Source of the DNA: an uncultured Candidatus Saccharibacteria bacterium
GTDB lineage: Bacteria > Patescibacteriota > Minisyncoccia > Phycocordibacterales > UBA918
DNA length: 33,474 nt
Direction: 5' to 3'
NCBI GenBank assembly: GCA_964423385.1
Contig: CAYRER010000009.1
Span: 1-33,474, forward strand
In this document: piece by piece, positions 1-33,474 of the stretch
Position numbering within the stretch: the stretch's first letter is position 1
Layout: each line of letters begins with the position of its first letter
The notes under the pieces: model-generated
Databases searched by the model: none
The model's input: the letters and a program-made list of their open reading frames with translations, nothing else
Told to the model about the DNA's origin: nothing
Translations under genes and position numbers: made by a program

Positions 1-156
1 ACCATAAATCTTGGCCGTCGATTCATGCGTCCACAAAGACGCCTTGAATCGACGCAAGACTCCAGAATCACGTTTAGTGTTACTTTAACCAGAAGAGAAC
101 TTGGCCGTTATTTTCCACCAAGGTGGGTACAATCGCCATCGTACAGAATAGAAGAT

Positions 157-165
157 TGCTATACT
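157..165 (+). promoter_or_regulatory. Extended -10-like box TGcTATACT, candidate leaderless promoter for the first cohesin gene
   Basis: TGCTATACT read at 157..165. Only 7 nt (agaagaa) separate it from ATG 173, and there is no Shine-Dalgarno in between. Confidence 0.45.
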
Positions 166-172
166 AGAAGAA

Positions 173-1243
173 ATGGGTATGACCCGCACAGCGTTTGGTG
201 TGGATGCGCAGTCTCTGAGGACGCTCGCTCTTTTCTCATGCCTCTTTGCATTCTACTTTCTATTTTCTTTTTTCTATTCTCCTTCTCCTGCTCATGCCGC
301 TCTCCTCTACTTTGACCCGTCGGAAGCATCGGTCGCCCGCGGAGATACCGTTACTGTTGCGCTCCGCCTCGACACCGATGAGGGCGAGTGTGTAAACACC
401 GTTGACGCAGTCATCCACTACGATTCCTCCATTCGTGCCGTCGACGTCTCGCGCGGGAAATCAATCCTCAGTCTCTGGGTTGAGGATCCGACGATTGACG
501 AGAGTGCACAAACCATCCGCTTTGCGGGCGGGATTCAGGGAGGGTACTGCGGAAGAATCCCCGGTGACCCGGGTCTCACGAATGTTGTGCTCGAAGTCGT
601 CTTCCGTTCCCCGGGCTTCAACATCGGCGGAGGCGCGGGTTCTCCCGACGTGCGCATCTGGCTCGACGACTCCTCGCAGGTCTTTCTCCATGATGGGCTC
701 GGCACGCCGGGTAATCTCCGCCTCCAGGACGCGCTCCTTACGCTCCTCCCCGTGGCCGGCAACACGCCCTCTGATGAGTGGCGGGGCGAGGTGCAGGCGG
801 ACAAAGTGCCGCCCGCCGATTTCTCAATAGAGCTCGCAGAGGACGAGGTAGCGTTTAACGGCAAGTACTTCATCGTCTTCAACACCCAGGATAAGCAGTC
901 GGGCATCGATCACTATGAGGTTATGGAGGAGCCACTCTCGGAGTTCGGCACCTTTACGTGGGGCGGGGCAGATGCGCCGTGGGTAGAGGCATCGAGTCCC
1001 TACGTGCTCACCGACCAGACACTCAACAGCACCATCCGCGTGAAAGCAATCGACAAAGCGGGGAATGTGCGCATTGCCACCCTCGTGCCCGATGAGGCGA
1101 TGCGGAGCATCTCGCGCGACCGGCTCCTCACCATCCTCGTCGTCGGCTCCTTCGTTCTTCTTCTCGGCGGACTCGCCGTCTTCGCACTCTGGAAACGACG
1201 TCAGCGCATTCTCGCGGAGAGCGAGACCACTCCAGACGTATGA
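173..1243 (+). CDS. Secreted cohesin-domain protein with a C-terminal membrane anchor
   Basis: 356-aa ORF. The N-terminal hydrophobic signal ends in AHA. Residues ~43-196 are cohesin-like (GDTVTVALRLDT...SLWVEDP...IRFAGG) and clearly paralogous to domains in 1240..2988 and 3659..4399. An Ig/Fn3-like module follows (TIRVKAIDKAGN). The C-terminal TM helix is LLTILVVGSFVLLLGGLAVFALW, followed by KRRQR. The stop overlaps the next start (ATGA at 1240..1243). Confidence 0.85.
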   Translation: MGMTRTAFGVDAQSLRTLALFSCLFAFYFLFSFFYSPSPAHAALLYFDPSEASVARGDTVTVALRLDTDEGECVNTVDAVIHYDSSIRAVDVSRGKSILSLWVEDPTIDESAQTIRFAGGIQGGYCGRIPGDPGLTNVVLEVVFRSPGFNIGGGAGSPDVRIWLDDSSQVFLHDGLGTPGNLRLQDALLTLLPVAGNTPSDEWRGEVQADKVPPADFSIELAEDEVAFNGKYFIVFNTQDKQSGIDHYEVMEEPLSEFGTFTWGGADAPWVEASSPYVLTDQTLNSTIRVKAIDKAGNVRIATLVPDEAMRSISRDRLLTILVVGSFVLLLGGLAVFALWKRRQRILAESETTPDV

Positions 1244-2988
1244 GCATAGGTATGTTTAGAGACGTACGGCACATCTTCCTTGCAGTATGTATCGTGTTCG
1301 CCCTTCCTTCTCTGGCGGACGCGGCGACGCTCCGGGTGAATCCAAATACCGGCGTATACCAGGTCGGCGGAACGTTTTCGGTGAGCGTCCTCCTCAACAC
1401 CGACGGGAAGGCAGTGAACGCCGCTGACGGCGTGCTCACCTTCAATCCGCGCGAGCTCCAGGCCGTCTCGGTTTCCCGCACGAGCTCGATATTTAACCTC
1501 TGGACGGAAGAGCCCGCATTCTCAAATGCGGCGGGAACGGTCACCTTCGGCGGAGGGTCTCCTTCGGGCTACAAGGGTGCGGCGGGAAACATCGTGACGG
1601 TCACGTTCAGACCCTTGGGTGCAGGGACGCCGAAGGTGAACTTCAGGAGCGGGTCGGCGCTCGCCGCAGACGGCATGGGGACGAACGTGCTCACGGGTAT
1701 GACCGGCGGGACGTACACGGTTTCTGCACCGACTGAGAATCCTGAACCGGAGTACATCACTCCGCCCAATACGCCGACGGCTCCCAAGGTCACCTCGAGC
1801 TCGCACCCCGATTCGGAGAAGTGGTACAGGGAGACGACCGCGCGTCTCGCGTGGGAGGTCCCCCCGGGTGTCACCGCCGTGCGGACGCTCCTCGACGGTT
1901 CCCCCAACACCATTCCGACTATCGTGTACGACGAGGTCATCCGCGAGAAGGTCATTGAAGACCTCGACGAGGGCGTTTCGTACTTCCACATCCAGTTCAA
2001 GAATGCCGATGGCTGGGGCAAGATTACCCACTACCGGCTCGCCGTCGACACAGAGGCGCCGGAAAATTTTGCAATCACCGAGGCCGACGGAGCCGATGCT
2101 CCTCACCGTTCGCTCATCTTCAGCTTCGAGGACGTGTCGCCGGTTGTGGACTACAAGATTCAGATTGACGGGAAGGAACCGGTCCCGTACCGGGATGACG
2201 CCGGAGAGAAGCGGTATGTCCTCGAACCGCTCTCCCCGGGCTACCACACGGTCGTCATCGAAGCGTTCGACAGCGCAGGCAACTCGAGCGTCGCGAGCTA
2301 CTCATTCACCATTGAGGCGTTCGAAAAACCGATTTTTGTCGATTACCCGACACGCATCAACACCGAGGTCATACCAGCCATCAAGGGAAAGACCCGACCG
2401 GGCGCCCGGGTTTCCATCGAGGTGGCGCGCGCGCAGGACGGCATGCTCCTCTCTTCGGTGAGCGGAGCTCCGGAAGGCGGAGACCCGTTCACCGTCCCGG
2501 CCGATGAGAATGGCGAATTCACCTTCATCCCGAATGAGGCATTCCCGCAGGGCGTGTACCTGGTGACGGCAGTCGCGCGGGATGAGTACGGCCGGATGAG
2601 TGAGCCATCCGACCCCATCCGCATCATCGTCGAGCGGCCCGGTTACATCACCCTCGGCTCCTACGTCGTCTCCGCGCTCTCCATCATCATCCCGCTCATT
2701 GCGCTCGTCTTCCTCCTCGCGTTCGGCTCGTGGTACCTCTACCACCGGCTCTCGCTCTGGGTCCGTCGCGTCCGGAAGGAGGCCCTCGAGGCGGAGGAGA
2801 GTCTCACCGTCGAGTTCAACGCCATTGTGAAGAACCTCAATGAAAAGGTTGCGGCGCTCAAGGATTCGCGCAAGGGAAAGCTCACCCGAGCGGAGCTCGA
2901 CCTCATCGGGCAGATGGAGGACGACCTCAAGAAGGCCCGCTCGCGGATTGCGAAGGAGGTCGGAGACATCGAAGATATTCTTAAGTAA
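1240..2988 (+). CDS. Cohesin-domain surface protein with Fn3/Ig-like modules, a C-terminal TM anchor and a cytoplasmic coiled-coil tail
   Basis: 582-aa ORF. Signal peptide ends in ADA. The cohesin-like domain reads GGTFSVSVLLNTDG...NLWTEEP...VTFGGG. Ig-like modules are present (PLSPGYHTVVIEAFDSAGN; FPQGVYLVTAVARDEYGR). The TM helix is ALSIIIPLIALVFLLAFGSWYLY, followed by a charged heptad-like tail (EALEAEESL...KKARSRIAKEVGDIEDILK). Confidence 0.85.
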   Translation: MSIGMFRDVRHIFLAVCIVFALPSLADAATLRVNPNTGVYQVGGTFSVSVLLNTDGKAVNAADGVLTFNPRELQAVSVSRTSSIFNLWTEEPAFSNAAGTVTFGGGSPSGYKGAAGNIVTVTFRPLGAGTPKVNFRSGSALAADGMGTNVLTGMTGGTYTVSAPTENPEPEYITPPNTPTAPKVTSSSHPDSEKWYRETTARLAWEVPPGVTAVRTLLDGSPNTIPTIVYDEVIREKVIEDLDEGVSYFHIQFKNADGWGKITHYRLAVDTEAPENFAITEADGADAPHRSLIFSFEDVSPVVDYKIQIDGKEPVPYRDDAGEKRYVLEPLSPGYHTVVIEAFDSAGNSSVASYSFTIEAFEKPIFVDYPTRINTEVIPAIKGKTRPGARVSIEVARAQDGMLLSSVSGAPEGGDPFTVPADENGEFTFIPNEAFPQGVYLVTAVARDEYGRMSEPSDPIRIIVERPGYITLGSYVVSALSIIIPLIALVFLLAFGSWYLYHRLSLWVRRVRKEALEAEESLTVEFNAIVKNLNEKVAALKDSRKGKLTRAELDLIGQMEDDLKKARSRIAKEVGDIEDILK

Positions 2989-2997
2989 CCACCCGCT

Positions 2998-3657
2998 ATG
3001 CGACAGTACATCGAGACCCACATCGCCATTGCACTCACCCTGATTGTTCTCGCCGCTTCTGCCGGCATCGGCGCATTCGTCGCCGACCGGAATCAGAAAG
3101 AGGCAGAGCGTTCTGTCCGGAGTCTCCTCGAGCGCCAGGAGGCGCGGATGCTCGCGCTTGCCGAAACAACAGACCGCAACGATGCCGATGAGAGCGTTAC
3201 CCCCATCATCAAGGACTGTGAACGACGGAGTGAATTTGACTCGCTCCTCGGAAACCTCGGAAATCTCGGAAAGAAAGACCTCCTCACGACACAGAACCTC
3301 TTCGAGGCGTGCGGAAACTTCGAGCGCGAGCAAAAGGCGCTCACGGTAGGAAAGCTCGAGCGTGAGTTTGAGGTGTACCGGGATCTCCTCGTGCTCCTTA
3401 CGACTTTCACCGAAGACGACCTCGGCGGGTTCCACGAGACCCAGTGGGAGGACATCGTGGAGCACGAGAAGCTTCGGAGCGCGCTCCTCAACGACCTCAC
3501 CAGTATCCAGGGAGAGATTATCTCGGAGCTCATCCAGGGGTCGAGCGTCGGCGGGGAGGCGGTGAGCACACTCGTTGCTGAAGCGCAGGACATCGGTCAG
3601 CGTCTCATTGTGTACGACCGGACGATTGATGAGGCGCGCAGGTCAATCAGCGAGTGA
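2998..3657 (+). CDS. Hypothetical N-terminally membrane-anchored, predominantly helical protein
   Basis: 219-aa ORF, 9 nt after the previous stop. The N-terminal TM is IAIALTLIVLAASAGIGAFV. The rest is charged and helical, with no motif I recognise. G/C-ending codon bias matches the neighbours. Confidence 0.7.
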   Translation: MRQYIETHIAIALTLIVLAASAGIGAFVADRNQKEAERSVRSLLERQEARMLALAETTDRNDADESVTPIIKDCERRSEFDSLLGNLGNLGKKDLLTTQNLFEACGNFEREQKALTVGKLEREFEVYRDLLVLLTTFTEDDLGGFHETQWEDIVEHEKLRSALLNDLTSIQGEIISELIQGSSVGGEAVSTLVAEAQDIGQRLIVYDRTIDEARRSISE

Positions 3658-3658
3658 T

Positions 3659-4399
3659 ATGTTCAGAATCCTCTGGAAAATGCTCTTCCCGCGGTACGCG
3701 GGGAGCGAATTCACCACGGTACGTTACGCGTTCCCCGTGGTTGCGGTAACTGCGGTCCTCGCCGGACTCGCATCGGTTGTCTCGGAGAACAGCTCATACG
3801 TCATTGTTGAGACCGATGCTGAGACGGTCGCTCAGGACGAGCAGTTCATGGTTGAGGTGAAGGTTGCTGCGCACGTGCCGGTCAATGCCGTCGACCTCGC
3901 CATTGCGTACCCGGAGGACTCCGTTGAAATCGATGGCATCGATACCGGCACCTCAGTCATCACCATCTGGACGGAGGAGCCCTACGCGAGGGACGGCACT
4001 ATCCACCTCCGCGGCGGGACGTTCCGGAGGGGGTTCATCGGCGAGCACACCATCGCGCGCATCAAGGCACACGCGACAGAGCCCGGCGAGGCGCGCATCC
4101 TCATCAAGGACACTCAGCTCGTTGCCGGTGACGGCAAGGGGACGGAGGTTCCGACAACGAAGGATTCGTTTTCGAATGTCGTCCGCATCAAGGTGGAGGG
4201 CTCTGACGGAGTCATTTCCGGAAAGGCGGCAATCTCCATCATCACGGATACCGACGGCGACGGCGATGTCGACATCCGCGACATCAGCGCCTTCATGTCA
4301 GCGTGGTTTTCAAAAAATACTATCTTCGACTTCAACGGCGACGGGAGGATGACCTTCATTGATTTTTCAATACTTCTCGCTGATTCCTTCAGGCGGTAG
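3659..4399 (+). CDS. Anchored protein with one cohesin domain and one C-terminal type I dockerin
   Basis: I chose ATG at 3659, 1 nt after the previous TGA. The ORF-track start at 3575 would overlap the upstream gene. TM/signal is YAFPVVAVTAVLAGLASVV. The cohesin-like domain reads FMVEVKVAAHVPVNAVD...TIWTEEP...IHLRGG. The dockerin has two EF-hand-like loops, DTDGDGDVDIRD and DFNGDGRMTFID (nt ~4247..4390). Confidence 0.85.
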   Translation: MFRILWKMLFPRYAGSEFTTVRYAFPVVAVTAVLAGLASVVSENSSYVIVETDAETVAQDEQFMVEVKVAAHVPVNAVDLAIAYPEDSVEIDGIDTGTSVITIWTEEPYARDGTIHLRGGTFRRGFIGEHTIARIKAHATEPGEARILIKDTQLVAGDGKGTEVPTTKDSFSNVVRIKVEGSDGVISGKAAISIITDTDGDGDVDIRDISAFMSAWFSKNTIFDFNGDGRMTFIDFSILLADSFRR

Positions 4400-4453
4400 G
4401 TATTCACTGGGGACAGTGTGTTGATAAGCGGTGTGGATAGCGGGTGGAGCGGC

Positions 4454-4472
4454 TGTACAATACCTGTATACA
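4454..4472 (+). promoter_or_regulatory. Two adjacent extended -10-like boxes (TGTACAAT, TGTATACA) upstream of the acidic protein gene
   Basis: TGTACAAT at 4454..4461 and TGTATACA at 4465..4472. The second box lies inside the 12-bp perfect palindrome CCTGTATACAGG (4463..4474). They sit in the 113-nt gap before ATG 4513/4531. Confidence 0.35.
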
Positions 4473-4512
4473 GGCCCGCGACGGCGATTTTGGGCGAGCT
4501 TGTACGTAGAGT

Positions 4513-6327
4513 ATGAGGAGAAGATACGTAATGGGAAGAGCGCATCGCGATATGCGAGGTTTTGAGTATCTGGCGTACAGTGCGGTTTCGTCCGTGCTTC
4601 TCTTCGTGCTCGTCCTCATTCCGGTTGCTCCTGCGTTTGCTTCCGAGGAAGTAAGTGAAGGAACGATAGCGGAAGCATCGGCAGAACCGGAGAGTGGTGG
4701 AGCGAGTGCCTCGGTAGAAGAATCATCAGGGTCGGAACCGGAAGAAGACGCTCCCGTTGCGCCAACAGAAGAAACAGAAGCTCTGGACCCTGAGGGACTT
4801 CCGGATGGAGAAGGTGAGGAAGATATTTCTCCGGAGGGTGATGAGCCAGGGGAGGATGAAATAATTGAGGAGACGCTCCCTGCATCAGAGGAAGATGTCG
4901 ACATCGTTTCGGATGCTGAAGCAGAATCGGATGGAGAAGTAGTTTCTGAGACAGGAGTTTCTGAAGAAAAACTGGTAGACGCTTCGGAGCAACAGCCGGC
5001 GGATGTTTCGGAGGAATCGGTACCTACCGAAAATGTCGGAACAACTACCGATGCGGAGCTTCCCCTGTCGGATTCCGCAACAACCACCGGGGAAATCTCC
5101 GAAACGCTGACAGACGATGCTCCAGAACAGGCGGCACCTGAAGAAGCTGCTGAGGATGCTGTTCCGGAGCTCGAAGCGAGCACAACTCCCGAAAATCTTG
5201 TCGTCATCGAATCGGCAGAGACCGACGGAAATCCGTTCTCATTCTCAGAGAACGAGTGTGTCTCCGTTGGAGACGGCTCGTTCTACTGCTCATCCGCAGA
5301 GGACGCACCCGCTCCTCTCGGCACCGACCGCGTGTTCTCCGCAGTCGATGCGGACGGCGACAAGGAGATATACGTCGAGAAGGGGGGCGAGCTCACGGCT
5401 GTCACAGAGAACTTCCTCGATGATGACGCTCCGTACTACGATGAGCGCTCCGAGACCATCGTCTGGCACCGGCTCATCGACGGACGCTACCAGATTGTCT
5501 CGTACGACCTTGAGACGGCTGAGGAGACTGTTCTCACAAACGACCGGTACAACAACATGGAGCCGTCCCGGTACGGCGACGTCACCGTGTGGCAGGGGTG
5601 GGTGGGGAACGACTGGGAGATTATGCTCATGGAGGACGGGGAGATTACGATGCTCACTGACAACACCTGGAACGATGTCGTTCCGAATGTGAACGGCGCG
5701 TACGTTGTGTGGCAGTCCTTTGAGGAGAATGCGTGGCGCGTGAAGGTGTACGACACGATTACCGGGGAAGTGACGACCATCGACGACGCAGAAGGGGCGT
5801 CCGTCGAAAACCCGCGCTTCGTTCTCGTGTACGACAGCAAGCGGGAGAACGGCGATGTTGAAACGAAGGGCTTCGATTTGGAGCGCAAAGAGGCCGTTCC
5901 GCTCTCCGCGTCGCCGGCCCCGGTGCCGGAATCAATTCCCGACCCCGACCAGACGGGCGAAGACCGCGCGCTCATCCAGACGGTTACTCAGCTGAAGCCG
6001 AAGACCGAGGGTGAAGAGGATGTGCCGGACGATGTCCCCATGGCGGGCGGAGAGCCGAATCCGACAGGGAGTACGACGACACCCTCCGTTATTTCCGACG
6101 TCGTCATTCCTCCGTTTGATGCAGGGACAACCACCGAGGAGCTCCACGAAGAGGCACCTGCCGAGGAAACGGCGCCGGATACCGGACACATCGAGGATGT
6201 CGTCATTCCAGCCACTCCCGCCACAGGGGATGCAAGCGTGACGGACCATATCGAGGACGTCACCGTGACGCCGTACGTTGAGCCGATAGAACCGGTGGGA
6301 AAGATTGAGATAACGGAGCTCGACTAG
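4513..6327 (+). CDS. Secreted, highly acidic protein with a beta-propeller-like repeat core
   Basis: 604-aa ORF. ATG 4531 is an alternative start, preceded by GAGGAG at 4515..4520. Signal/TM is VSSVLLFVLVLIPVAPAFA. About 200 aa are E/D/S/T-rich low complexity. Repeated blades follow (IVWHRLIDGRYQIVSYDL, VTVWQGWVGNDWEIMLME, YVVWQSFEENAWRVKVYD). The C-terminal tail has HIEDVVIP / HIEDVTVTP / ISDVVIPP repeats. No C-terminal TM. Confidence 0.8.
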   Translation: MRRRYVMGRAHRDMRGFEYLAYSAVSSVLLFVLVLIPVAPAFASEEVSEGTIAEASAEPESGGASASVEESSGSEPEEDAPVAPTEETEALDPEGLPDGEGEEDISPEGDEPGEDEIIEETLPASEEDVDIVSDAEAESDGEVVSETGVSEEKLVDASEQQPADVSEESVPTENVGTTTDAELPLSDSATTTGEISETLTDDAPEQAAPEEAAEDAVPELEASTTPENLVVIESAETDGNPFSFSENECVSVGDGSFYCSSAEDAPAPLGTDRVFSAVDADGDKEIYVEKGGELTAVTENFLDDDAPYYDERSETIVWHRLIDGRYQIVSYDLETAEETVLTNDRYNNMEPSRYGDVTVWQGWVGNDWEIMLMEDGEITMLTDNTWNDVVPNVNGAYVVWQSFEENAWRVKVYDTITGEVTTIDDAEGASVENPRFVLVYDSKRENGDVETKGFDLERKEAVPLSASPAPVPESIPDPDQTGEDRALIQTVTQLKPKTEGEEDVPDDVPMAGGEPNPTGSTTTPSVISDVVIPPFDAGTTTEELHEEAPAEETAPDTGHIEDVVIPATPATGDASVTDHIEDVTVTPYVEPIEPVGKIEITELD

Positions 6328-6378
6328 TTTTCATATTCCTGGCCACAGCAGGGGGTCGCAGGAGCCGCACAAGTAAGG

Positions 6379-6384
6379 GATAAT
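6379..6384 (+). promoter_or_regulatory. -10-like hexamer GATAAT, candidate leaderless promoter for the giant gene
   Basis: GATAAT at 6379..6384, 7 nt upstream of ATG 6392, inside the 64-nt intergenic gap. Confidence 0.35.
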
Positions 6385-6391
6385 ACAGGGA

Positions 6392-9300
6392 ATGGGAGGT
6401 ATGCATTCCAGTCGTTTTCGTCGATGCAGAAAGATTACTGCGGGAGCCTTGGCTTTGCTTTCCGTATTCTCTTCGGTGTGGCCGGGCCTCATCCGGAATG
6501 CGCCTCAAGCAGAAGCGGCGCAGGTTGCGGTAGATACGTCAGTAAACGTCACGGCGACCTCACACCTCCTCGTCGGTGCACAGTCAGTGTTCGTGAACGA
6601 CCAGACGGGGTACAAGTTCTACCGCGACAGCACGGGCATCTGTGTGTACTCGAAGACGACCGACGGGGGCGCAAACTGGAACGCTGCGGTCACCGTTGAT
6701 GCACAGACTGACTGCATCTCGGTTCAGGTGTGGTATGACCGCTGGACTCCGGGCGGTACCGGAACGTACATCCACATCGTGACGATGGATACTTCAGTCG
6801 ACGACCTCTTCTACAATCGTCTCGACACGAACGGCGACACGCTCCTCATGGGTTCCGCGCCGGTCGACGCGAGCGTGAATAGTGGAAACAGCACGGCGAC
6901 GTTTGCCTCCGGCGCAAACGCGCCGTCCATTACGAAGGGAACTGATGGAACCATCTACCTCGCCGCAAATGATGCAACAGATTCATACGTCGTCGAGTGT
7001 TCCGCTTCCTGCAACCTCCAGGCGAGCTGGACGGAGACGGGAACCCGCCCGCAGGACCTCGCAAACGACTACAGCATCCTCGTTCCGCTCGCATCGGGAG
7101 ATATCATGCTCATCAACCGGGACATCTCTCTCGAGGATATCCGCTCAAAAATATGGAACAACTCCTCGTGGTCAGCATCGTGGGCGACCATCGATGCAAA
7201 CGCAACCGACAACACGACGTACGACGGCGGCCTTGCCGCGACGGTGAGCTCAACAACACCGGGGGTGGTGTATCTCGCATATACCGCCGACAACGCCACC
7301 CTCGGCACCGACGACGATGTCAGGGTTGCACGGTACCGCGGCGGCTCGTGGACCGCAGGAACAGACGTCATTGCGAATAACGCATCGCGCGCCATCACCG
7401 GCGTCGCCATCGGCATCGATGCGGCAAACGATGACGTGTACGTTGCCTATTCGGCGCGCACGACCGCAGGCACCGCAGGCACCGGGAATGTGTACTGGAA
7501 GTGGGCGACGACCTCTATGCAGAACTGGAGCGCGGAACAGGGACCGGTGAACACGTCGGGTGCAGACGACATTTATGGCATTGACCTCAATAATGTGAGT
7601 GATCAGCGTCTCCTCGTTTCGTGGTACGAAGCGACCGAGGATTACATCTATGCCGACACCATCGCCGACATTTTCCCAGGTATCCACGCATCCTCCTCGG
7701 GGACGCAGACAGCGACCGTCTTCGCGAGTACGTCGAACGTCTACCTTGGGGGAAAATTTCTCCTTTACAACACGTACAAGCCGATTGACGTCACGGGCAT
7801 CACGCTCACCGAGAGCGGTACCATCGACGGCTCTACAAACATTGCGAACGTGAAGCTCCTGTATGAGTCGGATACCGTCGCACCCTACGACTGTGCTACC
7901 AATACGTACGACGGCACCGAGAGCCAGTTCGGCTCGACAGACGGCAACGGCTTCTCGGGCGCCGACGGCACGTCGGCGTTTACCGGTACGAGCGTTACGG
8001 TGAGCACCTCGAGCGCGATGTGTGTGCACGTCATCTTCGACGTGCTCGACAATACCGAGAACGGTGCAACGATTGATATCTCGATTGCAAACCCGACAAC
8101 CGACATCACCGCGACCGGCCCGACAGGTCCGGCAACTGCACAGAATATCTCCGGCACAACGCAGGTCTTAAACGATGAGCCGACGCAGACCCACTACCAC
8201 TGGAGAAACGACAACGGGACGGAGGCGGGAGCGACGTCGCGCACCGGGGGGGTAGAAGACACTTCGCTCACTGCGCTCCAGCAGGGGACACCGGTGCGCC
8301 TGCGCCTCCAAGTATCGAATGAGGGCGGAAGCTCGACGCCCTCTCTGCAGTACCGGCTCGAGTATGCGCAGACATCGGGGACCTGCGATGCGGCAACCGG
8401 CTGGACCGACGTCGGTGCCACGGGCGGTGATTTCGATATGTATGACAGCTCGAATCTCACCGATGGAACCGATACGACCGACATCGCGCTCGGCTCCCTT
8501 GGTGCGGTCACCAACCCCGGCGGGAAGACCTTCCTCACACCCAACGGCGGTGTGAAAGATACATCATCACAAACCGCAAACATCCTCCTCTCTTCGACTC
8601 AGTTCACCGAGCTCGAGTATTCCATCGTCGCCTCAACGTCCGCGACCGAGGGGAACACGTACTGCTTCCGCGCCACCGACAAGGGGAACCCGCTCTTCCT
8701 CTACAGCCAGTGGGGACGCGCGACGATTGCCGCCGATGTCCTCGTTTCGGCGACCGGTACGCAGACAGCGACGACAAACCTCCCCGCGACCAACTTTTAC
8801 GTCGGCGGTGCCTACGTCATTACGGAGAACACAGGATCACGAAATGTGACAGGAATCACCATAAGTGAAGCCGGCACCGTAGATGGAGCGACCGACCTCG
8901 AGAACATCCGCCTCTACTACGAACTCGACACATCGGTGCCGTACAATTGCGCGAGCGAATCGTACGGCGGGAATGAGGCCCAGTACGGTGCAACATCGAC
9001 CGCGTTCAGCTCGGCAAACGGTACCTCAACGTTCACCGGCTCTGTCGCCATCTCAACGACGGCGACGATGTGCGTCTACGTGGTCCTCAACACGACTGCG
9101 ACAGCGCAGAACGGCGAGACGGTGAATATCGTCATCGAGTCGCCGTCCACCAACGTCGTCGTCTCTGGCGGGGGCACGGTGAGTCCGGCGACGACCCGCG
9201 ACATTACCGGAGAGACGACACTCCAGGGTGCAGTGCTCACCCAGACCCGTTACCACTTTAGAAACGACAATGGTTCTGAGGCGGCGGCAACGTCTGCTAC

Positions 9301-12300
9301 CGGGGGCTCCGAGAATACCGCGGTTACAAACATCGCGCTCGAGGCGCCGCTCCGTCTCCGCCTCCAGGTGTCGAACGAAGGCGCCGTTTCCTCCGCATCG
9401 CGCGCCTTCACCCTCGAGTACGGTGCGAAGGTGACGACGTGCGATGCGGTTGGAAGCTGGATTAACGTCGGCGCTCCGGGCGGTGCATTCGACCTCTTTG
9501 ACTCGACGAACCTCACCGAGGGGACCGACACGACCGACGTTGCTGTCTCTCTCGGCGGCGTGACAAATCCGGGCGGGAAGACCTTCCTTACACCGAACAG
9601 CGCGGTGAAGGACACCTCACCGTACGTCGCCTCGACGACGCTCACCTCGTCGCAGTTTCTTGAGACGGAATTTTCAATCCAGCCGACCCTCGATGCGGGC
9701 TACGACGTCACGTATTGCTTCCGGCTCTCGACGAGCGAGGTAGAACTCAACGCCTACTCAGTGTATCCGGAGCTCACCACGGCGCCGGAGCGCGACTTTG
9801 AGATTCAGCGGAATTTCTTCAATATGTCGGGAACGTCGCAGACCATCACTGCCGGTGTCGACTACATCGCTCCCTCTGCGTCGACGAGCGCGTTCATCCG
9901 CATCACGAACTCACATCACACCGGTGCCGGCAACAACCTGGGCTCGAACACTCAGAACGCCGACGACGTCACGGTATACATTGAGAATCCGTCGAACATC
10001 ATGAACTCAATCACGTTCCGCCGGCCGGCGGCGGCGACGGGTGTTACCCGCGTCTCCTGGGAAATCATCGAGTTCATCGGCGAGCCCGGCTCCGACAACG
10101 AGATGATTGTCCGGAGCCAGTCGGCGGTCACCTACGGCACGACAGCGACGGCGGCGACCGGCACCTCCGTCTCGGTCACCGACGATGCAGACGTCGTCGT
10201 CTTCATCACGGGACAACTGAACCCCCTCGCGAACGCGACCGGCTACCATACCGGCCAGTCGACGTCCGAGTGGGCGAGTGCGACCGATGAACCGGTCTTT
10301 ACCCGAGGAGCACAGCTCACGAATGCAGCCATCGTGAGCTACGCGGTCGTCGAGTTCACCGGACAGAACTGGGCGGTTCAGCGGAACGAGCACACATATA
10401 CGAATGCTGGCACGACCGAGACGGAGTCAATTACTGCAGTGAATAGTCTCTCGCGCGCCTTCCTCCACACGCAGAAGCGTATCGGTGCGACCCTGACGGG
10501 TGTCGACGAGTTTGGTCACGAGGTCTGGCTCTCGTCAATCGGGCAGATCTCCTACTTCCTCGAGTCCGGTGCGACGACACCATCGGGACAGACCTCGGTT
10601 GCCTGGATCATCGAGAATACGCAGACGACTTCCGGCGCGATGAACGTTCAGCGGAAGAACAACAGTACCGTGGGTGGTGTAGAGCCACTGACCCTCAGTG
10701 TTACCCTCGACACCGCGCTCGATGACCTCACGAATGCTTCCATTTTTGTGAACACGCGCGCGGCGGGCACGGGCACAAACTACCCCCGGCCGATTGCAGG
10801 AGCAACCATCGCCTCGACGACCGCCTTTGAGCTCTACCGGAGCGATACGCTCACCGCGCTCAACTACCGGGCAGAAATCGTTGAGTGGCCGACGGCGGGA
10901 CTTGCGCTCCGGCAGACGCACTACCGGTTCTACGTCGACAACAACGCCCTCACGCCAGCCGACGCGTGGCCGACGGAAGGCGGCGGGACTCTGGGCGAAG
11001 ACACAGTCCTTACCCCGGGCGATAACCCGCTCGGGGAAGGTGACCGCATCCGCATCCGCATGGCGGTGCAGGCGCAGAACGCAACCCTGCCTGCCGGTAC
11101 CCGAGCGTTCCGGCTCCAATACGGACAGATGACGACCTCGTGCAGTGCGATACCGGCAGCAAGCTGGAACACGCTCGGCAACAGCGCCTCCTCGACCATC
11201 TGGCGGGGGTTTAGTGCAACGGGTACTGTTGACGGCACTGAGATCACGACGCTCCTCCTCACCTTCTCGGATGTTGCGGGCACCCTCGAAGAAATCAATG
11301 ACACAGAGGCGAACCCTTCTGCCATCCAGGCAGGAGACGAAGTTGAGTACGACTGGTTCGTCGAACAGAACGGAGCTACAGCCGAGACGTACTACTGCTT
11401 CAGGATGGTGAGCGTGGATGGCACGCCGCTCGATTCGTACGCGTCGACGTACCCCCAGCTCCGCACTGCATCATTTGCCCCGCGAACGCAGAATTGGCGC
11501 TGGTACGACGATGAGGGAAGCGTGACGCCTGCGGTTGCGCTCGAAGGGGAGAATGTCTCTCCGCCGAACATTCCGAACGGGGGAGCGGTGAAGCTCCGCA
11601 TCACGGTGAAGGAAACGAAGAATATCGCCCGCGAGGATGCGCGGTTCAAGCTCCAGTATTCCGAGTCGGCAAGTTTTTCTCCGGTGTTCGATGTTGTTGC
11701 AACCTCGACGTGCACTGCAACCTCGACATGGTGCTACGCAAACGGCGGCGGCGTCGACAACGGGGTCATTCCGAGCAAGCTCCTCACCGATGCAGATGCG
11801 TGCTCCGGCGGAGTCGGGGACGGCTGCGGAACCCACAACGAATCTCCAGACGTCAAAACGGGCTTCCGTCACGAAGGTCTCGCCGCGACCGAGTACGAGT
11901 TCACCATTCAGTCGGCGGGTCCTCGGGTGAATCGCGTGTACTACTTCCGCCTCTATGACACCACCGATGGTATCCCGGTTTCTGCACATACAGGCGAGTC
12001 GTACCCGTCCCTGGTTACCGAGGGTGCAAGTCTCAACTTCACCATGGGAGGTCTCACCTCCGGACAGTCCATCGAGGGCGTCGTGCTCGATATCGACACG
12101 ACACCGACAACCATCCCGTTCGGCGTTCTCTCGCCGGGTGCGGCGCTCGAGGGCGCCCACCGGCTCTCGGTTGACACAAATGGTACCGAGGGATATCAGC
12201 TTTTCATGACGATGACGGGTGATCTCACGACGGCGGGCGGCGCGACCATAAGCCAGGTGACCGGCACGAACGCCGCGCCGCTCTCCTGGGATGCCGGGTG

Positions 12301-12550
12301 TGCCGCGGATGCTCCGAGCTGCTTCGGGTACCACACCGGCGATGACACGCTCGAGGGCGGCTCGACCCGGTTCTCGGCAATCGACACCTACGCACGCCTC
12401 TCGACGACGACGCTCGATGAGGTTTCCTACAGCTCCCAGCCGGCCGCGGGCGACACAACCGATATCGTATTCCGGATACTCATCCGCGATTTGCAAGACG
12501 CCGGAATCTATGAGACTAATATTGAGTACATCTCAGTCCCCATCTTCTAG
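6392..12550 (+). CDS. Giant (2052 aa) secreted multidomain surface protein: Asp-box propeller-like N-terminus, repeated beta-sandwich modules, WxL-like C-terminus
   Basis: Uninterrupted 6159-nt ORF. Signal peptide ends in AEA. A BNR/Asp-box motif SKTTDGGANW is at 6650..6679. Two module types are present, A x2 and B x4. B modules start QTHYHWRNDNG (8186), QTRYHFRNDNG (9242), QTHYRFYVDNN (10913) and QNWRWYDDEG (11489). The C-terminal ~173 aa (12029..12547) resembles a WxL domain (IPFGVLSPG...LSVDTNGTEGYQLFMT...YETNIEYISVPIF). Confidence 0.9.
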   Translation: MGGMHSSRFRRCRKITAGALALLSVFSSVWPGLIRNAPQAEAAQVAVDTSVNVTATSHLLVGAQSVFVNDQTGYKFYRDSTGICVYSKTTDGGANWNAAVTVDAQTDCISVQVWYDRWTPGGTGTYIHIVTMDTSVDDLFYNRLDTNGDTLLMGSAPVDASVNSGNSTATFASGANAPSITKGTDGTIYLAANDATDSYVVECSASCNLQASWTETGTRPQDLANDYSILVPLASGDIMLINRDISLEDIRSKIWNNSSWSASWATIDANATDNTTYDGGLAATVSSTTPGVVYLAYTADNATLGTDDDVRVARYRGGSWTAGTDVIANNASRAITGVAIGIDAANDDVYVAYSARTTAGTAGTGNVYWKWATTSMQNWSAEQGPVNTSGADDIYGIDLNNVSDQRLLVSWYEATEDYIYADTIADIFPGIHASSSGTQTATVFASTSNVYLGGKFLLYNTYKPIDVTGITLTESGTIDGSTNIANVKLLYESDTVAPYDCATNTYDGTESQFGSTDGNGFSGADGTSAFTGTSVTVSTSSAMCVHVIFDVLDNTENGATIDISIANPTTDITATGPTGPATAQNISGTTQVLNDEPTQTHYHWRNDNGTEAGATSRTGGVEDTSLTALQQGTPVRLRLQVSNEGGSSTPSLQYRLEYAQTSGTCDAATGWTDVGATGGDFDMYDSSNLTDGTDTTDIALGSLGAVTNPGGKTFLTPNGGVKDTSSQTANILLSSTQFTELEYSIVASTSATEGNTYCFRATDKGNPLFLYSQWGRATIAADVLVSATGTQTATTNLPATNFYVGGAYVITENTGSRNVTGITISEAGTVDGATDLENIRLYYELDTSVPYNCASESYGGNEAQYGATSTAFSSANGTSTFTGSVAISTTATMCVYVVLNTTATAQNGETVNIVIESPSTNVVVSGGGTVSPATTRDITGETTLQGAVLTQTRYHFRNDNGSEAAATSATGGSENTAVTNIALEAPLRLRLQVSNEGAVSSASRAFTLEYGAKVTTCDAVGSWINVGAPGGAFDLFDSTNLTEGTDTTDVAVSLGGVTNPGGKTFLTPNSAVKDTSPYVASTTLTSSQFLETEFSIQPTLDAGYDVTYCFRLSTSEVELNAYSVYPELTTAPERDFEIQRNFFNMSGTSQTITAGVDYIAPSASTSAFIRITNSHHTGAGNNLGSNTQNADDVTVYIENPSNIMNSITFRRPAAATGVTRVSWEIIEFIGEPGSDNEMIVRSQSAVTYGTTATAATGTSVSVTDDADVVVFITGQLNPLANATGYHTGQSTSEWASATDEPVFTRGAQLTNAAIVSYAVVEFTGQNWAVQRNEHTYTNAGTTETESITAVNSLSRAFLHTQKRIGATLTGVDEFGHEVWLSSIGQISYFLESGATTPSGQTSVAWIIENTQTTSGAMNVQRKNNSTVGGVEPLTLSVTLDTALDDLTNASIFVNTRAAGTGTNYPRPIAGATIASTTAFELYRSDTLTALNYRAEIVEWPTAGLALRQTHYRFYVDNNALTPADAWPTEGGGTLGEDTVLTPGDNPLGEGDRIRIRMAVQAQNATLPAGTRAFRLQYGQMTTSCSAIPAASWNTLGNSASSTIWRGFSATGTVDGTEITTLLLTFSDVAGTLEEINDTEANPSAIQAGDEVEYDWFVEQNGATAETYYCFRMVSVDGTPLDSYASTYPQLRTASFAPRTQNWRWYDDEGSVTPAVALEGENVSPPNIPNGGAVKLRITVKETKNIAREDARFKLQYSESASFSPVFDVVATSTCTATSTWCYANGGGVDNGVIPSKLLTDADACSGGVGDGCGTHNESPDVKTGFRHEGLAATEYEFTIQSAGPRVNRVYYFRLYDTTDGIPVSAHTGESYPSLVTEGASLNFTMGGLTSGQSIEGVVLDIDTTPTTIPFGVLSPGAALEGAHRLSVDTNGTEGYQLFMTMTGDLTTAGGATISQVTGTNAAPLSWDAGCAADAPSCFGYHTGDDTLEGGSTRFSAIDTYARLSTTTLDEVSYSSQPAAGDTTDIVFRILIRDLQDAGIYETNIEYISVPIF
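7700..9811 (+). repeat. Intragenic tandem duplication of a ~1056-nt (352-codon) A+B two-domain supermodule
   Basis: GTQTAT begins unit 1 at 7700 and unit 2 at 8756. The Q(T)(H/R)YH(W/F)RNDNG starts at 8186 and 9242 are exactly 1056 nt apart. The copies are diverged at protein level except for conserved islands such as VTNPGGKTFLTPN (8507..8545 and 9560..9598). Confidence 0.85.
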
Positions 12551-12551
12551 C

Positions 12552-13541
12552 ATGCGCATCTTTTTCTTCTCCATCGCACTCCTCACCGCGCTCGTCCCGC
12601 CCACCGCGCATGCGCAGATTGCGTACACGGTCTCTCCGCTCGTCATGGATCTTGAGGCGAAGGCACGCGATATCATCACAAAGACCATTATTCTCACCAA
12701 CACCGGCACCGTCCCGGTCACGGTCTATCCGACGGTGAACAACATCTCGCTCACGGAGGGCGGCACCATCGAGGAATTCGTCCCCCAGGTCATGAGTGAC
12801 CGCACCCGCTCGCTCGCCTCGTGGATTGAGGTGAGCCGGCGCGGCATCGACCTTATACCCGGCGAGCCGTACACCCTTCCGGTGACGTTCCGCATGAGCC
12901 CCGATCCGGTCCCCGGCACTTACCATGCACTCATCGGCTTCGGGTACGGACGGAACCAGGATGAGGCAAAGAAGCAGGTTGAGGGCGGACGGGCTCCGGG
13001 GAGCATCATCACGCTCACGGTTCCCGATGACAGGAACGAGTTCCTCAAGCTCTCCCGCTTCATTATCGACCGGTTTGTGACGAGCGCAGAAAATCAGGCG
13101 GCGGCGTACACATTCACGAATCCCGGCGATGAGACCGTCGTGCCGGAGGGTGAAATCATCCTCTATGACGCGACGGGGAGGGAAGTCGGCTCGGTTGCCG
13201 TCAATGAGGAGAAGGTTTCGATACCCCCGGGCGGTGAGCACACCTTCCGCGCGTCGGTCCCGGTAGAAGGTCTCTTCGGCAAATACAAGGCGTTCCTCTC
13301 GATTGAGTACGGGAGCGTGAACCGCGCCTCGCTCCAGGATACGAGCTTCTTCTACGCGCTTCCGCTTGAGCGGCTCATTCTCATCTTCGTTGTGCTCGCT
13401 CTCTTCGTTGCCCTCATTTCGTGGTACTTCCACCGGCGGTACCTCGACGAGGATGCTGACGACAGCGACCGCATCGTGCTCCACGTGCGCGAGAGTGCGA
13501 GCGAGGCGAAAGAGCACGACATTAACCTCAAACAGCAATGA
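12552..13541 (+). CDS. Secreted two-beta-sandwich protein with a C-terminal TM anchor, CscA-like (DUF916/DUF3324-like architecture)
   Basis: I chose ATG at 12552, 1 nt after the giant gene's TAG. The ORF-track start at 12291 overlaps that gene. Signal peptide is MRIFFFSIALLTALVPPTAHA. The N-domain reads YTVSPLVMDLEAKARDIITKTIILTNTGTVPVTVY...PGTYHALIGFGYG. A second sandwich reads YTFTNPGDETVVPEGEIILYD...KYKAFLSIEYG. TM is LILIFVVLALFVALISWYF, followed by an acidic tail. Confidence 0.8.
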   Translation: MRIFFFSIALLTALVPPTAHAQIAYTVSPLVMDLEAKARDIITKTIILTNTGTVPVTVYPTVNNISLTEGGTIEEFVPQVMSDRTRSLASWIEVSRRGIDLIPGEPYTLPVTFRMSPDPVPGTYHALIGFGYGRNQDEAKKQVEGGRAPGSIITLTVPDDRNEFLKLSRFIIDRFVTSAENQAAAYTFTNPGDETVVPEGEIILYDATGREVGSVAVNEEKVSIPPGGEHTFRASVPVEGLFGKYKAFLSIEYGSVNRASLQDTSFFYALPLERLILIFVVLALFVALISWYFHRRYLDEDADDSDRIVLHVRESASEAKEHDINLKQQ

Positions 13542-14821
13542 CGTTCATGCGGATACAGTACTGCGCGGCCGTCCTATTCTCGCTCCTCGTCTTCGCGAGT
13601 GCCGGGGAGGCACGCGCTCAGGGCTCACAGGTCATGAGCGTGACGCCGCCGCTCTTCCAGATATCTGCACTTCCCGGAGGCGTGTGGCAGAGCAGTGTGA
13701 AGGTGGTAAACGGCAACAGCTACCCCATGGCCGTGTACGCCGAGGTCGTAAACTTTACGGCACAGGGCGAGCGGGGACAGGGAAGGTTCGTTCCGGTCGC
13801 TGACGGCGGGGAGAATACGACGCTTGCCGAGTGGATCAGCGTCCCCGAGGGTCCGCACGTTGTACCTCCGGAGAAGACGAAGGACATACCAATCCTCATC
13901 GAGTTTCCGGAAGACGCACCTCCTGGAGGGCACTACGCCGCCGTTCTCATCACGACAAAGCCGCCCGAGAGCTTCCCGGAGGCACTCGCCGTCCGCACGT
14001 CGCAGGCGGTCACCGCGCTCGTCTTCGCCCGCATCGAGGGCGACGTGGAGGAGAGCGGTTCCATCCGCGAATTCCGCGTGGAGCATACCTTCGTCCAAAC
14101 TCCTGAAGCAGAATTTTCTCTCCGGTTTGAAAACAAGGGGAACGTTCACCTCCAGCCCCGGGGAACCATCACCATCACCAATATGTGGGGAACGGAGCGC
14201 GGGGCCATCCCCATCAACCACCAGTCGCACTTCGGGAACGTTCTCCCGGGAAGCATCCGCGATTTCCGCTTCACGTGGCAGAGCGACCTCTCATTCACCG
14301 ATGTCGGCCGCTACCGAGCCGAAGTGACTCTCGGGTACGGAGAGAACGGCGTGAAGAGCGTGAGCTCGGTGACGTACTTCTGGGTTGTACCGGTGAAGAT
14401 CACCCTCGTGACGCTCGGCACCATTCTCGCGTTCATCCTTGCCATTGTCTTTATGGTGAAGGCGTACGTACGGCGGATGCTCCTCCTCGCCGGTGTTTCT
14501 CCCGATGCCGCGGGAGAGGCGTCCCCGGAGCGCCCGGTGCGCATCCGTCCGAAAGTCTCGGCGCCGATTGAACGGGGTGTCCTCGACCTGCGCCGGCGCC
14601 TCGATGCTGCCGATGAGACTGTCGGCACCCTCGCGACGGTGTGGGAGTTTATGGTGCAGTACCGGACGTTCTTCATATCGGTCATTACGCTCATCGGCAT
14701 ATTCATCGCATCTGCGCTCTACATCGGCAGGGCAACCGACCCAGGCAATGACTACCGTATCATTATTGACGAGGGTGACATCGAGACGACCATTGAAGTT
14801 CCGGGCGAAGCCGGAGAGTAG
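13538..14821 (+). CDS. Paralogue of the preceding CscA-like protein, with two C-terminal TM helices
   Basis: 427-aa ORF whose ATG overlaps the previous stop (ATGA at 13538..13541). Signal peptide ends in ARA. Sequence is collinear with gene 12552..13541 (MSVTPPLFQISALPGGVWQSSVKVVNGNSYPMAVYA...PPGGHYAAVLITT; FENKGNVHLQPRGTITITN...RYRAEVTLGYG). The TM helices are ITLVTLGTILAFILAIVFMV and FFISVITLIGIFIASALYI. Confidence 0.8.
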   Translation: MTFMRIQYCAAVLFSLLVFASAGEARAQGSQVMSVTPPLFQISALPGGVWQSSVKVVNGNSYPMAVYAEVVNFTAQGERGQGRFVPVADGGENTTLAEWISVPEGPHVVPPEKTKDIPILIEFPEDAPPGGHYAAVLITTKPPESFPEALAVRTSQAVTALVFARIEGDVEESGSIREFRVEHTFVQTPEAEFSLRFENKGNVHLQPRGTITITNMWGTERGAIPINHQSHFGNVLPGSIRDFRFTWQSDLSFTDVGRYRAEVTLGYGENGVKSVSSVTYFWVVPVKITLVTLGTILAFILAIVFMVKAYVRRMLLLAGVSPDAAGEASPERPVRIRPKVSAPIERGVLDLRRRLDAADETVGTLATVWEFMVQYRTFFISVITLIGIFIASALYIGRATDPGNDYRIIIDEGDIETTIEVPGEAGE

Positions 14822-14830
14822 CGCTACCCG

Positions 14831-14839
14831 TGGTATACT
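14831..14839 (+). promoter_or_regulatory. Extended -10-like box TGGTATACT
   Basis: TGGTATACT at 14831..14839 in the 49-nt gap, 31 nt upstream of ATG 14871. Confidence 0.45.
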
Positions 14840-14870
14840 GAAGATATTACCACTCTAACGACACCACACT

Positions 14871-15356
14871 ATGGAACAGAAACATATTGTCGGCTCAGTT
14901 ATTCTCCTCGGACTCATCATACTCGGCATGTTTGTCTTCGCGTACCTCAAGCGGGCAGAGCTGCGGGAGACGACGCCGGCGCCGGAGGCACCCGCGTCCG
15001 CAGCCGACGCCTCGCCGTACGCGGGCATTACGCGCATTGACGCGAAGCACTTTTTTGACGGGACGACCCACACCATCGTCGGCGAGATGCCGATGCCGAC
15101 GCCGTGCGACCTTCTCAACTGGTCGACGCGCATCGCCGAGAGCATGCCGGAGACGGTAACCGTCGACTTCGATGTCATAAACAACGCAGAGGTCTGTGCA
15201 CAGGTGGTGACGCCTCAGCGGTTCAAGGTTTCGTTCGGTGCGAGCGAAGGTGCGGTCATCCGCGCAACTCTCGAGGGGCGGGAGATTATCGTCAACCTCA
15301 TTCCTCCCGGTCCCGGAGAATCACCCGATGATTTCGAGGTCTTCAGTAAGGGGTAG
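14871..15356 (+). CDS. Hypothetical N-terminally anchored small exported protein
   Basis: 161-aa ORF. TM is IVGSVILLGLIILGMFVFAYL, followed by a Pro/Ala linker and a ~100-aa domain with two Cys. No recognisable family. It ends 6 nt upstream of the redoxin-like gene. Confidence 0.7.
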   Translation: MEQKHIVGSVILLGLIILGMFVFAYLKRAELRETTPAPEAPASAADASPYAGITRIDAKHFFDGTTHTIVGEMPMPTPCDLLNWSTRIAESMPETVTVDFDVINNAEVCAQVVTPQRFKVSFGASEGAVIRATLEGREIIVNLIPPGPGESPDDFEVFSKG

Positions 15357-15362
15357 GGAAAC

Positions 15363-15911
15363 ATGAAACAGTATCTCCGTGACAACGCACGAGTCCTCGC
15401 TGTGCTCTGCGGCGTTCTCGCTGTTCTCGGCTTTCTCACGTACTCGTTCACCGCACCGGGCGGCATGTTTTCAGGTCTCCAGAATGACCTCAAGGCAATC
15501 GAACCAGAAGCAGACGCCGGGTACACAACGCTCGATGGCGCGCCGGTTGACCTCGCCGATTTCAAGGGGAAACCCATTATCGTGAATGCGTGGGCAACGT
15601 GGATGCCGTTCTCGAAAGACGAGCTTGCGCTCCTCACCGCACTCCACAGCGAGTACGGCGACCGCATGGTCATCATTGCGATGAACCGCATGGAGACCGC
15701 CCTCACCGTCCGCTCGTACCTCGCGCTCTACGGCATCGGGGAGTCCATTACCTTCCTCCTCGACCCGAAGGACTCGTTCTATCGCGCCGTCTCCGGGTAC
15801 GCGATGCCCGAAACTGTCTTTTACCGGAAGGACGGCACCCTACTGGCTCACACGCGCGGGGTGCTCACGGAAGCGGAATTGCGCGTGTACGCTGAGGAAC
15901 TCCTCCGGTGA
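15363..15911 (+). CDS. Membrane-anchored TlpA/ResA-like thioredoxin-fold protein lacking the CXXC active site
   Basis: 182-aa ORF with a purine-rich AAGGGGTAGGGAA upstream. TM is VLAVLCGVLAVLGFL. Redoxin-like layout: LADFKGKPIIVNAWATW, then MPFS where W-C-x-P-C is expected (15600..15614), then PETVFYRKDGTL. There is no Cys in the mature domain. Confidence 0.75.
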   Translation: MKQYLRDNARVLAVLCGVLAVLGFLTYSFTAPGGMFSGLQNDLKAIEPEADAGYTTLDGAPVDLADFKGKPIIVNAWATWMPFSKDELALLTALHSEYGDRMVIIAMNRMETALTVRSYLALYGIGESITFLLDPKDSFYRAVSGYAMPETVFYRKDGTLLAHTRGVLTEAELRVYAEELLR

Positions 15912-16015
15912 AACTTTCTCTCTCCCGGAGGGGTATGAGTCTGTAGGACGCCCGTTCTCCGAGACCTCTCGCAACCATCGGGAGTACTCGAGCCGCGCGG
16001 AGTCGGACGCGGTAA

Positions 16016-16186
16016 ATGTTGCAAGACAAGTCCGGTATGTTCAGGGCAGTCGGAGCGGTGCTCATTATCTGGTACCTCTCGTCGGTCTTTACGGAGAGCT
16101 TCTCGGCGCTCGACGGTGCAATGTCTGCATCGTTCCGTGCCGTAGAAGCAGCCGCCATCACCTCGCGGGAACACCTCGAGCGATGA
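16016..16186 (+). CDS. Unlisted small ORF (56 codons, or 49 from ATG 16037) encoding a single-TM peptide
   Basis: My translation is MLQDKSGMFRAVGAVLIIWYLSSVFTESFSALDGAMSASFRAVEAAAITSREHLER. It is too short to appear in the supplied ORF track. Third-position G/C bias resembles real genes. The TGA at 16184..16186 is followed 4 nt later by a strong intrinsic terminator. Confidence 0.5.
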   Translation: MLQDKSGMFRAVGAVLIIWYLSSVFTESFSALDGAMSASFRAVEAAAITSREHLER

Positions 16187-16190
16187 GCGG

Positions 16191-16224
16191 AAAGGCCGGA
16201 CACCCGTCCGGCCTTTCCTTTTTG
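16191..16224 (+). terminator. Rho-independent terminator
   Basis: Perfect 11-bp stem: AAAGGCCGGAC (16191..16201) pairs with GTCCGGCCTTT (16206..16216). The loop is ACCC, followed by CCTTTTTG. Confidence 0.85.
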
Positions 16225-16233
16225 TGTTCACGG

Positions 16234-16241
16234 TATACAAT
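16234..16241 (+). promoter_or_regulatory. -10-like box TATACAAT, candidate leaderless promoter for the transporter gene
   Basis: TATACAAT at 16234..16241, immediately after the terminator. 6 nt separate it from ATG 16248, with no SD. Confidence 0.4.
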
Positions 16242-16247
16242 GGTCGC

Positions 16248-17291
16248 ATGAGCATCTCCGGGAACAAGCTTATCGAGTACACCTACTTCTTCGTGATTCT
16301 CATCGTGTCGGGTTACCTCGTGTGGAAGCTTATGGCGCCGGTTCTTTCAGCGCTCGCGCTCGCGGCCATCATCGTCACTATCTGCTACCCGATGTACGAA
16401 CGCATTCTCGCACGGGTGCCCCGAGAGAACAGGACGCTCGCATCCATCATCTCGCTCCTCATCGTCGTCCTCATCGTCGTCATTCCGATGATCTTTCTCT
16501 CCTCGCTCATTCTCAAGGAAGCGCTCTCCATCTACAACCTCGTGAGCGGCACCTCTCCCTCCGCGCTCATCGAGCCGGTGACGCGCGCGGAGGAAATGGT
16601 GCGGATGCTCATCCCGACCTTCTCCATCGACATGGTCGGCATCGTCCAGCAGACGGCGCAGTTCTTCGTTGACCACATTGTGTCAATATTCGCCGGCACC
16701 GCATCGACCATCTTCCTCTTTTTCATCACCCTCATCGCCATCTACTACTTCTTCAAGGACGGCCGCTACTTCACGAAGTACCTCATCTCGCTCTCGCCCT
16801 TGGGCGACGCACACGACGCGCTCATCCTCGAGCGGCTTGCAAAGGCGGTTCGTGCGGTTGCGCTCGGCACGGTCACCGTCGCACTCATCCAGGGCATCCT
16901 TACCGCCGTCGGCCTCACACTCTTCGGGTTTGACCGGGCGATTCTCTGGGGATGTGTTGCCGCGCTCGGCGCCCTCGTTCCCGGCGTCGGCACCGCCATC
17001 GTCTTCATACCCGCAGTTGCGTACCTCGGCGTCACCGGCGCGTACGTGAGTGCGCTCCTCCTCGCGCTCTGGGGAGTGCTCGCGGTCGGGTTTATCGACA
17101 ATCTCATAGGGCCCTACCTCATGGGGAAGGGAAACAACATGCACCCGATGGTCATCCTCCTCTCGGTCCTCGGCGGCATTGCGCTCATGGGTCCTGTCGG
17201 TTTCATTCTCGGCCCCGTCATTATGAGTCTCTTCATCGTCCTCCTCGAGCTCTACAGTACGCGCATCCTTGAGAAGAAGGGGCTTTCGTAA
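16248..17291 (+). CDS. AI-2E family transporter (PerM/YhhT-like, UPF0118)
   Basis: Polytopic membrane protein with a layout and length typical of this family (YYFFKDGRYF..., ALGALVPGVGTAIVFIPAVAYL, DNLIGPYLMGKGNNMHPMVILLSVLGG). I prefer ATG 16248 over the ORF-track start 16224, which lies inside the terminator T-tract. Confidence 0.85.
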   Translation: MSISGNKLIEYTYFFVILIVSGYLVWKLMAPVLSALALAAIIVTICYPMYERILARVPRENRTLASIISLLIVVLIVVIPMIFLSSLILKEALSIYNLVSGTSPSALIEPVTRAEEMVRMLIPTFSIDMVGIVQQTAQFFVDHIVSIFAGTASTIFLFFITLIAIYYFFKDGRYFTKYLISLSPLGDAHDALILERLAKAVRAVALGTVTVALIQGILTAVGLTLFGFDRAILWGCVAALGALVPGVGTAIVFIPAVAYLGVTGAYVSALLLALWGVLAVGFIDNLIGPYLMGKGNNMHPMVILLSVLGGIALMGPVGFILGPVIMSLFIVLLELYSTRILEKKGLS

Positions 17292-17303
17292 TACCATCCG
17301 TCC

Positions 17304-18371
17304 ATGAGACCGATTCTCGGAGGGGCCGCTGTGCTCCTCCTCATTTTCGCCATAGTGCTCGCGTTTCCCGGCTCCGTGAGTGCTCCGCCCGGCGCTCCTC
17401 AGGTTGCCGCAGTGTCTTCCGTGCCTCCGCCCGCCGAGTCTGCCTCGCTCTTTCTCGTCGGTGACATCATGCTCGGACGTGCCGTCGAGGGGCTCATGGA
17501 CGAGCACGGTGCCGGATACCCGTTTGAGAAGGTGGAGCAGTTCATTGCCGCACCCGATCTCGCCGTCGGAAACTTTGAGGGCGTTGTTTCCCGGGAGCAC
17601 GTCCGCGCGCCATCGATGACCTTCCAGTTCTCAATAAAGAACGAGTACCTCACTGAACTCCGCGACGTCGGATTCGATGTTCTCTCCCTCGCGAACAACC
17701 ACAGTCTCGATTATGGAGAGGAGGCGCTCGGGTACACGAAGGAGCTCTGCGCCGCGCTTGCGCTCTCGTGCGGCGGATTTCCCGACCGAGTTGGCGATGA
17801 TTCGCTCATTGTCCGGAACGTGCGTGGCCACACAGTCGCATTCGTTCTCCTCTCGACAGTCTGGGGCGATATTGACGAGGAGGCGCTTGCCGAACTCCTC
17901 GCCCGGGCGGTGGCAGAGAGCGATTTTCTCATCGCGTATGTCCACTGGGGAGAGGAATACGCCCTCACGCACGGAAAAAGACAGGAGGCGCTCGCACACG
18001 CGCTCATCGAGGGAGGCGTAGACGCGGTCATCGGGCACCACCCGCACGTCATAGAGGATGTCGAGCTCTACCGTGGGAAGCCGATTTTCTACTCGCTCGG
18101 CAATTTCATCTTCGACCAGTACTTCAGCGCGGATGTCATGGAGGGGCTCGGCATCGGTGTGCTCCTCACCGACGATACGGTCCGATACCGGCTCATTCCA
18201 TTTGTGAGCGACGGTGCGCCGAGTCAGCCGCGGACGGCACTCACGAGCGAGGCGGAACGTCTCTTTGCACGGATACTCTCCGGCATTGCGGATGCTCCCG
18301 GGGTTGATGCCAAGGACGGGCTCATTATTCTTCCGCGGGAAGCGTCAAGGTTGCACATTCCCGCAATGTAG
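17304..18371 (+). CDS. capA: CapA/PGA_cap family metallophosphoesterase-like protein
   Basis: 355-aa ORF. The N-terminal anchor is followed by family motifs LFLVGDIMLGR, GNFEGVVS, LSLANNHSLDYGEEAL, YVHWGEEY, IGHHPHV and YSLGNFIFDQ. No capB/capC-like genes are seen in the window. Confidence 0.85.
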   Translation: MRPILGGAAVLLLIFAIVLAFPGSVSAPPGAPQVAAVSSVPPPAESASLFLVGDIMLGRAVEGLMDEHGAGYPFEKVEQFIAAPDLAVGNFEGVVSREHVRAPSMTFQFSIKNEYLTELRDVGFDVLSLANNHSLDYGEEALGYTKELCAALALSCGGFPDRVGDDSLIVRNVRGHTVAFVLLSTVWGDIDEEALAELLARAVAESDFLIAYVHWGEEYALTHGKRQEALAHALIEGGVDAVIGHHPHVIEDVELYRGKPIFYSLGNFIFDQYFSADVMEGLGIGVLLTDDTVRYRLIPFVSDGAPSQPRTALTSEAERLFARILSGIADAPGVDAKDGLIILPREASRLHIPAM

Positions 18372-18399
18372 CTATGATAGACCGGTAACTACACACATA

Positions 18400-18933
18400 A
18401 TGAATCCACTCAACAGAGTTGAAGCAGTCGGCATTTTCCTCTCAATCGCGGTTATGGCGATTGCGCTCTCAGTCATCCGTTTCAAGACTGACATTCTCGC
18501 CGAGAATTCAGCGGTCGTCGGTGAGGTACAGAGTGCGGTCGTCGCGGTCGGACAGGATGAGGAGGCCCTCCGGGGCGCTCTCGAGGACGCATCCGACCCG
18601 TCGGGAGAGATTGTACGCCTCGTCATCGACGATGTCCGCATCGGCGGGGGGAGGGAGGCGGCACGGGGTGATACGCTCACCGTTCACTATGTCGGCACGA
18701 TGCCGGACGGCGTGAAGTTTGACAGCTCGTACGACCGCGGAGAACCGTTCACGTTTACCGTCGGCGAAGGCCGGGTCATCGAGGGGTGGGAGAAGGGGCT
18801 CATCGGCATGCGGGAGGGAGGCAGCCGCGTTCTTGTCGTGCCGCCCGCGATGGCGTACGGCAACCGTCAGGTCGGCCTCATTGCACCAAACTCGACGCTC
18901 GTCTTCGCCGTCGAGCTCCTTAAGGTTGAGTAG
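18400..18933 (+). CDS. Membrane-anchored FKBP-type peptidyl-prolyl cis-trans isomerase
   Basis: ATG 18400 follows the capA stop; the ORF-track start 18214 overlaps capA. TM is VGIFLSIAVMAIALSVI. The FKBP core reads GDTLTVHYVGTMPDGVKFDSSYDRGEPFTFTVGEGRVIEGWEKGLIGMREGGSRVLVVPPAMAYG. TATGAT at 18373..18378 is a possible -10. Confidence 0.9.
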   Translation: MNPLNRVEAVGIFLSIAVMAIALSVIRFKTDILAENSAVVGEVQSAVVAVGQDEEALRGALEDASDPSGEIVRLVIDDVRIGGGREAARGDTLTVHYVGTMPDGVKFDSSYDRGEPFTFTVGEGRVIEGWEKGLIGMREGGSRVLVVPPAMAYGNRQVGLIAPNSTLVFAVELLKVE

Positions 18934-18939
18934 CGTACG

Positions 18940-20133
18940 GTGAACCCGATTTCTTTTGAGATAGTGAAGCGGAAGTCCGGAACACTCGCGCGCGCGGGTG
19001 TTCTTCGTACGCCCCACGGCGACATCGAGACGCCGGCCTTCGTCGTCGTCGGCACAAAGGGGACGGTGAAGTCGCTTTCTGCGGAAGATCTTGATCGATA
19101 TGTCGGAAACGAGGTGACACTCGCGAACACGTACCACCTCTTCCTCCAGCCGGGAGAGGTGCTCATTGAAGAAGCGGGCGGCATCAACGCCTTCTCTGGA
19201 TGGAAGACGCCGACCATCACCGACTCGGGCGGATTCCAGATATTCTCGCTCGGTGCCGCGTTCGGGAAGGGCGTCACCAAATTTGCAAAAAACGAGGTAC
19301 CGGAAGACGTTCCGGCAGGCCTCCACGTGTACGTGAAAGAGATTGCGGAAAAGCACGGGAAGCTCTGCGTCATCGACGAGGAGGGGGTGACGTTCACCTC
19401 GCACCTCGACGGTTCAATGCACCGCTTCACCGCCGAGCGTTCGATTGAGATTCAGCACAGAATAGGCGCCGACATCATCATTGCGTTCGACGAGTGCACG
19501 TCGCCGTCTGCCGACTATGCGTACCAGCGGGAGGCGATGGAACGTACCCACCGCTGGGCGAAGCGCTCCATCCTCGCCCACAAGCGAAACTACGACGCGC
19601 TGAAGAAGCAGGGCATCTTCGGCGTCGTGCAGGGCGGACGGCACCTCGACCTCCGGAAGGAGAGTGCTGGAGCTCTGAGTGCAATGGATTTTGACGGCTT
19701 CGGCATCGGCGGTTCGTTCTCGAAGGAGGATCTCGGTGAATCGCTCACGGCGGTCAATGAAACGCTTCCGGAAGATAAGCCACGCCACCTTCTCGGCATC
19801 GGCGAGCCGGAGGATATTCGCGCGGGTGTTCTCGCCGGATGCGATCTTTTCGACTGCGTCCAGCCGACCCGGCTCGCGCGCACCGGAACGATGTACGTGC
19901 ACACGGACGGAGGTCTCCGGAAAATCAACATTCAGAACACGGAGTACCAGAAAGACCTCGGCAAGCCGGACCCCGGGTGCGACTGTCACGTGTGTACGCA
20001 CTACACGCGCGCGTACCTCGCGCACCTCGTCCGCGCCAAGGAGATGCTCGCCGCGCACCTCCTCTCCATCCACAACCTCTACACCATCGTCAATTTCACG
20101 AAACAGCTTCGCGAAGAAATTCTCAACTCCTAG
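18940..20133 (+). CDS. tgt: Queuine tRNA-ribosyltransferase
   Basis: 397-aa ORF with a GTG start, 6 nt after the FKBP stop. Motifs: ARAGVLRTPHGDIETPAF, TDSGGFQIFSL, VQGG, FGIGG, and zinc site CDCHVCTHYTRAYLAHL. Confidence 0.95.
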   Translation: MNPISFEIVKRKSGTLARAGVLRTPHGDIETPAFVVVGTKGTVKSLSAEDLDRYVGNEVTLANTYHLFLQPGEVLIEEAGGINAFSGWKTPTITDSGGFQIFSLGAAFGKGVTKFAKNEVPEDVPAGLHVYVKEIAEKHGKLCVIDEEGVTFTSHLDGSMHRFTAERSIEIQHRIGADIIIAFDECTSPSADYAYQREAMERTHRWAKRSILAHKRNYDALKKQGIFGVVQGGRHLDLRKESAGALSAMDFDGFGIGGSFSKEDLGESLTAVNETLPEDKPRHLLGIGEPEDIRAGVLAGCDLFDCVQPTRLARTGTMYVHTDGGLRKINIQNTEYQKDLGKPDPGCDCHVCTHYTRAYLAHLVRAKEMLAAHLLSIHNLYTIVNFTKQLREEILNS

Positions 20134-20156
20134 AATCGTATTGACCAAACCGAGGA

Positions 20157-20180
20157 ATATATACGATATATCGTACATAT
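20157..20180. promoter_or_regulatory. Operator-like inverted repeat 1 (14-bp perfect palindrome TACGATATATCGTA within a 24-bp near-palindrome)
   Basis: Core at 20162..20175. The arms extend to 20157..20180 with one mismatched pair. A TTGACC -35-like hexamer lies at 20141..20146. Confidence 0.6.
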
Positions 20181-20194
20181 TTTGTTACTCTTCG

Positions 20195-20220
20195 AATACA
20201 TACGATATATCGTATATATT
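20195..20220. promoter_or_regulatory. Operator-like inverted repeat 2 (same 14-bp palindrome)
   Basis: Core TACGATATATCGTA at 20201..20214, 39 bp centre-to-centre from copy 1. The arms extend to 20195..20220 with one mismatched pair. It overlaps a TATATT -10-like hexamer at 20215..20220. Confidence 0.6.
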
Positions 20221-20321
20221 GAGTGTGGGCAGTAGATTTGATGCGGGGCACACAGAGTCTGTACAAATGGGATTCCTCTTGTATAGTGATCCGACCTGAA
20301 CCTTCACACACGGAGGATGCA

Positions 20322-20990
20322 ATGCTCGAGAGAGTCATGCTCCTCGCTGAGGAGTACAGAATCAAGCAGGGCGAAGAAGCGCTGGGGAAGAAAAAGTTCC
20401 TCGACTTGGTCGCCCAGTTCTTTCCACGTTACAGCGACGAGTACAAACTCATTAAACAGGCGTTCGTGGAGACAGGAAAAACGCTTGAAGGCAGGTACCG
20501 TGAGGGCGAGAAGCCGGACGCGGCACTCAGTCATCCGACCGCAGTCGCGGTACTCCTCATGGTCTACCTTGGTGTCCGGGATTGGCGCTGGATTGTTGCG
20601 GCGCTTCTCCATGACAACATCGAAGACTATCGCCATGAGTGGTCGGTCGAACGTATCGCGCAGGACTACCACCCCGACATTGCCATTGATGTCTGGGTTG
20701 TCTCCAAGCCGCTCGTATCGGGTTTCGGTGGTAACAAGCAGCGTCGCGATGAGTTCTTCAGGCAACAGCTCGTCCGCGCCGACTGGAGCCAGAAGGTGCT
20801 GAAGCTTTGTGACCGGCTTCACAACCTCATCACCATCTGGGCAAAGGCGAGGAAGAAGCGCATTCAGAAGGTGGAGGAGACGCGGGTTTTCTACATCCCC
20901 TACCTCGCGCGCCCTCTCGGAGTGCTCGTCGAGGAGCTCGAGGAAGCATGTTCGGCCGCTCTCATCGAGTCCGATCACATGGAGGACTGA
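20322..20990 (+). CDS. HD-domain protein of the RelA/SpoT hydrolase type (small alarmone hydrolase-like)
   Basis: I chose ATG 20322, preceded by GGAGGA (20312..20317). The ORF-track GTG 20223 lies in the operator region. Motifs: HPTAVAVLLMVYLGVRDWRWIVAALLHDNIEDY and VLKLCDRLHNLITI. No synthetase domain is present. Confidence 0.8.
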   Translation: MLERVMLLAEEYRIKQGEEALGKKKFLDLVAQFFPRYSDEYKLIKQAFVETGKTLEGRYREGEKPDAALSHPTAVAVLLMVYLGVRDWRWIVAALLHDNIEDYRHEWSVERIAQDYHPDIAIDVWVVSKPLVSGFGGNKQRRDEFFRQQLVRADWSQKVLKLCDRLHNLITIWAKARKKRIQKVEETRVFYIPYLARPLGVLVEELEEACSAALIESDHMED

Positions 20991-21040
20991 CCGGTACGGT
21001 TTCCTGAAGCAGACTTCAGGAAACCGTACCGGCTTTTTTT
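20991..21040 (+). terminator. Rho-independent terminator
   Basis: Perfect 19-bp stem: CCGGTACGGTTTCCTGAAG (20991..21009) pairs with CTTCAGGAAACCGTACCGG (21014..21032). The loop is CAGA, followed by CTTTTTTT, which ends at 21040. Confidence 0.9.
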
Positions 21041-23101
21041 ATGCAGAATGTACGCTATACTCACCCTGTGAAATTCAAGCTCGCGACTGACAAAACACCC
21101 GCCGGAGACCAGCCGCGGGCGATAGAGGAGCTCGTAACGGGGCTCACATCGGGGATGACACATCAGACCCTCTTAGGCGTGACTGGCTCAGGGAAGACGT
21201 TTACGGTGGCGAACGTCATCGCGGAGGTGCAGAAACCGACCCTCGTCATCGCGCACAACAAGACCCTCGCCGCCCAGCTCGCCCAGGAGTACAAGGATTT
21301 CTTCCCGGAGAACGCCGTCCACTACTTCGTCTCGTACTACGACTACTACCAGCCCGAGGCATACCTCCCGACGTCCGACACGTACATCGAGAAGGAGGCG
21401 ATGATCAACGAGGAGATTGACCGTCTCCGTCACGCGTCGACGCAGGCCTTGCTCACCCGCCGCGACGTCATCATTGTCGCGTCGGTCTCCTGCATCTACG
21501 GCCTCGGCTCGCCGATCGAGTACGAGAAGGTCCACAAGAAGATTGAGCGCGGGTACGCGGTCTCCCGTGCCGAGCTCATGCGCCTCCTCGTCTCGATGCA
21601 GTTCGAGCGCACGAACGCCGACCTCACCCCGGGGCACTTCCGCGCGGTGGGGAACACGGTGGAAATCATGCCGACCAACGAGCGGGTCATCTACCGGCTC
21701 GGGTTTGACGGCGACGCGGTCTCCGGCATCACGAAGATAGACGCGGTGACGCGCGCCATCGTCGAGGAACCCGACGTGTTCTTCCTCTTTCCGGCGAAGC
21801 ACTTCGTGACGCCCGAGGCGGAGCGGCTCCGCGCGATGGAGGACATCAAGGCGGAGCTTAGTGCACAGCTCGTGAAATTCGAGAAGGAGGGGAAGCTCCT
21901 CGAAGCCCAGCGCCTCAAGCGCCGCACCGAGCACGACCTCGCGCTCATCAGGGAGGTCGGCTACTGTAACGGCATTGAGAATTACTCTCGGCATTTCGAC
22001 GGCCGCTCTCCGGGCGAGCCGCCGTACACGCTCCTCTCGTACTTCCCGCACCTCCCCGACGGCACACCGGACTTCCTCACGGTCATCGACGAGTCGCACG
22101 TCACCATCCCCCAGCTCGGCGGCATGTACGCAGGCGACCGGTCACGGAAGGAGACTCTGGTCGAACATGGATTCCGGCTCCCCTCGGCGGTCGACAACCG
22201 CCCGCTCAACTTCGATGAGTTTGAGGCGCGTGTCGGACAGCGCATCTACACGTCCGCGACGCCGGGGAGCTACGAGCTCGAACGCGGAGACGGGACAGAC
22301 GGGCAGGTGGTCGAGCAGATTATCCGGCCGACCGGTCTCGTTGACCCCATCATCGACCTTCGGAGGGTGACCGAGGCGGGAGAGTACCCGGGGCAGGTGA
22401 AGGACTTCATTGAGGAGGCAGTCCGCGTCATTCAGGGCGGCGGGCGTGTCCTCACAACGACGCTCACGAAGCAGATGGCGGAAGACCTCTCGACATTCCT
22501 CACCGAGCGCGGCGTGAACTCGAAATACCTCCATAGCGACGTGAAGACCATCGAGCGCATCGAGATTCTCTCCGACTTCAGACGCGGGGTGTTTGACTGC
22601 CTCGTCGGCGTGAACCTACTCCGCGAGGGTCTCGATCTCCCCGAGGTGGAGCTCGTCGCCATTCTCGACGCAGACAAGGAGGGGTTCCTCCGCTCGGAAA
22701 CGTCGCTCATTCAGACCATCGGCCGCGCGGCGCGCAACGTGAACGGCCGCGTACTCCTCTATGCCGACGAGATGACCGGGTCGCTCACGCGCGCCATGGG
22801 TGAGACGGCGCGTCGGCGTGAGCTCCAGCTCCGGTACAACGAGGAGCACGGCATCACGCCGACGACCATCAAGAAGGAAATCAAGGACATCACCGAGCAC
22901 CTGAAGTCAGAGCACGACAAGACCGTCTCGACGCTCCTCACCGTCGACCGCGAGCTCTACGAGAAGGACCCGAAGAAGCTCATCCGCGAGAAGCGCGAAC
23001 AGATGGAAGAAGCGGTGAAGGTGCTCGATTTTGAGACCGCCGCAATTCTCCGCGATGAAATCCGCGCACTTGAAGCACTGAAACCTGGGCGGAAACGTTG
23101 A
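21041..23101 (+). CDS. uvrB: Excinuclease ABC subunit B
   Basis: 686-aa ORF. Motifs: KFKLATDKTPAGDQPRAIEEL, Walker A GVTGSGKTF, DESH, helicase motifs, and a C-terminal UVR domain (LDFETAAILRDEIRAL). An in-frame GTG at 21068, preceded by TATACT (21056..21061), is a plausible true start. Confidence 0.95.
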   Translation: MQNVRYTHPVKFKLATDKTPAGDQPRAIEELVTGLTSGMTHQTLLGVTGSGKTFTVANVIAEVQKPTLVIAHNKTLAAQLAQEYKDFFPENAVHYFVSYYDYYQPEAYLPTSDTYIEKEAMINEEIDRLRHASTQALLTRRDVIIVASVSCIYGLGSPIEYEKVHKKIERGYAVSRAELMRLLVSMQFERTNADLTPGHFRAVGNTVEIMPTNERVIYRLGFDGDAVSGITKIDAVTRAIVEEPDVFFLFPAKHFVTPEAERLRAMEDIKAELSAQLVKFEKEGKLLEAQRLKRRTEHDLALIREVGYCNGIENYSRHFDGRSPGEPPYTLLSYFPHLPDGTPDFLTVIDESHVTIPQLGGMYAGDRSRKETLVEHGFRLPSAVDNRPLNFDEFEARVGQRIYTSATPGSYELERGDGTDGQVVEQIIRPTGLVDPIIDLRRVTEAGEYPGQVKDFIEEAVRVIQGGGRVLTTTLTKQMAEDLSTFLTERGVNSKYLHSDVKTIERIEILSDFRRGVFDCLVGVNLLREGLDLPEVELVAILDADKEGFLRSETSLIQTIGRAARNVNGRVLLYADEMTGSLTRAMGETARRRELQLRYNEEHGITPTTIKKEIKDITEHLKSEHDKTVSTLLTVDRELYEKDPKKLIREKREQMEEAVKVLDFETAAILRDEIRALEALKPGRKR

Positions 23102-23143
23102 GTTATCGACACGCGCAAAGCAGGTCGCCCATAGCGGCCGGTA

Positions 23144-23149
23144 TATAAT
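23144..23149 (+). promoter_or_regulatory. Consensus -10 hexamer TATAAT
   Basis: TATAAT at 23144..23149 (context cggTATATAAT), 10 nt upstream of ATG 23160, in the 58-nt gap after uvrB. Confidence 0.45.
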
Positions 23150-23159
23150 AGAAGTACAT

Positions 23160-25982
23160 ATGGTACGCAAGGTTTCAGTGAAGCCGGTGGGGGGTCGTAC
23201 CAGGGCCCGCCCCGAGGAGGATGTTTCTTTGCCCGTGTCCAGGAAATCAGTCCGGAAGAAGAGAAAGGCGCACAAGAAGACGGGGAGCATCCGGGCCCGT
23301 CACGTTCCGGACACGAAACGAGTAAAAATCTGCATCACCGACAATACGAAGAAGTGTCCTCCGCTGGCACCGGACGCAAAGGTTATCGTCCGTTCGAACC
23401 TCGCGCTCGCGCTCCTCTCGCCGTTCCGATTCCCCATGCTGCGCGAGGAGCGGTTCATCGCGGGTACTGCGCGGTACGCCGGCGTCTTCTTCGTGCTTGT
23501 CGGCGGTTTTTTTTCACTCCTCAACCTCGAGTACGCGAGCGGAACGATTGCCGGCCTCGTCGGCATCCCGCACCAGGCGCAGGTTATCGATGGAGCAGGC
23601 GGAACTGCGCTTACGACGACAACTTCGGGTTCAGGAGATGCGACGGCGTACACGATTAGCCCGAACTACACGATGACCTCTGCATCAAACCCGACCCCGG
23701 ACGTCCGCATCGCTGTTGAGGGACAGGGGACACTACTCGTTAGTATGGCCATCGTTATGGTGAATGTCCCCGATGCCAGCGAGGTGAAGCTCCTCGCTGA
23801 GCGTAAATACGACGGCGCGGTCGTCTCGCTCGGCGCGGCGTTCAAGATTGACCCCTCGACGTGGCGGTTCTACTGGGATACGAAGCAGTATCCGGATGGC
23901 GAGTACCGTCTCCGTGCGGTGGTGCGCAATCAGCACGGCTCCTACGAGCGGAGTGACACGCTCTGGCGCATGGTGGACAACGTTCCAGAAACCGGCTCAA
24001 ATCAGGTTGCTGGAGGAACGTCAGGAGAGACAGCATTACTCACTGCTCCCGACGATGCCGAGGAGGCACCCGTTCTCGCGACGACAACAAATTCGGGAGT
24101 ATCCACAAGTACCAGCGAGACGGCTGCAACGACAACGGCGATAGCGAGCGCGACGCTCAAGGTCTTCGGTTCGTTCCCTCTCTCGGGAGATGTGCCGATG
24201 GAGGTTACCGCCCCGAATGCGACCGAGGTGAAAATACACGCGCGCCACACGGGAACCGGTGCGCTCTACTACGCCGGGTCGGCGACCAAAAACAGGAGCG
24301 GGGTATGGACACTCCGATGGGATAGCAGGAAGGTGCCGGACGGAACGTACGCTTTTCGGGCGCGCATCCTCACGGCGGGAGGCACGGGGGTTGAGAGTCC
24401 GATTGTTGAGCGTACGGTGAAGAACGGAATAGTGACGCAGGTCATTGTGAGTTCAACGACGGCACACGTGACCGAAACGACCACTGCCGCCGGCCAGACG
24501 CCCACGACGACGGCGGCGACGTTTGTACCTACGATTGAGGTGCGCGTCACGAAGCAGAGTCCGGTTTCCGGCTTCACCGATGTTCTCGTAAAGACGTCTC
24601 CGGTCATGTGGGCGGAGCTCTATGCGGTCCCGAAGGGGTCGCTCACCCCCCGGTTTCTCGGCCTCGCACAAAAAGTGTCTGATAGGGATTGGGTCTACAC
24701 CTGGCAGACAACTCAGTCTCCGAACGGTAACTACGAGCTCTACGCGCGCGTAAAGACTGAGTACGGGTTCACCGAGGGGAAGCGGATGCCGGTCACAGTC
24801 CTCAATGAGGTCGTCGCACAGTTTACAGAAGACGAGGAGGAAGCCATCGGGGTACTCCAGAGTGCGGGAGATGAGCTCATCACGGTCACCGAAGAGACTC
24901 CGGAGGAGACAGAAAAGTCAGAGGCGCTTTCAGGCGACGCGGCCAAGGTCGTATACGTTGAGCCGGTAGCGACGTTCATCGCGCAGGTTGAGGCCCCCGA
25001 GGAAGAAGTTGAGAAAATCGAGTCGGTGCTCACCGAATTCCGAAAGCGTCTCAACGCCGAGCTCAATAACCTCGCCCGAGCTGAGCGGGAGGAGAATGAA
25101 GACGAACTCCGGCGGGTGAAGGAAAGCATCGAAGACCTCCGCGCCGACGTCATCCGCAATCTTCGTACCGAAGTTGACCGGAGAGAAATTCTCGATCGCA
25201 TCGACGGCTACCTCGCACAGGTGGTGAACGACCTCAAGGAAATTACCCTCAAGAATGAAGCAATACTCAGGGAGCGCGTCGGTGAGGCAATCGAAAAGGA
25301 TTCAGACAAGGACGGCATTACCGACTACGATGAGGTAAACCTCTACCGGACGAATCCGTTCGCCGCAGACACCGACGGCGACAGCTACATCGACAGCGTT
25401 GAAATCAAGCTCGGGTACGACCCCGTGAGCGCAAAGAACGAAACACTGTCCACGTACGAATCGCCGAAAGAGGTCGGTATCATCCGCGATGACATCCTCG
25501 TCGTCGACGCGGTGACGACGCTTACACCGACCGAGGCCGAGGAAACGGGTGAAGCACCAGCTGGGCCGCCACGCGCGCTCATTTCCGGGAAGGGACTCCC
25601 GAACAGCTTTGTGACGCTCTACATTTTCAGCACGCCGATTGTCGTCACCGTGAAGACCGATGCCGAGGGTGCGTGGTCGTACGTGTTCGACAAAGAGCTC
25701 GACGAGGGCGAGCACGAGGTGTACGTCGGCATCACCGACAACGCGGGACGCATTGTTGCAAAGAGCTCGCCGCTCCCGTTCGTAAAGACCGCGGTCGCAT
25801 TCACCGAGGCGGAGGCCGTGGCGGTGCCGGTTGAGGCGTCCCCCGAACCGTCGCTCATCGACGAGCGGATGCTCCTCCTCGTCGCCTCAATCGCCATCGC
25901 GGGGCTCGGCCTCGTCCTCATTCTCCTCGGTCTCCATGTCCGGGGCAGACAGGAACCGGGAGCAGTCATTCAGACCGCATGA
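23160..25982 (+). CDS. Large doubly membrane-anchored surface protein with Ig-like repeats, a coiled coil and thrombospondin type-3-like Ca-binding repeats
   Basis: 940-aa ORF. A basic N-terminal segment is followed by TM YAGVFFVLVGGFFSLL. Four Ig-like modules are marked by WRFYWDTKQYPDGEYRLRA (23862), WTLRWDSRKVPDGTYAFRA (24306), WVYTWQTTQSPNGNYELYA (24690) and WSYVFDKELDEGEHEVYV (25674). A charged coiled-coil region spans ~24912..25290. The Ca-binding repeats read DSDKDGITDYDE...DTDGDSYIDSVE (25299..25424). The C-terminal TM is LLLVASIAIAGLGLVLILLGL. ATG 23436 is an alternative start. Confidence 0.8.
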   Translation: MVRKVSVKPVGGRTRARPEEDVSLPVSRKSVRKKRKAHKKTGSIRARHVPDTKRVKICITDNTKKCPPLAPDAKVIVRSNLALALLSPFRFPMLREERFIAGTARYAGVFFVLVGGFFSLLNLEYASGTIAGLVGIPHQAQVIDGAGGTALTTTTSGSGDATAYTISPNYTMTSASNPTPDVRIAVEGQGTLLVSMAIVMVNVPDASEVKLLAERKYDGAVVSLGAAFKIDPSTWRFYWDTKQYPDGEYRLRAVVRNQHGSYERSDTLWRMVDNVPETGSNQVAGGTSGETALLTAPDDAEEAPVLATTTNSGVSTSTSETAATTTAIASATLKVFGSFPLSGDVPMEVTAPNATEVKIHARHTGTGALYYAGSATKNRSGVWTLRWDSRKVPDGTYAFRARILTAGGTGVESPIVERTVKNGIVTQVIVSSTTAHVTETTTAAGQTPTTTAATFVPTIEVRVTKQSPVSGFTDVLVKTSPVMWAELYAVPKGSLTPRFLGLAQKVSDRDWVYTWQTTQSPNGNYELYARVKTEYGFTEGKRMPVTVLNEVVAQFTEDEEEAIGVLQSAGDELITVTEETPEETEKSEALSGDAAKVVYVEPVATFIAQVEAPEEEVEKIESVLTEFRKRLNAELNNLARAEREENEDELRRVKESIEDLRADVIRNLRTEVDRREILDRIDGYLAQVVNDLKEITLKNEAILRERVGEAIEKDSDKDGITDYDEVNLYRTNPFAADTDGDSYIDSVEIKLGYDPVSAKNETLSTYESPKEVGIIRDDILVVDAVTTLTPTEAEETGEAPAGPPRALISGKGLPNSFVTLYIFSTPIVVTVKTDAEGAWSYVFDKELDEGEHEVYVGITDNAGRIVAKSSPLPFVKTAVAFTEAEAVAVPVEASPEPSLIDERMLLLVASIAIAGLGLVLILLGLHVRGRQEPGAVIQTA

Positions 25983-27316
25983 TTGATTTCATCACAGTGT
26001 CGTTCCTCAACGGGTACGCGTACGTGAAGAAGCACCCGGACCTCTTCGTGACGCTCCTCCTCATCATCGTCATTCCCGCGGGATTTCTCCTCTCCGGTCA
26101 GCAGTTTCTCACCGCCGCGAAGGATAACCAGGAGCGTCTCGAGAAGGAGCGCATCGGTATGCTCCACGACGTCTTCGCATCGTTTCTCCGCGCCGCGGAG
26201 TACGACCCGGCAGTCGTGCAGGCGGAAATTGGAGAACTCACTGGTCTCAATCCCGACATTACCGCGATGCAGGTGGGAGAGGAAGTGCCCGAAGGTATCC
26301 GTATCATTGCAGCGCTCAATCAGGGCGAGGTCGGGACATTCGCTGAAAACCCGACCGCGTTCCGCATCGCAAACACCCACCCGGACGAATCGCTCATTGT
26401 GCCCTACGTGCGGGACGGTACGCGCTACTGGCAGAGCTACCGGCTCCTCCGCGACCAGGCGGGTGCGGAGCGCTACATCTTCGTCGAGACATCGCTCGCA
26501 CACATTGATGCGCTCTTTGCCTCGCGCGTGGTGACCGCCTACTACTGGCTCTTCGGCATCCTCGCGATTGTCCTCCTCCTCGTATTTCGGCACGTGCGCC
26601 TCATCGACTACGGCTACCTCTACCGCGAGACGAAGCGCGCAAACGAGATGCAGGACCTCTTCACCAACATGATGGCGCACGAGCTCCGCGCCCCGCTCAC
26701 GGCGGTCAGGGGGTACGCGAGCATGATTGAGGAGGATGGAGGGACTCCCGAGGAGTCCAAGAAACAAGCATGGAAAATTCGCGATGCCGCCGAGCGGCTC
26801 CTCCTCATCGTGAACGACCTCCTCGACGTCGCGCGCATCCGCGGAGGGAAGCTTACCGTGAAGAACGAACGGACGAACGTGAAGGACGTTATCCTCTCGG
26901 TCATCGACGCGATGCAAGCGCCGGCCCGCGAGAAACACATTGAGCTTGCGTCCGAGGGTGTGCTTCCCGACGCGTGGGTTTCAATTGACGGCCGGCGATT
27001 CCACCAGGCGCTCACCAATCTCGTCTCGAACGCCATCAAGTATACGAAGGCGGGGCAGATTACCCTCGTGCTCGAGGAGCGCCGCGACCGCATCGAAGTC
27101 CGCGTGAAGGATACGGGCATGGGCATCAGCGCCGAGGACCAGAAGAACCTCTTCGCGCCGTTCTTCCGCGTCGAGAGCGAGGAGGTCGACCGCATCGTCG
27201 GCACGGGCTTAGGCATGTGGATTACGAAACAGCTCATCGAGCTCATGAAGGGCTCCATTGCGGTCGAGTCCATCCGTGGCGTCGGCACGCACGTCGTCGT
27301 CACATTCCCGAAGTAA
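25979..27316 (+). CDS. Sensor histidine kinase (two TM helices, periplasmic-type sensor loop, HisKA + HATPase_c)
   Basis: 445-aa ORF whose start overlaps the upstream stop (ATGA at 25979..25982). H-box is [17 protein letters not shown]-box is [13 protein letters not shown]1 is VKDTGMGI, F is LFAPFFR, and G2 is GTGLGMWI. No response-regulator gene is present anywhere in the window. Confidence 0.9.
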
Positions 27317-27335
27317 TTTTCACCGGGAAGTTTTT
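27305..27335 (+). terminator. Weak candidate intrinsic terminator overlapping the kinase stop codon
   Basis: 6-bp stem: TTCCCG (27305..27310) pairs with CGGGAA (27324..27329). The loop is 13 nt, followed by GTTTTT. The short stem and large loop make this tentative. Confidence 0.3.
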
Positions 27336-27337
27336 CC

Positions 27338-27345
27338 TGTATACT
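27338..27345 (+). promoter_or_regulatory. Extended -10-like box TGTATACT upstream of uvrA
   Basis: TGTATACT at 27338..27345, 45 nt upstream of ATG 27391. A second, weaker TGgTAGGTA element at 27373..27381 lies 9 nt from the ATG. Confidence 0.4.
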
Positions 27346-27390
27346 GGGCCACTGTAATACCATGCGCCAACATGGTAGGTACTCTCGTGA

Positions 27391-30033
27391 ATGCATATGA
27401 GTTCAAAAAACCCCAAAAAAACCAATACAGAGAGCCACAAAAACGAAGAAATCATCATTCGTGGTGCCCGGACGCACAACCTGAAGAACATCGACCTCAC
27501 GATGCCGCGGAACAAGATGATTGTCTTCACCGGCCTTTCAGGGTCGGGGAAGTCGTCTCTCGCGTTCGATACCATCTTTGCCGAGGGCCAGCGCCGGTAC
27601 GTCGAGTCCCTCTCCTCGTACGCCCGGCAGTTCCTCCGGCAGATGCAGAAGCCGGATGTCGATGAAATCTCCGGTCTCTCGCCCGCCATCTCCATCGACC
27701 AGAAGTCGGCGTCGCGGAATCCGCGCTCGACGGTCGCGACCATCACCGAAATCTACGACTACCTCCGCATCCTCTACGCGCGCGTCGGCCAGCCGTACTG
27801 CCTCGACGTCGACGTGCCGATTCAGAAGCTCTCGCAGGATGAAATCCTCGGCATCATCGCGAAGTCTATCGAAGAGCGCGAAATCAAGCGCGTGAAGAGT
27901 GCCGACACGAAGAACGTGCTCGGCGTCGAAGTGAGCTCGGCACGTGTCGCCATTTTCTCGCCGGTCGTCGTCGGACGGAAGGGCGAGTACTACCAGCTCC
28001 TCTACGACCTCCTCGGCAAGGGATACGAAACAGTCCGCATCGACGGTGAGATTAAACAGCTTCGTGAAAAGATTGTCCTCACGAAGACGAAGCGGCACGA
28101 CATTGACGTGCTCATCGACGAAATCTACGTGAGCGAGTTCCGCGACTCGCCGAAGAACGCGCGCGAACGTCTCTCGGAGGCAGTCGAGCTCGCCCTCAAG
28201 GAATCAAACGGGCTCGTAAAGGTACGGACCCCCGACGGGGATGAGCGTATGCTCTCTGCGAAGTTCATCTGCCCGGTCGATGGCTCATCGTTCCCGGAGG
28301 TTGAGCCGCGTCTCTTCTCGTTCAACTCGCCGTACGGTGCGTGCCCGGCATGTAACGGCCTCGGAACAACGGGCATTTTCAATACTGACGAGTGCGAGTC
28401 CTGCCATGGCGCCCGGCTCCGCCCGGAGGCCTTGCGTGTTTACCTGGGCGGCGACGGAAAGAAGAATCTCGGCAAAAACATCGTCGACTTCACGAATATG
28501 ACCATCGGCGAAGCGGCGGAGTTCATCGCCGGCCTCAAGCTCTCAAAGAAGGACCAGGACATTGCGTGGCCGGCCTTGCGGGAAATCATCGAGCGCCTCG
28601 ACTTCATGATTAACGTCGGCATCGAGTACCTGACCCTCAACCGACGGGCAAACACGCTTTCGGGCGGTGAGGCCCAGCGTATCCGGCTCGCATCCCAGCT
28701 CGGGAGCGGTCTCGTCGGCGCGATGTACGTTCTCGATGAGCCGACCATCGGCCTCCATCAGCGCGACAACGACCGTCTCGTGAAGACGCTCACGAATCTC
28801 CGCGACCTCGGCAACACCATCCTCGTCGTCGAGCACGACGAGGACACCATCTTCGCCTCGGACTACATCGTCGACATCGGGCCGGGCGCGGGCGTCCACG
28901 GCGGCGAGGTCGTTGTTGCAGGATACCTCGATACGCTCCTCAAAGCACCGAAGAACCCTTCGGGCTCGCTCACACTCGACTACCTCCGTGGCACGAAGCA
29001 GATTGAGGTGCCGCCGGTGCGCCGTGAGAGCGAAAAGGGGTCGCTCAAGGTGCGGGGCGGGAAGGCGTTCAACATCAAGAACCTCAACGTCGACGTGCCT
29101 TTGGGGCGCCTCGTCGGGGTGACCGGCGTCTCCGGATCGGGAAAGTCGACATTTATGTACGAGATTCTCCACCGGAACCTCCGTTCCCGCCTTGATAAGA
29201 AGTACCGGACCCCGCACACGTACAATGCGGCGAGTTTCGCGGGTACCGAGTACCTCGGCCGCTCCATCCTCATCGACCAGTCGCCCATCGGCCGGACTCC
29301 GCGCTCAAACCCGGCGACGTACACGGGCGCGTTTACCTTCATCCGCGATGTCTTCGCGTCCTCGAGCGAGGCGCGCGCCCGCGGGTGGAAGTCGAGCCGG
29401 TTCTCGTTCAACGTGAAGGGCGGTCGGTGTGAGGCGTGTCAGGGGAACGGCGAGATTGCCGTCGAGATGCACTTCCTTCCGACGGTGTTCGTCACGTGCG
29501 ATGTTTGCGACGGCAAGCGCTTCACGAAGGAGACCCTCGAGGTCCGCTACAAGGGAAAGAACATTGACGATGTGCTCCATATGACGATTGAGGAAGCGCA
29601 GGAATTTTTCAATGACATTCCGGCGATTCAGGAACGCCTCCGTTCGCTCCTCGATGTGGGCTTGGGATACCTCGAGCTCGGGCAGAGCGCGACGACGCTC
29701 TCGGGCGGCGAGGCCCAGCGTGTGAAGATTGCGTCTGAACTCTACCGGCCCCATACGCAGAAGACCATCTACCTCCTCGACGAGCCGACCATCGGCCTCC
29801 ACTATGAGGATGTGAAGAAGCTCATTGAGATTCTTCAGGAGCTCGTGAACCGCGGAAATACCGTTGTCGTCATCGAGCACAACCTCGACTTCGTGAAGTC
29901 GTGTGATTACCTCATCGACATCGGCCCCGAGGGGGGCGATAAGGGCGGGGAGGTTGTCGCGAAGGGAACGCCCGAAGAGGTTGCGCGAAACCCGAAGTCG
30001 CACACCGGCCACTACCTCAAGCGAATGCTCTAG
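27391..30033 (+). CDS. uvrA: Excinuclease ABC subunit A
   Basis: 880-aa ORF. Two ABC ATPase modules are present ([12 protein letters not shown]; [11 protein letters not shown]; signature LSGGEAQR twice). Zinc-module cysteines are present (CPVDG...CPACNGLG; CEACQGNG...CDVCDGKR). Confidence 0.95.
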
Positions 30034-30036
30034 AGT

Positions 30037-31269
30037 ATGGATACGCTCGGCAAAAAACAGGCGAAGCTCCCCGACGCGCCCGGGGTGTACTTTTTCATAG
30101 GGAAGCGGAAGGAAGTCCTGTACATCGGCCGGGCGACGTCGCTTGCCCGCCGCGTGCCGAGCTACTTCGCGAGAGACCTTCGGGAGAAGCGGAGCCCGCT
30201 CATCGAGAAGATGGTCGCCGAGGCGAAGGCGGTCGAGTGGCTCACGACCGACTCCGTCCTCGAGGCGGTACTCCTCGAGGTGCGCCTCATCCGGACGCAC
30301 AAGCCCCCGTACAACACCATCTCGAAGGACGACAAGAGCTACAACCACGTCGTCATCACCGACGAGGAGTTTCCGCGCGTCCTCGTCCTCCGCGCCAAGG
30401 ACCTCCGCGACGCCCGCGCGGACGTGCGGTACCGGAAGGTGTACGGCCCGTTCACCTCGGGGAAGCTCCTCCGCGATGCACTCAAAATCATCCAGCGCAT
30501 CTTCCGGTTCTACGACGTACGGACGCCGCTCTCGGGGAGGGTGGGAAAGGTCACGCGCGGTGTCCTCAACTTCAACCGGCAAATCGGCCTCTACCCGGAC
30601 ACGCTCTCAAAACGTGAATACGCGCGCACTATACGGCACCTCGAGCTCTTCTTCGAGGGTAAGAAGGAGAAGGTTATTGCCGAGCTCACGAAGGAGATGA
30701 TGCGCTCCGCGAAGCGTGAGGAGTTCGAGGAGGCGAACCGCCTGAAGCAGAAGGTTCTTGCGCTCAAGCACATCCAGGACATCGCGCTCGTCCGGGATGA
30801 CCTCCGTACACACCGTGACGACCGGCGCATTCGCATCGAGGCGTACGACGTCGCACACCTCAGCGGTACGAATATGGTCGGCGTCATGACCGTCGTCGAG
30901 AATGGAACGCCAGACTCGAGCGCGTACCGGACGTTCACCGTGCGCTCGCTCTCCGGCGCAAACGACCCGGCGGCGCTCCGCGAGGTGCTCGAGCGGCGCA
31001 TGGCGCACCCCGAGTGGCCGTACCCCGACCTCATCGTCGTTGACGGCAACAGCGTCCAGAAGCGGGTCGCCGAGCGCGCCGTGAAGTCCGCGGAGCTCTT
31101 CATTCCCGTCGTCGCCGTCGTGAAGGACGAGCGGCACCGCCCGCGCGAAATCCTCGGCACCTCGAAGCTCATCGGAGAGCACGAGACCGCGATTCTCCTT
31201 TCAAATGCCGAAGCGCACCGCTTTGCCGTCGCCTTCCACCGAAAAAAGCGGAACACACTCCCGCGCTGA
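30037..31269 (+). CDS. uvrC: Compact excinuclease ABC subunit C (GIY-YIG + UVR + RNase H-like endonuclease domain, no (HhH)2 tail)
   Basis: 410-aa ORF, 3 nt after the uvrA stop. GIY-YIG is GVYFFIGKRKEVLYIGRATSLARRV. The UVR motif is EEFEEANRLKQKVLALKHI. The endonuclease region reads RIEAYDVAHLSGTNMVGVMTVVENGTPDSSAYRTF...PDLIVVDGNSVQ...AEAHRFAVAFHRKKR. The protein ends right after this block. Confidence 0.9.
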   Translation: MDTLGKKQAKLPDAPGVYFFIGKRKEVLYIGRATSLARRVPSYFARDLREKRSPLIEKMVAEAKAVEWLTTDSVLEAVLLEVRLIRTHKPPYNTISKDDKSYNHVVITDEEFPRVLVLRAKDLRDARADVRYRKVYGPFTSGKLLRDALKIIQRIFRFYDVRTPLSGRVGKVTRGVLNFNRQIGLYPDTLSKREYARTIRHLELFFEGKKEKVIAELTKEMMRSAKREEFEEANRLKQKVLALKHIQDIALVRDDLRTHRDDRRIRIEAYDVAHLSGTNMVGVMTVVENGTPDSSAYRTFTVRSLSGANDPAALREVLERRMAHPEWPYPDLIVVDGNSVQKRVAERAVKSAELFIPVVAVVKDERHRPREILGTSKLIGEHETAILLSNAEAHRFAVAFHRKKRNTLPR

Positions 31270-31271
31270 AG

Positions 31272-31300
31272 CACTCCGGAACCGCGGGGTGTTTTTCTTT
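31272..31300 (+). terminator. Rho-independent terminator after uvrC
   Basis: 7-bp stem: CACTCCG (31272..31278) pairs with CGGGGTG (31285..31291), including one G-U pair. The loop is GAACCG, followed by TTTTTCTTT. Confidence 0.6.
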
Positions 31301-31312
31301 GTTAGAGAAGAT

Positions 31313-31372
31313 ATGAAAATTGGCTTCATAGGGCAAGGTGAGACAGTCCGGGGGACTGTCGCAAGACCTTGA
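31313..31372 (+). pseudogene. Relic 5' fragment of a Rossmann-fold dehydrogenase gene (19-codon ORF MKIGFIGQGETVRGTVARP)
   Basis: The first 9 codons (MKIGFIGQG) parallel the start of the downstream gene at 31436 (MNIGFIGQG). All 7 nucleotide differences in these 27 nt fall at third codon positions. The frame then diverges and stops at 31370..31372. An 8-bp hairpin, GACAGTCC-ggg-GGACTGTC, lies at 31342..31360. Confidence 0.35.
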
Positions 31373-31421
31373 GCAGTTGCTGCGAAAAGTGTACAGCGTC
31401 TGTAAGACGGGAAGCGAAGTC

Positions 31422-31427
31422 TAAGAT
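31422..31427 (+). promoter_or_regulatory. -10-like hexamer TAAGAT, candidate leaderless promoter
   Basis: TAAGAT at 31422..31427, 8 nt upstream of ATG 31436, with no SD. Confidence 0.3.
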
Positions 31428-31435
31428 ATTGAAAT

Positions 31436-32281
31436 ATGAACATTGGATTTATCGGACAGGGCTGGATCGGTCGCAACTACGCAAACGACTTCGAAGCTCG
31501 CGGGTACACGGTCACGCGCTACTCCCTCGAGCCGGAGTACGTGATGAACAAAGAGCTCATCAAAACCTGCGACATCGTCTTCATTGCGGTGCCGACGCCG
31601 ACGACGCCCGAGGGGTTTGATTTCAGCGCGGTGTCGGATGCGCTCGCCCTCGTCGGGAAGGGGAAGACCGCGGTCGTGAAGTCGACGCTCCTCCCCGGTA
31701 CGACCGAGAAGCTCCAGGAGGCGTTCCCCGAGTTGTACGTCCTCTGTAGTCCCGAATTCCTCGTCGAGAAGACCGCCGCGCATGACGCCGCGCACCCGAA
31801 CCGGAATATCATCGGGATTCCTAAAGATACCGAGGAGCACCGCGTCCGGGCGCGGGCGGTCCTCGAGGTTCTCCCGCGGGCGCCATACGAGACCATCGTG
31901 CGCTCGCGTGATGCAGAGTTCGTGAAGTACGCAGGAAACTGCTTCCTCTTCACCAAGGTTATTTTTATGAACATCTTCTACGACCTCGTCCACGAGATGG
32001 GGGGCGGCTGGGACCGCGTCCGCGAAGCTCTCGTCCACGATCCCAGGATCGGTGAGAGCCACACGAATCCGGTCCACCAACAGGGACGTGGAGCCGGCGG
32101 ACACTGCTTCATCAAGGACTTCGAGGCGTTCCGGAAGCTCTATGAGAAAGAGGTCGGCGACCGGGAGGGGGCTGCAGTTGTCTCGACGCTCGCAGAAAAG
32201 AACATCGCCCTCCTCACGGGGAGTGGCAAGGACCTCGACCTCCTCAGGGGCGTCTACGGTGATGCACGCATTCCGCAGTAG
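31436..32281 (+). CDS. Short UDP-glucose/GDP-mannose dehydrogenase family protein (NAD-binding + central domain only)
   Basis: 281-aa ORF. Rossmann motif is IGFIGQGWIGRN. Other motifs: AVPTPT, SPEFLVEKTAAHDAAHPNRNIIG, and the catalytic-Cys context GAGGHCFIKD. It ends where full-length family members continue into a C-terminal UDP-sugar-binding domain. Confidence 0.75.
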   Translation: MNIGFIGQGWIGRNYANDFEARGYTVTRYSLEPEYVMNKELIKTCDIVFIAVPTPTTPEGFDFSAVSDALALVGKGKTAVVKSTLLPGTTEKLQEAFPELYVLCSPEFLVEKTAAHDAAHPNRNIIGIPKDTEEHRVRARAVLEVLPRAPYETIVRSRDAEFVKYAGNCFLFTKVIFMNIFYDLVHEMGGGWDRVREALVHDPRIGESHTNPVHQQGRGAGGHCFIKDFEAFRKLYEKEVGDREGAAVVSTLAEKNIALLTGSGKDLDLLRGVYGDARIPQ

Positions 32282-32296
32282 GCGGCGCAGCGTGCG

Positions 32297-32305
32297 TGGT
32301 ACAAT
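32297..32305 (+). promoter_or_regulatory. Extended -10-like box TGGTACAAT, candidate leaderless promoter for ddl
   Basis: TGGTACAAT at 32297..32305. 8 nt separate it from ATG 32314, with no SD. Confidence 0.45.
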
Positions 32306-32313
32306 GTCCGCGT

Positions 32314-33294
32314 ATGAGCAAGATTCGCGTTGCAGTGCTTCGTGGTGGCCTCAGTGACGAGTACGACGTGTCCCTCAAGACGGGTGCGGCAGTTCTCGAG
32401 CACCTCGACCGTGAGCGATTCAATCCGATTGATGTCGTCATTACGCGGAGCGGCGAGTGGCTCGCCGACGGGAGGGCGAAGCTTCCCGAGCAGGTCCTCT
32501 ACACCGTCGATGTCGTCTTCAATGCGCTCCACGGCACGTACGGCGAGGACGGCACCGTCCAGCGGCTCCTCGACCGGTATGCAGTCCCGTACACGGGGAG
32601 CAAAGCATTTCCTTCAAACATCGCAATGAATAAGATTCTCACCAAGCGCGCGCTCGAGGGTCACGGCATCAAGATGGCGCCCCACACCCAGGTTACGAAG
32701 GAGTCGCTCAAGGACCTCGGGAGGGTCACCGAAAAGATTCTCACAGCGTTCGGGCCGGAGTATGTCATCAAACCCGTCGCCTCCGGCTCCTCGGTCGGTA
32801 CGATGATGGTGAGAAACCCCCTCCTCCTCGAATCGGCGCTCAAGGACGCCCTCTCGAAGTTTGATGAGGTCATGGTTGAGGCGCGCATCCACGGGAGAGA
32901 GGCAACGTGCGGTGTTGCCGAACGCTACCGGGGCGCACCGCTCTACGCGTTTCCTCCGATTGAGATTGTTCCGCCGCCCCGCGCAGAGTTTTTCGACAGG
33001 GAAGTGAAGTACAACGGTGAGACGGAGGAAATCTGCCCCGCGCGCTTCGGCCATGCGGTGAAAAAGGAAATTGAGGAAGCGTCGAAGTTTGTCCACGGGA
33101 AGCTCGGCCTCTCGCAGTACTCGCGTTCGGACTTCATCGTCGCCGACGACGGTATCTACTTCCTCGAGGTGAATACGCTCCCCGGACTCACGAAGGAGTC
33201 GCTCCTTCCGAAGGCCGTACACGCGGTCGGCGGCACATACCCGCACTTCATTGAACACCTCATTACCGACGCTCTGCGTACGCGTGTGTCATAA
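32314..33294 (+). CDS. ddl: D-alanine--D-alanine ligase
   Basis: I chose ATG 32314 (MSKIRVAVLRGGLSDEYDVSL...); the ORF-track GTG 32296 lies inside the -10 box. ATP-grasp motifs: FNALHGTYGEDGTVQRLLD, YVIKPVASGSSVG, SRSDFIV, and YFLEVNTLPGLT. Confidence 0.93.
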   Translation: MSKIRVAVLRGGLSDEYDVSLKTGAAVLEHLDRERFNPIDVVITRSGEWLADGRAKLPEQVLYTVDVVFNALHGTYGEDGTVQRLLDRYAVPYTGSKAFPSNIAMNKILTKRALEGHGIKMAPHTQVTKESLKDLGRVTEKILTAFGPEYVIKPVASGSSVGTMMVRNPLLLESALKDALSKFDEVMVEARIHGREATCGVAERYRGAPLYAFPPIEIVPPPRAEFFDREVKYNGETEEICPARFGHAVKKEIEEASKFVHGKLGLSQYSRSDFIVADDGIYFLEVNTLPGLTKESLLPKAVHAVGGTYPHFIEHLITDALRTRVS

Positions 33295-33302
33295 TTATCC
33301 GT

Positions 33303-33474
33303 ATGGCCGTCTCGCGCAAGGTGCTCACAGGGAAGGAGCTCGAAAAGAAGCTCAAGGGCCTTTCCGATTGGACAGTGAACGCAAAGGAGACAGAAATTGC
33401 AAAGACGTTCAAGACCGCATCGTTCGTCGGCAGTCTCGCGCTCTCCGCGAAGATTGCGGTCCATGCAGAGGTTA
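33303..33474 (+). CDS. Pterin-4-alpha-carbinolamine dehydratase (PCD/DCoH family), 5' part only, truncated by the window end
   Basis: ATG at 33303. My translation is MAVSRKVLTGKELEKKLKGLSDWTVNAKETEIAKTFKTASFVGSLALSAKIAVHAEV. This matches the family pattern (L..W....... F.F..F..A..F...VA..AE) just before the expected HHP motif. It is open to the window edge and absent from the ORF track because it has no stop. Confidence 0.65.
   Translation, partial: MAVSRKVLTGKELEKKLKGLSDWTVNAKETEIAKTFKTASFVGSLALSAKIAVHAEV

Follow-up and report, generated by a model that had tools for sequence, protein, structure and literature searches.

Organisation of the locus

The window analysed here, a stretch of 33,474 nucleotides, carries on its + strand eight tightly packed genes, g1 to g8, whose products all have an N-terminal hydrophobic segment. 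The eight open reading frames lie where a preliminary description had placed them, and two further genes and a hairpin follow:

173..1243, + strand: g1, 356 aa; N-terminal hydrophobic anchor or signal, cohesin-like domain at about 42-180, Ig-like region, transmembrane (TM) segment 321-339, short tail (Pfam, BLAST, TM scan)
1240..2988, + strand: g2, 582 aa; signal peptide, cohesin 36-148, Ig-like Big_13 domains, TM 476-494, charged cytoplasmic tail of about 90 residues (Pfam, TM scan)
2998..3657, + strand: g3, 219 aa; N-terminal TM anchor 9-27 and extracytoplasmic domain (TM scan)
3659..4399, + strand: g4, 246 aa; N-terminal TM segment or signal, cohesin-like domain, C-terminal dockerin 196-239 (Pfam, NCBIfam, BLAST)
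4513..6327, + strand: g5, 604 aa; N-terminal TM segment or signal, long acidic low-complexity arms, conserved core at about 245-485 with W-rich repeats of about 45 residues (alignment, NCBIfam)
6392..12550, + strand: g6, 2052 aa; giant secreted protein, signal peptide 1-42, C-terminal domain assigned to the Pam-pilin type (internal repeats, profiles)
12552..13541, + strand: g7, 329 aa; signal peptide, two predicted beta-sandwich domains, TM helix 272-298, cytoplasmic tail (AF2, Foldseek, hhalign)
13538..14821, + strand: g8, 427 aa; g7 paralogue whose extended C-terminal part includes a second TM segment, TM 288-306 and 378-396 (BLASTP, hhalign, TM scan)
14871..15356, + strand: g9, 161 aa; small TM-anchored protein, 43-69% identical in the same position in loci L001-L025
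15363..15911, + strand: TM-anchored redoxin, thioredoxin fold, TlpA/AhpC-like (Pfam Redoxin E=8.9e-11), position conserved
16189..16218, + strand: strong terminator-like hairpin with a stem of 13 bp and a T run behind it

Direct reading of the junctions confirmed the tight packing claimed for these genes: ATGA overlaps at 1240 (g1/g2) and 13538 (g7/g8), TGA-T-ATG at 3655-3661 (g3/g4), TAG-C-ATG at 12548-12554 (g6/g7) and a spacing of 9 nt at 2989-2997 (g2/g3). The view that all eight products are exported also held. Seven have an N-terminal hydrophobic segment at a Kyte-Doolittle value of at least 1.6, and g6, below this threshold, has a classical n-region and h-region followed by AEA. C-terminal TM segments occur in g1, g2, g7 and g8, with two in g8.

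The genes and their order are thus as first described, but eight is not the full extent of the locus. The contig terminates about 25 nt ahead of the start of the window, cutting the locus, and relatives have at least four further locus genes upstream of the g1 position. In close relatives, the space just upstream of g1 is taken by genes for a pilin-like protein of 380 aa and two domains, for a third chaperone-like protein and for a double-dockerin protein. Downstream of g8, g9 and then the redoxin gene follow in the Kaiserbacteria-type loci L001-L025; no family match was obtained for g9 in profile scans. The hairpin at 16189..16218 is the probable end of the transcription unit; positions 1-16300 of the + strand have no other strong hairpin followed by a T run, in a scan whose overall number of sites equalled chance expectation. 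On the reading favoured below, the window carries two-thirds of a conserved locus for a surface filament, namely its downstream portion.

Synteny in relatives bears out this arrangement. In about 25 loci with g7 relatives of 41-64% identity to g7 the genes stand in the same order, and about 17 more, at 26-36%, preserve the set of genes, so that the arrangement is not a matter of chance. About 40 Patescibacteria loci hold the whole set together, cohesin and dockerin genes included. The suspected CPR-type host was borne out as well, the organism being an ultra-small, Kaiserbacteria-like bacterium (Paceibacteria).

Cohesin and dockerin proteins and the acidic protein g5

Cohesin and dockerin modules had been proposed in g1, g2 and g4, and profile matches confirm at family level that they are real. 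Among these three proteins only g2 passes the gathering score (GA) for Pfam Cohesin (E=3.6e-6, 27.6 bits against a GA of 24.1), g1 remaining below it with 18.6 bits. The distant counterparts of g2 all match Cohesin (6/6, best E=3.3e-8), and its tail ends in a motif, ...EELLDKEIEDVRKL.K, conserved in distant loci; its Big_13 match has E=1.1e-8 (Pfam). Orthologues of g1 in L056 and L057 are 66-68% identical. The g4 dockerin scores 21.9 bits with Dockerin_1 (GA 22.9) and E=1.4e-4 with NCBIfam dockerin_GC, and its orthologues match Dockerin_1 in seven of eight cases (best E=1.3e-5) and Cohesin in three. As judged by pairwise BLAST, the three cohesin-like domains are paralogous, in agreement with the preliminary description (g1-g2, 36% identity, E=5e-17; g2-g4, E=1.6e-5; g1-g4, E=1.3e-4). 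Even where the g7 relative is only 32-36% identical, the locus keeps dockerin-ending and cohesin-starting proteins. Between g2 and g4, g3 has no family match in Pfam or NCBIfam, and its orthologues (25-47% identity) occupy the same place in seven loci.

The acidic nature of g5 is evident (149 D+E against 27 K+R). The propeller proposed for it is weakly supported: the W-rich repeats of the core may form a beta-propeller, as suggested by an E=4.8e-7 match of 29 bits, where the cut-off is 85, to the NCBIfam beta_prop_Msarc repeat and by TolB-like matches. No propeller was matched by Pfam in 12 orthologues, where the sole match of any kind was one Wzz (E=0.03). In all loci compared, g5 is invariably directly upstream of g6.

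Conserved cohesin and dockerin modules are what one would expect of a cellulosome-like scaffold, in which their pairing gathers polysaccharide-degrading or other enzymes on the surface and g6 is the substrate-binding scaffoldin; a faint BNR_2 (sialidase-like) match in g6 orthologues points the same way. We nevertheless regard such a scaffold as extremely improbable. No glycoside hydrolase, carbohydrate esterase or carbohydrate-binding module (CBM) was found above threshold in any locus protein, the dockerin-bearing proteins otherwise carry only Ig-like or Cys-rich modules, and g6 has neither cohesin nor dockerin. As noted before us, glycoside hydrolases, sortases and SLH domains are absent by Pfam from the 21 window proteins scanned, and the LPXTG motif from the ten proteins from g1 to the redoxin.

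The giant protein g6 and its C-terminal domain

Internal repeat comparison and profiles divide g6 (+ strand) as follows:

residues 43-424: N-terminal domain, with the faint BNR_2 match in orthologues
residues 425-776 and 777-1133: tandem duplication of about 352 aa
residues 1501-1870, after a unique middle region: two further domains of the 'HY[HR][WF]..D' type
12002-12103: strand region ahead of the C-terminal domain, modelled at low confidence
12104..12547, residues 1905-2052: domain assigned to the Pam-pilin C-terminal type (NF058581, AF2, Foldseek)

Conservation is even along the protein (0.48-0.62 identity to 16 orthologues). Such evenness, in place of hypervariability, is unusual for a host-specific tip adhesin.

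The end of g6 had been described as WxL-like, a candidate that we reject. It has no Pfam match even at E<=10, and Pfam WxL was found neither in g6 nor in ten small pilin-like proteins from related loci at this threshold. W-x-L motifs are lacking: the W+2 position is variable and the second motif reads Y-I-S. Against 17 real WxL domains, hhalign gave a probability of only 1-2% (P=0.03-0.06). Instead, the C-terminus matches NCBIfam NF058581, CPR_Pam_pilin_C, over positions 3-148 of the 148-position model (E=2e-10), with 40.9 bits under a curated NCBI cut-off of 55; the match does not appear in a scan of full-length g6. The same model matches all 20 giant g6 orthologues. The AF2 model of the domain is of moderate confidence (pLDDT 65, pTM 0.64). 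In a Foldseek comparison of this model with the PDB, the seven matches that reached E<=0.001 were without exception FimA type 1 pilins, the best at E=2.7e-6. The matches of the model include the donor-strand pilins FimA, CS20 and Csu, archaeal bundling pili and TasA, with no WxL chain among the 50 listed. An invariant Cys pair and a C-terminal Y.T.I.YISVPIF characterise the domain; of the 53 instances found, 52 lie at the C-terminus of the protein. As judged by profiles and model, the g6 C-terminal domain is a Pam-pilin C-terminal domain, that is, a predicted truncated Ig-like donor-strand acceptor.

The window itself contains no gene for a small polymerising pilin; one is inferred from relatives. 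In their small pilin-like protein, of about 380 aa, a highly conserved strand stands between N- and C-terminal domains, and conservation peaks in the linker region and in the strands of the C-terminal domain. Its C-terminus aligns with that of g6 at 99.3% hhalign probability, and CPR_Pam_pilin_C matches six of the ten small proteins. The family is large (1611 proteins among 8000 scored candidates).

Surface layers are known on CPR cells, and g6 could be conceived as the protein of an S-layer or cell-envelope lattice, with g7 and g8 as membrane tethers. Its even conservation would suit such a role, as would the near-universal presence of the locus in the clade and its position adjoining housekeeping genes. 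No SLH or S-layer family match was obtained in g6, though, and PACE-CTERM-PROT, an NCBIfam putative S-layer model, matched weakly only two members of a mixed set of 33 sequences (best E=0.0022). Since the g6 C-terminal domain is an incomplete Ig fold of the pilin type, strand-complemented attachment is favoured over lattice self-assembly, and we consider a lattice very unlikely.

The anchored proteins g7 and g8 and a probable Pam-type pilus

The proteins g7 and g8 are paralogues (22% identity over 303 residues, BLASTP E=5e-16), and in the g7 model (pLDDT 79.6) a signal peptide precedes two beta-sandwiches, which a TM helix follows, as first described. The g7 family comprises 3483 representative clusters. 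In Kaiserbacteria-type loci both genes directly follow that of the giant protein, and in the window g6/g7 and g7/g8 are tightly coupled, by a 1-nt gap and an overlap. In loci whose sequence takes in a small pilin-like gene, the third paralogue adjoins this gene or is separated from it by a single gene. The CscA-like character attributed to g7 and g8 stands. Compared with 11 authentic Firmicute WxLIP, their families gave hhalign probabilities of 95.8% (g7, E=6.7e-9) and 97.0% (g8, E=8.5e-11), in alignments of about 230 columns covering both domains. Profile comparison thus indicates that they are remote homologues of Firmicute WxLIP (DUF916/DUF3324; CscA).

These similarities carry the argument for a WxL/Csc-type static display, in which the giant protein stands outside any filament and is held on the cell by a strand from WxLIP-like g7/g8, as E. 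faecium WxLIP holds a long WxL protein, the Pam-pilin similarity reflecting a shared ancestral fold only. With the third paralogue included, probabilities range over 95.8-97.6%; Pfam WxLIP_PGBD is found in 8 of 13 third paralogues, one above the gathering score, and EfmWxLIP1 is the top PDB sequence match for both profiles searched. The layout in relatives mirrors the definition of WxL clusters (a large and a small protein with a common C-terminal domain, and anchored two-Ig proteins), and there is motif-level likeness (D.NGT.G[YF].[LV] and Y.T.[LI].Y....P). Against this display stand the WxL comparisons of g6 given above and the lack of an LPXTG protein, and the small protein corresponds to a polymerising Pam pilin in size and in its layout of N-domain, strongly conserved linker and C-domain. 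We therefore hold static display to be rather unlikely.

The Pam pilus, known from a 2026 study of a cultured Saccharimonadia bacterium, combines donor-strand-exchange pilins with PapD-like two-domain chaperones bearing a TM helix (bioRxiv 10.64898/2026.03.03.709456). The C-terminal domain of the pilin is very similar to the truncated Ig-like domain found in chaperone-usher pilins, and the next subunit supplies the beta-strand that completes it; the chaperones drive assembly while their C-terminal TM helix keeps them in the cytoplasmic membrane (bioRxiv 10.64898/2026.03.03.709456). Foldseek neighbours of g7 are RbmA, WxLIP 9i25_C (E=1.2e-8) and the chaperones CfaA, CsuC and Caf1M; RbmA and these chaperones are those that the preprint gives for PamR and PamC/PamD. 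Like PamC/PamD, g7 has a C-terminal TM helix. The likeness to the Mycosynbacter proteins is one of architecture and structural neighbours, none of the NCBIfam Pam chaperone models matching g7 or g8 at E<=1. We take g7 as a candidate membrane-anchored chaperone or anchor of PamC/D/R-like architecture. The small pilin-like protein also shares the conservation pattern reported in the preprint (linker and C-terminal strands).

Because the pilin C-terminus of g6 and the TM-anchored chaperone-like g7/g8 resemble Pam parts, we favour, at roughly two chances in three, a Pam-type pilus of Kaiserbacteria-like Paceibacteria. The preliminary description had named no known locus that joins cohesin-dockerin pairing to assembly of the WxL/Csc type. 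The core of giant protein and anchors is already described as the Pam pilus, but cohesin, dockerin, WxL and DUF916 are not mentioned in the preprint (bioRxiv 10.64898/2026.03.03.709456). Four features appear to be new: the Paceibacteria setting, a pilin C-terminus on a giant protein, the coupling with cohesin and dockerin, and the sequence link to WxLIP. The cohesin-dockerin proteins encoded in the same locus may act with the pilus parts.

In such a pilus, g7 and/or g8 would complement and hold the g6 pilin domain as g6 leaves the Sec translocon. Thereafter g6 could take the distal end of the small-pilin filament, serving as a giant tip adhesin much as FimH and PapG do, or it could be fastened to the membrane directly. 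Anchored in the membrane, the cohesin proteins g1 and g2 would pair with two dockerin bearers, g4 and the double-dockerin protein encoded upstream. This non-covalent pairing would build a second display layer, which would work jointly with the filament, in all likelihood to attach the cell to a host cell or to a surface. The remaining proteins, g3, g5, g9 and the redoxin, would be accessory; the latter may plausibly serve oxidative folding and disulfide formation of Cys-containing secreted proteins. In L002, a DsbD gene adjoins the redoxin gene.

Gene layout and conservation of the locus

The arrangement proposed in the preliminary description, eight consecutive + strand genes, was recovered at the same ORF positions, and direct reading of the junctions gave the ATGA overlaps at 1240 and 13538, the one-base gaps at 3658 and 12551 and the nine-base gap at 2989-2997. 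The main features of the window, whose G+C content is 60%, are the following:

173-14821, + strand: genes g1 to g8, encoding cohesin-like proteins (g1, g2 and g4), an anchored protein (g3), an acidic protein (g5), a 2052-aa giant protein (g6) and two membrane-anchored double-sandwich proteins (g7 and g8)
14871-15911: g9, encoding a 161-aa TM-anchored protein, and the gene of a TM-anchored thioredoxin-fold redoxin, both found 3′ of g8 in all Kaiserbacteria-type loci
16189-16218: terminator-like hairpin 3′ of the redoxin gene, the only strong one
Elsewhere in the window: housekeeping genes (tgt, uvrABC, ddl, AI-2E transporter, PGA_cap, histidine kinase)

In a promoter and terminator scan, site counts equalled the shuffle expectation and the hairpin at 16189 alone stood out. 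In a hydropathy scan, seven of the eight proteins showed a hydrophobic segment at the N-terminus; g6, under the threshold of the scan, carries a classical signal with an AEA cleavage motif. The described signal peptide or TM anchor at the start of each protein is confirmed. The same scan placed C-terminal TM segments in g1, g2, g7 and g8.

We then compared the window proteins with all ORFs of related loci. The order g2-g3-g4-g5-g6-g7-g8-g9-redoxin is kept in about 25 loci, and the same parts occur, rearranged, in about 17 more distant ones (g7 relatives 26-36% identical). The latter include g5 and the giant protein upstream, where the flank extends far enough, as well as g7 and g8, a protein of about 390 aa sharing the C-terminal domain of g6, a third g7/g8 paralogue ending in a TM helix, a dockerin-ending protein and a cohesin-starting membrane-anchored protein with a cytoplasmic tail motif as in g2. 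Since these parts stay together in both the collinear and the rearranged loci, their co-occurrence is far beyond chance. Several distant loci carry 5-9 kb of unrelated genes, including ORFs of 1288-1769 aa, between the giant gene and the g7/g8 pair (L041 762-9819; L035 4943-9697), so that the module is split there.

The source contig begins about 25 nt 5′ of the window. The genes directly upstream of g1 are visible in two close relatives, L056 and L057, one of them on a 1.03-Mb contig. They encode a protein with a g6-type C-terminal domain (380 aa in L056, 376 aa in L057), referred to here as the small pilin-like protein; a 375-aa protein composed of DUF4215, Big_6 and two Dockerin_1 modules (in L056 28.7 bits, which exceeds the gathering score); a 307-aa third g7/g8 paralogue; and a 614-aa Ser/Thr/Cys-rich secreted protein without family match. 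The small pilin gene is missing from the window, probably because the contig ends ahead of g1. A MacB/FtsX-type permease is also among the upstream genes (L056 4192-9789, L057 1187-9877), and L057 carries an additional 632-aa repeat-rich protein with no family match.

A word-indexed protein search returned 240 detectable relatives of g7, the named ones belonging to Candidatus Kaiserbacteria or Paceibacterota, and a full HMMER scan with the g7 profile gave 3483 representative clusters at 50% identity, the lineage being checked for 40 loci out of this chaperone-like family. These 40 loci, from a scan of one genome per species, all belong to Patescibacteria MAGs except one with the doubtful label Gammaproteobacteria (L043). 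Loci titled ‘uncultured Candidatus Saccharibacteria’ (L004, L007-L010, L016, L017, L020-L022 and others) are collinear with Kaiserbacteria loci and 54-62% identical. The titles of the loci labelled Saccharibacteria or Gammaproteobacteria are probably unreliable, or the contig was misbinned.

The C-terminal domain of the giant protein

The end of g6 had been described as WxL-like. The domain carries an invariant Trp (W96, the W+2 position being variable), invariant Cys-Cys positions and a C-terminal Y.T.I.YISVPIF strand; its second motif is Y-I-S/A, and no W-x-L motifs are present. Pfam scans of g6 and ten small pilin-like proteins at E<=10 found nothing in the C-terminal domain, WxL (PF13731) included, and Pfam and NCBIfam scans of the eight full-length proteins gave no WxL, DUF916, DUF3324 or BNR match. 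Against 17 real WxL domains, hhalign returned a probability of 1-2% (P=0.03-0.06), with a collinear alignment in which both motif regions are paired, and HMM-to-sequence comparisons gave negligible scores (<10 bits). On this evidence we reject membership in the WxL family; a deep homology may exist. An annotated authentic small WxL protein from an Enterococcus plasmid (L044 5032-5748) has T-Y-N-L as second motif rather than W-x-L, showing that a Trp-to-Tyr change at this position occurs within the real WxL family too.

Other comparisons point to pilins. Of the 53 instances of the domain found, 52 are C-terminal, and hhalign matches it to the C-terminal half of the small pilin-like proteins with 99.3% probability. 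Its AF2 model is of moderate quality (pLDDT 65, pTM 0.64; first 36 residues below 50). All seven Foldseek matches of this model with E<=0.001 are FimA type 1 pilins. Further down come CS20, Csu, the Pyrobaculum bundling pilin and TasA, which are likewise strand-complemented fibre subunits, and none of the 50 matches listed is a WxL chain.

Two filaments of Candidatus Mycosynbacter amalyticus (Saccharimonadia), named Pam and built by donor-strand exchange, have been solved by cryo-EM (Troman et al., bioRxiv 10.64898/2026.03.03.709456). NCBIfam contains two corresponding models, NF058581 (CPR_Pam_pilin_C, ‘Pam pilus system pilin subunit’) and NF058579 (CPR_pilus_PamT). NF058581 is matched by six of ten small pilin-like proteins, by all 20 giant orthologues tested (best E=1.1e-11) and by the 230-residue end of g6 (residues 1905-2052, model positions 3-148 of 148, E=2e-10), at 40.9 bits, below the curated cut-off of 55 bits. 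The match appears with the fragment 11858-12547 alone: full-length g6 (2052 aa, 6392-12550) gave no NF058581 match at E<=1, and long multi-domain proteins can thus hide such a domain in routine annotation. PDB-sequence profile searches with the g6 C-terminus and the small-pilin profiles gave nothing useful, and a search with the small-pilin alignment profile returned close relatives only, without reaching the Mycosynbacter Pam proteins.

Like the Pam system, the locus is CPR-restricted and Sec-exported, it has neither usher nor sortase, and its subunits end in a truncated Ig-like domain with paired cysteines, here by a profile match below the NCBI trusted cut-off. Relatives also encode a putative equivalent of the ~38-kDa two-domain pilin with conserved linker: the small pilin-like protein, of about 380 aa, has the size of PamB, and its most conserved stretches are the inter-domain strand (linker) region and the strands of the C-terminal domain. 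In Pam, the linker and the C-terminal-domain groove are the most conserved parts, and paired cysteines are reported (Troman et al., bioRxiv). The locus differs from Pam in lineage, being of Paceibacteria/Kaiserbacteria type, whereas the distribution given in the preprint is mainly Saccharimonadia and Microgenomatia. The pilin domain is here borne by a protein of 2052-2470 aa, in contrast to the single-domain PamT, the proposed tip subunit; three paralogues of chaperone-like type occur; the window genes scanned included no ATP synthase genes; and the conserved locus adds cohesin/dockerin proteins, a putative helical anchored protein, an acidic repeat protein and a redoxin, none of which is in the preprint.

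About 1860 residues of other modules precede the pilin domain of g6: an N-terminal domain, for which orthologues show a faint BNR_2 signal, a tandem duplication of 352 residues and an ‘HY[HR][WF]..D’ domain present four times. Conservation is even along the whole length (0.48-0.62 identity per region in 16 orthologues), and the distal end is not variable. Longer orthologues of about 2470 aa have some 400 residues more, which may be an extra repeat unit. phmmer searches of g5 and g6 against the PDB returned nothing.

From the alignments, we infer that the strand ahead of the g6 pilin domain corresponds to the second strand of a conserved pair in the small protein, and that the last strand of the preceding repeat domain occupies the place of the first, most conserved one. 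Such an arrangement is consistent with an acceptor-only subunit, that is a tip adhesin like FimH or PapG, and equally allows direct tethering by g7/g8.

The anchored double-sandwich proteins

g7 and g8 are paralogues, and the g7 family matches the third-paralogue family with 99.8% probability (hhalign). In the AlphaFold2 model of g7 (pLDDT 79.6), a signal peptide is followed by two beta-sandwiches and a TM helix (272-298). Its Foldseek neighbours are generic tandem-Ig proteins: RbmA is the top match (E=5.1e-9), and the chaperones CfaA, CsuC and Caf1M and the E. faecium WxLIP (9i25_C, 9i1y) score similarly; transglutaminase C-terminal domains are also found. No N-terminal donor strand could be assigned in g7, in contrast to the extra N-terminal strand of the RbmA-like Pam protein PamR. 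As judged by structure and architecture, g7, g8 and the third paralogue are thus anchored-chaperone-like, with a predicted PapD/FimC-type two-domain body and a C-terminal TM helix.

The Pam operon encodes FimC/PapD-like chaperones, PamC and PamD, with a C-terminal TM helix unlike Gram-negative chaperones, and the RbmA-like, TM-anchored PamR, a proposed filament terminator and tether (Troman et al., bioRxiv); the M. amalyticus PamC, PamD and PamR proteins are WP_260763277.1, WP_260763284.1 and WP_260763282.1, respectively. The locus shares such two-domain PapD/RbmA-like proteins at the level of structure and architecture, and the neighbours of g7, RbmA and PapD-class chaperones, are those named in the preprint. 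No NCBIfam Pam chaperone model matched g7 or g8 at E<=1. In distant loci, the small pilin-like protein adjoins the third paralogue, and L043 contains two pairs of a protein with Pam-type C-terminal domain and a chaperone-like protein.

g7 and g8 had also been labelled CscA-like, after the anchored WxLIP proteins of Firmicutes. Neither has a direct Pfam match. In the third-paralogue family, 8 of 13 proteins match WxLIP_PGBD (DUF916, PF06030; best E=1.2e-6), one of them at 28.1 bits against a GA of 27.3; PF11797 (DUF3324) was matched by no third-paralogue, g7 or g8 protein scanned. EfmWxLIP1 is the top PDB sequence match of both the g7 and the third-paralogue profile. Ten authentic clusters on plasmids of Enterococcus, Lactococcus, Lactiplantibacillus, Levilactobacillus and Niallia served as reference set, and the three families were compared by hhalign with 11 real WxLIP proteins. 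For the g7 family the probability was 95.8%, for the g8 family 97.0% and for the third paralogue 97.6%, the alignments extending over about 220-232 columns and covering both domains. The label can therefore be kept as remote homology, not as membership by Pfam thresholds.

The comparison was extended to the WxL/WxLIP (Csc) clusters of Lactobacillales and Listeria (Siezen 2006; Hassan and Williamson 2022, 2023; PDB 9i25, 9i1y). Both systems have anchored proteins composed of a signal peptide, two Ig-like domains and a TM helix, detectably homologous (hhalign 96-98%). Both also have one large and one small secreted protein that end in a common all-beta domain of about 180 residues, and adhesin-like domains occupy the N-terminal part of the large one. 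In WxL clusters, a strand of the anchor protein is predicted by AlphaFold2 to insert into the C-terminal WxL domain (Hassan 2023). The present locus differs by the absence of W-x-L motifs, of a Pfam WxL match and of a small LPXTG CscD-type protein, by three WxLIP-like proteins compared to one in the commonest WxL cluster (PMC10599100), by a CPR rather than a Firmicute host, and by the extra N-terminal domain and conserved linker of the small protein, which resembles polymerising pilins in this respect.

Chaperone-usher pili of diderm bacteria (Fim, Pap, Csu, CFA/I) offer a third comparison. By predicted fold, the C-terminal domain of g6 comes closest to FimA, g7 matches the chaperones CfaA, CsuC and Caf1M, and a large adhesin N-terminal to a pilin domain recalls FimH and PapG. 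In contrast to these pili, there is neither usher nor outer membrane, the chaperone-like proteins are membrane-anchored and the adhesin part exceeds 1800 residues. No usher, PapD_N/PapD_C (PF00345, PF02753) or fimbrial Pfam match was obtained in the locus proteins scanned.

Cohesin-dockerin modules and a possible composite structure

The cohesin-like domains of g1, g2 and g4 are clear paralogues. That of g2 passes the Pfam threshold (PF00963, 27.6 bits against a GA of 24.1); that of g1, 36% identical to g2, is sub-threshold (18.6 bits); that of g4 has no Pfam match and is assigned by paralogy alone (E=1.6e-5), three of eight orthologues matching Cohesin. The C-terminal dockerin of g4 is borderline (PF00404, 21.9 bits against a GA of 22.9), and seven of eight orthologues match Dockerin_1 (best E=1.3e-5). 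Distant counterparts gave matches throughout, for Cohesin in all six cohesin-starting proteins (best E=3.3e-8) and for Dockerin_1 in all eight dockerin-ending ones (best E=1.7e-8). Both kinds of module, as first described, are thus confirmed.

No enzyme, CBM or SLH domain above threshold was found in the locus proteins scanned, the dockerin proteins of the locus and its relatives showed no enzyme domain, and LPXTG is absent from g1-g10, in agreement with the reported absence of glycoside hydrolase, SLH and LPXTG. A cellulosome is rejected, as neither enzyme nor CBM was found in these proteins. The locus is closer to non-cellulosomal cohesin-dockerin modules, with its cohesin above threshold in g2 and paralogues in g1 and g4, and with dockerins (EF-hand-like duplicated Ca-binding loops) in g4 and in the locus partners of relatives. 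It differs from them by the lack of enzymes and of CBM or SLH anchoring, by cohesins carried on single-pass membrane proteins with cytoplasmic tails, and by the position of the genes inside a putative pilus locus.

What the analysis shows are domain identities, paralogy, architecture and synteny. For two assembly principles in one locus across deep divergence, a composite attachment structure would be the simplest reading. Following the Pam and chaperone-usher precedents, g7 and/or g8 would supply, at the membrane, what the incomplete Ig fold of g6 lacks, the small pilin would polymerise by donor-strand exchange with the third paralogue assisting, and the final place of g6 would be either the filament or the membrane. 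Judging by cohesin-dockerin biology, g1 and g2 may display g4 and the double-dockerin protein.

Two wider readings can be proposed. According to the first, CPR Pam pili and Firmicute WxL/WxLIP clusters would be diverged versions of one ancient monoderm system, in which an Ig-like C-terminal domain, itself incomplete, receives an inserted strand from a membrane-anchored two-Ig chaperone or anchor and is thereby completed; the WxL domain would be a pilin domain of Pam type that has diverged, and the Firmicute form a non-polymerising relative or an unrecognised polymerising one. According to the second, the pilus machinery of Paceibacteria would form one physical unit with a membrane-anchored cohesin-dockerin scaffold, the filament bearing a tip adhesin of about 2000 residues. 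The two are tentative, with a probability of roughly three in ten.

CPR bacteria may represent a large share of bacterial diversity, and little is known of how they attach to their hosts. Among CPR-specific filaments, the Pam pilus was the first to have its structure solved, and it has so far been tied to Saccharimonadia and Microgenomatia; the locus would extend it to Paceibacteria, a class larger and less cultivated than any other in CPR. The giant protein would be a concrete candidate for an adhesin on the filament, cohesin-dockerin genes, a second assembly principle, would be coupled genetically to a pilus, and a sequence-level link would be established with the WxL/WxLIP clusters that lactic acid bacteria and enterococci carry and whose mechanism is under study.

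The preliminary description knew of no comparable locus. For the giant protein and its anchors this is overtaken, since the core can now be assigned to a kind of system first reported in 2026. The Pam preprint nowhere uses the words WxL, DUF916, cohesin, dockerin, Paceibacteria or Kaiserbacteria, and its authors raise the evolutionary origin of the system as an open question (Troman et al., bioRxiv). Literature searches combining CPR with cohesin/dockerin or with WxL returned nothing relevant. We did not find described a Pam system in Paceibacteria, a giant protein with a terminal Pam pilin domain, conserved cohesin-dockerin genes within a Pam locus, or profile-level homology between anchored chaperone-like proteins and Firmicute WxLIP.

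Some accessory genes deserve mention. The acidic protein g5 had been read as a propeller; none of 12 orthologues gave Pfam support, NCBIfam repeat matches were weak, and this assignment was dropped. The conserved TM-anchored redoxin may act in disulfide formation, as an oxidative-folding helper for the Cys-pair pilin domain; in one relative (L002), a DsbD gene adjoins it. Further downstream (23160-27316), two genes that overlap by 4 nt sit between uvrB and uvrA: one encodes a histidine kinase, the other a protein of 940 aa that has Big_13 and TSP3-like repeats and is anchored by a C-terminal TM segment. This arrangement also begins in the related locus L001.

What the first reader, a model, noticed from the sequence alone, without database searches (positions are those of the whole stretch)
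6392..12550. 2052-aa giant surface protein built from an Asp-box propeller and four copies of an unrecognised W/Y-rich beta-sandwich module
Seen in the sequence:
- One uninterrupted 6.2-kb ORF with a signal peptide.
- An N-terminal ~390 aa with a BNR/Asp-box motif (SKTTDGGANW, 6650..6679) and repeated strand-like segments.
- Four modules, each opening with an aromatic motif (THYHWRNDNG, TRYHFRNDNG, THYRFYVDNN, QNWRWYDDEG). Each contains a (L/I)R(L/I)R..V.N.G strand and a ...Y(C/Y)FR... strand.
- A ~560-aa central region (about 9812..10912) with no motif I can name.

Inference: this looks like a large adhesin or glycan-binding protein. The module family is not one I can assign from memory, so it may be uncharacterised.
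Basis: partly seen in the sequence, partly recalled or inferred. Interest (0 to 1): 0.7.

Follow-up and report, generated by a model that had tools for sequence, protein, structure and literature searches.

The report
Giant Patescibacterial surface protein, WxL-like anchor
The 2052-residue protein is real, is conserved in many tiny "candidate phyla radiation" (Patescibacteria) bacteria, is built from protein modules no database recognises, and is probably held on the cell surface by a system related to the WxL surface-display clusters of lactic acid bacteria.

Summary
The ORF 6392..12550 is real and is not an assembly chimera. At least 119 full-length relatives (50-68% identity) share its domain order N-A-B-A-B-Cen-B-B-Ct.

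It missed two A modules (residues 425-596 and 783-948) and a 175-residue C-terminal domain, Ct. It also mis-sized the central domain, which is 369 aa, not 560.

No module matches Pfam, NCBIfam or PDB sequences. AlphaFold models are confident (pLDDT 96 and 89) and all-beta, but Foldseek returns only generic tandem beta-sandwich proteins.

The new information comes from context:
- The two genes immediately downstream are true homologues of the Firmicute WxL-interacting proteins (DUF916/DUF3324): hhalign 98.8%, E 1e-16.
- Ct always lies at the extreme C-terminus, in 1860 protein clusters whose listed members span 79-5226 aa.
- Ct genes lie next to WxLIP-like genes in 5 of 6 independent loci.
- Ct aligns weakly (P about 0.03) but collinearly with WxL domains, with Tyr in place of both Trp.

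Best reading: a surface-displayed giant protein of a Parcubacterial WxL-like cluster, anchored by Ct, with a BNR-like propeller at the distal tip. Ligand and function are inferred, not shown. I rate it a new variant of a known kind.

The parts
6392..12550 (+). Giant gene, 2052 aa, architecture SP-N-A-B-A-B-Cen-B-B-Ct
   Evidence: ORF list and translation. All 120 listed family members, this window's own protein included, keep the architecture; 17 of them carry a second N domain.
6392..6517 (+). Signal peptide, residues 1-42 (cleavage after AEA is inferred)
   Evidence: Read from the sequence; no predictor was run. An alternative start 21 codons downstream was used by the collection's gene call (P0001).
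6518..7663 (+). N domain (residues 43-424), BNR_2-like, presumed beta-propeller; the single canonical Asp-box is at 6650..6679
   Evidence: No Pfam hit in the window protein. PF13088 scores 23.6-33.6 bits in four relatives and maps onto N domains. The fold was not modelled.
7664..8179 (+). A1 module (residues 425-596), beta-sandwich
   Evidence: Self-BLAST. AF2 pLDDT 96. Foldseek returns only generic hits.
8180..8737 (+). B1 module (residues 597-782), beta-sandwich, opens THYHWRNDNG
8738..9235 (+). A2 module (residues 783-948)
   Evidence: 42-47% identical to A1. The A HMMs hit it at 1e-60 and 5e-83.
9236..9790 (+). B2 module (residues 949-1133), opens TRYHFRNDNG
9791..10897 (+). Central domain Cen (residues 1134-1502), all-beta. 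Three similar strand motifs (VSWEIIEF / VSYAVVEF / VAWIIEN) suggest an internal triplication.
   Evidence: AF2 pLDDT is mostly 86-97. No family match. The triplication is read from the sequence only.
10898..11479 (+). B3 module (residues 1503-1696), opens THYRFYVDNN
11480..12022 (+). B4 module (residues 1697-1877), opens QNWRWYDDEG; forms the widespread B-Ct unit with the next domain
12023..12547 (+). Ct domain (residues 1878-2052), a probable divergent WxL-type (Tyr-x-Leu) anchor. Motifs: TTPTTIPFG, VDTNGTEGYQL, LQDAGIYETNIEYISVPIF.
   Evidence: Always C-terminal in 1860 clusters. hhalign against WxL gives P 0.025-0.028, best of 27 comparisons, with a collinear 146-column alignment. No PF13731 hit.
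12552..13541 (+). WxLIP homologue 1 (329 aa): signal peptide, two Ig-like domains, C-terminal TM helix. Its ATG lies 1 nt after the giant gene's stop codon.
13538..14821 (+). WxLIP homologue 2 (427 aa), a paralogue of the previous gene
   Evidence: 47% identical to the Nomurabacteria protein that hits PF06030 at 29.8 bits against a cut-off of 27.3. hhalign against Firmicute WxLIP gives 98.8%, E 1.3e-16.
14871..15356 (+). Conserved small membrane-anchored protein (161 aa) of the cluster
   Evidence: Same position in L001, L125 and L126. No family match.
15363..15911 (+). Membrane-anchored redoxin/AhpC-TSA thiol-disulfide oxidoreductase, conserved at the end of the cluster
   Evidence: PF08534 at 9e-11. 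Synteny.
173..6327 (+). Upstream half of the conserved cluster: two cohesin-like membrane proteins (173..1243, 1240..2988), a 219-aa TM protein (2998..3657), a dockerin/EF-hand-like protein (about 3659..4399), and an acidic protein with TolB-like propeller repeats (4513..6327)
   Evidence: Pfam and NCBIfam. The same order is found in three other genomes.

Best explanation
The gene encodes the 'large' cargo protein of a cell-surface display cluster that is conserved in Parcubacteria-type Patescibacteria (relatives are named Kaiserbacteria, Nomurabacteria and Minisyncoccia).

Proposed mechanism:
1. The protein is exported by Sec.
2. Its last 175 residues (Ct) hold it on the cell envelope. Ct is probably a divergent WxL-type domain in which both Trp are replaced by Tyr.
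3. Ct does this by docking onto the two membrane-anchored WxLIP homologues encoded immediately downstream, and possibly onto peptidoglycan.
4. The rest of the protein projects outward as a string of beta-sandwich modules: B4-B3-Cen-B2-A2-B1-A1.
5. A BNR-like propeller sits at the distal N-terminal tip and is the likeliest ligand-binding (glycan-binding) head.

Shown:
- The architecture and its conservation.
- The all-beta folds of residues 425-782 and 1134-2052.
- The homology of the neighbouring genes to WxLIP.
- The strictly C-terminal, modular use of Ct.
- The genomic coupling of Ct genes to WxLIP-like genes.

Inferred:
- Ct equals WxL.
- Ct physically binds WxLIP or the cell wall.
- The outward orientation of the protein.
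- The ligand, and any role in attachment to a host cell.
For: Real and conserved:
- 331 hits in all. The 119 listed relatives are 50-68% identical over at least 89% of the query (98-100% for nearly all).
- The architecture is the same in all 120 listed members, this window's protein included.
- The surrounding gene order, about 13 genes in the three longer loci and continuing into flanking housekeeping genes (TGT, UvrB in L125 and L126), is the same in CP060229.1, CP060228.1 and CAZBMV010000003.1.

Folds:
- AF2 gives pLDDT 96.0 for A1+B1 and 88.8 for residues 1134-2052, all-beta.

WxLIP neighbours:
- The next gene starts 1 nt after the stop codon.
- The two downstream proteins are paralogues (E 5e-16) with a signal peptide, an ectodomain and a C-terminal TM helix.
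- The orthologue of the second one passes Pfam's PF06030 threshold (29.8 against 27.3 bits).
- A profile of 7 Patescibacterial proteins against a profile of 86 Firmicute WxLIP proteins gives 98.8% probability and E 1.3e-16 over 255 columns, spanning both domains.

Ct domain:
- 1860 clusters have E<=1e-3. In the 150 listed, the domain ends at or within about 30 residues of the last residue (within 6 for nearly all), in proteins of 79 to 5226 aa.
- B directly precedes Ct in most of them.
- A small Ct protein (379-390 aa) sits in each orthologous cluster. This gives the small + large + WxLIP composition of Firmicute WxL clusters (PMC9772566, PMC10599100).
- WxLIP-like genes lie within a few genes of Ct genes in 5 of 6 independent loci.
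- hhalign of Ct against small and large WxL profiles scores 20.9 and 19.6 (P 0.025 and 0.028). The 23 unrelated-module controls gave P at least 0.19, the two reversed WxL profiles P 0.49-0.66, and Ct against the WxLIP-like profile P 0.079.
- The relaxed alignment covers 146 columns and superposes three motifs: PxxIxFG, (R/N)G..G-[W/Y]-x-L, and QxxGxYxxx[LI]x[W/Y] near the C-terminus.
- Pfam's WxL model also misses or barely detects genuine large-WxL domains. Its silence on Ct is therefore weak evidence against.
Against: - The Ct-WxL similarity is statistically weak: P about 0.03 in a single comparison, and an hhalign probability of about 2%.
- None of 35 Ct sequences hits PF13731 even at E<=10.
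- The name-giving Trp residues are absent.
- No structural comparison of Ct alone with a WxL model was possible.
- One of six loci (L127) has large and small Ct genes but no WxLIP-like gene within 10 kb.
- 50-68% identity across genera is unusually high for an adhesin. This fits a structural or housekeeping envelope role at least as well.
- The N domain's propeller fold and any ligand are untested.
- There are no expression or localisation data.
Confidence: 0.6

Rival explanations
1. It is a structural envelope component, such as an S-layer-like lattice, spacer or sheath protein, rather than a ligand-binding adhesin. Under this reading the modules are scaffolding and the cluster builds a constitutive surface layer.
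For: - Sequence and architecture are very highly conserved across genera.
- The chromosomal position is fixed next to housekeeping genes.
- The cluster includes cohesin-like and dockerin-like assembly parts and a redoxin.
- Foldseek finds only generic scaffolding-type beta-sandwich arrays.
Against: - Firmicute large WxL proteins, the closest analogues, carry adhesive passenger domains (PMC9772566).
- A terminal BNR-like propeller is more typical of a binding or catalytic head than of a lattice protein.
- There is no evidence of self-assembly.
Confidence: 0.2
2. It is a surface-tethered glycoside hydrolase (sialidase-like). The N-terminal BNR propeller is catalytic and the beta-sandwich modules act as spacers or carbohydrate-binding modules. 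This would resemble the carbohydrate-utilisation role first proposed for the L. plantarum csc (WxL) clusters.
For: - One Asp-box is present.
- PF13088 hits at or near threshold occur in relatives.
- The csc clusters were proposed as carbohydrate-utilisation complexes (PMC1534035, title and abstract listed).
Against: - There is only one canonical Asp-box.
- The window protein has no Pfam or NCBIfam hit.
- There is no sequence hit to any solved sialidase, even with the family profile at E<=10.
- No RIP-type motif is evident in the sequence.
- Catalytic residues were not tested.
Confidence: 0.1
3. Ct is not a WxL homologue. It is an independent Patescibacterial C-terminal sorting or assembly domain. 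It could be a secretion or attachment signal, or a subunit completed by strand donation, with the two-Ig-domain WxLIP-like proteins acting as chaperone or usher-like partners.
For: - The position is strictly C-terminal on cargo of any size, like other sorting domains.
- PF13731 gives no hit.
- Two distant members have weak hits to DUF4402 at the last strand (E 0.009 and 0.37).
- The WxLIP paper itself predicts that a WxLIP beta-hairpin inserts into WxL (PMC10599100).
Against: - Three motifs align collinearly with WxL, and WxL gives the best profile scores among all controls.
- The partner genes are the same as in Firmicute WxL clusters.
- The DUF4402 hits are far below threshold.
Confidence: 0.12
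4. The ORF is an assembly chimera created by mis-joining repeats.
For: Internal repeats of 45-60% identity exist.
Against: - The repeats are far too divergent to mis-assemble.
- The 119 listed relatives come from NCBI, JGI, ENA and Logan assemblies, include closed genomes of about 1 Mb, and all have the same domain order.
Confidence: 0.01

Closest known systems
Large WxL proteins (Lwp/CscC-type) of Firmicute WxL clusters, e.g. E. faecium LwpA-C, E. faecalis ElrA and the L. plantarum csc clusters
   Same: - A secreted multi-domain beta-rich protein with the anchor domain as its very last domain.
- It is encoded beside WxLIP (DUF916-DUF3324-TM) genes and, in orthologous clusters, beside a small protein that carries the same C-terminal domain.
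- Three sequence motifs of the anchor are collinear with WxL.
   Different: - Both Trp are replaced by Tyr, and the second Leu by Val or Ile.
- There is no PF13731 match.
- The spacing between the two motifs is about 110 residues, like small rather than large WxL domains.
- The protein is 2-4 times longer than typical large WxL proteins (500-1000 aa).
- The passenger modules (A, B, Cen) are unrecognised families.
- The host phylum is Patescibacteria rather than Bacilli.
- The cluster has two or three WxLIP genes plus cohesin-like and dockerin-like genes, and no LPxTG protein was seen.
WxLIP (PF06030 WxLIP_PGBD + PF11797 WxLIP_HBD) proteins
   Same: The two downstream genes share the signal peptide, the two Ig-like domains and the C-terminal TM helix. 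They align with Firmicute WxLIP over both domains (98.8%, E 1.3e-16).
   Different: - The conserved Firmicute NQIDKxxxYFDLK motif is absent.
- The window's own proteins do not reach Pfam thresholds.
- The second paralogue has a longer cytoplasmic tail. In some relatives this tail carries a LytR_C domain.
BNR/Asp-box propellers (PF13088 BNR_2; sialidase-like and non-catalytic relatives)
   Same: One canonical Asp-box is present. Relatives give threshold-level PF13088 matches that fall on the N domain.
   Different: The window protein has no hit. Only one Asp-box is present. Neither catalytic residues nor the fold was verified.
Tandem Ig-like stalks of surface adhesins and receptors (PrgB Ig-like domains 8beg, integrin alpha leg domains, transglutaminase C-terminal barrels)
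   Same: Foldseek's best matches for both models are chains of beta-sandwich domains.
   Different: TM-scores are at most 0.34 and identity is 5-13%. These matches show a generic fold class, not a family relationship.

Membership tests
WxL gene cluster (Hassan & Williamson definition, PMC10599100) | At least one full-length WxLIP gene (PGBD + HBD + TM helix) in the cluster | tested here: met
   Two paralogues lie at 12552..13541 and 13538..14821. hhalign against 86 Firmicute WxLIP proteins gives 98.8%, E 1.3e-16 over 255 columns. The orthologue passes the PF06030 cut-off.
WxL gene cluster (Hassan & Williamson definition, PMC10599100) | At least two WxL proteins, typically one small and one large, within a few genes of the WxLIP gene | tested here: inconclusive
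   The orthologous clusters L001, L125 and L126 each have a small (379-390 aa) and a giant Ct-bearing protein. The small one would lie just left of window position 1. Whether Ct counts as WxL is unresolved.
WxL domain (PF13731) | The domain is the last domain of the protein | tested here: met
   Ct ends at or within about 30 residues of the C-terminus (within 6 for nearly all) in all 150 listed representatives.
WxL domain (PF13731) | Two Trp-x-Leu motifs in conserved contexts: motif 1 preceded by D-x-R-G-T-x-A-G, and motif 2 near the C-terminus | tested here: not met
   The contexts are similar (VDTNGTEG-YQL; YETNIE-YIS-VP), but both Trp are Tyr. The first Tyr is nearly invariant and the second is mostly Tyr (sometimes Phe) in the 35 aligned sequences. 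The D-x-R pair is replaced by T-N.
WxL domain (PF13731) | Match to the Pfam model at or above its gathering score | tested here: not met
   No hit at E<=10 in the window protein, in its isolated Ct, or in 35 family members. Caveat: the model also misses a genuine large WxL domain (L015) and scores another at only 33.8 bits.
WxL domain (PF13731) | Profile-profile similarity to WxL alignments | tested here: inconclusive
   hhalign P is 0.025 and 0.028. These are the best scores among 27 comparisons, and the alignment is collinear over 146 columns. The reported probability is only about 2%.
WxL domain (PF13731) | The two motif strands are adjacent and antiparallel and form a buried platform; the domain binds peptidoglycan or WxLIP | not testable with these tools
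Binding needs an experiment or a complex prediction.
Sialidase / BNR propeller (GH33, PF13088) | Several Asp-boxes (S-x-D-x-G-x-T-W), one per blade in 3-5 blades | tested here: not met
   I read only one canonical Asp-box in the translation, at residues 89-96 within SKTTDGGANW; no motif scan was run.
Sialidase / BNR propeller (GH33, PF13088) | Match to PF13088 above its gathering score | tested here: inconclusive
   The window protein has no hit. Relatives score 23.6, 31.0, 31.3 and 33.6 bits against a cut-off of 31.4.
Sialidase / BNR propeller (GH33, PF13088) | Six-bladed propeller with an Arg triad, a Tyr/Glu nucleophile pair and an acid/base Asp | not tested
No solved sialidase matches by sequence, so no alignment was available.

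The most novel reading that the evidence does not exclude
Ct together with the WxLIP-like proteins is a previously unrecognised, phylum-wide surface-display system of Patescibacteria. It would comprise at least 1860 protein clusters with cargo from under 200 to over 5000 residues, and would be evolutionarily linked to the Firmicute WxL system. The strictly conserved N-A-B-A-B-Cen-B-B-Ct giant would be the core host-contact or attachment organ of Kaiserbacteria/Nomurabacteria-type episymbionts. That would give the first concrete molecular candidate for how these uncultured cells bind their hosts.
Probability: 0.3. Interest if true: 0.8.

Novelty: new variant of a known kind. Interest (0 to 1): 0.62.

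Why it matters
Parcubacteria-type Patescibacteria are abundant, mostly uncultured and thought to live attached to other cells. How they attach is not established for this group, as far as I know.

This locus offers testable parts:
- A giant, strongly conserved surface protein.
- A defined anchor domain that can be used as a search handle. One HMM retrieves about 1860 cargo families.
- Two membrane partners with clear homology to a partly characterised Firmicute system.

It would also extend the WxL/WxLIP surface system beyond the Firmicutes, where over 91% of known WxL sequences lie (PMC9772566). It shows that the name-giving Trp residues are replaceable. It also adds four sizeable domain families (A, B, Cen, Ct) that are absent from Pfam and NCBIfam.

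No paper in the searched library links Patescibacteria with WxL or DUF916.

Tried and rejected
Searches that returned nothing useful:
- Pfam on the whole protein and on seven separate pieces at E<=10 gave nothing, apart from a chance ATP-grasp hit at E 0.2.
- NCBIfam gave nothing.
- phmmer and the full-family profile against PDB sequences gave nothing meaningful, with 0 hits at E<=10 for the profile.
- Foldseek of the two-domain and five-domain models against PDB and BFVD returned only generic multi-beta-sandwich chains with TM-scores of at most 0.34.
- A Pfam scan of 35 Ct sequences and of 10 distant Ct proteins gave no WxL hit, only sub-threshold DUF4402 hits.
- A word-indexed search with the B-module profile returned only 29 short, unannotated Patescibacterial fragments.
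- The same search with Ct returned 90 proteins, all 'hypothetical'. The few that are named are Kaiserbacteria, Pacebacteria or Patescibacteria.
- The supplement of PMC9772566 held no WxL sequences. WxL and WxLIP genes were therefore fished from genomes with a degenerate DNA pattern for NQIDKxxxYFD.
- hhalign in global mode was uninformative.

Ideas rejected:
- Assembly chimera: excluded by the conserved relatives.
- Mobile island: excluded by the fixed synteny with tgt and uvrB.
- Phage origin: the window is housekeeping chromosome.

Full report
**1. The observation**

The window holds one uninterrupted ORF at 6392..12550 (+) of 2052 codons. The product is rich in Thr, Ala, Gly and Ser and poor in Lys (1.1%). 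It begins with a basic n-region, a hydrophobic core and AEA|AQ, which is a Sec-type signal read from the sequence.

- The Asp-box SKTTDGGANW is exactly at 6650..6679.
- Chunked self-BLAST shows that residues 425-782 and 777-1133 are a tandem duplication, 42-61% identical with E down to 5e-55.
- Each copy consists of an A module of about 170 aa followed by a B module of about 185 aa.
- B3 (1503-1696) and B4 (1697-1877) are distant B copies (E 5e-8 to 2e-5). Family HMMs confirm this.
- An alignment of 23 B modules shows invariant R, C, W and F-R.

So the B-module observation is correct and far beyond chance. Its '~560 aa' central region is in fact 369 aa (1134-1502).

**2. It is real and conserved**

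- A search of 5.8 billion proteins found 331 relatives. Apart from the window's own gene call, the 119 listed are 50-68% identical, and nearly all cover 98-100% of the query.
- They come from NCBI, JGI, ENA and Logan assemblies. Where named, they are Kaiserbacteria, Nomurabacteria, Minisyncoccia or 'Patescibacteria group'.
- Local HMMs give one architecture, N-A-B-A-B-Cen-B-B-Ct, in 103 of the 120 listed members. The other 17 have the same architecture plus a second N domain.
- This excludes an assembly chimera.
- The window itself is ordinary chromosome, with tgt, uvrA, uvrB, uvrC, ddl and a histidine kinase. GC is about 0.60 and every real gene is on the + strand.

**3. No known family for any module**

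- Pfam finds nothing in the whole protein or in seven separate pieces at E<=10.
- NCBIfam finds nothing.
- The PDB sequence library gives nothing, even with the full-family profile.
- AlphaFold2 models built with 55 homologues are confident. A1+B1 has pLDDT 96.0 and forms two beta-sandwiches. Residues 1134-2052 have pLDDT 88.8 and are all-beta.
- Foldseek against PDB and BFVD returns only generic chains of Ig-like domains: integrin alpha legs, PrgB Ig domains, transglutaminase barrels and a giant-virus DUF11 protein. TM-scores are at most 0.34 and identity is 5-13%.
- The fold class is therefore clear (beta-sandwich arrays), but no family assignment follows.
- The N domain was not modelled. 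In four relatives PF13088 (BNR_2) scores 23.6-33.6 bits around its 31.4-bit cut-off and maps onto N domains. N is therefore BNR-like, with a single canonical Asp-box. Catalytic residues are untested.

**4. Context**

- The next gene's ATG (12552) lies one base after the giant gene's stop codon.
- That gene (329 aa) and the following one (427 aa) are paralogues (E 5e-16). Each has a signal peptide, an ectodomain of about 270 aa and a C-terminal TM helix.
- In the closed Nomurabacteria genome CP060229.1 the same gene order is found. The orthologue of the second gene is 47% identical and passes Pfam's threshold for PF06030, WxLIP_PGBD (29.8 against 27.3 bits).
- I retrieved Firmicute WxL loci with a degenerate DNA pattern for the conserved NQIDKxxxYFD motif. 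From their ORFs I built alignments of 86 WxLIP, 94 small WxL and 11 large WxL sequences, selected by sequence motif; six representative ORFs were checked against Pfam.
- The Patescibacterial WxLIP-like profile aligns with the Firmicute WxLIP profile at 98.8% probability and E 1.3e-16 over 255 columns, spanning both Ig-like domains.
- The downstream genes are therefore genuine WxLIP homologues.

**5. The C-terminal domain**

- An exhaustive HMM search with a 35-sequence Ct profile found 1860 clusters at E<=1e-3 among 1.84 billion representatives (904 at E<=1e-10). In each of the 150 listed, the domain ends at or within about 30 residues of the last residue (within 6 for nearly all), in proteins of 79 to 5226 aa.
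- A B module directly precedes Ct in most of them. A, Cen and N occur only in a minority of the listed proteins, mostly relatives or fragments of this giant.
- Other cargo includes LamG, pentaxin, DUF2341 and GH16 domains.
- The three orthologous clusters each also encode a small Ct protein of 379-390 aa upstream. In this window it would lie just beyond position 1.
- Across six independent locus types, WxLIP-like genes lie within a few genes of Ct genes in five. Large-plus-small Ct pairs recur.
- This is the composition of Firmicute WxL clusters: a small WxL, a large WxL with the domain last, and a WxLIP (PMC9772566, PMC10599100).

Direct comparison with WxL gave the following:

- Ct against small and large WxL profiles gives hhalign scores of 20.9 and 19.6 (P 0.025 and 0.028).
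- These are the two best scores among 27 comparisons. The controls were other modules of this protein (P at least 0.19), reversed WxL alignments (P 0.49-0.66) and the WxLIP-like profile (P 0.079).
- With a relaxed threshold the alignment spans 146 columns and superposes three motifs:
  - TTPxxIxFG with vPxxLxFG
  - TNxTEG-Y-Q-L with DxRGxxxx-W-x-L
  - LQxAGxYETxIxYIxVP with xQxxGxYxGxLxWxLxDxP
- Both Trp are Tyr. PF13731 is silent on Ct, but it also misses or barely detects genuine large WxL domains.
- I therefore treat Ct as a probable divergent WxL-type domain. Its membership is not established.

**6. Mechanism**

The best-supported model has four steps:

1. Sec export.
2. Retention at the envelope through Ct bound to the membrane-anchored WxLIP homologues, and possibly to peptidoglycan.
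3. Outward projection of a rod of beta-sandwich modules.
4. A BNR-like propeller as the distal head.

The rest of the conserved cluster suggests a larger assembled surface complex. It includes two cohesin-like membrane proteins, a dockerin/EF-hand-like protein, a protein with TolB-like propeller repeats, a small membrane protein and a membrane-anchored redoxin. The giant protein has invariant cysteines, which fits the redoxin.

The ligand and the biological role are inference. Possible roles are host attachment, glycan harvesting or an envelope scaffold. The unusually high conservation argues for a core rather than a variable function.

**7. Novelty**

No paper in the searched library links Patescibacteria or the candidate phyla radiation with WxL or DUF916. 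The WxL literature describes the system as essentially Firmicute (PMC9772566).

The finding is best classed as a new variant of a known kind. It is a WxL-like display cluster in a different phylum, with a Tyr-for-Trp anchor and four unrecognised domain families.

**8. Limits**

- No model of N and no complex prediction could be made.
- The Ct-WxL link rests on weak profile statistics plus strong context.

Noticed in passing
window 173..4399: Two cohesin-like membrane proteins lie at 173..1243 and 1240..2988; the second also has a Big_13 domain and a coiled-coil tail. A protein with a dockerin/EF-hand-like C-terminus lies at about 3659..4399 in the same conserved cluster. This could be an intra-cluster cohesin-dockerin pairing in a non-cellulolytic organism.
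   Followed up: partly
window 4513..6327: A 604-aa protein has an N-terminal TM helix and a long acidic low-complexity stretch rich in Glu, Asp, Ser and Pro. It also has TolB/PD40-like beta-propeller repeats (TIGR04275 at 5e-7). It is conserved directly upstream of the giant gene in all orthologous loci.
   Followed up: partly
window 15363..15911: A membrane-anchored redoxin/AhpC-TSA protein always closes the cluster. The giant protein carries many invariant cysteines, so this may be a dedicated extracytoplasmic disulfide enzyme.
   Followed up: no
window 23160..25982: A second large secreted protein (940 aa) has Big_13 and bacterial TSP3 repeats. It sits between uvrB and a histidine kinase gene and is unrelated to the A, B or Ct modules.
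   Followed up: no
window 1..33474: Every plausible gene in the 33-kb window is on the + strand. Synteny with Kaiserbacteria and Nomurabacteria genomes extends from the surface cluster through AI-2E transporter, PGA_cap, tgt and HD to uvrB.
   Followed up: partly
P0002-P0011 and 7 others (relatives, 2441-2477 aa): 17 of the 120 listed family members carry a tandem duplication of the N (BNR-like) domain. The distal head can therefore be doubled while the rest of the protein is unchanged.
   Followed up: yes
L127:10001-19792; L004:8001-31681; L129:1-12376: The Ct domain anchors quite different cargo. One example is a 3039-aa protein with LamG, pentaxin, DUF2341 and GH16 domains; another is a 5226-aa protein. 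Ct genes usually occur with one or two small Ct proteins and WxLIP-like genes nearby. L127 has no WxLIP-like gene within 10 kb.
   Followed up: partly
L015:176-2833 (Enterococcus dispar): This large WxL protein has both WxL motifs, but Pfam PF13731 does not detect it at E<=0.001. Another (L019:552-3644) scores only 33.8 bits. The Pfam model is tuned to small WxL domains.
   Followed up: yes
window 9791..10897: The central domain shows three similar strand motifs (VSWEIIEF, VSYAVVEF, VAWIIEN). Each is followed about 10-15 residues later by an (I/A/N)V(R/Q)R motif (MIVR, AVQR, NVQR). The predicted strand pattern also recurs. Together these suggest an ancient internal triplication.
   Followed up: no
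L001:1-876, L125:1-563, L126:47-1003: The first gene of the orthologous clusters lies upstream of the window's left edge. It is a third, more divergent WxLIP-like protein (E 2e-10 to 2e-5).
   Followed up: partly

What the first reader, a model, noticed from the sequence alone, without database searches (positions are those of the whole stretch)
12029..14821. Degenerate WxL-like C-terminus (Trp replaced by Tyr) immediately followed by two CscA-like paralogues
Seen in the sequence: the last ~173 aa of the giant protein contain TTIPFGVLSPG, LSVDTNGTEGYQLFMTMTGDL and a terminal YETNIEYISVPIF. This order and spacing mirror the WxL domain pattern as I recall it: F-x-FG, then V-x-D-x-RGT-x-x-GW-x-L-x-V, then a terminal Y-x-x-x-LTWxL. 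Here Tyr sits at both Trp positions. One nucleotide downstream start two paralogous genes. Each has a signal peptide, two beta-sandwich-like halves and a C-terminal TM, which is the layout of DUF916/DUF3324 CscA proteins.

Established knowledge: WxL domains mediate non-covalent cell-wall attachment and are encoded next to CscA-type anchors in Firmicutes.

Inference: this is a distant homologue of that attachment module outside the lactic-acid bacteria.
Basis: partly seen in the sequence, partly recalled or inferred. Interest (0 to 1): 0.65.

Follow-up and report, generated by a model that had tools for sequence, protein, structure and literature searches.

The report
WxL/WxLIP-like surface anchor in Patescibacteria
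A giant secreted protein of an uncultured ultra-small bacterium ends in a conserved pilin-like domain and is followed by two membrane proteins distantly related to the Gram-positive WxL-interacting protein, which suggests that these bacteria hold their huge surface proteins on the cell in a related way.

Summary

**Downstream proteins A (12552-13541) and B (13538-14821).**
- They are paralogues (BLASTP E 5e-16).
- They are remote homologues of WxLIP/CscA through the first domain, DUF916 (PF06030).
  - hhalign against real Firmicute WxLIPs gives 95.5% probability, E 1.6e-8.
  - PF06030 is the commonest Pfam hit in 34 of 54 family members.
  - Two more distant relatives pass Pfam's own cut-off.
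  - Solved WxLIP structures rank 6 and 8 in the fold search.
- DUF3324 homology of the second domain is not shown.

**C-terminal 173 aa of the giant protein.**
- It is not a detectable WxL domain. There is no PF13731 hit, and hhalign gives P 0.01-0.07.
- The best fold matches are the TasA fibre and chaperone-usher pilins.
- It defines a large family without a Pfam model: 1461 cluster representatives, with the domain at or within a few residues of the C-terminus in 149 of the 150 listed.
- In nine distinct loci its gene lies within two genes of a WxLIP-like gene. Two of those loci were picked through the WxLIP-like gene.

**Best reading.** This is a Patescibacterial counterpart of the WxL/WxLIP surface-display cluster. 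It is a new variant of a known kind. Docking of the domain on A/B is inferred, not shown.

The parts
4513..6327 (+). 604-aa secreted or membrane protein with an acidic low-complexity region and TolB-like beta-propeller repeats. It is the first gene of the conserved block.
   Evidence: NCBIfam TIGR04275 repeat, E 4.8e-7, below cut-off. A 589-596 aa gene sits at the same place in L121 and L122.
6392..12550 (+). Giant secreted protein (2052 aa). Signal-peptide-like N-terminus (aa 1-42), BNR-like region, four repeated modules, then the C-terminal domain.
   Evidence: ORF and translation. Repeats start at aa 601, 953, 1510 and 1701. Orthologues of 2465-2471 aa carry faint BNR_2 hits.
12029..12547 (+). 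C-terminal domain ('C-dom', aa 1880-2052): a pilin/TasA-like beta-sandwich and the proposed docking module.
   Evidence: AlphaFold2 pLDDT 95.2, all-beta. Foldseek top hit is the TasA fibre 8aur_A (E 7.1e-4), then FimA/Csu pilins. 1461 cluster representatives; among the 150 listed the domain ends at or within a few residues of the C-terminus in 149 (one ends 31 residues before it). No Pfam family.
12107..12139 (+). F-G motif (TTIPFGVLSPG).
   Evidence: F40 and G41 of the domain are conserved in 127 and 122 of 140 members. Included in the best hhalign segment against large-WxL domains, P 0.0099.
12164..12226 (+). First WxL-like motif (LSVDTNGTEGYQLFMTMTGDL), G-Y-x-L in place of G-W-x-L.
   Evidence: Best local hhalign segment against small WxL. 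65 of 126 real WxL domains place their first Trp in the column of Tyr1935, with the flanking G and L matched.
12509..12547 (+). Terminal motif YETNIEYISVPIF (Y-x-x-x-I-x-Y in place of Y-x-x-x-L-x-W), ending in a conserved aromatic residue.
   Evidence: Best hhalign segment of A3 against A2: QDAGIYETNIEYIS aligned to KEAATYNTELVWSI, P 0.032. The last residue is F or Y in 136 of 140 members.
12552..13541 (+). Protein A (329 aa), a WxLIP-like type I membrane protein: signal peptide, DUF916-like Ig domain, second Ig-like domain, TM, conserved cytoplasmic tail.
   Evidence: hhalign against real WxLIP: 95.5%, E 1.6e-8, 225 columns. PF06030 in 34 of 54 family members. Foldseek 9i25_C at rank 6 and 9i1y_A at rank 8.
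12738..12824 (+). Conserved loop of protein A (aa 63-91) without regular secondary structure. It is a candidate donor strand for the C-dom.
   Evidence: Lowest pLDDT of the ectodomain (blocks 61-90: 76, 64, 79), mostly coil in DSSP. Yet it is among the most conserved stretches: N63, F76, S82, D83, S87 and W91 are invariant. It aligns to the WxLIP 'TN.NGvIdY' loop.
13368..13538 (+). TM helix of A (aa 273-295) and conserved cytoplasmic tail (aa 296-329).
   Evidence: Hydropathy; helix 272-298 in the model. H294, H322 and D323 are invariant in 54 sequences.
13538..14821 (+). Protein B (427 aa), paralogue of A with the same ectodomain and two TM segments (aa ~285-310 and ~376-398).
   Evidence: BLASTP against A, E 5e-16. 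The A-family HMM hits B at E 2.3e-27. The orthologue in L121 gives PF06030 at E 0.021. Hydropathy.
14871..15356 (+). 161-aa protein with an N-terminal TM, conserved at this position.
   Evidence: Genes of 161-162 aa sit at the same place in L121, L122 and L123. No family.
15363..15911 (+). ResA/TlpA-like thiol-disulfide oxidoreductase, the last gene of the block.
   Evidence: Pfam Redoxin, E 8.9e-11. Conserved in L121 and L122, and followed by a DsbD_TM gene in L122.
16189..16218 (+). Only strong intrinsic-terminator-like hairpin of the region (13-bp stem, T tail); probable end of the operon.

Best explanation
This is a cell-surface display module of a Kaiserbacteria-like Patescibacterium, built on the same plan as the Firmicute WxL/WxLIP (Csc) cluster.

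**Proposed mechanism.**
1. The giant protein is exported by Sec.
2. Its last 173 residues fold into a pilin/TasA-like beta-sandwich (C-dom).
3. The C-dom docks non-covalently on the extracytoplasmic DUF916-like domain of the membrane-anchored proteins A and/or B.
4. Docking probably occurs by beta-strand augmentation, through the conserved but unstructured loop of A (aa 63-91). The solved complex 9i25 is WxLIP bound to a long WxL; AlphaFold2 modelling of that pair proposed such strand insertion (PMC10599100).
5. The BNR-like and repeat modules are thereby held on the outside of the cell.

**Shown.**
- The architecture of all three proteins.
- Homology of A/B to the WxLIP PGBD (DUF916) domain.
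- The domain lies at or within a few residues of the C-terminus in 149 of the 150 listed family members.
- The conserved gene neighbourhood.

**Inferred.**
- Physical binding.
- The strand-donation mode.
- The anchoring role.
- Common descent of C-dom and WxL, which I put at about 0.4-0.5.
For: **A/B are WxLIP relatives.**
- Profile-profile match of the A family to 85 real Firmicute WxLIPs: 95.5%, E 1.6e-8, over both domains. Domain 1 alone: 92.8%, E 4e-7.
- PF06030 WxLIP_PGBD is the Pfam family matched by most A-family members (34 of 54, best E 8.1e-6).
- The A-family HMM links to more distant proteins in L130 (E 1.6e-20) and L127 (E 2.3e-11 to 3e-11). These pass Pfam's gathering score for PF06030 (31.1 and 29.5 bits against 27.3).
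- In Foldseek, 9i25_C and 9i1y_A rank 6 and 8, with the highest target-normalised TM-scores (0.39-0.41) among the ten best-ranked hits.

**C-dom behaves like an anchor module.**
- 1461 cluster representatives. Among the 150 listed, the domain ends at or within a few residues of the C-terminus in 149 (one ends 31 residues before it). Protein lengths range from 79 to 5845 aa, and many of the short ones are fragments.

**Neighbourhood.**
- A C-dom gene lies within two genes of a WxLIP-like gene in the window, L121, L122/L123, L124, L127, L128 and L130/L131.
- The same holds in both loci chosen through the WxLIP-like gene, L134 and L135.

**Small and large formats, as for WxL.**
- L133 has a 227-aa protein that is a signal peptide plus the C-dom only, next to a 798-aa C-dom protein.

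**Motif-level similarity to WxL.**
- It lies at both predicted places, and the two segments are collinear.
- Real WxL domains score higher against the C-dom HMM than reversed or shuffled ones (median 1.55 against -0.8 and -1.0 bits).

**Operon and expression.**
- One-nt and overlapping gene junctions suggest co-translation. A single terminator-like site follows at 16189.
- Short contigs from metatranscriptome libraries lie on the operon.
Against: - No sequence method detects WxL in the C-dom: and hhalign probability of 1-4%.
- The solved long WxL (9i25_A) is not among the 50 best fold matches. TM-scores of all matches are low, 0.3-0.43.
- The most conserved residues of the C-dom have no counterpart in WxL. 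These are N90, P93, W96, the Cys pair C100/C107, G109-Y110-H111, D114, R123-F124 and E140.
- The fold matches of A are mostly generic tandem-Ig proteins with similar E-values.
- The DUF3324 and NQIDK features of WxLIP are missing.
- The window holds no small C-dom protein.
- One relative (L129) has no WxLIP-like gene within 6 kb downstream. Its upstream side is off the contig.
- The score-shift test uses related sequences, so its p-values overstate the evidence.
- No interaction was modelled or measured.
Confidence: 0.6

Rival explanations
1. Fibre or pilus assembly rather than simple anchoring. The C-dom is a donor-strand-exchange subunit domain like TasA or a chaperone-usher pilin. Small C-dom proteins would polymerise into a shaft, and large ones such as the giant protein would be tip or side adhesins. 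A and B would be membrane-tethered two-Ig-domain chaperones or bases, comparable to PapD/CsuC or TapA.
For: - The best fold matches of the C-dom are the TasA fibre (E 7.1e-4, prob 0.99), then FimA, FimG and Csu pilins.
- The fold matches of A include the chaperones CsuC and CfaA (ranks 35, 43, 48, 49).
- Loci L134 and L135 carry two tandem medium-sized C-dom proteins before the WxLIP-like gene, as in pilus operons.
- The terminal strand G-x-Y-x-x-x-I-x-Y-I-x-V-P-x-[FY] resembles, from my memory of those families, the last strand of such pilins.
Against: - The C-dom monomer is predicted as a complete, very confident fold (pLDDT 95), with no free N-terminal donor strand evident.
- In the giant protein the domain is at the C-terminus of a 2052-aa chain, which suits a fibre subunit poorly.
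- The window holds no small subunit gene.
- No usher, sortase or SipW-like peptidase is present in the block.
- TM-scores are only 0.3-0.43.
Confidence: 0.2
2. The C-dom is a C-terminal sorting or secretion signal domain, comparable in logic to the T9SS CTD. It would be recognised, and perhaps removed, by a dedicated machinery, with A/B as its receptors.
For: - The position at or near the C-terminus on cargo of any size, and the conserved last residue F/Y.
- A cluster of invariant polar residues (N90, H111, D114, R123, E140, Q165) suggests a specific recognition or catalytic site.
- The conserved cytoplasmic tail of A (H294, H322, D323) hints at a link to something inside the cell.
Against: - No protease, transpeptidase, ATPase or channel gene is in the conserved block.
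- All proteins have ordinary Sec-type signal peptides.
- At 173 aa the domain is large for a sorting tag.
- A/B are homologous to a known binding partner, WxLIP, not to a transport component.
Confidence: 0.1
3. There is no functional link. The C-dom is just another Ig-like module of a large adhesin, A/B are unrelated membrane proteins, and the WxL-like motifs are a chance resemblance typical of beta-sandwich edge strands.
For: - hhalign P-values of 0.01-0.07 are what chance gives once in 15-100 trials.
- G-aromatic-x-hydrophobic strands are common in beta-sandwiches.
- The Foldseek hits of A are generic.
Against: - The neighbourhood recurs in nine distinct loci, including divergent and reciprocally chosen ones.
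- The DUF916 homology of A/B is independent of the motifs.
- The domain is never internal.
- Both motif alignments fall in the predicted register and order.
Confidence: 0.1

Closest known systems
WxL / WxLIP (CscA-D) cell-surface clusters of Lactobacillales and Bacillales (Pfam PF13731 WxL, PF06030 WxLIP_PGBD = DUF916, PF11797 = DUF3324; PDB 9i25, 9i1y; PMC9772566, PMC10599100)
   Same: - A/B share the layout signal peptide, Ig-like domain, Ig-like domain, C-terminal TM, and are detectably homologous in the first (DUF916) domain.
- The partner domain sits at the very C-terminus of large, variable secreted proteins.
- In relatives it also occurs as a small, domain-only protein.
- The genes are clustered.
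- Two short motifs correspond in order, with about 108 residues between them, close to the ~106 reported for small WxL.
   Different: - There is no Trp-x-Leu. Tyr replaces both Trp, and the second 'L' position is Ser.
- The D-x-R-G-T turn is one residue shorter and lacks Asp and Arg.
- No PF13731 match.
- The middle of the domain carries a conserved Cys pair and a G-Y-H...D...R-F block that is absent from WxL.
- The second domain of A/B is not recognisably DUF3324.
- The NQIDKxxxYFDLK motif is absent.
- There are two WxLIP-like paralogues, one of them with two TMs, and a conserved cytoplasmic tail.
- No LPxTG protein is present.
- The phylum is Patescibacteria, not Firmicutes.
TasA/TapA biofilm fibres of Bacillus (PDB 8aur) and related archaeal donor-strand filaments
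   Same: Best structural match of the C-dom (Foldseek E 7.1e-4, prob 0.99). Both are extracellular beta-sandwiches of monoderm cells.
   Different: TM-score is only 0.40 and identity 10%. TasA is a free subunit that polymerises, whereas here the domain ends a 2052-aa chain. No SipW or TapA equivalents are present. There is no Peptidase_M73 match.
Chaperone-usher pili (FimA/FimG/Csu pilins with PapD-like chaperones)
   Same: The C-dom matches pilins and A matches two-Ig-domain chaperones (CsuC, CfaA) at the fold level. Both systems pair an incomplete or edge-exposed sandwich with a two-domain Ig partner.
   Different: There is no usher and no outer membrane. A/B are membrane-anchored rather than periplasmic. 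There is no sequence similarity.

Membership tests
WxL domain (PF13731) | Match to the family profile | tested here: not met
   - No Pfam hit for the giant protein.
- No PF13731 hit in any of 43 family members at E up to 10.
- HMMs built from 113 small and 13 large real WxL domains do not hit the giant ORF, even with filters off.
- hhalign probability is 1-4%.
WxL domain (PF13731) | Two conserved Trp-x-Leu motifs on adjacent strands, the first preceded by D-x-R-G-T-x-x-G | tested here: not met
   - The sequence has G-Y-Q-L and E-Y-I-S. Tyr is the family consensus at both places (127 and 129 of 140).
- The turn is T-N-G-T-E-G, one residue shorter and without Asp or Arg.
WxL domain (PF13731) | Position at the extreme C-terminus of secreted proteins; small (domain-only) and large forms | tested here: met
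   Among the 150 listed matches, 149 end at or within a few residues of the C-terminus and one ends 31 residues before it. L133 has a 227-aa protein of signal peptide plus domain, next to a 798-aa form.
WxL domain (PF13731) | Fold like the solved long WxL (9i25 chain A) | tested here: not met
   9i25_A is absent from the 50 best Foldseek matches; TasA and pilins lead. No solved small-WxL structure exists for comparison.
WxL domain (PF13731) | Non-covalent binding to peptidoglycan or the cell wall | not testable with these tools
   Needs recombinant domain and sacculi.
WxLIP / CscA (DUF916 + DUF3324 + TM) | N-terminal PGBD (DUF916, PF06030) | tested here: met
   - Remote: window A itself is below threshold.
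- The family matches real WxLIP at 95.5%, and domain 1 alone at 92.8%.
- 34 of 54 members hit PF06030.
- HMM-linked relatives pass the gathering score.
- NCBI names relative P0331 'DUF916 domain-containing protein'.
WxLIP / CscA (DUF916 + DUF3324 + TM) | Second domain HBD (DUF3324, PF11797) | tested here: inconclusive
   An Ig-like domain is present at that position and aligns collinearly in the full-length hhalign. Alone it gives P 0.043. PF11797 is absent from the 25 commonest of 55 Pfam families matched.
WxLIP / CscA (DUF916 + DUF3324 + TM) | Signal peptide and C-terminal TM helix | tested here: met
   B has an additional second TM.
WxLIP / CscA (DUF916 + DUF3324 + TM) | Conserved NQIDKxxxYFDLK near the N-terminus | tested here: not met
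   hhalign places an 11-residue gap in A opposite this segment.
WxL cluster (at least one WxLIP plus two WxL genes within four genes; PMC10599100) | One WxLIP with a small and a large partner protein | tested here: not met
   The window has one large C-dom protein, two WxLIP-like genes and no small C-dom protein. Relatives L128, L130, L134 and L135 do have two C-dom genes plus one WxLIP-like gene.
TasA / camelysin (Peptidase_M73) | Sequence family match and SipW/TapA partners | tested here: not met
   There is no Pfam match and no PDB sequence match at E 10. The only link is fold similarity at TM 0.40. No signal peptidase or TapA-like gene is in the block.

The most novel reading that the evidence does not exclude
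The C-dom/WxLIP-like pair is the general device by which Patescibacteria (CPR) tether their giant, fast-evolving surface proteins, and so is the base of the apparatus with which these episymbionts hold on to host cells. On this reading the C-dom is the missing link showing that WxL domains, TasA-type fibre subunits and chaperone-usher pilins are one ancient strand-complemented superfamily. WxLIP-type proteins would then be the monoderm equivalent of the pilus chaperone.
Probability: 0.25. Interest if true: 0.8.

Novelty: new variant of a known kind. Interest (0 to 1): 0.58.

Why it matters
- **Range of the system.** WxL/WxLIP clusters are described as almost confined to Lactobacillales and Bacillales and are discussed as gut-commensal adhesion and virulence devices (PMC9772566, PMC10599100). 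A recognisable WxLIP homologue is here paired with a different but similarly placed C-terminal domain across Patescibacteria. That would make the system far older and wider than thought.
- **Relevance to Patescibacteria.** It would supply a concrete, testable anchoring mechanism for the giant surface proteins of ultra-small episymbiotic bacteria, whose attachment biology is largely unknown.
- **A new domain family.** The C-dom family (1461 cluster representatives, no Pfam or NCBIfam model, very confident predicted fold) deserves a family definition of its own.
- **Prior knowledge.** The WxLIP half is already in databases: NCBI labels one relative 'DUF916 domain-containing protein [Patescibacteria group bacterium]'. 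I found no paper in the library that holds both a WxL/DUF916 term and a Patescibacteria term.

Tried and rejected
1. Direct Pfam and NCBIfam scans of the giant protein, A and B gave nothing useful.
3. Adding 13 more divergent C-dom sequences from other loci did not raise the hhalign score against WxL (P 0.015-0.03).
4. Profile searches of the PDB sequences with the C-dom and A families found nothing relevant.
5. The 5845-aa relative P0279 was too long for a context look-up. L125, L126 and L132 were too short to be informative.
6. I could not superpose the C-dom model on 9i25 chain A, nor check whether the two Tyr strands are adjacent, because model coordinates are not exposed.
8. The long antisense ORFs under the region were rejected as GC-rich frame shadows.
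9. Promoter-like sites are no more frequent than in shuffles.
10. The metatranscriptome evidence rests on short Logan contigs from libraries that may contain DNA, so I give it little weight.

Full report
**Where we are.** The window has about 60% G+C, and every convincing gene is on the + strand. Housekeeping genes include TGT, UvrA/B/C, D-Ala-D-Ala ligase and an AI-2E transporter. The closest relatives of the proteins studied are labelled Candidatus Kaiserbacteria and Candidatus Paceibacterota. Near-identical DNA is present in many bioreactor, wastewater and sludge metagenomes. The organism is therefore an uncultured Patescibacterium (CPR).

**Observation.**
- The 2052-aa ORF 6392-12550 carries the three motifs at aa 1906-1916, 1925-1945 and 2040-2052.
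- Its stop ends at 12550, and gene A starts at 12552.
- Gene B (13538-14821) overlaps the end of A by 4 nt.
- A and B are paralogues: 22% identity over about 300 residues, E 5e-16.
- The AlphaFold2 model of A has a signal helix, two beta-sandwich halves and a TM helix at 272-298.
- The long antisense ORFs here are frame shadows.

**Getting true WxL and WxLIP sequences for comparison.** Direct Pfam and NCBIfam scans were silent, so I built my own reference sets.
- Two papers define the system (PMC9772566, PMC10599100). The second gives the WxLIP hallmark NQIDKxxxYFDLK.
- A degenerate DNA pattern for that motif pulled 120 loci from genomes (80 listed), mostly Enterococcus, Listeria, Companilactobacillus and Bacillaceae.
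- From those loci I extracted 85 WxLIP proteins, 113 small WxL proteins and 13 large-WxL C-termini.
- All 17 members of a sample of the WxL set matched PF13731.
- The PDB holds WxLIP alone (9i1y) and WxLIP bound to a long WxL (9i25).

**Proteins A and B are remote WxLIP relatives.**
- The alignment of 120 A-family proteins matches the real WxLIP alignment at 95.5% probability, E 1.6e-8. The match spans 225 columns, covers both extracellular domains, and excludes the signal peptide and TM.
- Split by domain, the first domain matches DUF916/PGBD at 92.8% (E 4e-7). The second matches DUF3324/HBD only at P 0.043.
- When 54 A-family members are scanned one by one, PF06030 (WxLIP_PGBD) is the family hit most often: 34 members, best E 8.1e-6.
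- More distant proteins are linked to A by its HMM: E 1.6e-20 in L130 and about 3e-11 in L127. Both exceed Pfam's gathering score for PF06030.
- Foldseek places 9i25_C and 9i1y_A at ranks 6 and 8 for the A model. The other top hits are generic tandem-Ig proteins with similar E-values, so the fold result is consistent with WxLIP rather than discriminating for it.
- The NQIDK motif is deleted in A.
- One relative is already named 'DUF916 domain-containing protein [Patescibacteria group bacterium]' by NCBI.

**The C-terminal domain is its own family.**
- A profile search of 1.84 billion cluster representatives found 1461 with E up to 0.001.
- Among the 150 listed, the domain ends at or within a few residues of the C-terminus in 149; one ends 31 residues before it. 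Listed lengths run from 79 to 5845 residues, and many short ones are fragments.
- No Pfam family is matched by any of 43 members, and no PDB sequence is matched.
- The AlphaFold2 model is very confident (pLDDT 95.2) and all-beta.
- Its best structural matches are the TasA fibre (E 7.1e-4), then type 1 and Csu pilins and the N-terminal domain of GH123 enzymes. All have modest TM-scores of 0.3-0.43. The solved long WxL is not in the top 50.
- The most conserved residues have no WxL equivalent: a Cys pair, G-Y-H, D, R-F, E and Q.

**Is the C-dom nevertheless related to WxL?** Profile-profile comparison is not significant: probability 1-4%, P 0.01-0.07. The weak signal is, however, not random in its position.
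- Against small WxL, the best segment aligns V-x-T-N-A-x-x-G-Y-x-[LV] with V-T-D-x-R-G-x-x-G-W-x-L.
- Against large WxL, the best segment also includes the F-G motif (P 0.0099). The second-best segment is the terminal strand.
- With an independent pair of alignments, the best segment is QDAGIYETNIEYIS against KEAATYNTELVWSI.
- When real WxL domains are aligned to the C-dom HMM, 65 of 126 put their first Trp in the Tyr1935 column.
- Real WxL domains also score slightly but systematically better than reversed or shuffled copies. The sequences are related to each other, so that statistic is only suggestive.

Homology remains unproven.

**Gene neighbourhood.**
- In Kaiserbacteria the block is conserved: about 600-aa propeller protein, giant protein, A, B, 161-aa protein, redoxin. 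In the window it ends at the only strong terminator-like hairpin, 16189-16218.
- Much more distant C-dom proteins also lie within two genes of a WxLIP-like gene:
  - L124 and L127, downstream.
  - L128 and L130/L131, in a divergent operon that also encodes a 334-338 aa protein ending in a divergent C-dom.
- I then chose two loci through the WxLIP-like protein instead (L134, L135). In both, the two genes immediately upstream end in a C-dom.
- L133 has a 227-aa protein that is a signal peptide plus the C-dom only, beside a 798-aa C-dom protein.
- Small form, large form and a WxLIP-type membrane protein together are exactly the composition by which WxL clusters are defined (PMC10599100).
- The window itself has only the large form plus two WxLIP-like paralogues.

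**Mechanism.** The most economical reading is that A and/or B hold the giant protein on the cell by binding its C-terminal domain.
- A candidate interface in A is the loop at aa 63-91. It is among the most conserved stretches of the family. It is also the least confidently modelled part of the ectodomain and lacks regular secondary structure.
- This loop aligns to the WxLIP loop region. In that region, AlphaFold2 modelling of the Firmicute pair proposed a hairpin that becomes a strand inserted into WxL (PMC10599100).
- The fold matches of the C-dom (pilins, TasA) and of A (which include pilus chaperones) fit a strand-augmentation mode of binding.
- They equally allow the main rival, that C-dom proteins assemble into fibres.
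- The invariant Cys pair in the C-dom, the conserved ResA-like redoxin gene and, in L122, a DsbD-type gene suggest extracytoplasmic disulfide handling as part of the module. This link is an inference.
- Short contigs from metatranscriptome libraries map on several genes of the block at 99% identity or more. This is weak evidence that it is expressed.

**Verdict.**
- The CscA/WxLIP call is right for the DUF916 domain and for the overall architecture.
- The WxL call fails the membership tests, but it is a reasonable functional analogy and a possible very remote homology.
- This is a new variant of a known kind of system, in a phylum where it has not been discussed in the literature I could search.

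Noticed in passing
window 1240-2988 and 3575-4399: Just upstream lie a 582-aa protein with a cohesin domain (E 3.6e-6) plus Big_13, and a 274-aa protein with a C-terminal type I dockerin (E 2.7e-4, just below cut-off). This is a possible cohesin-dockerin pair in a Patescibacterium, which would be a second, different surface-assembly device next to the one studied.
   Followed up: no
window 6392-12028 (giant protein aa 1-1879): The N-terminal part has BNR/Asp-box-like motifs (e.g. SKTTDGGANW), and orthologues carry faint BNR_2 hits. Four repeated modules start at aa 601, 953, 1510 and 1701 with [HRN]-[YW]-[HR]-[FW]-[RY]-x-D-[NE]-[GN]. None has a Pfam family.
   Followed up: partly
window 12299-12322 (C-dom Cys100/Cys107) and 15363-15911; L122 13461-14207: The C-dom has an invariant Cys pair. 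The conserved block ends with a ResA/TlpA-like thiol-disulfide oxidoreductase, and in L122 a DsbD_TM gene follows it. This suggests a dedicated extracytoplasmic disulfide system in an organism unlikely to make c-type cytochromes.
   Followed up: partly
window 13437-13538 (A, aa 296-329): The short cytoplasmic tail of A is strongly conserved (DDSDR..HVR...SE.K.HD..LK; H294, H322 and D323 invariant in 54 sequences). That is unexpected for a passive membrane anchor and is absent from Firmicute WxLIPs, whose tails are short and basic.
   Followed up: no
L128 4692-5696 (-), L130 5598-6614 (-), L124 358-1422, L127 500-1681: The medium-sized C-dom proteins of distant loci share an N-terminal module beginning L-[TS]-x-x-S-D-T-[LM]-[ST]...S-x-H-T-[IM]-x-F-T. 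They may be the 'small' partners of the system. In L128 and L130 their C-dom lacks most of the conserved middle block.
   Followed up: partly
L128 whole locus; L130 whole locus: These loci also encode acetyl-CoA carboxylase subunits, histidine-biosynthesis genes, a P-type ATPase and a SpoIIE-type phosphatase. This gene content is unusual for reduced CPR genomes, so the C-dom/WxLIP-like cluster may also occur outside Patescibacteria. Taxonomy was not determined.
   Followed up: no
window 21041-31269: uvrB, uvrA and uvrC are near each other but interrupted by a 940-aa Big_13/TSP3 surface protein (23160-25982) and a histidine kinase (25979-27316). UvrC is only 410 aa.
   Followed up: no
window 31436-32281: The UDP-glucose/GDP-mannose dehydrogenase ORF is only 281 aa. 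It has N-terminal and central domain hits but no C-terminal domain, so it may be truncated or split.
   Followed up: no
window 4513-5300 (+) and 4404-5207 (-): The 604-aa protein has a long acidic Glu/Asp/Ser/Thr-rich low-complexity stretch after its signal-anchor. A 267-aa Ser-rich ORF on the opposite strand is probably its shadow.
   Followed up: no
window 13135: One metatranscriptome contig (run X26) lacks one base at 13135 inside gene A. This could be a strain variant or an assembly error; it has depth 2.3 only.
   Followed up: no
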